From the NCBI GenBank assembly GCA_964035545.1, contig OZ037766.1, positions 24,296,126-24,360,125 of the forward strand: a DNA stretch of 64,000 bases. Reading direction: 5' to 3'. A program made the position numbers and the translations under genes. The first letter of the stretch is position 1; every line of letters starts with the position of its first letter. The DNA comes from Bugula neritina (lineage: Eukaryota; Animalia; Bryozoa). Below are positions 1 through 64,000 of the stretch, piece after piece. The notes beneath the pieces are model-generated. The model saw only the letters and a program-made list of their open reading frames with translations. It was not told the origin of the DNA and ran no database searches.

Positions 1-443
1 ACATGACATAGTTTCAAGCTTGCAGTTTGAATTATGAATGTCTACGTAAATAAAGTTCCAAGATGAGAATTGGATACCAATGACAGTGTAACAACGCTGA
101 GAGTACAAACTCGTTCTCCATTTAATGTTGCTAACTAACAAACGTCCTAACAATTGTCCTCTTCACTTCCCTTAACCCACCTTCCCCTCCCCCACCCTCT
201 CTTCCCCACCCTCTCTGTCCCTCCAAATTTGTATATATGTACTGCAATCTGACATGAAAAATGTAACCAATCAGATTTCAATAAATAATTAATTAGCTCA
301 GCCTACCATATTGTTTCTAGTTTATAGAAATGCAGTTTGTCCTAATTTATTCTAGTCTTTATATAACTACATGTTTTTAATATTAAACTAAACTAAAGTT
401 TTAAAATAAAAAACTAGTGAGAAAGCTGCAAATACACACTCAC

Positions 444-3400
444 ATCTCCAAAATATTGACGGTCAATTGAAACGTTGGAAGCCCAAGCCTTAGCTCCCAC
501 ATAATGTGGCCCGTTTGCTGGTGTTTCCTCATAAATGAGCTCTCTTTTTCGATCGGATGGCTTTACTCGAGGAATTTTCTAAAATAAATTTCAACAGACA
601 CTAATGATTTTATCGAGCAAGTATAACATTTGATAGACATACAGTAATATTAGCAGTATAAACTATTATTTCAGGATCACTTCCTAAGTGCTGTCATGTT
701 GAGTAATAAGAATAAGATATTTTGCTCCTTTTCGTCATTGATTAATAATATTTTGCTTATAGATTTATAGTGTATAGATTACAACATCTCGCAGAACTGA
801 TATATACTATTTGTGCGTGCATGCGGTGTGGTGTGTGTGTGTGTCAATGTATAAGTAAACTTATAATACTCAAACTCCCACAAGTTTATAGTCGCTACCC
901 CAGTAAGAAAGCCTCTGTTGGTTTCTGGTAAATCGGGCTAATGACTTATTAAGATGAGGCACAGGAGCAATTATGACTAGATGCTCTTGCTGACATCACC
1001 AACGGCCTTTGTTTGGACTTGAACCCATGATTTTCGTGTTTACCAGGCAAACTATCTAACCCCTAGACCCAGGCTGCTCCCCCTTATATTTAAAGTATAC
1101 TTTACTATATTATTTATAAACTACATACCACATCCACATTACCAGAAAACAGTTTGCTAATTCTGGTGCTGTTGGCTTGCTCCAGATCAAACATAGCCAC
1201 ATTATAACTGTTCTTCCGAGATCCACTGCCTTCTGTAAACAACATTGAATGTATTATGTTAAATTTATATCAGCATTATTCTTAAATGGTAATAATGGTA
1301 TGAAGCAAAAGTAAGCCTATAAGCAACACTAAAGCAGTGAAATGTGTTAAAACTGATGTAATTTTTACTAAAATTTAGACTAATATGTTATATAATATTT
1401 CATATTCGATTTCTAAAGCTAGCACCAATGACCTATACTTTAAACTCAGTATAATTTGAAAAAAAAACTTATTTTTGCAAAATCTTTGCAATAAAAATGT
1501 TTAAAATATTGACAGAAATTACTATGGTTATTTAACTTTATCAATTATATACTTAGAGTACAGTAATATGCACTGGTGTATTTGTCATGTATGCTTTTTT
1601 CTCTATTTGATCTATCAGAACTTTGCCTTTCAAGCACACACTAGTTATTGCACTGCAAAGCACACTGGTGCAGATTTATGTTCTGAATGATAGTATTTAT
1701 TGTAAATAATATAACGGCACTTACTAGTATTGTATCTTCTCTGGCAGCACACAACTCCAATTACAATCACTAGTAATCCAAAGCAAATGCTGCCTCCAAT
1801 AACAGCAGCTAGTATTGGAGAATCCATTTCCTTACAATCCGCACCTTTCCACCCATATGGACATTTTCTACATACAAAATTTTTGTATTAACATAGAACT
1901 CAATGTGGAATATTTACAGTAAACTACATATATGAGCTTTTTTGTTCAGATATTATAGATAGTTCAAATATACAATTAACAACACTCTATGAACTAACGA
2001 CAAAATTGTACGTAGTTTTTCTGAGCATAATTAAAATGCTTTAAACATAGTGTAAAACACGAAATACCTTCACATAATCTACTTAATTATTTTTAGAATG
2101 TTTGAAGCTGTTAACAATTAGCAAAGGCGTATCTCAGTACTGAATGACTGAATTTGGTCAATGTTACCTGCAGGCAGTTGTTTGGGTTTGTTGAATTTGG
2201 GAAACTTAAGTTTAAAATTATAAAAAACTTATGTGACCATTGATGGAGCATAAGGATTTTGTAACTATACACTATATGTTTGTCATTGCCTCAAGATCTA
2301 AAGTGCTAGATGAAATCTCTACTTACATGCCAGGTGTATATGCTCTAAAAGAAAAACACAAACATATGTAGTAAAATAAGGCAAGAGAAGTATTGTGAAA
2401 AGTAAAAAAATGTTATACAATGTTTTAGCTATATAATGCTATACTAGAGTTAATACCTGGTGAATGTTGGATACGGAGTGGTTATTATTGAAGCTGACAC
2501 TCCATTTCTCTTTAAAAGCTGCTCCCAGTCATGGCGTAAGGTGATGCTTGCATTCTTTATCAGAGCAGGGCTCAATGTACTTGAAACATTTGTGACTTGG
2601 GGAAGCAATGAAGAAATTTCACTAGTCGTAATATCATTTATATTTCCCTGGATATTACTAGTGATATATTTAATGATGGCACTTTCATCTAAATCGGGTA
2701 CACTACGCTTGCTTCGAGAAACTGAGGTGATGGCAAAGGAGTTGGTACATTCGTATTCAGTTTCACTAACAGATGTACAGTTAGTTTCTGTGGCATTGAT
2801 TTCAATGAAAAATCCTTGTAGCTACAAAAAAATTATCATATTAAGTTTCTACAGCGAGAAAATTTTACTCATATTACTATAAATATTTTTAAGTTTTATA
2901 GAGAAAGAAAATTTAAAATAATGAATTACATACCGTTTTTATCATGCTCACTCGATATAGGAAAATTTTATCTTCAGAGGAAGAATCAGGCAGCAGTAAT
3001 GCAATTGTTAATGCATAAGATGATTCTAGTGATGCTGTAGTTGTAGCAGGCGCTTGGGTAGTTGTAGCAGGGGCTTGAGTAGTTTTAGGTGGTGCTTGAG
3101 TAGTTGTAGAAAGTGCTTGAGTACTTTTAGCAGGTGTTTGAGTAGTGGAAGCGGGCGCTTGAGTGGTTTCAGCTGGAGCTTGAGTTGTTTTAGCAGGTCT
3201 TTGGGTAGTTGTAGCAGGTGCTTTAGTAGATATAGGAGGTGCTTGAGTACTTGTAGCTGGTGCTTGAGTAGTGGAAACAGACGCTTGAGTGGTTTTGCCT
3301 AATGCTTGAGTAAAGTTAGCAGGTGCTTGAGTAGTGCTAGCGAGTGCTTGAGTGTTGGAAGTGAGCGCTTGAGTAGTTTTAGCTGGTGCTTGAGTAGTTG

Positions 3401-6400
3401 TAGAAAGTGCTTGAGTACTTTTAGCAGGTGATTGAGTAGTGGAAACAGGCGCTTGAGTAGTTTTGCCTAGTGCTTGAGTAGAGTTAGCAGGTGCTTGAGT
3501 ACTTATAGCAGGTGCTTGTGTAGTTGTAGTAGGTCCTGCAGTACTTGTAACAGGTGCTTGAGTAGTGGAAGCGGGTGCTTGAGTGGTTTCAGTTGGTGCT
3601 TGAGTTGTTTTAGCAGGTGCTCGGGTAGTTGTAGCAGGTGCTTTAGTAGATGTGGGAGGTGCGTGAGTACTTGTAGCAGGTGCTTGATTAGTTTTAGCTG
3701 GTGCTTGAGTAGATGTAGCAGGTGCTTGAGTACTTGTAGCTGGTGCTTGAGTAGTGGAAACAGGCGCTTGAGTGGTTTTGCCTAGTGCTTGAGTAGAGTT
3801 AGCAGATGCTTGAGTAGTGTTGGCTAGTGCTTGAGTGGTGGAAGTGAGCACTTGAGTAGTTGTAGAAGGTGCTTGAGTACTTGTAGCAGGTGCTTGTGTA
3901 GTTGTAGTAGGTCCTGCAGTACTTGTAACAGGTGCTTGAGTAGTGGAAACAGGCGCTTGAGTGGTTTTGCCTAGTGCTTGAGTAGAGTTAGCAGGTGCTT
4001 GAGTAGTGTTAGCTAGTGCTTGAGTGGTGGAAGTGAGCGCTGGAGTGGTTTTAGCAAGTGCTTTAGTAGATATAGGAGGTGCTTGAGTACTTGTAGCAGG
4101 TGCTTGTGTAGTTGTAGTAGGTCCTGCAGCACTTGTAGCAGGTGCTTGAGTAGTGGAAGCGAGTGCTTGAGTGGTTTCAGCTGGTGCTTGGGTTGTTTTA
4201 GCAGGTGCTTGGGTAGTTGTAGCAGGTGCTTTAGTAGATGTAGGAGGTTCTTGAGTACTTGTAGCAGGTGCTTGGGTAGTTGTAGCAGGTGCTTTAGTAG
4301 ATGTAGGAGGTTCTTGAGTACTTGTAGCAGGTGCTTGATTAGTTTTAGCTGGTGCTTGAGTAGTGGAAACAGGCGCTTGAGTGGTTTTGCCTAGTGCTTG
4401 AGTAGAGTCAGCAGGTGCTTGAGTAGTGTTGGCTAGTGCTTGTGTGGTGGAAGTGAGCGCTTGAGTAGTTTTAGCTGGTGCTTGAGTAGTTGTAGAAGGT
4501 GCTTGAGTACTTGTAGCAGGTGCTTGTGTAGTTGTAGTAGGTTCTGCAGTACTTGTAACAGGTGCTTGAGTAGTGGAAACAGGCGCTTGAGTGGTTTTGC
4601 CTAGTGCTTGAGTAGAGTCAGCAGGTGCTTGAGTAGTGTTGGCTAGTGCTTGTGTGGTGGAAGTGAGCGCTTGAGTAGTTTTAGCTGGTGCTTGAGTAGA
4701 TATAGGTGGTGATTGAGTACTTGTAGTAGGTGCTTGTGTAGTTGTAGTAGGTCCTGCAGTACTTGTAACAGGTGCTTGAGTAGTGGAAGCAAGCGCTTGA
4801 GTGGTTTCAGCTGGTGCTTGAGTAGTTTTAGCAGGTGCTTGGGTAGTTGTAGCAGGTGCTCTAGTAGATGTAGGAGGTGCTTGAGTACTTTTAGCAGGTG
4901 CTTGAGTACTTGCAGAAGATGCTTGAGTAGTGTTAGCTAGTGCTTGAGTGGTTTTAGGTGGTGCTTGAGTAGTTGTGGCAGGCGCTTGAGTAGTTTTAGG
5001 TGATGCGTTGGTAGTTTTAGCAATTGGTTGTGTTTCTGTCTGTCCACCATTGGTAGTACCTGCTATAGGCATCTGTATTTTTTCAGTGTCAGATTGAACT
5101 TGTATTCCTTTCAAAGCATCTTTTATAATGTCAAATGATTGATTTTGTAATTTATTACTTAATTTATTGACAACGTCTGTTATAAAATCTTGACCAATAA
5201 GTTGATTTACGTTCATAGCCCGTTTAAATCTTGTTAGTTCCTTTTCTCTCCAGATAACCACGCAAGTATAGTTATCTGTTGTTCTTGCATTACACTCAAC
5301 TGAAGTATACTGCTGTTTTCCTGAAAACTGTTTTCTGTACTGGTTTTCTAGCTGAAAAATAAAAGCAAGATTGTATTTAGTCAACACTTCTAATATAAAC
5401 ATCTTAAAGTTATCATAATTATTGTAGGCCTAAAGGTTTTCATCATAATTTTGTTGCTGGCCTAATTTTGAAACACATGGTTTTTTGCATAACAATAGGC
5501 ATTTAAACTTATATACTTTTACTAATATTGCCTTATTATAATAAATCAATACTGCGTCAAAAAGCTACCAATTCTATTATCGTTTATTACTCAGCTCACT
5601 ATGGTAAACCATCAGGCAAGTTAATCAAAATAAGCCATCGGTTAGCCTACTGTAAAAAGTTATTAAATATTTTCACTGAAAATACCCTAATTTTGTAACA
5701 AGAAAATAATCCTTCATTGCTTTCCCCGTTGATCTCAGTTTGATAGTATTTTTAAAATTTAGTAAAGTAAATTTTGTTACATATCTATAGCGATTTTCTG
5801 GTGACAATTAAAAGATGTTTTTATCCTAGCAAGTTTTTATGTAGGCTTGTGCAATAAAAAAGTTATGTGAAGTGACTAGTAGTCTGGGAAGTTCAAAATA
5901 GTTTTAACTGATTGTAGCTTTATTGCAGCTAATTTTTAAAAAAACTAATTTGAAAAGAGTTAATAGAGGTAATGAGATATGAGAGCTAAATAAGTAATAA
6001 AGTTAAGAAAAAAATGAAATATTCAACAAATGAACAATTTCCAATAATTACCTCGCTTGAAGAGGTAATGCAGCTAAAGGTTTATTGAAGCTGAAATGGT
6101 TGCCAAGCGGGAATTCATGAGTGCAAAGCGCATCATCATAAAAATAAAGTTTTGAGTTGTTTATTTTGGGCAAAAAGCTAAATTATCATGCAGTAGCTAT
6201 AACCAGCACTTACTGACAGCTGCTTCACTTAACAGAAACCAGCAATAAATCAAAAACGAATGCCATCACATTGGTTGGAACGCATACTATTCATTGGTGC
6301 CTAATATATGAATATTCACTGAACCTATAATCATGACGAAGTTAGCTTTTGAGAATCGTGAAAAACTTACTGCTTCTTTTATGCTTTGTCTGTACAACAT

Positions 6401-9400
6401 TAGGGTTTCATCATCAGTTGTGTTTATCAGCCTTGGAATAACTAAATTGAAGGTTGTTTTGTTAAAAATTTCAAAAGCAGGTTGTTTTTCAGTTGACATT
6501 GAGGAAATTGAAGTCAGGTTTTTAGCCATTGTTGTAGATACTTCAGTAGCTCTGGAAGTTGCCTGAGTAGTTTTGGCAGGTGCCAGGGTAGTCGTAGCAG
6601 GTGATTGAGTCATGTCTAGTGTTTGAGTACTTGTAGCAGGTGATTTAGTAATTGTGGCAGATGTTTTTGTAACGATGGTAGGTGCTGTGGTAGATGTTGT
6701 AGGTGCCTGGGTAAATGTGGCAGGTGTTTTAGTAGTTTTGGCAGGTCCTGAGGTAGTTGTTGTAGAGTGTTGGGTCATGTCTGGTGTTTCAGTACTTGTT
6801 GCAAGTGCTTTAGTAGTTGTGGCAGGTGCTTCAGTAATTGTGGCAAGTGCGTGAGTAGTTTTGGTAGGAGTCTTAGCAGTTTTAGCTGGTGCTTTAATAG
6901 TTGTGACAGGTGCTTGGGTTGGCGTGGCAGATGCTTTCGTAGTTAAGGCAGATGCTTTCGTAGTTGTGGCAGATGCTTTCGTAGTTGTGGCAGGTGTTTT
7001 AGTAGTTGTGGCAGGTGCCTGGGTAGCTGTGGCAGGTGCTTTAGTAGTTGGGGCAGATACTTCAGTAATTGTGACAGGCGCTTGGGTAGTTGTGGCAAGT
7101 GCTTCCGTAGTAGTGGCAGGTGCTTGAGTAATGTTGGCAGGTGCCTGAGTAGTTTTAGCTGATGCTTTAGTAGTTGTAGCAGATGCTTTCGTAGTTGTGG
7201 CAGGTGCTTGAGTAGTTTTAGTTGGTGCTTTAGTAATTGTGACAGGCGCTTGAGTAGTTGTGGCAAGTGCTTCCATAGTAGTGGCAGGTGCTTGAGTAGT
7301 TTTAGCTGATGCTTTAGTAATTGTGACAGACGCTTGAGTAGTTGTAGCGGATGCCTGGGTAGCTGTGGCAGGTGTTTTAGTAGTTGTGGCAGGTGTTTTA
7401 GTAGTTGGGGCAGATACTTCAGTAATTGTGACAGGCGCTTGGGTAGTTGTGGCAAGTGCTTCCATAGTAGTGGCAGGTGCTTGAGTAGTTTTAGCTGATG
7501 CTTTAGTAATTGTGACAGGCGCTTGAGTAGTTGTAGCGGATGCCTGGGTAGCTGTGGCAGGTGTTTTAGTAGTTGTGGCAGGTGCTTTAGTAGTTGGGGC
7601 AGATACTTCAGTAATTGTGACAGGCGCTTGGGTATTTGTGGCAAGTGCTTCCGTAGTAGTGGCAGGTGCTTGAGTAGTTTTAGCTGATGCTTTAGTAGTT
7701 GTGGCAGGTGCTTGAGTAGTGTTGGCAGGTGCCTGAGTAGTTTTAGTTGGTGCTTTAGTAATTGTGACAGGCGCTTGGGTAGTTTTAGTTGATGCTTTAA
7801 TAATTGTGACAGGCGCTTGAGTAGTTGTGGCAGGTGCTTTAGTAGTTGGGGCAGATACTTCAGTAATTGTGACAGGCGCTTGGGTAGTTGTGGCAAGTGC
7901 TTCCGTAGTAGTGGCAGGTGCTTGGGTAATGTTGGCAGGTGCCAGAGTAGTTTTAGCTGATTGGGTTGTTGGGGCGGGTGTTTGAGCACTTGTGGCAGAT
8001 GCTCTAGCAGTTGTAGTAGGTGCCTGAGTAGTTGTAGCAGGTGCTTGTGTAGTTGTAGCAGGTGCTTTAGTAGTCATAGCTGGTGTTGTCTTTGGTCCTT
8101 TGTTAAAAATAAAATTGTTTGTTATAATTGTCTATCGCATAGTTTGGATTGGTTTTGGTTTAATTATAATCAATTTGTATGATATATATGTCTTTTTTAT
8201 AATGCAAATAATAAAAATGCTACTCATGTTTAAAATAACATTTTTTCTAAATTATTTCCACAACCTACCTACACATGTGATTCCGTCTCCTTTGTATCCA
8301 TATTTGCAGAAACAGCGCAACTTGTTCAAAGCCATGATAAATTCACATTTTGCATTTGGAGAGCATACTTCATTACCACATATCATACCATCTGCTTCTA
8401 TAGAGACATAAACAAGTATATTGCCAGTCTGGTAATTCAATCAAATCTAAGGTTGGTATAATATTTCTCTTTTACATAAAGTTGCATTAAGATTCAAACA
8501 ATGATTTCTTAAAGCCATTCATTGTAATCATGCTTTTTAATTCATACGGAAGTAACAGTAAAAACTATTTTTGTTCTCGCATTTTTATTCAATAGCTTAT
8601 TATGGAGTTTATTAACTCAATGCTTAATTTTTGAAAGCTTGGCTGGGTTTACCCCAATTTAATAGTTAACATTCAACAATGGTTTTGCTGCTTTAGCTAG
8701 ATATATTTTTTAGAACTAAGGACTCAGTCACCTTGTGACCAGTCTCTTACTAACACATAAGGCATTAAAATTTTTAGCATACATGTGATTATAATTTTTA
8801 AAGATCAATATTGTAGTTAACAATTTTTATCTAAAACATTTCTTCAAACATATAAGCTTTATTTATTTTGCTGTGTTAATTACCACATGTGAATGCCACT
8901 CTTCTTTTAAATTCGTCAAATAATAGCGCTTATGAGAATATACAAATAATCTGGTTTTCAGAATATTATATTTATTGCGTCCACTACTTAATAGTAAATA
9001 AAATACAAACACAATTAAAATTCATTCAAAAGTTCAAATAATTTCTATTTCCTATGAAAATGTTGTTTATGAAGATGATATACTAACTGAATTAGGCAAG
9101 TTTTACTTTGAATTATTCACAACACAATACAAATCTCTAATACTTAGATATCTTTACTTTTCATATTCACCAAACTCTTCTATGCAATATAAAGAATTTA
9201 GTATGTATATATAATATGTATATATATAATATTTATATATAATATGTATATAATACTTGGTACTTTATATTCCACTAGGTTATTACTACTACATTACTAT
9301 TATGTAACTGCAATATAAAGAATTTCATCTATATGCTGAATATTGGAAAACATATTCCTATTACTACTATATTACTATTATTATTATTACGTAACTACTT

Positions 9401-11341
9401 TGTTGCTGTATAGCTTTGCTTTACCTGTGCAGGTGAGTCCATCCCCAGTGAATCCTAACTTACAGGTACAGGTAAATGATCCTACAGTGTTTGTACATTT
9501 TGCATTCTTATCACACTTGTTTGATGGTACGTCACACTCATTGAAATCTACAAACAGTTAGATTAACATCAAATAGTCACCAGTCATTACCAAGACTTAC
9601 TTAAAAGTTTAGCCATGAAAAGTGCTATCTTTAATATATATTATAATGCGTTATTTATAGAATGTGGGCAATTCGATCTTGGGGTAATTTCTACAAAGCA
9701 TAACTTACTGTTACTAAACATACAGTAATTAAGCTTCAAGTTGATAAAAGTATATGAATTTGCATTGAAGAGTGTAGCTTCAATAAAACATGAGCTCTAG
9801 TAAAATTGTTATGTGTTATTGTGGTTGCTAGGCTACACTGCTTGAATGTCTTATAAAGCAATATTATTTAAAATTATTCTTTTGAAAAGTTTACCTTCTA
9901 ATTTTCAACAAATATGTCACATATTTAGCATAGCTGCAGCAAGTATGTGGCCATTCAAAATCTGACTAAAGCGTTTGAGAAATAATGACACCAACCAACA
10001 TGGCAACAATTTCCAAATATGTCCTATATATTACATATATAGAAACACTTCCAGACAGAAGGGTGTGGCAAGATATCATAGTTCATCTGTAGAGTAACTT
10101 TGGCAAGGAAGTTCTTCCAATACACAACTCTTTATACTCAGCGGATTCAGTAAACTTGATATTTGTACTAATGTAAAAAGTTTGAGTGTCAAAAGACCTA
10201 TAAAATGTAATATTTCTGATCAAAAAAGTATTTTTACTATGAAAAAGTAGCTATTTTAAATATAGTTACTTGTTTAGTCATCACACACTAAAGTGGAATA
10301 TTTCTTAAGAATTATCCTGTTTAGTATGAAATATGTTTATAATTAAAACTTGCACATATCATTTACCAATCTAATTTTCATTTAATGAGTTGGCATATAA
10401 TCTTAGTTTACTTATTGCGACAGCCAAGGTTTAGACAGAACAAGATGCTCTTGCGCAAAAATTCCATATATGTATTAGCTTATACATCCATAGGCTTACC
10501 TATCTCGCAGCGTTTACCAGTGAATCCCTTTTTGCATTCACAGAAGGTACCTCTTCGTAATGCCCAAAAGCAGTTTCCGTTATTTGAACAAGCTTCCTTA
10601 CCACATGGAAACCTTTGCTGACCTATAATAATCACGCAGATCTTATATGAGTTTCAGAGCATTCAATCAGCACACTCATAGTTGCATACAACTAATGTGA
10701 TTCATTATGCAGCATTACAACTTTATCAGTAGATATTTCAAAACACATGTATTCACCAACAAAAAATAACTTTGAATAAAAAGGATATAAATTATTACTT
10801 ATACAGAATGCCTCAATAATCAACAAATTTTCAAAAACATCTGTTTGCTGCTTAATTATGACAAATTGTGATGCACTAAAAAGCATTGTTAAATAATTTT
10901 AGTCTAGATACTCAATTGTTCATTTGTTTGATTAAAATGTTCAGTTTTGATATTTGATATTTGATATTCAATTCAAATGTCACACAATGAACCCATCAAT
11001 TAAGCTATGGCTTTTTTACCTAATCAATATTAAATATTTTTATGTAACAGCTTTATAACAATCAATACCCATGACCTTTTAATATACTGTAATAACTGGA
11101 CTTCATCCCTCTTTTGCAGAGATAAATGTTCCCAAGTTGGACCAGTTTCATTCACTTTATTTTGTTAGTAATAATATCACGGAGCAACTTTTCATACAAC
11201 TAGAGCTGAGTTATTTCTTCATGAACTTATAAACACCACCTAAGTTTTGAAATATAAATATGATAAATGAACAGTACCTGTGACAGAAACAAGATTGCTG
11301 GCAATTCCCAGCAAAAGGAAGAAGCTAATTGCAGTCTGCAT
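444..11341 (-). CDS. Transmembrane mucin with EGF and SEA-like domains (multi-exon; final exon probably beyond the left edge)
   Basis: Exons: 11341-11278 signal peptide (MQTAISFFLLLGIASNLVSVT); 10622-10500 EGF (CGKEACSNNGNC..CECKKGFTGKRCE); 9547-9425 Ca-binding EGF (DFNECDVPSNKCDKNAKCTNTVGSFTCTCKLGFTGDGLTC); 8397-8269 EGF; 8097-6371 and 5351-2934 Thr-rich repeats; 2821-2457; probable 18-nt micro-exon 2344-2327; unresolved exon near 2264-2168; 1867-1725 (KCPYGWKGADC plus TM); 1232-1129; 578-444 (KIPRVKP..). Phases are consistent except around 2168-2344. Confidence 0.85.
890..1080 (-). mobile_element. tRNA-derived SINE, family A
   Basis: Minus strand has A-box-like GGTCTAGGGG and B-box GGTTCAAGTCC; the body (gatgaggcacaggagcaattatgact..) recurs at about 20440-20640 and 54915-55040. 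Confidence 0.75.
3040..5020 (-). repeat. Mucin VNTR block 2, 21-nt/7-aa unit (TTQAPAx) with higher-order repeats
   Basis: ggtgcttgagtagtggaaac recurs at 3742, 3931, 4351 and 4561; spacings 189, 420 and 210 are all multiples of 21. Confidence 0.95.
6530..8077 (-). repeat. Mucin VNTR block 1, 21-nt/7-aa unit (TTKAPAT/TTQAPVT)
   Basis: Tandem Thr/Ala/Pro heptads in ORF 6287..8077. Confidence 0.95.
10693..10950. repeat. Dispersed repeat of about 250 bp, copy 1
   Basis: Diverged direct copy at about 13343-13603 (aatgtgattcattat..; aattatgacaaattgtgatgcactaaaa). Confidence 0.65.
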
Positions 11342-12159
11342 TATTTGTCGATTGGAGTGTTAACCAGGCAGGTAGAGTGATGTGTGACCGAAACACAATG
11401 GAATAAAACTGTTCTGTACTATATTGTATAATAAAAACTTTAAAACAAAAAGGCTAATTAAACAGTGACTAGGAAGAAACACTTGTGTGTTGAAGGGCGT
11501 TGTAAGTCACTTTAACTAAGAGATGAGTAAACACCAGATAGCTGAGCACTAAGTATATTATTATCACCAAATTCAGGTTTTTATCTAAAGCATAATTTAC
11601 ATTTTGACGAAATTGATTCCTTGTGAAATAGAAATGCAAATATTTATATAGTAATAATGAAAGTGATAAGACAGCTAACTTTCGTAAATATAGAAAGTTC
11701 CGTTTTAACGACATGCAGTGATGACATGTGTGGGCCAAAGTCTGGTAATGTGACTATGAATTTCATTTTAAATTTAGATTTGCAACGTTTAGTAATTATT
11801 TATATGCTAAATTTAAACTGAACTTAAACTACTAAACTAAACTTAAAGTTACTAAACAAAGGTATTTCTTTCTTAGCAGCTAAATAGCCATCAATAAATT
11901 TCTTGAATAGTAAAAATCAAATTGAAACCAATAATATATATATATGTGTGTGTGTGTGTGTGTAGGCACACACACACAATCAATCCATGAAGCCTTGTAA
12001 GAGGCAGCAAAAATTTGAATTTGCAAGTAAGGAATTAAAATAACGTTTTTTTAGTACTCAACATAATAAGGCATTTTATAGGAAGTGATTCTGAATTAAT
12101 AGTTTATACTGCTAATATTACTGTATGTCTATCAAATGTTATACTTGCTTGATAAAATC

Positions 12160-12877
12160 ATCAGTGTCCGTTGATATTTGTTTCAGAAAATTTCTTGAGT
12201 AAAACCATCCAATCGAAAAAGAGAGCTCATTTACAAAGAAACACCAGCGAACCGGCCACATCATGTGGGAGCAAAAGCTTGGGCTTCTAAAGTTTCAATT
12301 GATCAACAATATTTTGGAGATGTAAGTGTATATATGCAGCTTTCTCACAGGCTTTTCGCTTCAAAAATTTAAAGAATAATGGTAGTTATATAAAAACTAG
12401 AATAGTTGAACAAACTATATTAGAAAAAAGTAGTAAACTGAGCTAATTAATGATTGAAATCTACTTGGTTACATTTTTATTCTATGCTAGCTTGCAGTAC
12501 GTACTGAAATGGACAGGTGGAGAGAGGGTGGAGGGGGAGAGAGGGTGAGAGGGTGGAAGAGAGAAAATGAAGATAACAGTTGTTCAATTTTTTATGTGTT
12601 GACAACATCAAAAAGAGAATAATTTTCCACCTTAGAAGTTGTTAAACTATCATCGGTTATAAACTCTCATCTTGGAATTTGGCTTATGTTGCTGTATATT
12701 CATCTGGCTTATATTTCAAACTTGAAGTTTGAAGCTATATGTAATATTGTTGAAGCTGAAAGCTTTGTAAACACCAGCTTACTATTGTCTGTGATAACTT
12801 TCACAGATGTTTTCTGTTTGTAGGATGGCGAAACTCAAATGACTGAGATAGAATCTTCTCGACCTGACAGCAACTGA
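12160..12877 (+). pseudogene. Inverted partial duplicate of the mucin gene 3' end (pseudo-exons 12187-12321 and 12824-12877)
   Basis: 12187-12321 aligns to exon 578-444 with splice sites kept, but CGA>TGA at 12196-12198. The following intron matches the reverse complement of 1-443. A downstream ag|DGETQMTEIESSRPDSN* exon follows. Confidence 0.8.
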
Positions 12878-13342
12878 ATATGAATATGTACATGTATATA
12901 TGCATACTTACCTATAAGTGTCATAATTAGGAAAAGAGATGACAATTCTATTTGCAATAGCACTAACACGTGGTTGGTTTTTCACACTGCACCTCGTTGC
13001 TATTATAAGCAACACTTCTCTAATGTCATTAACCAACATTAAATCATTCTACGTAAAGAATGAGAACAATTTTTTCCAGCAGTGGGCTCTACCTAATCAG
13101 ATTTTTAGGCTCTGTTATAAAGTATTCAAACGTGTTTCCTGTCAAAGAAGACTGTCCAGTTATATAACTCAGAACTTAAAGCTTATGCTCCGCCTTAGTT
13201 TTACTTATCAGAAACATTTAAAAATTTCAAATTATGATCGAGACTTCCCTGTTATTGCATTTCATATTAAGGTAGGCTATAGCATAGCCTACCTTATGAG
13301 TTCCAGAACATTACGACAGCACATTCACTGTTTTATGAAACC

Positions 13343-13603
13343 AATGTGATTCATTATCGCATTACAACTTCATCAGTCATTGTTTCAAAACACAAATTTC
13401 GGTCAGTAATAAAAAAAACGTTGAAGAAAAAGATGTCAATCACTACTTTCACATGATATAAGAATAATAAACATATTTTTTAAAAAAGTTAGTTTACGGC
13501 TAAATTATGACAAATTGTGATGCACTAAAATGCATCACCTAATATTTTTAGTCTTATAGATATTCATTTGTTCATCTGCTTCAGTGAAAATTTTAGTTTT
13601 GAT
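13343..13603. repeat. Dispersed repeat of about 250 bp, copy 2
   Basis: Matches 10693-10950. Confidence 0.65.
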
Positions 13604-15242
13604 GACTTATAAGGCTGACGTAGAATAAGATTTTTTTGCACTACATTAAATCCACTAAATCTATTTCATGTTTAAAACTCAATTTCCCAGGTGTTAGTTG
13701 AAAAGAAAATTAACTCGATGAACTATAGCTATCTTTTCAACTATATAAGTCATTCTATAAGCTTTGCTTTTCTATACAGCTCGGCCTAACTGGTGAATCA
13801 TGATTCCATCATATGCTAAAGCATTAACGTATATTTGAACTACATTTAGTAAAATTATCTTTTTTATAATAAAAAATATATCAAGAAATAATATAACTCC
13901 TAACGATACCAAACTTTGCCACGTTTTGAAAACTTCCATACAAAAAATGAACAGCACTCAGAAATTAAATTAGACGGTTGAGCAATTTCATTTAGGCTAT
14001 AGTATTATGGCAACTGAAGTAATACTTCCAAGGTATTTCTCAGAACTTCTAGTGCATACTATTAAACCTCGATGTAGTTTGAACTATTTTTAAATTTACT
14101 AACAGTTTGTGAGATGTATTATGTAAAACCCAAAAAGGCTTTTCAGTATTTGAAAAACAGTAATTAATAGGGTTTTTTTATCAATTAAACTGCATACTTG
14201 ATCAAATATTATTTGAAGTATGAAATGGTAAGATTCAAGTAATTATTAGCCAGTATAAAGGTTGTAGCTTGTTTCATTGCTAAATAACTATATTAATTTT
14301 AACAGCATATTCTTATAATTAGACTTCATCATATAGCAGAAATATTTATTTAATGATTTTTAATCAAATATATACATTTTTGTGATTCTACTTCTGTATG
14401 GCATTGAATTGAGCTTTATAATAAAACTTAGTTCTCAAGTACAAAGCATGCGTATGATAACTTTTGAGCAAAGATCTTTCACTGCAGTACCAATCTGATT
14501 GAAGATAAAATATAGTTTTAGCTGGAAAAAAATCTTTTTGTTGTAGAGATAAAATAAAATATGTTTTAAAAACAGCTAGAAAATATATAATATCCATATT
14601 ATGATATGCAGTAAAAAACTAATAACTAAAGTCAGTTTTAGTAGTACTACGTACAAACATACATGTATATATACATGTATATAATTATAGTATTGTAATA
14701 ATTATTCTTGTGTGTTTAGTTTGATGTTACTTTTATTTAATATTTCATATTACATCATTATATTTTTTCTTTTTAATACCACCGACTAAAATACATACAA
14801 ATTGAAAACTTAAAATTGACATGCACTTTTTCCTTTGGGATAAGCAGTAAGTTTAAAATTTTCCACAGAATGGCATAGCTCCCAGAGTTGAGACCTTATA
14901 CACTTATACATATATATAAAACCACATGCATTGCATTTCACTTATGTATAGTTTATAACTACAGTTTATATAGTTCACAATGACGAATACATGTTTTTAT
15001 ACCATCCCATTAGGCTAAAGTTATTAAATCCACTTGGAACAAATTAAGTTTAACAATTTATCATGTTTTACTATTTCTAATTTTTATTTAACTTTCTCGT
15101 GGCAATTTTAAGGACAAATTGAAATTAATACTCAAAATTTTGCAGTGCACACAAAAACAGCAAACCTATCTTTCTGCCCATTCTATCCTAAACTGTATGG
15201 TGGCAAGTTTTAATGGTCTGCAATATAAAGCATGTAAAATAA

Positions 15243-15340
15243 TTTTGCCCCCACTGGGATTCGAACCCAAGACCTCTGGCTTGCAAGCAATTGTGCTATC
15301 CATTACACCACGAGGACCACTAGGTAAACTCATTACTACA
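15243..15340 (-). mobile_element. tRNA-derived SINE, family B
   Basis: Reverse complement: GTAGTAATGAGTTTACCTAG-TGGTCCTCGTGGTGTAATGGATAGCAC..GCTTGCAAGC..GGGTTCGAATCCCAG; five copies in the window. Confidence 0.75.
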
Positions 15341-16543
15341 AAGCTATTGATTAAATACAGTTTAGATTTTAGAACATAAGCAAAAGGGCTGAATGACTTT
15401 ATTGCAGCTCCAAACTAAAAATCTTTGATTTTTGTGTCTCAAAGTAAGATTAAATAATCTAAACTCAATTTTATGGTTATGCTGTTTTATTATGCATGCC
15501 TTTTGCAAAATGCAAAAAATATACTTTTTTACTGTAACCTCCTTTAAATTTCTGCAAAGTCTTTAAATGCTGCAATCTAAATAATAATTTTTGGCAAAAA
15601 ATTTCATTTGATGAAAGAATTCAGCTGCATTTTTTGGAAAATAGTCAAGTTTTCAATGTAAAGAAAAGCTTGTTTAACTTGGCTAATATAGGCTTATATT
15701 TTTTTTTTCTGAAGCATCTTCTATCTGATATAATGATTTTACATTCGTGGTAATGTCAAATAGGCATTATATTGCTATATATGATTTCGTATCTGCTTAT
15801 TATGAGTAGGCACAGCCACAACTTATCAGTGTGTAGTATGATAATATGAGTAACCCAGTTTGTCTGCTTTAATGCTTAAAAGTAAAAGTCATTAAATTTA
15901 TAAATAGGTATACTATATAGCATTCGCTTCTCATATAAAACTATTCTAAAAATGTAATACATTTTATACGTGAACCATTTTGACACACCCTTAAAATATA
16001 TCATCAAAAATATTTTTTTGACAGTAGTTAAATATTTTTGTATTTCAATAAGCGATAAAAAAGAATTCCAAAATGTAGAACTTCACTGGTCTCCAAGGCT
16101 ATAAGGTTCAAGATCATGAGGGCATTAAGCACCATTGCGTATTGGAGATGTGTTGTGTTTTTCAGTGTCATGAGATTGCAAAGTAATAAATAATTTTGAC
16201 AGATTTATGTAATGAGAGATCCTAAAATGCATGATTATAAAAACAATGATTATTTCAACTCATGAATGGGAAGTAGCAAAGACTTTTGTTGAAAATAGCA
16301 GTACAGCTTAGTGGCCTTAAAATTATTTCTACAAATGTTGGCAGAACTAAGTGATTAATTGGAAGAGCAAGTGGCTGCTGCCTACAGACTAGTTGAAAAA
16401 CTGGGACTATGTGCTGCCTAAAGCTATAGTGAGAAGTGATGGTAAGTCTGCAACAAGAATACAATTAATTATAAATCTTAGTAGAAGTAAGTAAAGTTTT
16501 AGCTGCATTTAGTATGCGTGCGTGTGCATGTGCATATACATAC

Positions 16544-16609
<66 letters not shown>

Positions 16610-16611
16610 AA

Positions 16612-16658
16612 TCTGTGGACAGCAGTTGTTTCGGGATTTGTCCCCTCATCAGCACAGA
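16612..16658 (-). ncRNA. Type I hammerhead ribozyme (intact core, one stem III mismatch)
   Basis: Reverse complement: TCTGTG CTGATGA GGGGA-CAAA-TCCC GAAAC AACTGCT GTC|CACAGA. Confidence 0.85.
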
Positions 16659-16883
16659 ACAGAGTACCATGGCCCACACCTTCGCAATAGTAGAAACTTA
16701 TAGTTTTACTAAAGCATATTTTTAAAGGGTGTAAACCCAGGCCAGAGTGCTCAAGTGACTCTAGGGGTCACCTAGGAGTCACGAGCATTGCTAAATGCTA
16801 GCAGCTTGAGTTTGTGACCATGGTGAGAGTGTTCAATCATGTAATGTCATTGCTGAGCAGTAAATGAGAGCATAATATCTCAA

Positions 16884-16930
16884 TCTGTGGACAGCAGCTG
16901 TGTCGGGATTTGCCCCTTCATCAGCACAGA
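16884..16930 (-). ncRNA. Type I hammerhead ribozyme with core mutation (GAAA>GACA)
   Basis: Reverse complement: TCTGTG CTGATGA AGGGG-CAAA-TCCC GACAC AGCTGCT GTC|CACAGA. Confidence 0.75.
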
Positions 16931-17343
16931 ACAGAGTACCATGCCCCACACCTTCGCAATAGTAGAAACTTATAGTTTTACTAAAGCATATTCAAAAGGT
17001 GTGTGTTATATGTGTTATGTTATACGTCATATATATAGCCTTGTTAGTGAGTTGCCTTCTCCCTAACACGAGCCTCTAGTAATTTATGTCTGATGAATTC
17101 TCATTTGCAATCAAGCAGATGCTACCACATGTGTTGTTTTAGGATAGTTAGATGCAGCACAAGGTTTTATGTCACTGAGTACAGTATTCGTTTACTCATC
17201 GTTATCCCTCCCTGAGCTTGCCACCACCGCTCTAACTATTGCACTCAGAGACACTAAACTCTAAAGCATCGAGCTATATCCGTTTTCCTCGCAGATCTTT
17301 TGCCACAGAGCCACAGAAATCAATGTTTCAAGGGAAGCTGGTG

Positions 17344-20300
17344 ATGGCGGCAAGTGTGAGACAGCAACTGGCAGAGAGAGCGCTCACTGCTGAAAAGCTG
17401 ATTGAGCAGTTGAGTCCGTGTCTAACTAAGCTTAAAGAAACAACTGGTAATAATTATTGACGTTCTTTATTTTATTTTTTATAGTTGGAACAATTAATGC
17501 TTAAAGTTAAAGTTAATGAGTTAAGGTAACACTAACCAGGTCCAGTAACTGTAAGTGTAACAGTAACACTAACAGTAACACTACTAGTAGAGTACTAGTA
17601 CTATTAATAATAGTAATGCTATTACTATTACTATTAGTATTAGTATTAGTTTCACTAATAGTAATCTGTTATAATTATTATTATATATTTATGCTAAGTA
17701 CTAACGGTAACTCTAACACTAACAGTAACACTAACAGTCAGTACTAACTACTAAACTAAGTAGTAGTCTCACTTTTACTAACTGTAAGTGTAACTGACTA
17801 ACTCACTATGATTAACACAGTAACTCTCTGAGTAAGTGTAACACTAACAGTAACTGTAAGTGTAAGCCATTGGCATTAGCCTTGGGCATAGTCATAAGAT
17901 TAAGACTAACTCTAAGAGACAGAGTAAGTGTAACTGTTAGAGCTAACTTTAAGTTTAAGATTAATTAATAATGATTAATAATAATCATAATGATAATGAT
18001 GACTATAAGTATAAGTAAGTGCTCACACTGTGCCTGACTATCAATATCATAAAGTTAGACTATCGTGATTCATGATTAATACTATGAGTATGACTAAAGT
18101 CGAAGACTTTCACTCTTAGTCTTACTCTTTGTCTTAGCAAGTATATAATGTAATATAGTAGGCTACAGTATATTATATTATATACTATATAGATAGTAGG
18201 CTATAACTATATCTGAAACTGAAAGTGGTTATAAGTATAAGTAAACTAAAAGTGAAAGATTGGACTAGCAATATTAGTTACTAATAGACATATTTGATAG
18301 TAATAGTAATAACAAATCACTAAAACTGAAAATATGAATTAGTTAATCACTAACTTAGTCTGAGTATGAGTAAATCGATTAAGTTAAAAATTAAGGGTTA
18401 CTAAGCAAATGAATAGATTAACTATAATTACTTCCAGTTTCATAATCATACATCAGTCTTCGACTTTCACTATCACTTCAAATCTATGGTATTGATTATA
18501 GCATTGCTATTAGTATTAGTTATACTTGAAGTAACTGCCAATGTGTAATACCTAGTTTTATGCTTATAGTCATACTTAAACAAATACCCAACTAATAGTA
18601 ATAGTAGATTGTAATAGTAATGCTAAAACTTATAGTAATACTAATAGTAGTAGCTGACTTTACTCATATGTCATTGGTCACCATTTATTGAATGAAACAA
18701 CAAACTGTAAAATTGCAAATTTTTCTCACCTCGATTAATTTTTTAATGGTGTAATGTTTTAGCTGCTAAACTGTGTGCGAAAGAGGTTGAAGAACTAAAG
18801 TTAAGTAATGCTAAACTGAGAGCTGATGTTGAACAACTTGTTCAGAGGTTGAGACGAGCTGAAGAGATCAATGGTGGTAGGAAATTAATAACACAGAGAT
18901 AGTGATATTCACATAATTACTGGCAACTTTGCTAAATGTATCCAGATTAGTATCACAATTTTTAATGCAAAATACTTTATGCTAAAATATTTAGGATTTC
19001 TAATCTGCTTGACTCAATGCTCACATTTGCAAATGGACATTTACTATATTAATTTCTTTTCAATTAAAGAATAATTATCGTTCTTTTTTTCTGAATTCGT
19101 GCACATCATTTGCAATTTATGTTCATCTCTTTTCTTTACATATTAGGCATGATGTTTTATTTCTTTGTTCCCTTAAAATATTTTTCTTTTGATTCAGGGT
19201 GCTGTTTCTGATGAATAATTTTAATTAAAATAGTTTAGATAGTTGCACTACACATTGAAATTTTACAACTTCAGCTTGCTCCAAATTGTTTTGTCATCTA
19301 CAAAAAATCTCATAAAATACATATTGGAGTAAAAATTTTCCTACAACTAGAATGGTGCTAATCTTACATGTATACTATGAATTATACTACGTTACTGCTA
19401 AATGAATAGTTTTGAATTTTGAACTAACATATATAGTGCTAATAATTTAAATATATGTCTCACATGATGTAGTTTGTAGAAGATAGCCAGCTGACTTTGG
19501 TAGCATTTACCAAGTCTTATCTAAATATCATTATGCTTATGGTATTAATCAATAAACCAATTCTTTTTATTGCAGGACTTTCAGAAAAAGTTTACTCTGT
19601 AGTTTTTCTCAGCCATGTTTATGTTAGTGATTCATATCCCATAATATTATATTTATAGTGAAACAAGTTTACTATAGTACCCCTACATCTAGTCCTGCAA
19701 CACCTAATGGACCATCTAGTACAGCTGAATCGTCAGTAAATACTCCTGCTCAGGAAACTAATCAGTCAAATACAAAGCCTGAAAAACCTCAGCAGAAAAA
19801 GGTGAAACCAAAAAGTGAGTGTAGAGTTTTTTACATTACTAAAATACTGCATGACTGTTAATCCACATTGCATCACCTATTACTATCTATATAGAAGTTG
19901 CCATTAGACTATTACAAGTACGTGTAGGTTAAACTAGGACATAATTTACTAAAACTGTTATCTGTTTAATTACGCAATGAAAGAGACTTGACTATTGCAT
20001 CAGCAGGTTGTGATATAAAAGATCTGAGCTCAGATTTAAACTTAATTCATCAGAGTTGGTCTAAATGCAAATTATTTTATTATAATATGAAGGAGAATTA
20101 ATTTCGGGTAAACACTTTTGGTGTCATTAAATTGATATGTCTCTGGACTATAGAAGGTTGGGGGGGACAATTCCGCTCCAAATTTAGTCTTACTGTTTAG
20201 CATTTGGTCACTTAACTTAATGTAAAATATATTTAATGGGAATTAGCGGATTTTAGCTAATTATAATAATAATTAACCACTATGCCTCAGTATTAGTATT

Positions 20301-22165
20301 AACCACTACCTTAGTATTAGGATAAGCTGCTTAGTAACAAATGAAATATAAATTGTAAAATAATCATATTCAAGTCTTTCCTCTGCACACACTGGAAGAC
20401 GTTATTTTCCTGTACTGCTTAGCAAATAAACTCACACAAGGTTATAGTCACCATTCCTGTGAGAAACCCCTGATGGAAGGGGTTTTTGTTAAATCGGTTA
20501 AGGACTTATTTAGATGGGGCACAGGAGTAATTATGACTGGATGCTCTTCCTAACATCGCCTGTAGCTTTTACTGGGGATCAAACCCATGACTTTGTGTTT
20601 ACTAAGTCAAATGCTCTAACCCCTAGACCATGCCTGCTCCCTTCTCCAAATGTTATGAGTTGAGTGATAATTAATCAATAATAAATTACTTTACAGAGGA
20701 GCAAAAAGCTCCAGTGAAGGCTGATGAAGCGCCTGCAGATATCTCTAGAGTGTTACTAAAAGTTGGGAAAATTGTGGACGTGAAGTTACATCCTGATGCT
20801 GATACTCTTTATGTTGAGACTGTGGACCTAGCCGAGGATAGACCTAGGACTATACTTAGCGGATTAGCTGGTCGGGTGCCAATGGAGCAGGTAATTGCTG
20901 TTTCCTGCTGAAGTTTTTGTGTATGGTTACCAATTACTTTGGACAGAAGTCGAAGTTGTTCTCCATGGCTAATTATTCTATTATCTCAACTCAACAGTAT
21001 TTAGGGTTTTGTATTTCAACCAAGGTTATGGAAATGGTCTAGACTAAAATATAGACATGTTTTTGAGTGGTACCTAACCACTTACAAAGTTGTCTTGCTT
21101 TTATCAAAATGGGGAGACGACTTCACTGATTTACTGTTGCTCTCAAAGTTGTTTTCAATTAATTTCGAGTTGGCATCTAAGAATAGTAGTTGTGTTCTCC
21201 TTCTGATAATAATAGCCACAGTTTCAATGTGCACTATATTGACTATAAGTTCCTGCTAACTGCTGCAGAAATAGGAAGGTGTTCCTGCAAATACCCTGTT
21301 TAAATGATGTAATATGAAGTTATACTGATTCAGAGTTGCATTCAAATTTGTTTTTAACGGATTTAGAAATGGCGCGTTTCTTGGAAATGGTAGTTATGCT
21401 CCCTTAATATTGGTATTGTGTTTTCAACTGTTAATATACGTTTCTGCTAACTCCTGCAGAAATAACAACATGCCCCTGCGAATACCCTGTTTAAATGATT
21501 TGATATGAAATTATACTCAGTTCACATCTAATCATGTTTAGGGTTTGAGTCAGAAATATTTGATGTTTTCAGATGAGAGACAGGTTAGCTGTGTTTGCCT
21601 GCAATCTCAAGCCTGCTAAGATGAGGGGAATTATGTCTGAGGGAATGATCATGTGTGCAAGCTCAGAAAGTAAAATACAGATTGTAGAAGTACCTGCGGG
21701 CGCTGTTCCTGGTGACATTGTAACTTTCTCAAACTATCCAGGTAAGATAATTCATTTCGGTAAGAGTCATTGATAATCCTGCTGTGTAGAAGGCATTCTC
21801 AAATTTCAAGCGGAAAAAGTTTATTTTATCTGCATCTGGTTCTTTAGCTTAATTTATTTAGGTAGCTAAGATTACAAATATATAGAACTTTTGAAAGTTT
21901 TGCTGCAAAATTGAATTTCTCTGTGTAGCTTTTATCATTATATGCATTTCTTTCTGTGGTCTCCTGTTTTTTTAAATAATTATTATACTGTCGTGTAGGT
22001 GAACCTGATAAGCAATTGAATCCTAAGAAAAAGATCTGGGAAGCTGTAGCTCCAGATCTTAAAACAGATGAAAATGGAGTCGCTACTTACAAAGGGTGTC
22101 CATTCACTATAGCTGATAAAGGCATATGCAAAGCCCCTGGTTGTCCAAACTTTCCTATTAAATAA
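17344..22165 (+). CDS. AIMP1: Aminoacyl-tRNA synthetase complex-interacting multifunctional protein 1 (p43/pro-EMAPII)
   Basis: Exons about 17344-17447, 18763-18877, 19659-19813, 20696-20890, 21573-21741 and 21999-22165. N-terminal coiled coil, then EMAPII/tRNA-binding OB fold ([53 protein letters not shown]). Alternative in-frame ATG at 17323; AATAAA near 22238. Confidence 0.93.
17500..18670. repeat. Mosaic low-complexity tract of degenerate hexamers (TAACAG/TAACAC/TAAGTG/TAATAG) in AIMP1 intron 1
   Basis: Visible period-3/6 motifs in both orientations. Confidence 0.7.
20440..20640 (-). mobile_element. tRNA-derived SINE, family A
   Basis: Homologous to 890-1080. Confidence 0.75.
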
Positions 22166-24538
22166 TGTTTCTTGTGCTTTCTTAGCTTCACAATTTTTAG
22201 TCCATTGCCTGAACTATATTTATAAATGATTTCTATAAATAAAAGATGATGGAGCATGATAAGCTAAATCTATTTCTTTAAAACTAATAGAAGTAAAATT
22301 AATTTCTTTTCACTTTTTCATACTCATTGAGTCATTCACTCAAACTCATATTGACCTAATATTAGTTTCTCTTGTGTGATAGCTATATTTGCGACATCAT
22401 GTTGCTTCATTCTATTATTATTGGTAGCAGCTTAAGTTGGTGAGCCGTGAGCAACTCATGGGACTGAAGCTACGTACATTTCGGCTACCCATGTGCTTTT
22501 GCTAACACGATGGGCTAGGCTCAGCTTAGCTCTCTCCACAAAGATATCTGTACAGTCAACAAATGTAGTTTTATTTTGTAAATCCTTTGCCTCCTCTATA
22601 ATATAGTTCATGAGTTGTCCTTGTGCAAATCTGAGACTAAAACTTCCTTGGTGCAAGTATAGATGACAACTTGAAGTTGAACATAATGTGGCAGTTGAGC
22701 ACAAGTGCTACAATTACATGGAGTTTCAACTGGGCTACTAATCAAGATTTTGATTAAAGAAAGAACAAAGTCTAAAATATAGTATGCTTGCATATGGTAG
22801 TAGGAGTAGAAAGTGCTGAAAGTTTATAAATATTTGTTAAATTCACAACTGCTGGATGGATAATTGTTACGGCTGCAGTAAGTGTCGAATCATTGGGTCC
22901 CCTCTCATAGAACAGTGTTGCATTACATTGCAATAGTTATATTTAATAATATAATAATAATATACCCATAATACCATATTTTCAAATGGAGTGTAATTTA
23001 AATTTTTCGTGGAAACATTGTAGCATATTATATATATATATATATATATATACATATATATACATATATATACATATACATATATATATCAAAGTTAATA
23101 TGTACCATAGCAGTTCAATATTGCTAATTTACACCATAATTATTTTAGTAAGCAAGATTGTTGCACTTTGGAGTTGTGGGCCTCATGCAATTTTGATGAA
23201 ATAAAGAAACCTATAAAAGGTTCTATTAATATTATTTATCCTGATCAAAGCAAATTATGACAATCTACTTATCTAGTTGCAACGCTGAGTCAACACTCTC
23301 CCTCTCTGTCGGGTAGTGTGGATGCCTGTCTACATGCTATTCAAAGGGCTGGTGTTGAAAGTTACTTAGTAAAAAATATGTACTGCTGCCACACAGTCAA
23401 ACTGGAGTCTTGTAACATGCTACCCACTACACTATAAGGGCTATGGGGAATCACAACACCACATTAACTTGAGTTGCTGATCAGCTGCGTAGACCTACAT
23501 GGCTACATATGCTGTTGGTCTCTGCAAACAAATAAATTTCACGGAAGGTGCTTGTTGCTATGAGATCCTTAATATATTGTAAATGAGTTATGTACAAACT
23601 GTGATTTTCGAGCTTCTTTTTTTCTTTTAATTTACAAACTAACTGCTCATTTGGTTTAACTGACACTAGTTATAAATTTAGAAATAATATTCTTTAATCT
23701 CATTTCTAGTTCAGAACTAGGCTATACTTTTCTTATAGACGATTTTGATTAATGTTAATTTGCAGTTATTTTTTATTATACGATTTAAAACACTTCATAC
23801 ACCTGATGCTGTCTATTGGACAATTTATTATAATAAATCAACTGTACTTCTATTAAAGCATTTGTTCTAAGGCCGTAAATCATTTAAGTTCTTAAAAACG
23901 AATGTTTCAATAGAAGTGTTTTAAAAATAGCTAAAATAAGCAGAGAGTTGGAGTCTAAATCATGGCATAATATTATAATAATAATAAGTAGACGACTCCA
24001 AAACTGAAAATAGTTAGGCAGTTCATGAAATTGAGAAAAAGTACGTACTAAGATGTGTGGCATGCAATGTTAAAAGATTATAAAATATGAGCCACATTTA
24101 CCAACTATTTTGTTGAAGCACTCAATTCCGATGTGAAGAGCCAGTGCCGTGCCAGCTACAGATTTTGCTAAGATAGCATGATGATATGAATATACAATAC
24201 ATTTCATATTTTAAGCATTTTTAATTACAAGTATTATTCTCATGCAGTTCAGGTGCAGCCTGCAGAGACGTATGTACTGCGATTTCAAATACAAAATTGT
24301 TATTTTATTACAAAATTATGTTATTACAATTATATTTTTATATGATCACACAAAACCATAAAAACAGTATGAACATGTTTATTGTGAGACGAATCAGTAT
24401 TAAAAAGCATAGCCAACACGTATTGGCCTAAAATATATTTGACCAAAAGTTTTACTGCATGTAAAAGTCTATTTTGCCTTCCCACCGTTCGTTTCAAAAA
24501 GTATTGTCTCATGGTAGTATCTATAAATACTGCAGACT

Positions 24539-25376
24539 CTACCCTGGTGCAGCTCTAGACTCCTTATACCTAGTATACTGATCTTTTATCTGGTCAACAA
24601 GAACTGTAGCATTGTGCAGCACTGGACTTGGGGTCAAATGTAATATGCCTTCTTTTATATTAGATAGCCCGAAACCATAAGAAGTTAATTTATTGTAAAA
24701 TCTTGTCTCCCACCCTCGGGCTGCCCGCAAGTACCTGTATACTTGTCTTGGTACGTAATAATACGTGTAGCCAACATAATCTTCATCTTTCTTTCCATAT
24801 GTAATGGGTGCTTGAGTGACAAGCTCCATTTCTAGTTGTGCTTCTACATTTAAATTATGCATTAACTGAACACATTTCTCCAATATAAATTCATATTATC
24901 ATGGTTTGTATTTACATGGAAAACTGCAGGCTAAAAGCTTGAAACAATTGCAAGCATTTTAGTCTGACTAAATATTTATTTCAAAGATTTATTATTAATT
25001 GGTTTTTCAGAAAGTAAAAAAAGATTATTTCATTTTTTTTTCAGAAAGTTAAAAAACTCATTTGCTAACATTTTGTTGTCTACTAGTTGACAGAAACAAT
25101 TTTGTGAATTCAATTATTAAGTAGTATGTGCTTGGAGTCATAAAATATTTCTTCTATGTTTGGACATATTCTATCTTAATGCAATAGACTATAAACATCT
25201 TACGTCTTCTCTTCCAACAGAGGTAAATGATGACTGGAATAGATAAGATGGAGAATACAATTAGAACCACAACCCAAGGTTTTATTTTCTCTGGAGGTTT
25301 AGGTTTTGGCGTCACTGTGACCGTACTTAGTTTGTAATCTAAAAACACACTTATGCTATGTATGTAAATATATATG

Positions 25377-25441
<65 letters not shown>

Positions 25442-25611
25442 CTGGAAAGCTCTTTGCGTTTGTTGAGGGAGGATAATTCGGTTTGTTTTTAAATTACATA
25501 TTTCTCATAGCTGCATAAGTTACATAAGTTACATAAATTATATCAGTACCAAATATAAATACTCTATTTTTCGAAATATTGAGTTCTTTTGATTCATTTT
25601 TTAATTATAAA

Positions 25612-25664
<53 letters not shown>

Positions 25665-25899
25665 AATATATCTTTACGAGCTAGCAATTTGATTATAAAT
25701 AGGTATACGAGAAACATTGTTATTTATTACTTTATTAGGTAAAGTAATTACACTGATATTTCGGGTACCACTGTACCCATCTTCATTGCTACTCTGAAGA
25801 TGGGTACAGTGGTACCCGAAATATCAGTGTAATTACTTTACCTAATAAAGTAATAAATAACAATGTTTCTCGTATACCTATTTATATATATATATATAT

Positions 25900-25998
<99 letters not shown>

Positions 25999-27814
25999 TC
26001 TACCTATCTATATATATCTTGCTTTTTATACTGTACTTAATATACTTCAAATAGAAGGTTTTCATACACACTTAAACATATTCAAATAAAATAATCTTAC
26101 CAACTAGCTACTTTTTCACAAAATTAGGTCATTTTCTTTAATTTATGTTGAATACAAAATAATAATATACATGAACACACCAGTAAGGAGACGTATTTGC
26201 CCCTGTATTCCCGCGTAGACCTCAACTCCAGATGTCTGCAAGCTCCAGCAGTGATATGGCAAAGGTGTACTCTTCACACAATATTCCTGCCCATTGGTGC
26301 ATACTGGGCCAACAACTTTCTTGTTTAGGTCCAACAATCTAAGCGCTTTATTCCAGAAATCAGCTACCAAATGCACGTTAGAACTTAAGGTAGTTATCGC
26401 TTTAGGATAATCAAATCTAGAATCACTCAGGTTGCCATCTACATAGCCCGTTTCTGTTGAACCAGCAATTTTTATATTTGAACTTATTCCTTCACTCGAC
26501 CAGGTGACTTGTGAAATGTAATGCTTATTCACAACGAGTAATTTTTTTTCAGTTGCAATGAAACTGGTGGGAAAGTTGAACCCTGATTTGATTACGGTAC
26601 TCAGTACACCGGAGTTCAAATTAACAGCTCTTATTGCGTTGTTGACTCTGTCGGTTATAAAAACTCTTTGTGGGTTTTCGCTATCAATGGCTACGTGCCA
26701 AGGGGAGGCGAGTCTCCCAGTTCCGATTTTACCTTCTTGGTATCCACCCCAACCACAAGTTCCAGCTATGGTAGTCACACCATTGTTTATTCTATTTAAG
26801 AGTTTTACACAGTGTTTCTTGCTTACAACGAAAACTACATGGGTGGAGTTTAATTGCTTGAATCCCGTAATATCCTGTTTAGAAACGGTCACAAGATTTG
26901 TAATTTTTTTTCCGTTTGTAGTCCCGAGATGAGAGTCAGTACTAAAGAGAAGACTTCTATCATTCTTATACCAGTCATCTTCCATGTGAAAAATTATTTT
27001 CTCTGTTTTTAAAAATATTTTGTTTTTCTTGAATATAAGGCTGAAAAAATAACACAATGTTATCTAAACACCATATTATATAAAAATAAAGTTATGAAAT
27101 AATTATTTGTAGTCTTGTGTGATGATTATATTGTAAAGTGAATTAAAAGTTTTCGGTTTCACAAGTCAAGTTTGAATGCTAATTAAGTGCTTTTAAATAT
27201 ATATGTATATATGCACCATCAGATTACCTTTCATACTGAGGATAGTTAATTACATTGTCTTCCTGCATTACCCTCGTCACCAGGAGCTAAAATACATTAC
27301 CATCTAGTATAGTTAGAAAATGTAGAAAATATCACTTCAATATGTTTGTTAAATATAATAATTGAAATTTTTAGAAAAAATTATTTTTATTACAAGGCAA
27401 AATCAAAATTTATTTCTATTGAAAAGAAAACAAAATAATGATATATTTTCATTTATTATATATTTTGATTGTTTGCTACAAATGCAGTTTGTTTGAGTAA
27501 TTCATTAAATATACAATGCATGAAATAAAAGGATGCCAACATAAATGAGTATGCTAAAAATTTGAATATTATTTTAAACCATATATAGAATATAAGTGAA
27601 ATAAAATCAAGTGTCTACAATATAATTGCTTGGGGAAGCAACTCTGCAGCCATTTCACTGATGTTATGTGTATAGAAAACAATATGCTACCAGATGTGGC
27701 CATTCATCACAAAATCTTAAGCAATTATGGCTGTTACAAAGTTCTAACAGTTATTACATTCCTAATTTAATAGACAAAACTAATAATTATAACAAAATTA
27801 TTTATTATGTGTTG

Positions 27815-27888
<74 letters not shown>

Positions 27889-28034
27889 CTTTAATAGTAC
27901 TTTTGCATGCCATTTGGATCATTTTATTTTTAAAACTTACCAATGTTATATTTATGCTTAAATAAATGTAAATGCGCAAATTAAGAAATTGTCTTACAGA
28001 TTTTACTCACGAAAATGACCAAACAGCGTTTCAT
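24539..28034 (-). CDS. NHL-like beta-propeller type I membrane protein, paralog 1 (Tyr-rich tail)
   Basis: Exons 28034-28011, 27286-27228, 27040-26181 (propeller), 25338-25204 (TM WVVVLIVFSILSIPVIIYLCW) and 24843-24539 (tail); intron phases 0/2/1/1 join in frame. Confidence 0.85.
25694..25886. repeat. Perfect inverted repeat (92-bp arms, 9-nt spacer) containing a hammerhead-like core
   Basis: 25694-25785 is the reverse complement of 25795-25886. CTGAAGA-T-GGGTAC-AGTG-GTACCC-GAAA-TATC at 25794-25825; flanked by (TA)n and (TTTA)n. Confidence 0.9.
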
Positions 28035-29698
28035 TCTTCTGCAAGTCTGCTTCTACTATGAATTATGTGACAGCTAGTGGTTCTCCACTCTCCTGCCACA
28101 AATTATAGTTTATTAAACATGTGCAGCAGAAGTACTATTTTTAGAGCAACTTAATCTCTATAAGTGATGGTTTGAGGTAACCCTGATGATGTCAGCCTTT
28201 TATATATTAACATAATGACTTTATCTTAATTCATTACCAACTCATGTAGCACTCTGCAAAGAAGAATCATTTCTAAAAGAATGGGCTGTGATTAGGGCAA
28301 CAAAACTTTACCAACCAATAATTTAGCAGCCGGAAAATTTAGCTATTCATATATTTATTAACATCTTAAGCAATGTAGAGATCAATTCTTATTCCAGAAC
28401 AAAGATTTCAAAGTCTTCTTAACTTTTATCGTTGGCCTAATTTTTGTAGTTGGAATTTAAAACTATGTATACATTTTTCTGTTCAGTACAGAAATTAATA
28501 GTTATTCTTCATAACTAATTTAAATTATTGGTCGAATTACTTGAAGGAGAGAAAATCTTGAATGCTAAATAAATGTTATTGTATCATAGCAAACATCCAT
28601 GCAATATATCATCTATAATTTATTAATTAGGCTTTTTAATATATAAACACTATTTTGATATTCTAACATAGTAACATCTTTTTTTAATGATATTTTATGA
28701 GTAATTTCATATAATATAATATGCTGCGTGGAGATAATAGAAATAGGCAATTGTTATTTGCACTAGATAGCTTTGAGTTAAATGTCTAACCAGAGTTTTC
28801 CAGTATAATCGATGTTCTTGCAAAGAGTTTCTATTCTCTCAACATCATCATTGTTATAATCTAAAAGACACTGAAGGATTTAAAATAAATAACGATAAAA
28901 TGTTTTTAAAATTTTTAATTTTGGAATGTCAAAAATGAACATAATTTTAATGGCTTTACCAGTTTATCAACTAAAATTTTTAAAACGTTTTGAAATGTAT
29001 TAAATAACTTACATTAGCATATTCAATTTTCTTATTATATATAAATAACTAAATTTAGTTTCATTTACTGCAATTAGAATATTTTTTGTTCAGTCACCTT
29101 CTGGTTGTTATAAATAGGTTAATCAACATAACTTCAGCAGACAGAGTAAACAGGTAAATAATATAATTTGTCAATTAGAAAGTTTTTTTACTTTAAATAA
29201 AAAACAAGGTAGAACCATGATTGATTAGTAGTAATTGTTGCCACATTTATTTTACCAAAAGAGGTTAAAATGCATTTTTTTTCCATTCCAAACAAACCAC
29301 ATGCATATATAGCTTTAATTAACTTTTTTAAACTGTTCAACTATTGAGTCATTGTTCTTACATATGCTTATTATTAAAACGACAAACAAACCACGAACTT
29401 TAGTTTTCTTGCTGTCTAGAAAATCTTAAATATTTTTGTTTGACTGACCAGCTTGAAACTTTTTGTAACGTACAGCAGTTGAATGTTGGTATAGACATTT
29501 ACATGAAAGGATCATTATCAAAATATAGAAAATCTTGAAATAAACTTTATAAAAGTAATTTTAGAAACATCCCCAAATAATCTTTTTGTACATTAACAAA
29601 ATTTTTACGAGAAGCTGTCCTGTTAATGAAGCTTGTTTCAATATTTGAAACGCATTTCAGGTTTATTTCAAATGCTGATTAGCTGTGCGTCATTAAAG

Positions 29699-32600
29699 AT
29701 GAAAAAGAAGACAACCCAAGCATACATGCTTACCAAAAGAATTAACAGCTTGTTACTGGTTCTACAGGTAAGTAAATGTATAGAAACTATTGTTTTAGAA
29801 GTCAAAGATTCTAACTTAATAGTTCATCTTGACTCTCAATGCCTTTGACAAACCCGAGAAAACATTTTTCATCAGAACAATGGTTTTATATTTTTATATT
29901 GCTGAAAACTATTTTAGCTTTTTACAATGGTTAGGTTTTTTTATAGTTACTCAATACAGATTAAGTTTTGCGCTAATTCACTGCTTTCCCACAGGTCACA
30001 TTATTTATTATTTTACATTGAAAGTTATTAAATTTTGTTGGGCACCTTTTTTGTTTCTTTCAAAAACCACAAATCATCAATGATTTCACATACCAACTCT
30101 ATACTTTGCTTTTATGTCAGAATTTTAAGTAATATATATAACAACTATATTATAAACATACTATTGTAGCAATCTGTCTTTAATCAGCTGTTGAGAAATT
30201 TTAGTTTTAATTAGTTTTTGCTACAATTTCCTTATTTCAATTAACCTTTAGCTAATTGCTTTAGTTTCCTACTAGCTCAGATATATAAAATAACTTCTTT
30301 CAGCTACTTAAATCTGTATTTGAGTTCCTCAATATGTGAGGCAATGCAATCTCTTCATGGTGAACTGTTAACAACTATAGACTCAAATTCTTTTTGAAAT
30401 TTTCAGATTCTTTATATACCTACACAGTTCATACTAAAAGTTTCATAACCATATTTTGCTGTTTAAAAAGTTATGCTTTACGCTGATGCTATGAATTTTT
30501 TCTTTATTGTTATAGCCATGACATTTTCTATTCTTAAGTTTTTAAATAAAATATTTGGTATACCAGTATTACTTTTGCTGCTACTACTGTATTCATTTCC
30601 CAAATGCAGATGTCCTCATTATCAAAATATTTTTGAATAATCCAAAGAAGTTACAGCTTTTAAGCTGTTGTTAATTGCTAATGACTTGAAAAATTGTGAG
30701 CATATCTTGATGTTTTATACTAAAATAGTGGCAAAAAACTATGATTATTATAACTTAGTGACAATATTTAACTTTTAAAAAAAAGTGTTTAAGACAAAAA
30801 ATCCTAAATTGTGAGTTATTTTATGCATTTGCGCTAGCAAAATTTTTATACAAGTTAGCTATTTACTTTTGCTGTGTTATACATTATAAGATTTGTATAA
30901 CTATTCATTATTATTATTTAAAATTTCAGATTTTGTCAATTTCAACGGTCAGAATGCAATCTGGTACAAGTAAATTATCAAGGTATTATAATAACTTTGG
31001 TTTTAGGTATAAAGCAATGAAATATGTGTGTACACGTGTGTTTGGGCAAATATATGCTCGTGTTTGCGTGTTTATATGTACATGGATAAAAATTTTATTT
31101 AACCCATAAAATTTTTTAAAGTTTTGAAATTTTTCAATGCAAAAGATACCAAATTCAACTTGTTTAATATTTTAGGGAAATATTTACTAAGCAAGGATCA
31201 TTTTTCAAAGCATTTGCAAATATACTTCACATAGAACGAGACTGGTACAAGAATGATGGCAGCATTATTTATAGCACTCAACACCGCGTGGCAACAACCA
31301 ATGGCAATAGAATTACCTCAACTCTGGTCCAATCAGCACATAGCTACTTCTCCGGATTTAAGCAAATTAACAAAACTCATTTGGTATTTTCAAAGGCAAA
31401 AAGTCATTGCGTAAAACTCATAAACAGAAAAAATAAAAAGACAGAAACATTGGCGGGTATTTGCGGAAGTCCCGGGATAAAAGATGGCACACTAGGAGTT
31501 GGCAAAATGCTGTTTCCTTACACAATTGACATAGATATAAAGAATCCAGAAAGGCTATTGATTCTTGATATTCAGCAAAATGCACTCAGGTTTTTGCTTT
31601 TCTACACAAAAGAGTTGGGTACTGTCATTCAATCCGGTTTTAATCTACCAATTTCTTTCGAGTGGACGGGTAGTGGTACATTGTTGGTAGCTAATCAACA
31701 TTATATCTCGGAGGTTCGGTGGGAGAATGACAGCTCTGTAACCAATGAGATGATTGTAGGATCCAACAGTTCTGGCAACAAGTACGGTATCTTCAGTAAT
31801 TCTAGATTCACATTTCCTTGTCACATAGAAAGAGCTGGAATAAACCAATATTATGTTACTGACTTTAACAATAAAGTTCTAAAATATGTGCAGTTAAGCA
31901 GTAAAAAAGTGGGGTATGTCTGTTTTGACTATGAAGGTATTTGTCACTCAGAAAGCTCAAAGCTTCAAGGTCTTCCAAAGGTCGTCTTAAAGGAAGGCGA
32001 TGATGTATACATTACATTTGATCGGTATATCTACAAGTACAAAACTAACCGTAAGTCAACTAAACATAATTAATTTTTCAAGTTGCTATAAAATGATTTT
32101 TTTTAAAACGTTGACTTTTTGGGTTAAACAAAACATGAACTTATTAAGTTAAACTATGTTGTTGATTATAATTTCTATGCAGATTATTACCTCAAGGAGA
32201 AGGTTCAGCTTTTGCCACCACCATCAGCTAAAACACCCTCTAAAATGAAGCCCAAACGTAAACAAGTTAGATTGCTTTCAAAGACTGCCTTATTGGTAAT
32301 TGGGTCTCTTGGTGGTTCAATGCTTTCCTTGCCAATTATTGCGATATGGTACTATGGATATTGGAAGAGCAGAGGTATGACTAATTGATTAAAAGTTGTG
32401 TGTTTACAAAAAAGACATATTGATAAACATAGTTTGGCAAATATTAAGCAACTAATAAAAACTATTGAATGGTTATTAACTCGCACAATGCTTTAAACAA
32501 TGACTCTAGTTTGTAGAATATTTAAATTTAGCTCAAATTTGATCCGTTTGATTAGATATACATTTATTTAATAGGCTGAAGTATTTTCTCAACTATTCCC

Positions 32601-32793
32601 TATAATTATTTCAATTCTATTGCGTGATATCTTATTAATGATTTTAATTTATATTGTTGAATGTCTTTTTTGTGTATTTTCTATCTTTTCAACAGATGAC
32701 ACCACCAGCTCTATTCCAACATCTGAAGCATACAAACAATATTACGAAGATGTCAAACCTGGTGACTATGAGAAGCTTATTACTCCTCTATAA
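29699..32793 (+). CDS. NHL-like beta-propeller type I membrane protein, paralog 2 (YEDV/YEKL tail)
   Basis: Exons 29699 (or ATG 29726)-29767, 30930-30982, 31176-32050, 32183-32374 (TM ..IIAIWYYGYW) and 32696-32793 (DDTTSSIPTSEAYKQYYEDVKPGDYEKLITPL*). Confidence 0.85.
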
Positions 32794-33654
32794 AGCTAAC
32801 TGCAAAAAATCACTATGCTGGATCATCTGTCCATAGAACTGCAATATGCAAGGAGTCTTACACAGTCTAAATATAGACAGCCATTGCTTAATGTGTCATC
32901 AGCATTTTATCAAGTCAAATTCTGATAAAATGTTTAATTTGTTATTCTTAATTTATTTTTATTTTTAGTCTAAAGAGAATAAATACAATAAAGAAAGCTA
33001 ATTTGTTTTTATCCCTTGTACACGTTTAAGATTCAAACTATACATTGATTTAAGTTATTTTTCGTTAATTCATAACAGATACTATAAATCTACTTAACTT
33101 TGTCAATCAAGTAAAATGTATTTATATTCAAGAAAAGCTGCTGGCAATACTGAGAAGGCAAAATTAGTTATACTTTCTTTGAACTGCAATTTAAAAGTTA
33201 TTTTATAGAAAATTATTAAACTGCAACTTTCTTTTAATAAAATACTATTATGGTTAAATAATTTTTTTAATGGTACGATAGATGTTTCACCAACTGTTGT
33301 TGCAATACACTAATCAAAGGTGACCAAAGTATAACCTAGTTGCTTAAATCAACAAATACTGAAAACACAATATTGTGTTTATAGTTCAGATAATATAATA
33401 AACACAAACATGATTTCAATAATATGCTAGTTTTTGATATATCACAACTTTCTTGTTCATAGTTTATATAGTTTCTAGCTGGTATAATGGAGTTTTCCTA
33501 TTTAGCATGCATTTACAACTATAATAATGTTATTTATTGATTATTATATTAGCTTGCATAAAGCAACTATCACATCGATAAATATAAAGAAAGCACATAT
33601 TGTGCTATGTTGCTAAATATACAATAAAAAATGAGTTTTAGGATTAAGAAAAAT

Positions 33655-36248
33655 CTAACATTCAACTTCAATTGCAACTTCATCTTCACAAAATAAATTA
33701 TCTTCATAAACAATCGTCATTGTGTGCTCATTGGGTGGATCATCAGGTATCTCTTCATAATGGTTCTCAATTTCACTGTACAGGGAATCACTCCTTTCCA
33801 GAATAGTGTGTCTTCTTTCAGTGATATTACCTTCACCAGATGTGAAAGATGTTTCTTGGGCTGATATACGGCAATTCGGTTGATTGATACTGGTTTGAAT
33901 TGAGCCTGATTGGTCTAATAGTGGATGCTTTCCTATAATATTAAGAATAGAATATTAAAAAATATTAAATTTATAGCAAATTTATTGGCATGATAAACAG
34001 GTTATATAATTCTAAACAGTTAAAGCAGGCTTTAATGGCAATTTGAGTTTTCTTGTTGCTGATCTAGTGTCTAGAAAATATAGAATAGCTTATGGCAATG
34101 TCTAAAAAATGGTCACAATTAAAAAGAACAGATATTTTGAAAATTATTTTCAAGAAAATTAAAAAAAAGAAAAAGTAAAACTAGGGGTGAAGATATAAAA
34201 AATAAAAAGAAGGAAAAATACTAAATGTATGCAAAATGTTCCAGAAAAATATTCAATTGATTTTTAGTTATGTAACCAACTTTATGCACTAAATATTTTT
34301 TTACCTTGATTCCTTAAATACCTGGATGCAAGAACAATAACAACAATAGAAATCAGTAACCCAGATGCAATTCCAATAGAAAGAGTAGTGAGTAGTTGGG
34401 GGTTGGCTGAATGGTATGATGGACTCGTAGTGTTCTGATTCAAAAATTTTGAAGAAGATTGTGAAGCAGCTGAACTAGAGTCGTAGTTTGATGTCGTAGA
34501 TTCAGTCTTTGAAAGGTCATTGGCAGTAATAACATGTAACCTGTTGACCCTGTGCTGCTTCTTTGTATTGTAAAACATTGGAGATGTAATCTGCTTTAAA
34601 GAAGATTGTCTTAAAGATGTTTGGGAATAACGGGATTGATTCAATGTCACTGTAAGTGATGGAGTCTTGCTCGAAGCTCTTATTGGTTGGTTGAGCATGG
34701 AGCTCGTGACAGCAGATGGTGATTTAGAGTTTAGCGGAGAAGATCTTGCGCTGCCAGGTGTATTTAAGGGAGAGACATGATTTGCTTTTTCTTTGTCAAC
34801 TGACAGCTTGGTGTCAAAACTTGAGTTTTGAAGTTCTGAGATATTATTTTGCAAAGCAGCATCTTCTAACTGTGAATCTAATATAAGGCCTAAAACATGT
34901 GTTGACAAAATATTGCAAAAATAATGATTAATTACTTGAATTTGCTGCTTTTGCATAATGGTATGAGTCCGTTCAACTATAATTAGTTTAAATTATGTGT
35001 TAATGTGCTAATGTGTTATATCTGCAAACTTTCATTTATGATTAAATTACAAAATTTGTATATTAAGCTTATGATTGGTAAATTACTTCTTAATGAACTA
35101 AATTTATGGACTTTAGTGAAAAGTGACTCGTTTATTCATTCTGAATTCTATAACCAATTAGTTACTTCAAATAACCTAAATAACTTAAAAATGTATCACC
35201 AACATAAATTCATAGAATAACTTTCAATTTTGTAAGTCATGTAAACTGTCTAAAATTGAACTAGGGCACTGCACCACACATAAATATGAGGTTTAATTTT
35301 ATGTTTACATGATACGAACCACTCAGCTGATAAATGTCACGCCACAGTCCTACATACACGTCATTCCTCACTTTGAGCACAGAGAGCGGAGAGTTTGGGA
35401 GTTTACTGCTAGTTGAGCAAGGTCTTTCACCGTAGATACAGACAGGACCAACTGTTTGCTCGTTGAAGTCTAGTAGTCTCAATACTTTGTTGAAATGATC
35501 AACTACCATGTACACACCTGGGCCCACCTGTTCAAGGTTGTTCGGGTAACCAAATTTGGACTCCTCAAAAGAGCCATCTCGATAGCCATTACGTAGTGAG
35601 CCAGCCACAATATGATTTGTCACAGAACCGTTACTCAACCATGCGACTTGTGAAATATAATTTTCATTTGCTACTAATAATTTGGTGCCAGCCCAGGCCA
35701 TTCCTGTTGGTCTTACAAAACCTGATTGGATGACAGTTCCTAGCTCTCCTGTATCCAGCTCTACAGACCTCAGGGCTGAATTATACTCATCGATCACTAA
35801 CAATCTGCTTTGGTTTGCCACATCAATTTCAATACTCTGAGGGTAATTCAAGCGACCAGTTCCCGGTTTGCCCTCTCTATACCCTTTTGAACCACAAGTT
35901 CCTGCAAAATCGTATGTGTTGTTGTTTTCTCTATTGAACGCTTTAATGCAGTGTTTATTTTGAAAGACTATAATGACATGAGTCGTGTTTATTTGTTTGA
36001 AACTTTTCATAGAGTTTGTTGAGTCAGTAAATAAAGTCGATGTAGTTTTCCCATCAGTTGTACGGATGCTATCCCAAGTATTAAGTATAATGTTCCCATT
36101 TTCTTTATAATGATCTATTTCCATATGAAATACAGCCCTTGGTGTGTTTAGAAACTGCTGGGAGCTATTGAATGAGGCACTGAAATATAATTATAAATAT
36201 TCTATATTTTGTATTCTATATAGCCTATAAAATTATGCATATATTTAG

Positions 36249-36313
<65 letters not shown>

Positions 36314-36534
36314 CACTCTCACCATGGTCACAAACTCAAGCTGCTAGCATTTTGCAATGCTCGTGACTCCTAGGTGACTCCTAGAGTCACTTGAGCACTC
36401 TGGCTTGAGTTTACACACCTTTTAAATATGCTTTAGTAAAACTATAAGTTTCTACTATTGCGAAGGTGTGGGCCATGGTACTCTGTTCTGTGCTGATGAG
36501 GGGACAAATCCCGAAACAGCTGCTGTCCACAGAT

Positions 36535-36632
<98 letters not shown>

Positions 36633-38567
36633 AAATGCAATAATCTAATTATTTACATAATTTTGCCAGTAGCTTTAGTAGAACTAATCTTGAGTATTTT
36701 TATCTGATAAGCTATCACTGGCAACACTGGGCGAACAAGGAAACATTTGTTTGCTAAAGGTAGGTGGAGTCCAAAGTTCAGTATTACGCAAACTAAACAC
36801 CCTGATGATAAAGTGCATCAACCTGATTGTCATTTTAACATAAGCTTAAGGGTAAAACTTGAAAATAAACTGTATTATATATACCCGAAGTTAATGATAG
36901 TTTAATTGACAGTAAATAGTAGTTTGAAGCCTTGAGTCTAAACTCTAGTGTATGGTCATGTGCAATGCAATATAGTACTTATTATATATACTTGAAATTA
37001 GGAGTATTCTTTTAACAACTTGTATTCATTTAAGTCATATATATTTTTTACTTCAATAATGCAATAGAATGTGTGCTAAATTATCAACATCCATGATATC
37101 TTATGATATCTTGGTAAAAATTTGAACGCTGATAGTGACTAGATAATTAAGTCCATTTGAAAAACATATGCATTACCTTGAAGGTTTTCCCTTGTTTGTA
37201 GCAGACTTTACAGATGCGCAAAGGTGTAAGAAAATCTGTAACAAAAATATTTTAGCATTTATTCATGGGCTGCCACATTAATTCTAAAAAATGCTCTTTG
37301 TATATTATATGGTTGAAAGCTATGCCAAAAAAAATCCCCAGTCATCTCAAACTCTTTGTACTCTCTTACAGTAATATAACTATATAATATGACACTAGAT
37401 TTTAAGTGCAAAGCAATATCAGCCACAGTAGCTCTAAAAACATCCCAACAATAAATAGCAACATCTAGCAAACTTTTTTAAAGATTAATTCTTAATATTT
37501 CCAAAACTAAAACAATTACCAACACTGATTGCATTACCAAATTTAATTTCACATATAGACTTCTATTTAAATTATTTTTGTAATTAAATTGTATTATTTT
37601 GACTAGACTTAGGCACTTAGACTTCGCATAATTCTTTATTTGTTCTTTTCAATAACTATATTACTTGTTTCTATATTTTATCAATGTTTTTTAGAGGAAG
37701 ATAAATAAACTACCTATAATAAACTTCATTATAGGCTAAATTTTTATGTTAGTAGTTGCATTAGGAATGATTATGAGCCGATATTTAATATAAAAAGTAC
37801 TTTATTTAAAATTAGATTTATCTATACAAACAATGTAAAAAGAGTCAAGAAAAACCCTAAAAACACCAGCCTTTCAACTGAAAAGCTTCTCTTTACCTTT
37901 ATCCCAGCACCTATAATATATGGGTCAGTAAAGCTTTAGTCTTTTTTACCCTGCTGTGTATTTAAAAGATATCTACAACCAATGCCTCAATTTTTTATGA
38001 TAATCAAATTAGACAGACATGAACTGGCAACTTATTTGATAGTGCAGTATTTTAGGATTAGTGGATATTATCAGCACATAATATAACCAGTGAAGAAAGG
38101 TGAAGGTGAAATGGCAGATCCTAGCCACAGGTTATAACAAACTACAATTATTTATCCACACACTAAAAAAGCTAATGGTGTTATTTAAATCTGTATGTCA
38201 AAGATTTTTATATCTGAAAAAAAAATTACCAGGGTTTAGCCTGAGACTTAGTTTGCGCCATGCAGTTAGAGCATTCACGGCAGACAGTTTTTTCACCATC
38301 TTGTTTATTATGTATTTAGCCGATCGCCTGCTATCGGTTTGCTTGAGCCAAGTCAACCCGTTTTAAATACTGCTGTCTCAACTATAGGTATAAGTTGTTT
38401 ACTAAGTTTTAGGCAACTATTTTGTTTTTGCTATCGTACACTGGCTGCTGGAAATATTTCATTTTTATAATTTCTAGATTCCAGATCTGTGGAATGAAAT
38501 GCCAATAATGTAACAAATGATAATAGCATACTGTACTTACAAGAAGAGTAGTTAGCAGTCCAGCCAT
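33655..38567 (-). CDS. NHL-like beta-propeller type I membrane protein, paralog 3 (long Ser/Thr stalk, ITIM+YEEI tail)
   Basis: Exons 38567-38541 (MAGLLTTLL), 37235-37177, 36179-35320, 34877-34305 (stalk plus TM) and 33932-33655 (..[13 protein letters not shown]..). Confidence 0.85.
36311..36537 (+). mobile_element. 5'-truncated copy of the hammerhead repeat inserted in (TA)n
   Basis: Reverse complement of about 16608-16834; long (TA)n on both sides. Confidence 0.85.
36487..36533 (+). ncRNA. Type I hammerhead ribozyme, canonical core
   Basis: Stem I TCTGTG/CACAGA; CTGATGA; stem II GGGA-CAAA-TCCC; GAAA; stem III ACAGC-T-GCTGT; GUC triplet with predicted cut after 36527. Confidence 0.92.
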
Positions 38568-39094
38568 TGGTCCTTTTAGTCCAAAGTTTTTAGTAGTTAG
38601 TATAACAAGTAATCAGTAATAATATTTTGATGAGTTATACTAAAACTAGTTGATCAACAAGTATCAGTGAATATATGTAACTATAATATACAAGTTATAA
38701 ATTATAGAGCTCAAGAGCTTGACGTAGCACCACAATCTCAGATTGTTCTGGGTATCCTAATTTACAGCAGGCCCTACATGCAGTTGCCGAGAACCAAGGT
38801 AGTTATCTATCTAAGTAAGTTGGATAACAAATTAATTGTAAAGACTGTATAACTTTGTTTGTGTAGTTAAAGAATGTATAGCCGTGCCTTATCTGAATCA
38901 GTTCATCTCCTATCATATTTGACAATCAAATTGTGCCTAGTAGTTTGAATAGCAATTTTAGGTCACATTTATAGCACTATAAATTTTAAATCAAGGTCTA
39001 ACAATAGATAAAATATTTTATTAACATGTTCGCAAAGTTAATCCTTCTAATTGCCAGTATTTCAAATTTCGAATGTCAGTAATAAAAACTGAAG

Positions 39095-42000
39095 TCATTC
39101 CTCTGTTTCCACCTCGGTATCGCACACTAAGTCTAAAACATATCCATCTCTCATTTCGTTTTCTTCAATAAAATTATCATTGATCTCTTCATAATGGTTT
39201 TCATCTTCACCATACAAGTAGCTGTTCATAGCTGAATTATTAGCACTTCTAGAACAAGCGCAGCATGCTAAAGGAAAGGTTTTCGTACAGCTGCCCTGTA
39301 ACATAAATAGACAGGAAATAAATCTATTAAATGTTAATTACTTACTCATGTCCTGCTTTACTTACAGCAACTGTCACTAGCTTATACTTACTGTAAAGTA
39401 ATTTTGCACTGGGATTCGAACCACAAACCTCTGGTTTGCAAGCAGGCGAGTTATAAGCAGTACACCACAAGGGCTGCTGAGTGAACTCAACACTACACAT
39501 ACATCCTTGCGCTACTAGCTTGTTTCACAGTAGGCTACTAAATATTTAAATGCTACAAAACCAATATTGTTCGTTGTTATGGCAACCCACTGACATCTAG
39601 AGTGAAAGTATAGTATCGATAATAATATTATGGTGTTTAGGTGTGCTTTTTCTGTTCATTACTTCGAAATGTTGATTAGAAGGGATTGGTGTCAAGTACT
39701 ATGATGTTGCACATATATACACGACAGCCTAGGCTTAACAAATAAGGTATAAAGGTAATATCTGGACTCAAAATCATCTGGTTTGGGAGAGAGCTAAAAA
39801 TTACTAGAATACGTAGTGTTGAGTTTACCCAGTAGCCCTTGCTTGCAAGCCAGAGGTCTGCGATTCGAATCCTAGTGAGACGAAAATTTTACAGATAATG
39901 AACTTGAAGAGTCATCAATTTAAGTCAATAGCAGATCCTCTGCAAAAACTTTTAATAGAAGGAAGCAGTTCTGAATAAATTAATACAAGACTATAGCTTT
40001 AACTGCGAGAGACCCATAAAAAAGAGGAATTATTTTAAAAGTGTCAATCTATCACAAGTCTATATATACCGCATAAGTAGACAAAACTGGTAGCCAGATT
40101 ATAGCTGTCTAGTTAGTTGTAGGAGCATGCGTTTGATAGAAATAGTATGGTTTAACTAAATTGCTATCCAGGGCTTAACATTAATCGGTATTTAAAGTTA
40201 CTCTTTTATAAAATAAAGTTACAACAAATAACACTTACAATAAAATTACTTACAATAATATGATAATAATACATAATATAAATATATAATATATTTATTA
40301 TAGTATTATTACTTACCTTATATTTGTCCAAGTAGCAAAGCACAATAGCAGTAACCAACATGGAGAGAAGAATTGTGGACACAGCTATGACAATAACTGT
40401 AACAGAAGGTCTTTTTTTATTAGAATAATAGGCAGTGCTAGCTATAGAATCTGTAGACTTTGTGGTTTGGATGCTGCGATTAGCCTTCCTTACAGACGAG
40501 GTGCTAAAATATTTAGTACTGCTGGTAGTCCGAATAGAAAGATTTACTTTTTTGGTATTAGAATAAAGCCGATCAGTTGTTCTAAGAGATGGAGGGTGGG
40601 TAATTCTTTTACTGCTAGAAATTCCTTTAATATCAACTGTGGGTTTTGAAGTTGTTGTACTCCAGTTCTTAGCAGTCGCTCTGAGTGCTGAAACTAAACC
40701 TGAAAGCAAATAAAAGCATTACTGCCAATTATGATATAGCTTATAAATCGATTTGAAATGCTTCAATTTAGAGAAGGCAAAATCGGAAAATGACCCCTAT
40801 TGACTAAAACATTTATTAGGTACGATGAGCTAACTAAAATTTTAACCTAATGATTATAAATCATTAATTTAAAAATGAAAATATCAAAACAAAGCAATAG
40901 CATTCTTTTTTTATCAGCATTCAGTATAGATTTTTTTCTTATAATTATTTTTGTTGCATTTGTTATATTATTATAGCTAGTGTGGCTATATTTTAAGTTA
41001 TAGATATATAAGTAGTTTCATAAAATAATTCATCCTTCATAAATAAATAAATTAATTGAAAAAAATGTTTAAGCATTTACCTTTTACTCTATAAATCCCA
41101 TCTCCCATCCCTATATAAAGGTCATCTTCTACTTTCAATACAGACAATGGGTGATGTGGGAGTTGGCTGCTCCTTTTACAAATATCCTCCTCATTAAAAC
41201 AAACGGGAACAACTGATTTTGATTCAAAATCCATGAGTCTGAGTAATCCGTTATAAAAATCACAAACAATGTACTTGTTGGCCAGTACCTTAATAATTTC
41301 TCTTGGATAGCCAAATGTTGCTAAATTAAAACTGCCATCTACGTAGCTATTCTTCTTAGCTCCAGCAACTTGAGTGTTGGTAACAGAACCATTGCTTAAC
41401 CATGTCACCTGAGAGATGTAATGCTCATTGGCTATTAATAGCTTGTTACCAAACCATGTCAGTCCTTTGGGAAAGTTGAAACCAGTTTTAATAACTGTAG
41501 ATAACTCCCCTGTCAGAAGATTTACTGATCGTAGTGCGTGGTTATTTTCATCAGCAATTAGTAGCTTGTTTGGGTCCCTAACATCTTTTTCTAGACATTG
41601 AGGAAAGTTTAGTCTTCCAGTGTTGACTCTACCATCAACAAGCCCTATGTGATGACACGTGCCAGCTAAAGTACGAATATCATTGTTCCTCCTGTTCAGT
41701 ATTTTGAGACAATGGAGATATTGAGCAATTATAACTACATGAGTTGTATTTATTTGCTTGAATCCACTTGATTCCAACAGAGAAATATTTAATAGGAGTG
41801 AAGCAGTTTTCCCATCAGTGGTTTGAAGATTGATATCTGTGCTAAACAAAATACTGCCGTCTGCCTTGTACAGATCCTGTTCCATGTGGTACACAGCATC
41901 AGACGAGGTATAGAATTGATCAACTTTGTTGATATTTACACTGCAAATATATGAAATACAAATAAAAATTTTGCAAGATAATTTACCTATACATAATGCA

Positions 42001-44466
42001 ATTTTAATGCAAATGGCTGTGACTATTTTATTTTCAATTTATAACAATACTTGTCTATTATAGAGTCTATTGTAAAAGCCAGTAAAGTCAATTGATGTAA
42101 ATTATATATTGTTTTATGCTATAGTTTAGCTTTTTATAATATATTCATGTAGTTTAAATATGTATAAAATTATATGCAGCTAACAATATAATTACATAAC
42201 AATATATTTTTATAAGTTCTAAATTTAGACGAAGAGAAATTTGCAGCATTAAAATAATATTGATTTGAAATTTTATTTGCAGAGCTTCTTAAATCAAGTA
42301 GAACTTTATATAGCAATTTTTAAAAGAAAAGTTTATGTCTTAATAGAACAAGCTAACAGTCATGTCATTTGTGTGTTATATTATACAATGCAAGCTAAGC
42401 TTTTCTCAACCATTGAAATAAAACAAAACTAATGTTTACAGTAAGTATTGCTTATTAGAAACATAGCACTACTATTACAGTTTCATCAGTTTTTGCATAT
42501 TTATATATTTTAATGTTAATATTTTACTATTTATATCACGTATACTCAGTTAATATCTATACTTTTGAAAATTCTCTAAGCCTCAGTACTTATATAACAG
42601 TTTAAAATTGGCTAGTATAATATCTAATTAGCATGCATTTTCATTAATTATGCATGGATTGTGGGTTTTCAGTATTCATGTTATGCCACAATTAATAAGA
42701 ATTGGTTCTGTTTAGCAGTTTTTCCATACACAGTGATAACATTGGAGTTAATTTGCAGTAGTTTTGTCTATATAAAGATTATTTGGCCATGTGCCAGTCA
42801 TAAAATAGATTATTCTCTACAGCTTTCTCCAATCATAGCTAAGTTCAAACCTCAAACCGTCTTGTATCTTGTACGCACTTGTCACACGCTTGGGTATATA
42901 GAGTTGGTATGCCAGCAATTTTCCCATAACGATATAATATTGATGAATCAAAACCCAAAACTCACAAACTTATTTCTACATCTCTTTTTGCTAAATTATT
43001 TGTAAAAAGGGCAAAATTTCATGACCCATTAAAATAACTCTTAAAGCAATCAGTGGTTGACAAATTTAGGATGATAATTAATAATTATAAGACGTATGAT
43101 CAAAATAATTTGAAAACAATTAAAATGTAATTACATGTATGTAAAATATAATATAAACCTTTTGTTTATGAAACTCAAATAAAGCTCAATTATTTTTTGC
43201 TTTTTATGACCCACGGAAAACATATCTGAGTATAAAGTTATCCTTAAACCCAAGTTAACATCTTTCACAAGAAAGAAACAATCTGTATTAGTATATGGTT
43301 TAGGATTAGACTGAATAGTTTACTAAATTTTAACCATTTGGTTTATTTATAAAAGCAGTGGTTGAAATCATGTTTTACTTACACTATTATATGCATTGTT
43401 CAAAGTAATGTCCGTTGCTTTAAGTAAGCTATCTATTATATCTACTATATTATTATATATAGAAAAACAGTAAAGTATGGTATTGCCATTAGGTCCAACT
43501 TGTAAAACAATGCAACTTACACTGTTAACAATGCATCAACAAAAATCTTATAAAAACAGAATCTTACCTTTGCTGCTCTACCGCAAGAGTGTGAAATTTG
43601 AAGGAAGCATATAAAAATATCTAAAATCAATAGATGTAAACATAGTAATAAGTAATAAGTAATAGTAATAAGCATTGCTTAAGGCTAAAAGCTATATCAT
43701 TTTATATAAAAATAAGTAGTCTTTATGCAATTAGATACATGTAGAACAACATATAGCAAGAAGGATAACTGTTTGTAGTCAGGTTAAAGAAAACGAATTT
43801 ATTCATTTCAAGTTTATAGTTGTAAATTGTTTAACAAATTTTATAAAAGTGGATTTGTAGTTTCACTTACGAAAATGATGAATTTCGCTTTCATTCCTTA
43901 TTTTTCACTTTCAGCTGTTTGTGCGATCTCAATAATAAAACTAACTGAAATCAAATTTGAGTTGCTGAAAGCCTAGCTCTGTTTATACAGATAAAATGCT
44001 ATCTATAAGTACCCCTAAGTCATGCATTCTTGTTATAGGCAGTATCTATACTTGTTTACCTCAGAAAGATATAATGCAATTCGATTTATCTTTGCTACTA
44101 GTATTGCATGTTATCAAGTGCAAAATCATGCTGTTATAGGTCATCCAGTTGTCCATTCATTGGGCCCATTAGGCATTATCACATTTTTTACCGTTATCTA
44201 AGTTATTTTGATAATAATAAGAATCGACCTCAGCTCTTTCTTACTTTGAGTTGGCCATTTTACATTAAACAAATTATCGCTCTTCAAGACAATTAATATA
44301 ACTTCAGCATACCCTGAGTTATTCATTGCGTAACACAATGGCAATCATTTACTATTCAAATAGGATTGTACTCTGGCACTTTTTTTATTTAATTATTGGA
44401 GCTTTTGTAAAAGATTTTCAGGTGAGATGACAATTATATTAACTTAAATGCTAGCTTACCGTACAT
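39095..44466 (-). CDS. NHL-like beta-propeller type I membrane protein, paralog 4 (Ser/Thr stalk, ENHYEEI tail)
   Basis: Exons 43620-43568, 41940-41081, 40699-40317 (stalk plus TM) and 39295-39095. The 5' exons 44466-44460 and 44094-44060 (MYAKINRIALYLSE) are tentative. Confidence 0.8.
39405..39497 (-). mobile_element. tRNA-derived SINE, family B
   Basis: ctgggattcgaacc..ttgcaagc..tacaccac..aactcaacactac, homologous to 15243-15340. Confidence 0.7.
39812..39885 (+). mobile_element. tRNA-derived SINE, family B (internally deleted)
   Basis: gtagtgttgagtttacccag..gcttgcaagccagaggtc..ttcgaatcc. Confidence 0.65.
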
Positions 44467-46296
44467 CACTTGCACAGTTGACACAGTTGAGGCATTTTGC
44501 AAACAGAAACAGTGGCAGCTATTCAAGTCATATATAATACATTAAATACAAGTACTTCTCAACTAACTGGTGCTTTATTCAGTTTTAATTTAATCACTTT
44601 TTCGATAAGAATATTTAATAATCATCATCACCTAATGAAAAAAACATATTATTGTATATAATAACACAGTAAGTTAAATCATTATTGTATATGCAACTCA
44701 CATGCAAGGTATCATTCTCTTAATTACAGTAGGTAGTAATTTTCATTTATGATCTTGATATTAAGGAGACACAGCTCATAAAATTGTTAAGTACTACTTA
44801 TGGATAATATATGGTTTATCTTTGACATTATTCTTTATATAGTAAAAACCAATTATGAAGTGTTGTTTATGTTTTGAATACATAAGATTACAACAAAGGA
44901 TAGAACTGTTGTTTTTCCATTCTTCAGGGCATCTAGCTAGCATATTGTACATATTTAGCAGCTTGGTCGTTTTATTACTAACCACGAATTCAACCTAGCA
45001 ATTAACAATCAGAGTATATGATATTTCTCTGATGTGTTGGTGTTTCATATTTTTGCTAGTTTATTCTGCACACTGTACGTAGAACTTTAGCTAGTAATGT
45101 TGTGCATATCTAAGTTTATTTATAGTTATTTTACTAATTATCATGTATTAATAAATAGCTAGTGCCTGGCAATTACATTATTAATAAATTATTCTATAAT
45201 TAATAAGTCAAGGCTAAGCCTACTTAATAAAAGTGTGAGTTTAAAATAATGCAATGTTATATAAGCAAAGTGGCTTTCAATCTTCTGCAGTCTATACTCT
45301 CTACCAAGTCCTTCATCCACTAAAGTCACTATTTTAAGTAACAATGACATGCGTGCATTAGAGTAAATGTAAATGTAAAAATGATAAATAAGCTGACTCC
45401 AAAGATTGTGCAGTGATTGGGATATTGTGGAATTGGCTTTGGTGTGTTTTGGTGTAATTCTTGCTGCATTATCTTTACTTAGAAAATTACTATTGATGAT
45501 ACGTACCATATATATTTAATTTGTAGACATATCCTTTTCGGGTTATGATATTATTTAAGATTATTTTAATCAATTTTATAAAAATAACTTTATTGTAATC
45601 ATATGCAATTATCCTAAGTTCAAAAAACTGCTATTTAAAACAACTTATATGTATTTCAGAGTTTACTCGGAGAACTAAAATAATCCAGCCACTCAATGAT
45701 AATATATTTTTAGAAATTTAAAAATGCTTATATTTAGCTGTAAACCAAGCAGTAAAAGATGTTAGATAAACAGATCCAAGTTCTAGAATCTGTTGATGTT
45801 TTTGCTGTGCATTATAATTATTTTCTCAATGTTACACTTTCTAGCTTTAAACTTCTTTGTCTCATGAACAAACTCGACTGCTTTTCCTGTCTTGCAATAA
45901 TAAGTTCTATCATATGGTTATTATGTAATTTATACTTTCAGGTTGTGACATTCTTGTTAAAAATTATTTAGATACATCACAAAATATTTAATTGATTATT
46001 TTACAGACTAATTATGATTTAGAAAAATAAATAATTTTTAGGCCCTCTTTCACAGCTAAAACGCTAAGCATTAAAATTTATTATCTGTCAATAATTTATG
46101 CCTTAACATCAAGAACTTCAAAAGACTATTTTTCACTACTTTGTTTATTAACATGTATTGTGTAAATAGCAGTCAACAAAAATAATAACATAGTTATGTA
46201 AATTGTGTTTCAAGTTCGAGTAGTGACTTTTGTATAATATTATTATTTGTAGGAAACGAGAAATGTGAAAAATATCTGTTCTTCATCAAGAAGGAA

Positions 46297-49200
46297 ATGC
46301 AAAGTCTGTTATTTATTGTAAGTTTGTATTTGAACTATTATTAAGACTTGTTAAGTTTTATGTCAACAAAAATTAATTGTTTGCATTATTATGAGAATTG
46401 ATGATCTTTCAACTTTTTTCAAATCTCTAAGCACTGAGCTATATAGTCTCGCTCATATAATTATATTCCATCTTTCTTTAGTCTCCATCTGCTTTAAGAG
46501 ATAATTATATAAAATGGAGTTCAACACGCTAAAACTTAGTCTGCTTAATAACCCAACAGACTAACATATCCAACATTTTTCCCCAATATATTATTGAGAA
46601 TGACATATTTTTGGTTCTTCATCAATAAAAAGTGTAGCCATAAAGAGCTTAGAGTGACTGAAATCATTTCTATAAGTCAATTTTGTTGAACAAAATTTAA
46701 ATAACTAGTGCAAACAACTTAAATTTGAATAATGTCTGCTATTATAGAAACTTAGCAACTCAAAAACAGCTTTATCAGTTAAGCATTTTATTATGAACTT
46801 ATTTTTAACTTCAGCTTATTTTAAATTTGGAATTCTTTATATTTCAACTTCTCTTCACCAATCAACAAGATTTAAAGCCTTATACTGCTTGCTGTAGAAC
46901 TGCTGTAACAGAATAATACTATTTCAGAGAAGATGCTCAATTTTTCTATATATAGTCATTGAATCACTATGCTGTGCAGCTTAAACTTTGTAAAGTAACA
47001 TATATAGTTTGCTGCAAAACTTTGTAATGTATACCATTTTAGATCATCTTCTTTGATACAGCATGGGTGGTGCCTGCATCAGTTCCAAAAGCAAGGTAAG
47101 GGATTTCAGTATTATATATAAGAGTACATAGTTGATAAATGAAATATTGCAAGGCCTACAAATAAAATAATAGGCTTATAATATTGACTGCAAATTGTAC
47201 ATTTTAGCTTTGAGATATATTGATTTTATAAGGCAATATTTATCAAACAATCTGCTAACTATAATGAACTGCTGCTTCAGTTGACCAAAGTAGTATATTT
47301 TTATACCAGGTTTCAAGAGTGAGAATTTGTTTGTAAAGTCCCAACTATGCAGCTACTCTCAAATTAAAATTAACTTGCTTTTTAATCTAAGACTCTAAAT
47401 GGCAGTTTACTTAAAAATTCAAACCAAGCCTGCTGCAGAATATATAACATAATACACGTATTGACTGCTTACCAGCAATGGTACAATGTTTTCACAATAG
47501 GGGTAACGGGCACAACGGTCATAGGGGTACAAAAAGCCGGTCAAATTGTGAGAGAACTTATTGACTTGGAGTTGTGATTTTTTAATGAAAAGGTATTGAT
47601 ATAATGATTTAGCCATTGTAGTTTCAACACTTGCAGAGCATACATGTTGAAAAGGCGAGTCAAAAACTAATTTTACCTACTTTTTGTAAATTTTTTAAGA
47701 TGTCATTAAAGCTTTATAACTTTTTACACTCAAAGGTAACAAGCCTAGTTCTTACTGATATTGTTGCCATTGCTTGTCTCTACATTGCTTAACTAGTATG
47801 ATAGCAAACTCGGAATAAATTTTCTTTGAGCCACATTTATTTTCAACTTGGCCACCCGGGGCACAATAAGCCACGTGACCATTGCACCCTGTCTGCTCTA
47901 ATATAAATCTTTAAAAGTGTTCAATACTAAATTTTATTTGTTACAGCCAAAAATAATAAGCGTGCAGCTTTCAGCAGCAAACTGTTACCATGCTTTTGGG
48001 ACAAAAAACTTAAAAATACGTAATAAGCATTTTGTAGACTTGCTGTTGTTTTTAGATTAACTCTCACAGATTTTGAGCTGTTCCATCGAACACCTAGATT
48101 GGTTAACGGCATAGAAGTAGATCTATACAAAGATGACAGCAGCATTGTTTTCAGTACACAAGACTATGTTCGCAGTACCAACGGGATTAGATATGATCAA
48201 CTCTTGGTGCTGAGGCAAAGTTTTATGTCAGGATTAAAGCATATCAATAAAACTAGTTTAATTATTTTAGCATCCGATTTTCACTGCATCAAAATATTAA
48301 ACAGAGAAGATCTAAGTTCACGTACTTTAGCGGGAACCTGCAAGAGTATCGGGTCTGCAAATGGGGTGGTTGGTGTTGGTAAACTGTTTTGGCCATCTGG
48401 TTTGGTAATGGATATTCGGGATTCTAACAAGTTGCTGGTTGCTGATAACGGAGGTAATTCTATCCGATCAGTTATAATCAGTACAGGTGAGCTAGGAACT
48501 GTTATTAAGTCTGGTTTCAACAAGCCAAGAGAGATGGCATGGTTAGGTCAATCACTATTAGTCCTTAATTATCATTACATCTCGCAAATCAACTGGTTTC
48601 CCAATGGCTCTATTGTTAATACAAGGATAGCTGGTTCAGTCGTTTCTGGCTATGCAGATGGTAGTCTTAATGGAGCTAGATTTACTTATCCTCTCGCAAT
48701 ACTTCCTTTGAAACAAAAGCAGTTTCTAATCACTGACTTCAGTAACAGGAAGCTCAGATTGTTAGACATGGAGAGAAAATTAATTGTCCCGATTTGTCAC
48801 AACGGAGAGATACCTTGTACAAAAAGTAGTCCGCAACCTGATTTACCAACAGCTCTTTTACAAACTGGGAGACACATTTACATGGGCACCGTTCATAAAA
48901 TCTACAGATATAAATTCAATGGTAAGTACATTCCAAAATTTTTTTATTTCATTTCACTTTTTGCCAACTTTGACCAGTATGTCATTTTACCAATAGCGGA
49001 TATATTCTGTTTTGCACAGCAGTGCAATTTAAGATGCCATTGCAAACAGTATTAATAAATTAAATAGGTCAATAACATAAATTTTTTGAACATTTTAGCT
49101 CTAAGTTCCGCTCCTAACTTTTTATGATAAAATGCTTGCTGCAAAGTAAAGTAATAAACAGAATACTAAATTGCAATTCTGCTCCTTGCGTGATATTTTA

Positions 49201-50502
49201 AGTTATCGTAGTAAATTGAGAGTAAAACAGAATTATAGTTTAGTTTTTTTTAATGCTCAAGTCAATCTGTCAATAACATAGGCATGGATAGTACATGTAT
49301 ATAAAATAGTATTGACTTGTAATTTTGATGAGATTTAACACTGAGTTATATGCAGGTTAGATATAGCTAGTACATTGTTTTAAAGGAACTCATTGTTATA
49401 ACTACTATAATTAAGTTTTATATAGAATATAATATAATGTAATATTATTCCTATGTACATGTTATTATAGCTTTAGTCCTAATCTGTTAATACGTTTTAG
49501 TTATATGAAAATATTTTCTGAATTTTATTAATTACAACCCAAACAATGAGTGTAAATTATTTTTTCATGCAATGCCTAACTATCTTTAATTAAACTCAAA
49601 GCAGTTTTTTTAAGCACAACATTTATTTATTTTTAGTTTTGAGATAAAAATTGTAGTTAGGAGTTTACCCACCTGTCCCGGGGTGTAATGGTTAGCACAC
49701 TTGCTTGCAGGCCGGAGGTTTTGGGTTCGAATCCCAGTCGGGCAAAGTTTTCATGAGCTATTTTGGTCTTTAGTGAAATTTAGTAGCACTCTGAAGGAGT
49801 TAAGTGGCCAGGGGAGCCTGAAAACTGAAAGAGTAGTAGAGAGGCCAGTAGAGTTCTTGAGAATTGGGTGGGGTGTAGTGTTGAGTTTACCCAGCTGTCC
49901 CGTATTGTAATAGTTAGCACACTTGCTAGCAAGCCGGAGGTCTTAAGTTTTCATAAAACTATTATACTGTATTTTTGAACTTTAAATATATAGCATCATT
50001 TCATGCTCTATTAAAAATATACATTGTGACATTTATTTCAGATACTTTAAGCGTGCTCTCAAAGTTACCAGCATCAACACAGCCTGTAGCTAAAAGTAAA
50101 CTCATTGGAATTGGAATAGTAATTGGCATAGCATTTTCTACATCTATTATAACAGCTTGGAAATTTGGCTATTGGGATCGAAAAGGTAAAAATTAATATT
50201 GTCAGTAAATAGCATGTTTGGCAACAAGTAATTTTCCACCTATTGTAATGTAAACCTTCATTGAGAATGCAGACGGGTAAAAGTTTTATAATGGGCTACA
50301 TGTTTAAATGAATTTTGTTTTATATAATTATTTCCAAGTGTTTTGCAAGCATGCGTGGTGGTTACACATATAAATATATGGTCCTAATTTAGAAGTAGAA
50401 ACATTAAAGAAATCTGAGAAACCAAAGAAAAGAAAGAAAAGAAAGAAAACTCCTGTAACAGATGAAGCCAAGAAAAATACTGAGAATGAAACTGTAGAAT
50501 AA
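46297..50502 (+). CDS. NHL-like beta-propeller type I membrane protein, paralog 5 (polybasic, Tyr-free distal tail)
   Basis: Exons 46297-46317 (MQSLLFI), 47043-47095, 48056-48921, 50042-50185 (TM ..IITAWKFGYW) and 50393-50502 (EVETLKKSEKPKKRKKRKKTPV..*). Confidence 0.82.
49652..49945 (+). mobile_element. Two tandem tRNA-derived SINE family B copies (49652-49746 full head; 49873-49945 truncated)
   Basis: GGTGTAATGGTTAGCAC D-arm and GGTTCGAATCC B box, with the same 5' leader as the other copies. Confidence 0.75.
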
Positions 50503-51465
50503 AAACTGTCCCATAACCTCAACTATATTATTTATATTGTGCCTCAATTTATTTTCCGTAACTTACTGTATGCAGTTTTTTAATTTCATGAATCTAAATG
50601 CTATTAAGGTCAGGTAGCGAAAATCTTCAAACGCTATACATTTTATAATAGTAATCTAAAAAGTATTTAATAAATTATATTTGACAAAGTAGTATGCATA
50701 TTACAGCATTTGTAATAGATTTTTGTTATAAAATTATCATAAACTGCTTACTACAACCAAATGATAGGTTACTTAATATAAAGATCTTAATATGTATAGC
50801 ATAATGTGTTTTTGCAGTGTATTTATTCGCATCTTATTAATAATCTTGATTTGGAGATTTTTATGCAACAAATAACTAATGATATATAGATAAGATTGGA
50901 ATAGTTTAAACAGTGAACACTGCTATATATTTTTATTAGAGCTTTAGTTTTTAGCTTACTGTTTTATATGGTTTGCACAATATATCAGTTGAAGTTTGAT
51001 GTTTCTGTAGTTTTAAGGCTTGAAATGTGCTTATGTGAAGTTTTCTTGCTTGTAAAAATTATTTTATTGCTTCAGCTATTGATATAAGAGCAAAACAAAA
51101 TATTTAAGATTTAAAAAAAACTAGATATATTAAATAACATTAAGTGAATGATAAATTCTTTCAAAATGTGTCTCTCTGGGTTAATTTATAAAAACAAATG
51201 TGTGAAGACAAGTAGCAGTCCTCTCAGCCAATAAAATTTCTTGTCAAAAGAGTGGTTGTTATAGAGCTGTTTTCATTGGCTACCATAATTTTTCTATTTT
51301 CAATTTCACTATATATATACACCCTCTGTTGTATACAGTCTTTATCATAGAGTAGTTTTTAGTCTGATTCTGTGACAAGGTTATTTCAAATATAACAAGT
51401 TTTATCTTCACCAAATTTATTGGCTTTCTACTGTGTTCTTAATTGTATAATAGTTGATCTTAAAA

Positions 51466-60423
<8,958 letters not shown>

Positions 60424-63400
60424 AAAGTAAAGCTTTGAAAGTAGCTCAGGTTTATACAAACCGGTATAATACTAGAAACAGACAATAATTTAGCATGCTG
60501 ATTTGTCTGATGCTACTTTTAGGCAAATTTTCATAAAAGCTCGTTGCAGAAGCTTTCTTTAAAATTATGTTACAATCCTTATTTGTTAAAAGTAATATAC
60601 ATCATCAAATATTTGTGAACTTTTGAACTCATTACCAAAATATTTAGATCACAATCAAAAATTTTTGATAATCTTCTTTGTGTGCCTTTCATAGCTAAGT
60701 TTACCATTCATGATCAAAGCTTTATTTGTGTATATTCTATCAACTTTGAAACATAGCAGTGGTATTATGTGTTGTCTTTTGTTCGTAATTATATGTGGTT
60801 ATATATAGTATAGCAAATTATAATAGAAATGGTTTAATGCCAAATAAATTAATTTAATTGCTTATTTCACCCATGTCACATTTTCAAAAGAAACAGTTAG
60901 AATGTTAATTGTTATTCTCGGAAACCATTTATTTAAAGTATATAGACAAGTTTTATCTGTAATTCAAATAAAAATTAATAGCTAATAACATGAGAAAAAA
61001 TTAGTGAAAGGAAATTTGAAGCTAAAATAATCCCATTAAAAAAATGAAAAATTTTGATATAAATAATTGTCTTGACTTTTATGCAAGCCTACAATTTCGG
61101 CATCCGTGTATAGACTATAGAATTATTTCATTGTGTAAATGTGTATAGCTTGTAGTGCTTAATATATAGCTCAATTCCACATAAAATTTGAATCAATCAA
61201 TTGAATATGACATTAAAATTGAGAATAATTTCAACCAGAAAAGAGAGATCAAAGCATTCCATGTACTTGCTATCCACATGTTTGAGGCTAAAATAGATGC
61301 AAATAAAAATTAGAAACAAGAACAGCATAGATTATACATTTAATCTAATATAGCATACATATGTTAGAAGAAACAGCTTGATCATTTATATAACATATGC
61401 CATCATACTAGTTAGTATACAAGCTCTTATAACACATATACAGAGCTAATTCATCTGCACACAGCATGTATGTTTTTACTGATCGTTTAAGAGTTTTCTT
61501 ACCACAACACAGCCACCTTACAATACACAAATATCGTCATTCTCATTGTATGTAGCTTTGTTGTTGCAGTAGGACACCAACTCAACACTAGCAACTGATG
61601 ACCTGACACCAGTGGGCATGAGGTAGACAACTCTGAAACAATAAAATGCATAGCACCTGTTGACATTTAATGTAAATAAAGCATTTTTATTTATTTTAAT
61701 AACGTATTTGGTCAATTTGGTGTTTTGGCTATTTGATTTTAATGTAAAAAAACAGAATTGTTGTCTCAAATGACAGATTATTACTTTTTAACTTATCGGT
61801 AACAGAAAAGTTACATAAACAGCTTATGCTCTACATTGGGGAAGTTACGGTAATGTTATCAATAAACTAAAAACATATTTTATATGACAAAATTTCTCAC
61901 TTTCATGTGTGCAAAAAATTTTAATATACAATGAAAATATACATGTATATCAAAGTTTGTTTTACAAATCACTTTTGCTTTAAAAACTAAAAACCCATCC
62001 CAGATTTTGTAATAGGAAGAACACAAATCAGGTAAAAAATTTTTTATTTTGAATTGTGTACTTGAACTCAACTTATTTATGATTTCAACTGCCAATAATT
62101 GCTATGACATCTTGTAATACTAAATAGCCCAATCATATAAGTGATTAAGTACATAAATTAGCTTATTCATAAAATTAGTTTAGTAAATCAGAAAGACCAT
62201 ATGAAATTAATGAGAAATTAAATAGTAGTTTATCAAACCTAAGTGTATGCCAAGTTAAAATGTCAACTATTAATTATAAGCTTTTATGGAGTATTGTTAT
62301 ATTATAGTTACCTCAAGTTCATCAATCTATTGTACATATACAATGCTGTGTTTTTAAAAATTTACTAATCAAATAAATTAAAATTACATGTAGCAAAGTC
62401 ACATAATCATAATAATATTACATTATATTGATGGTCAGGAGAAAAAGAGTGGATCTAAAATATTTTGTACATCATTTCAGGTATCTCTGGAGGTTATAAA
62501 ATATTGACTGGCCATCTTTTAGTAGTGACTGGTATTTATCTGAAACTACAGTAACATGATATACAATAAAATATTTAAATTAAATTTGTTATGTATTTAT
62601 ATACTTTACATACCCCATATAGATACTATACATATACAAATATTACACATATAAATATCAATTAATACTACATATATAAACTCCACTCACTGCAATAAAA
62701 TACATAGAAGGAATCAGAAAACAAACACATTTTTAAACTGAAGCTGTCCAGTATACAATTGTTTGAAATAACAGATATAACTTGTCATAAAATGAAAGCA
62801 AATATCCACAGATGTTTATATTGCATGTATTTAGATTATGTTGATTTTCTGTAAATTATCAATTAATTACTAGACAGATAAACCTTTTAGAAGACGCCAG
62901 TGTATTAATTGTATTTTTGTAATGGACTTTTAAAAGAAGACAAAATTCTCATTTAATTGTTCTCAAAATTAATATTTGCTAAACTTTCAATGCTTGTTTT
63001 ATACTGAATTTAACTTATCAAAACAATATGTAATTAAATTTATGCAGCAGTTAGAAGTAACTTATTTTGAGTCTACAAAGTTAGGCTGTGTTAACTGCTA
63101 AAAGAAATTAAAAATTGATAATCATGTCTGTTCTAGAATTTTTAACACTTTATAATTTATTAGCTTGCGTACTTACATGTAGCAACATTCTCTTTACTTG
63201 CTACCTCAGAGAGCCTTTTGAAACATTTCAAATATATCATATTTGTTATTGTTATTATTATGGTATTATGGAAATTATTAATCTCATTCATGATAATAAT
63301 ATTATTATGCTGCATTAGGAAACACTCATAATTGGTAGTTGTCGTCTTTTTATTTTCTTAATAAGCAAAATGGAATCGATGAATGGTATTTTAGTTTTAG

Positions 63401-63691
63401 TTTACAGTCTGGGACAATGGTCTGCGATTTCAGGTTACTTGTTAATGTCCGTATGATTGTTTTTGATTGAAATTATTGCTTTAGTTTATTTGCAATATAA
63501 ATAACATTACTAAAATGTATTCCAATTTTTGTGAAAAAGATATTTATTTACTGCATAAGCAACTTGCCTGCAAATTTAGTGTATAATTCAAGTACACCCC
63601 TAATATTATAAATTATTTTAATAAATTCAACGACTGCTGGCGTTAGTGAGCATATTTTTCACATTTTTCATATTTTTAGAGGTTGGTGACG

Positions 63692-63826
63692 ATGGCAGAC
63701 CAAGTTTCAGAGAACCAAAGTCAAAATGCTTCAACTTCTGGAATAACAGCAGAAACTCCTGCCAGCAATAACCCTTTATCTCGAAAATTGAAAAAAGTCT
63801 TAGACACTCGGCTAGATAATGATAAG
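63692..63826 (+). CDS. COG6: Conserved oligomeric Golgi complex subunit 6, first coding exon (gene continues beyond the window)
   Basis: MADQVSENQ..ASNNPLSRKLKKVLDTRLDNDK followed by GT; matches the COG6 N-terminal motif NPLSRKLxKILxTRLDNDK as I recall it. Confidence 0.88.
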
Positions 63827-64000
63827 GTATACTAGACTCAAAGTGAAAGTGAAAGTGTTGTAGTTTTCATTTTTGTTCTAACTATTACATTTACTATGCA
63901 TTTTCATTTTTATTTTGATCTTTATTTTAAATTTATTTTGTATTTTCATTGTTTGTTTTAAATTCAAATTGTTATTAAAAATTTGGGTTTAAACTTGAAT

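What the first reader, a model, noticed from the sequence alone, without database searches (positions are those of the whole stretch)
24539..50502. Cluster of five divergent beta-propeller surface receptors: candidate paired-receptor immune or allorecognition locus
Seen: five paralogs share one gene plan (signal split over tiny exons, a 53- or 59-nt phase 0/2 exon, one ~860-875-nt ectodomain exon, a stalk+TM exon, a tail exon). The ectodomains keep four Cys (HCxK..AGxC; VC/IC..C), a sequon at (Q/H)(I/L)NxT, TVIxSGF and AGS..GY.DG...RF.YP motifs, yet diverge widely between them. Stalks range from about 15 to about 170 aa and the tails mostly differ. Known: clustered receptors with shared ectodomains and opposite ITIM/ITAM tails define paired-receptor systems (KIR/LILR, Hydractinia Alr genes), but these mostly use Ig or lectin folds. 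Inference: a recognition system built on an NHL-type propeller, which I cannot assign to a named family.
Basis: partly seen in the sequence, partly recalled or inferred. Interest (0 to 1): 0.88.

Follow-up and report, generated by a model that had tools for sequence, protein, structure and literature searches.

The report
Moss-animal propeller surface receptor family
Five intact genes for cell-surface receptors with a six-bladed NHL propeller head belong to an undescribed family of over 130 copies in a moss animal (bryozoan); these five are old and conserved, but younger copies elsewhere in the genome are changing rapidly on the outward face of the propeller, as germline recognition receptors do.

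Summary
Observation confirmed: five intact five-exon genes (signal, 848-875-nt-type propeller exon, stalk+TM, tail) encode type I membrane proteins with a six-bladed NHL propeller (AlphaFold pLDDT 96.6; nearest SOQ1/NHLRC2/teneurin NHL). They belong to a family of at least 131-139 loci in a Bugula-type bryozoan. The paired-receptor/allorecognition reading fails for these five: ectodomains are only 37-51% identical, are not a clade, have no ITAM or charged TM residue, one ITIM (chance level), and four have 1:1 orthologues in a sister lineage under purifying selection (dN/dS 0.13-0.20). New here: two young paralogue clades elsewhere in the genome show strong positive selection (about 10% of codons, dN/dS 7-8), 35 of 40 sites on the membrane-distal top face, 11 shared by both clades. 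The window genes differ most from each other at these same sites (17% vs 44% identity) yet keep them fixed. Best reading: a birth-and-death recognition-receptor family; the window holds fixed-specificity survivors, three with YE-x-hydrophobic (SH2-type) tails. Ligand and immune role unshown; no RNA for these five. The scan noted this family before on other DNA of this genome, but read it as uniformly conserved.

The parts
28011..28034 (-). G1 exon 1 (ATG, start of signal peptide)
   Evidence: predicted
27228..27286 (-). G1 exon 2, 59 nt, phase 0/2 (rest of signal)
   Evidence: donor kept in orthologue L038
26181..27040 (-). G1 NHL propeller exon, 860 nt
   Evidence: orthologue P0158 92%, dN/dS 0.17
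25204..25338 (-). G1 short stalk (21 aa) + TM exon
24539..24843 (-). G1 tail exon, 100 aa, 12 Tyr, no ITIM/ITAM; acceptor choice less certain
29699..29767 (+). G2 exon 1 (ATG, signal)
   Evidence: predicted
30930..30982 (+). G2 exon 2, 53 nt, phase 0/2
   Evidence: splice sites kept in L040
31176..32050 (+). G2 NHL propeller exon, 875 nt
   Evidence: orthologue P0024/L040 93%, dN/dS 0.13
32183..32374 (+). G2 stalk (34 aa) + TM exon
32696..32793 (+). G2 tail exon with YEDV and YEKL four residues apart
38541..38567 (-). G3 exon 1 (ATG, signal)
   Evidence: predicted
37177..37235 (-). G3 exon 2, 59 nt, phase 0/2
35320..36179 (-). G3 NHL propeller exon, 860 nt; modelled as 24 strands, six blades
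   Evidence: orthologue P0001/L031 93%, dN/dS 0.18
34305..34889 (-). G3 long Ser/Thr-rich stalk (166 aa) + TM exon
   Evidence: dN/dS 0.61
33655..33932 (-). G3 tail exon with SLYSEI (ITIM consensus) and YEEI; both Tyr motifs kept in the sister lineage
   Evidence: (dN/dS 0.34)
43871..43894 (-). G4 exon 1 (ATG, signal)
   Evidence: predicted
43568..43620 (-). G4 exon 2, 53 nt, phase 0/2
41081..41940 (-). G4 NHL propeller exon, 860 nt
   Evidence: orthologue P0008/L041 91% over 160 codons, dN/dS 0.20
40317..40699 (-). G4 Ser/Thr-rich stalk (101 aa) + TM exon, phase-0 donor
39095..39295 (-). G4 tail exon: Cys-rich juxtamembrane stretch and ENHYEEI shared with G3
46297..46317 (+). G5 exon 1 (ATG, signal)
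   Evidence: predicted
47043..47095 (+). G5 exon 2, 53 nt, phase 0/2
48056..48921 (+). G5 NHL propeller exon, 866 nt; no orthologue found
50042..50185 (+). G5 short stalk (18 aa) + TM exon
50393..50502 (+). G5 Lys-rich tail exon without Tyr

Best explanation
The five genes are old, fixed-specificity members of a large bryozoan family of germline-encoded cell-surface recognition receptors that evolves by birth and death. Each displays one six-bladed NHL propeller on a glycosylated stalk; the chain leaves the propeller on the bottom face (where the conserved sequons also lie), so the top face points outward and binds an external ligand. New duplicates diversify that face under positive selection (shown for two young clades elsewhere in the genome); older copies such as these five have each settled on a distinct top face that purifying selection now keeps. 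G2, G3 and G4 probably signal through Src-type phosphorylation of YE-x-(I/L/V) motifs and SH2-protein docking; G5 (Tyr-free, basic tail) probably adheres, captures or acts as a decoy. Shown: gene models, fold (predicted), selection patterns, motif content. Inferred: face orientation from strand order, ligand binding, SH2 signalling, and that the ligands are microbial or other non-self molecules.
For: Fold: AF2 pLDDT 96.6, 24 strands; Foldseek SOQ1 NHL TM 0.77, NHLRC2 0.74; profile E 5e-19 to SOQ1, 4e-14 to NHLRC2. Family size at least 139/131 loci in tandem clusters. Young clades A (11 genes) and B (10 genes): M2a vs M1a LRT 223 and 142, 9-10% of codons at dN/dS 7.8 and 6.7; M8 vs M8a 218 and 138; 17/20 and 18/20 sites in top-face loops (Fisher 1.5e-6, 8e-8), 11 sites shared (p 1e-9); holds in each third of the exon with its own tree and in tighter cores; those sites are richer in Y/W/F and R/K than other top-loop sites. 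Window paralogues share 16.6% identity at these 29 sites against 44-45% elsewhere, but orthologues change no more there (10/103 vs 68/912, p 0.43). Orthologue dN/dS 0.17, 0.13, 0.18, 0.20. Clade-A genes have no clear 1:1 sister-lineage partner (85-87%, the same as between paralogues) while G1-G4 do (91-93%, next best 57% or less). YE-x-hydrophobic motif 4 times in tails against 0.38 expected (pattern chosen after looking). Top-face definition and its ligand-binding role in NHL proteins: PMC4015489.
Against: No ligand, expression or phenotype data; no RNA run covers these five. The positively selected genes have a different downstream architecture (small Cys-module exons), so their function need not be that of the window genes. 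Paralogue sets show recombination (PHI p 0.005-0.01), which can inflate site-model tests; branch lengths were only scaled, in my own implementation. Positive selection also occurs in gamete-recognition and chemosensory families. G5 has no orthologue to test.
Confidence: 0.6

Rival explanations
1. Paired activating/inhibitory immune receptors (KIR/LILR-like).
For: Clustered type I receptors with differing tails; one ITIM consensus in G3, kept in the sister lineage; short-spaced YxxI/L pairs in G1-G3.
Against: Ectodomains 37-51% identical, not a clade; no ITAM by the Yxx[I/L]x6-9Yxx[I/L] definition used in PMC9546547; ITIM count 1 vs 0.92 expected; no charged TM residue. Tails of the young clades could not be read, so pairing there is untested.
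Confidence: 0.07
2. Allorecognition (colony fusion/rejection) locus like Hydractinia Alr: polymorphic homophilic binders.
For: Colonial animal; tandem family with diverse tails like Alr; teneurin uses an NHL propeller in homophilic recognition (PMC5851990, PMC11058771 abstracts); young clades are hypervariable on one face.
Against: For the window genes: dN/dS 0.13-0.20 between lineages and no top-face excess; in one other DNA sample 10 listed SNPs in the G2 propeller exon gave only 3 amino-acid changes (partial list). Variation measured in the young clades is between paralogues, not alleles.
Confidence: 0.1
3. Non-immune recognition repertoire: settlement-cue, symbiont, gamete or cell-address (teneurin-like adhesion) receptors.
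For: Conserved 1:1 orthologues and variable stalk lengths suit a fixed adhesion or sensory code; NHL propellers in teneurins mediate cell matching; sperm-egg and chemosensory proteins also show face-specific positive selection (own knowledge).
Against: dN/dS of 7-8 at about 10% of sites with copy turnover between sister lineages is more typical of host-parasite conflict; SH2-type tails fit phagocytic or immune receptors (inference).
Confidence: 0.2
4. Housekeeping or enzymatic NHL proteins (NHLRC2-like) duplicated neutrally.
For: Closest solved structures are NHLRC2 and SOQ1.
Against: Only 13-15% identity to these; signal peptide, TM and tails; over 130 copies; face-specific positive selection.
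Confidence: 0.03

Closest known systems
NHLRC2 / plant SOQ1 NHL domain (structural relatives)
   Same: Six-bladed NHL propeller with G..GY.DG....F..P loops; best sequence and fold hits.
   Different: About 14% identity; no thioredoxin-like domain; here extracellular, with four conserved Cys, on a type I membrane stalk, in over 130 copies.
Teneurins
   Same: Extracellular NHL propeller in a membrane protein used for cell-cell recognition (Foldseek TM about 0.7).
   Different: Teneurins are type II, few-copy, conserved giants with EGF, YD shell and toxin-like domains; here the propeller alone is the head and the family is expanded and diversifying.
Hydractinia Alr family
   Same: Tandem family of type I receptors in a colonial invertebrate, with shared ectodomain plan and diverse Tyr-motif tails (PMC9546547).
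   Different: Ig/Fn3 folds there; canonical ITAMs in many Alr tails, none in these five; extreme allelic polymorphism in Alr1/2, purifying selection in the window genes.
Vertebrate paired receptors (KIR, LILR, PILR, Siglec)
   Same: Clustered receptors with different tails.
   Different: Pairs have highly similar ectodomains with opposite signalling (10.1101/2024.04.30.591854); not met here.
Expanded invertebrate innate receptor families (TLR, SRCR; FREP and similar from own knowledge)
   Same: Lineage-specific expansion in tandem arrays, birth and death, with diversified ligand-binding faces (PMC10279657, PMC10855680 titles).
   Different: Different fold; no NHL-propeller surface receptor family turned up in the paper searches.

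Membership tests
NHL-repeat beta-propeller | Six four-stranded blades with NHL-type repeat | tested here: met
   AF2 24 strands, pLDDT 96.6; Foldseek/atlas NHL hits TM 0.74-0.86; profile E 5e-19. Pfam NHL itself only faint (E 0.057).
Type I membrane receptor | Signal peptide, one TM, cytoplasmic tail in one transcript | tested here: inconclusive
   In-frame models with signal-like cores and TM for all five, splice sites conserved, paralogue spliced contig; no RNA joining propeller to TM in these five.
Paired receptors | Highly similar ectodomains within a pair | tested here: not met
   37-51% among the five; best own-genome paralogue 56% among the 33 compared.
Paired receptors | Inhibitory member with ITIM and activating member with ITAM or charged TM residue | tested here: not met
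   One ITIM (chance 0.92), no ITAM, no charged TM residue.
Paired receptors | Pairing among the young, 80-88% identical paralogues elsewhere | not testable with these tools
Allorecognition loci (Alr, fuhc-type) | Extreme allelic polymorphism / diversifying selection at the gene | tested here: not met
   dN/dS 0.13-0.20 for G1-G4; no top-face excess; G5 untested; only one further individual seen.
Allorecognition loci (Alr, fuhc-type) | Genetic linkage to fusion/rejection; allele-specific homophilic binding | not testable with these tools
   Needs crosses and binding assays.
Diversified germline recognition family | Many tandem copies, turnover, positive selection on one exposed face | tested here: met
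   Met for the family, not for the five window genes individually.
Diversified germline recognition family | Binding of non-self ligand, immune-tissue expression | not testable with these tools
   No RNA run.
Teneurin | Type II topology, EGF repeats, YD shell | tested here: not met
   397-602-aa type I models.

The most novel reading that the evidence does not exclude
Bryozoans run a germline-encoded, two-speed surface recognition system on an NHL propeller instead of Ig, lectin or LRR folds: young clades are in an arms race at about 30 top-face residues (against microbes, or as fusion/rejection determinants), old members such as these five hold fixed specificities and carry the SH2-docking tails that supply signalling; it would be the first molecular candidate for non-self recognition at the cell surface in this phylum.
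Probability: 0.35. Interest if true: 0.85.

Novelty: new variant of a known kind. Interest (0 to 1): 0.6.

Why it matters
No description of this family was found in the searched literature, and the B. neritina genome paper mentions only weak Alr1-like similarities as allorecognition leads (PMC7576161). A family of over 130 surface receptors whose variable residues can be listed (about 30 top-face positions) makes bryozoan non-self recognition directly testable: express heads, swap faces, screen ligands, genotype fusing and rejecting colonies. It would also add the NHL propeller to the short list of folds that animals have turned into diversified surface receptors. The five genes in this window are the conserved end of that family, so the locus itself is not the allorecognition hot spot.

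Tried and rejected
Paired-receptor and allorecognition readings for the five genes: tested and not met. Recent local tandem origin: rejected; the five are not a clade and sit on long branches (quick tree). Pfam: nothing above cut-off for propeller, stalks or Cys modules. G5 orthologue not found. Spliced models were joined only inside scripts to check frames; they were searched exon by exon by reference and the joined search was left out. Horizontal origin from bacteria (nearest atlas models are bacterial NHL proteins; intron-free propeller exon) was considered but not tested; such hits are no evidence of transfer. Positive selection among the old singletons: none detected, but synonymous sites are saturated, so uninformative.
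Full report
1. Observation. The five long open frames are present at the stated places. Full models with GT-AG introns and no internal stop exist for all five: G1 (-, 28034-24539, 460 aa), G2 (+, 29699-32793, 428 aa), G3 (-, 38567-33655, 602 aa), G4 (-, 43894-39095, 506 aa), G5 (+, 46297-50502, 397 aa). Each has a 21-69-nt ATG exon, a 53- or 59-nt phase 0/2 exon, an 860-875-nt phase 2/1 exon, a stalk+TM exon and a tail exon. Stalks are 21, 34, 166, 101 and 18 aa. Four Cys, the blade-2 sequon and TVIx(S/T)GF are common to all. The exon borders are not chance: all 30 best paralogues have a phase-2 acceptor at -55/-58 and a phase-1 donor at the homologous glycine; more distant homologues from marine biofilm samples have the same borders; sister-lineage orthologues keep them; and a public contig (SRR4125604) maps in seven pieces to a paralogue on contig C7, one of them exactly the 860-nt exon, so it is a spliced product. 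No RNA run holds these five genes; the single DNA run shows no joints. The joined models were used only inside scripts; searches were made exon by exon.

2. Organism and family. The genome has 216 Mb. A family member's cluster contains 'EB796_001164 [Bugula neritina]', and the published B. neritina assembly is 214 Mb (PMC7576161), so this is a Bugula-type bryozoan (inference). G3 finds 139 loci and the profile 131 at E below 1e-8, both lower bounds, in clusters on C2 (24-28 Mb, 32.9-33.3 Mb), C7 (13.3-14.7 Mb) and C8 (7.6-8.0 Mb). Many close paralogues continue into small Cys-module exons; none of these modules maps to the window, so the window genes are a head-stalk-TM-tail subtype.

3. Fold. 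A profile of the five hits SOQ1 NHL (E 5e-19), NHLRC2 (4e-14), Thin, TRIM71 and Brat. AlphaFold2 gives pLDDT 96.6, pTM 0.92 and 24 strands, read as six blades closed by the N-terminal strand. Foldseek ranks SOQ1, Bacteroides NHL proteins, NHLRC2 and teneurin NHL at 13-15% identity; the atlas gives bacterial NHL/TEN_NHL clusters at TM 0.81-0.86. Using the definition in PMC4015489 (b-c and d-a loops form the top surface) and the strand order, the chain ends on the bottom face, where the sequons at 64 and 183 also lie, so the top face points away from the membrane. This is inferred from strand order, not from inspecting coordinates. Two disulphides (77-95, 247-254) are inferred from conservation.

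4. The five genes are old and conserved. Pairwise identity is 37-51%, and the best own-genome paralogue among the 33 compared is 56%. They are not a clade (quick tree). G1-G4 each have a 91-93% orthologue from other Bugula-like samples, next best 57% or less, with intron divergence of about 0.12-0.28. Propeller dN/dS: G1 0.17 (dS 0.21), G2 0.13, G3 0.18, G4 0.20 (160 codons); stalks 0.42-0.73; G3 tail 0.34 with both Tyr motifs kept. G5 has no orthologue on record.

5. Tails. With the ITAM/ITIM definitions in PMC9546547: no ITAM, one ITIM consensus (G3), against 0.92 expected from shuffled tails; no charged residue within any TM. YE-x-(I/L/V) occurs four times (G2 twice, G3, G4) against 0.38 expected (the pattern was chosen after looking). 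YEEI is the classic Src-family SH2 ligand (own knowledge). G1 has a 100-aa tail with 12 Tyr; G5 a basic tail exon without Tyr. So the tails differ, and three look like phosphotyrosine docking sites, but there is no activating/inhibitory pairing on similar heads, which is what defines paired receptors (10.1101/2024.04.30.591854).

6. The new result lies outside the window. Among the 30 fetched paralogues are two young clades, 80-88% identical in their cores, with pairwise dN/dS 0.6-1.4: A (C2 32.9-33.3 Mb plus two; 11 genes) and B (C7 13.7-14.2 Mb plus two; 10 genes). Codon site models (own implementation) give M2a vs M1a LRT 223 and 142 with 9.8% of sites at 7.8 and 9.0% at 6.7; M8 vs M8a 218 and 138. 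Of the 20 sites per clade with posterior above 0.9, 17 and 18 lie in top-face loops and 1 and 0 in bottom loops (Fisher p 1.5e-6 and 8e-8); 11 are shared (p 1e-9; 4e-5 within top-face sites only). There is recombination signal (PHI p 0.005-0.01), but the result holds in each third of the exon with its own tree and in tighter cores. The sites are richer in aromatic and basic residues than other top loops. Sister-lineage proteins of clade A have no clear 1:1 partner (85-87%), which indicates turnover or rapid change. At these 29 positions the five window genes are only 16.6% identical to each other (44-45% elsewhere), yet between lineages they change no faster there than elsewhere (p 0.43): each has its own, now fixed, face.

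7. Mechanism. Most likely (0.6): a birth-and-death family of surface recognition receptors in which the top face of the propeller is the binding site; young copies diversify it, old copies such as these five keep a fixed specificity and signal through Tyr motifs (G2-G4, perhaps G1) or act without signalling (G5). Rivals: non-immune recognition such as settlement, symbiont, gamete or teneurin-like adhesion (0.2), allorecognition (0.1), paired receptors (0.07), neutral copies of a housekeeping NHL protein (0.03).

8. Novelty and score. Paper searches found no description of such a family; the library lacks most subscription papers. Expanded, positively selected surface receptor families are a known kind; the NHL propeller as their variable head, in a phylum without described recognition receptors, is a new variant. 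Earlier notes of this scan reported the family on another contig as old and conserved; that holds for the genes here but not for the whole family. Interest 0.6.

Noticed in passing
G000 C2:32.94-33.28 Mb (L002-L010) and C7:13.7-14.2 Mb (L015, L017, L020, L021, L023, L026, L028, L029): Two young clades of the same family with strong positive selection on the propeller top face; these, not the window genes, are the best candidates for an arms-race or allorecognition role. Their TM and tail exons were not read.
   Followed up: partly
window 2913-8077 (-): Two long Thr/Ala/Pro-rich mucin-like exons (TTQAPA-type repeats; 829 and 596-aa frames), each ending in a short non-repetitive stretch that looks SEA-like by eye; no Pfam hit.
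   Followed up: no
window about 17236-22166 (+): Multi-exon gene with a C-terminal tRNA-binding domain (PF01588, E 4e-10) and N-terminal coiled-coil-like frame: probably AIMP1/p43. Housekeeping neighbour left of the cluster.
   Followed up: partly
window about 57868-58454 (+): AMP-binding enzyme exons (PF00501, E 0.001), acyl-CoA synthetase-like; right-hand neighbour.
   Followed up: partly
window 35325-36200: In DNA run X1 the G3 propeller exon had no contig laid at 85% likeness while flanks were covered about 100-fold. The tool warns that filters make holes, so this may mean nothing; a divergent allele or deletion is not excluded.
   Followed up: no
window 33733-33841: Seven listed SNPs of run X1 in the G3 tail exon give four amino-acid changes, none in the Tyr motifs.
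   Followed up: partly
window 39395-39500, 39800-39880, 49660-49950, 15169-15414: Short tRNA-like (SINE-type) repeats in introns, with GGTTCGAATCC-like B-box; not analysed.
   Followed up: no
   Followed up: no
G000 C8:7.65-8.03 Mb and C2:24.67-24.85 Mb: Two further, more divergent tandem subfamilies of the same one-exon propeller (about 35 and 11 copies; 20-36% identity to G3).
   Followed up: no
L033-L037, L044, L045 (marine biofilm metagenomes): A separate clade of homologues (36-42% identity) with the same intron positions, from an unidentified animal, so the family extends beyond this species complex.
   Followed up: partly
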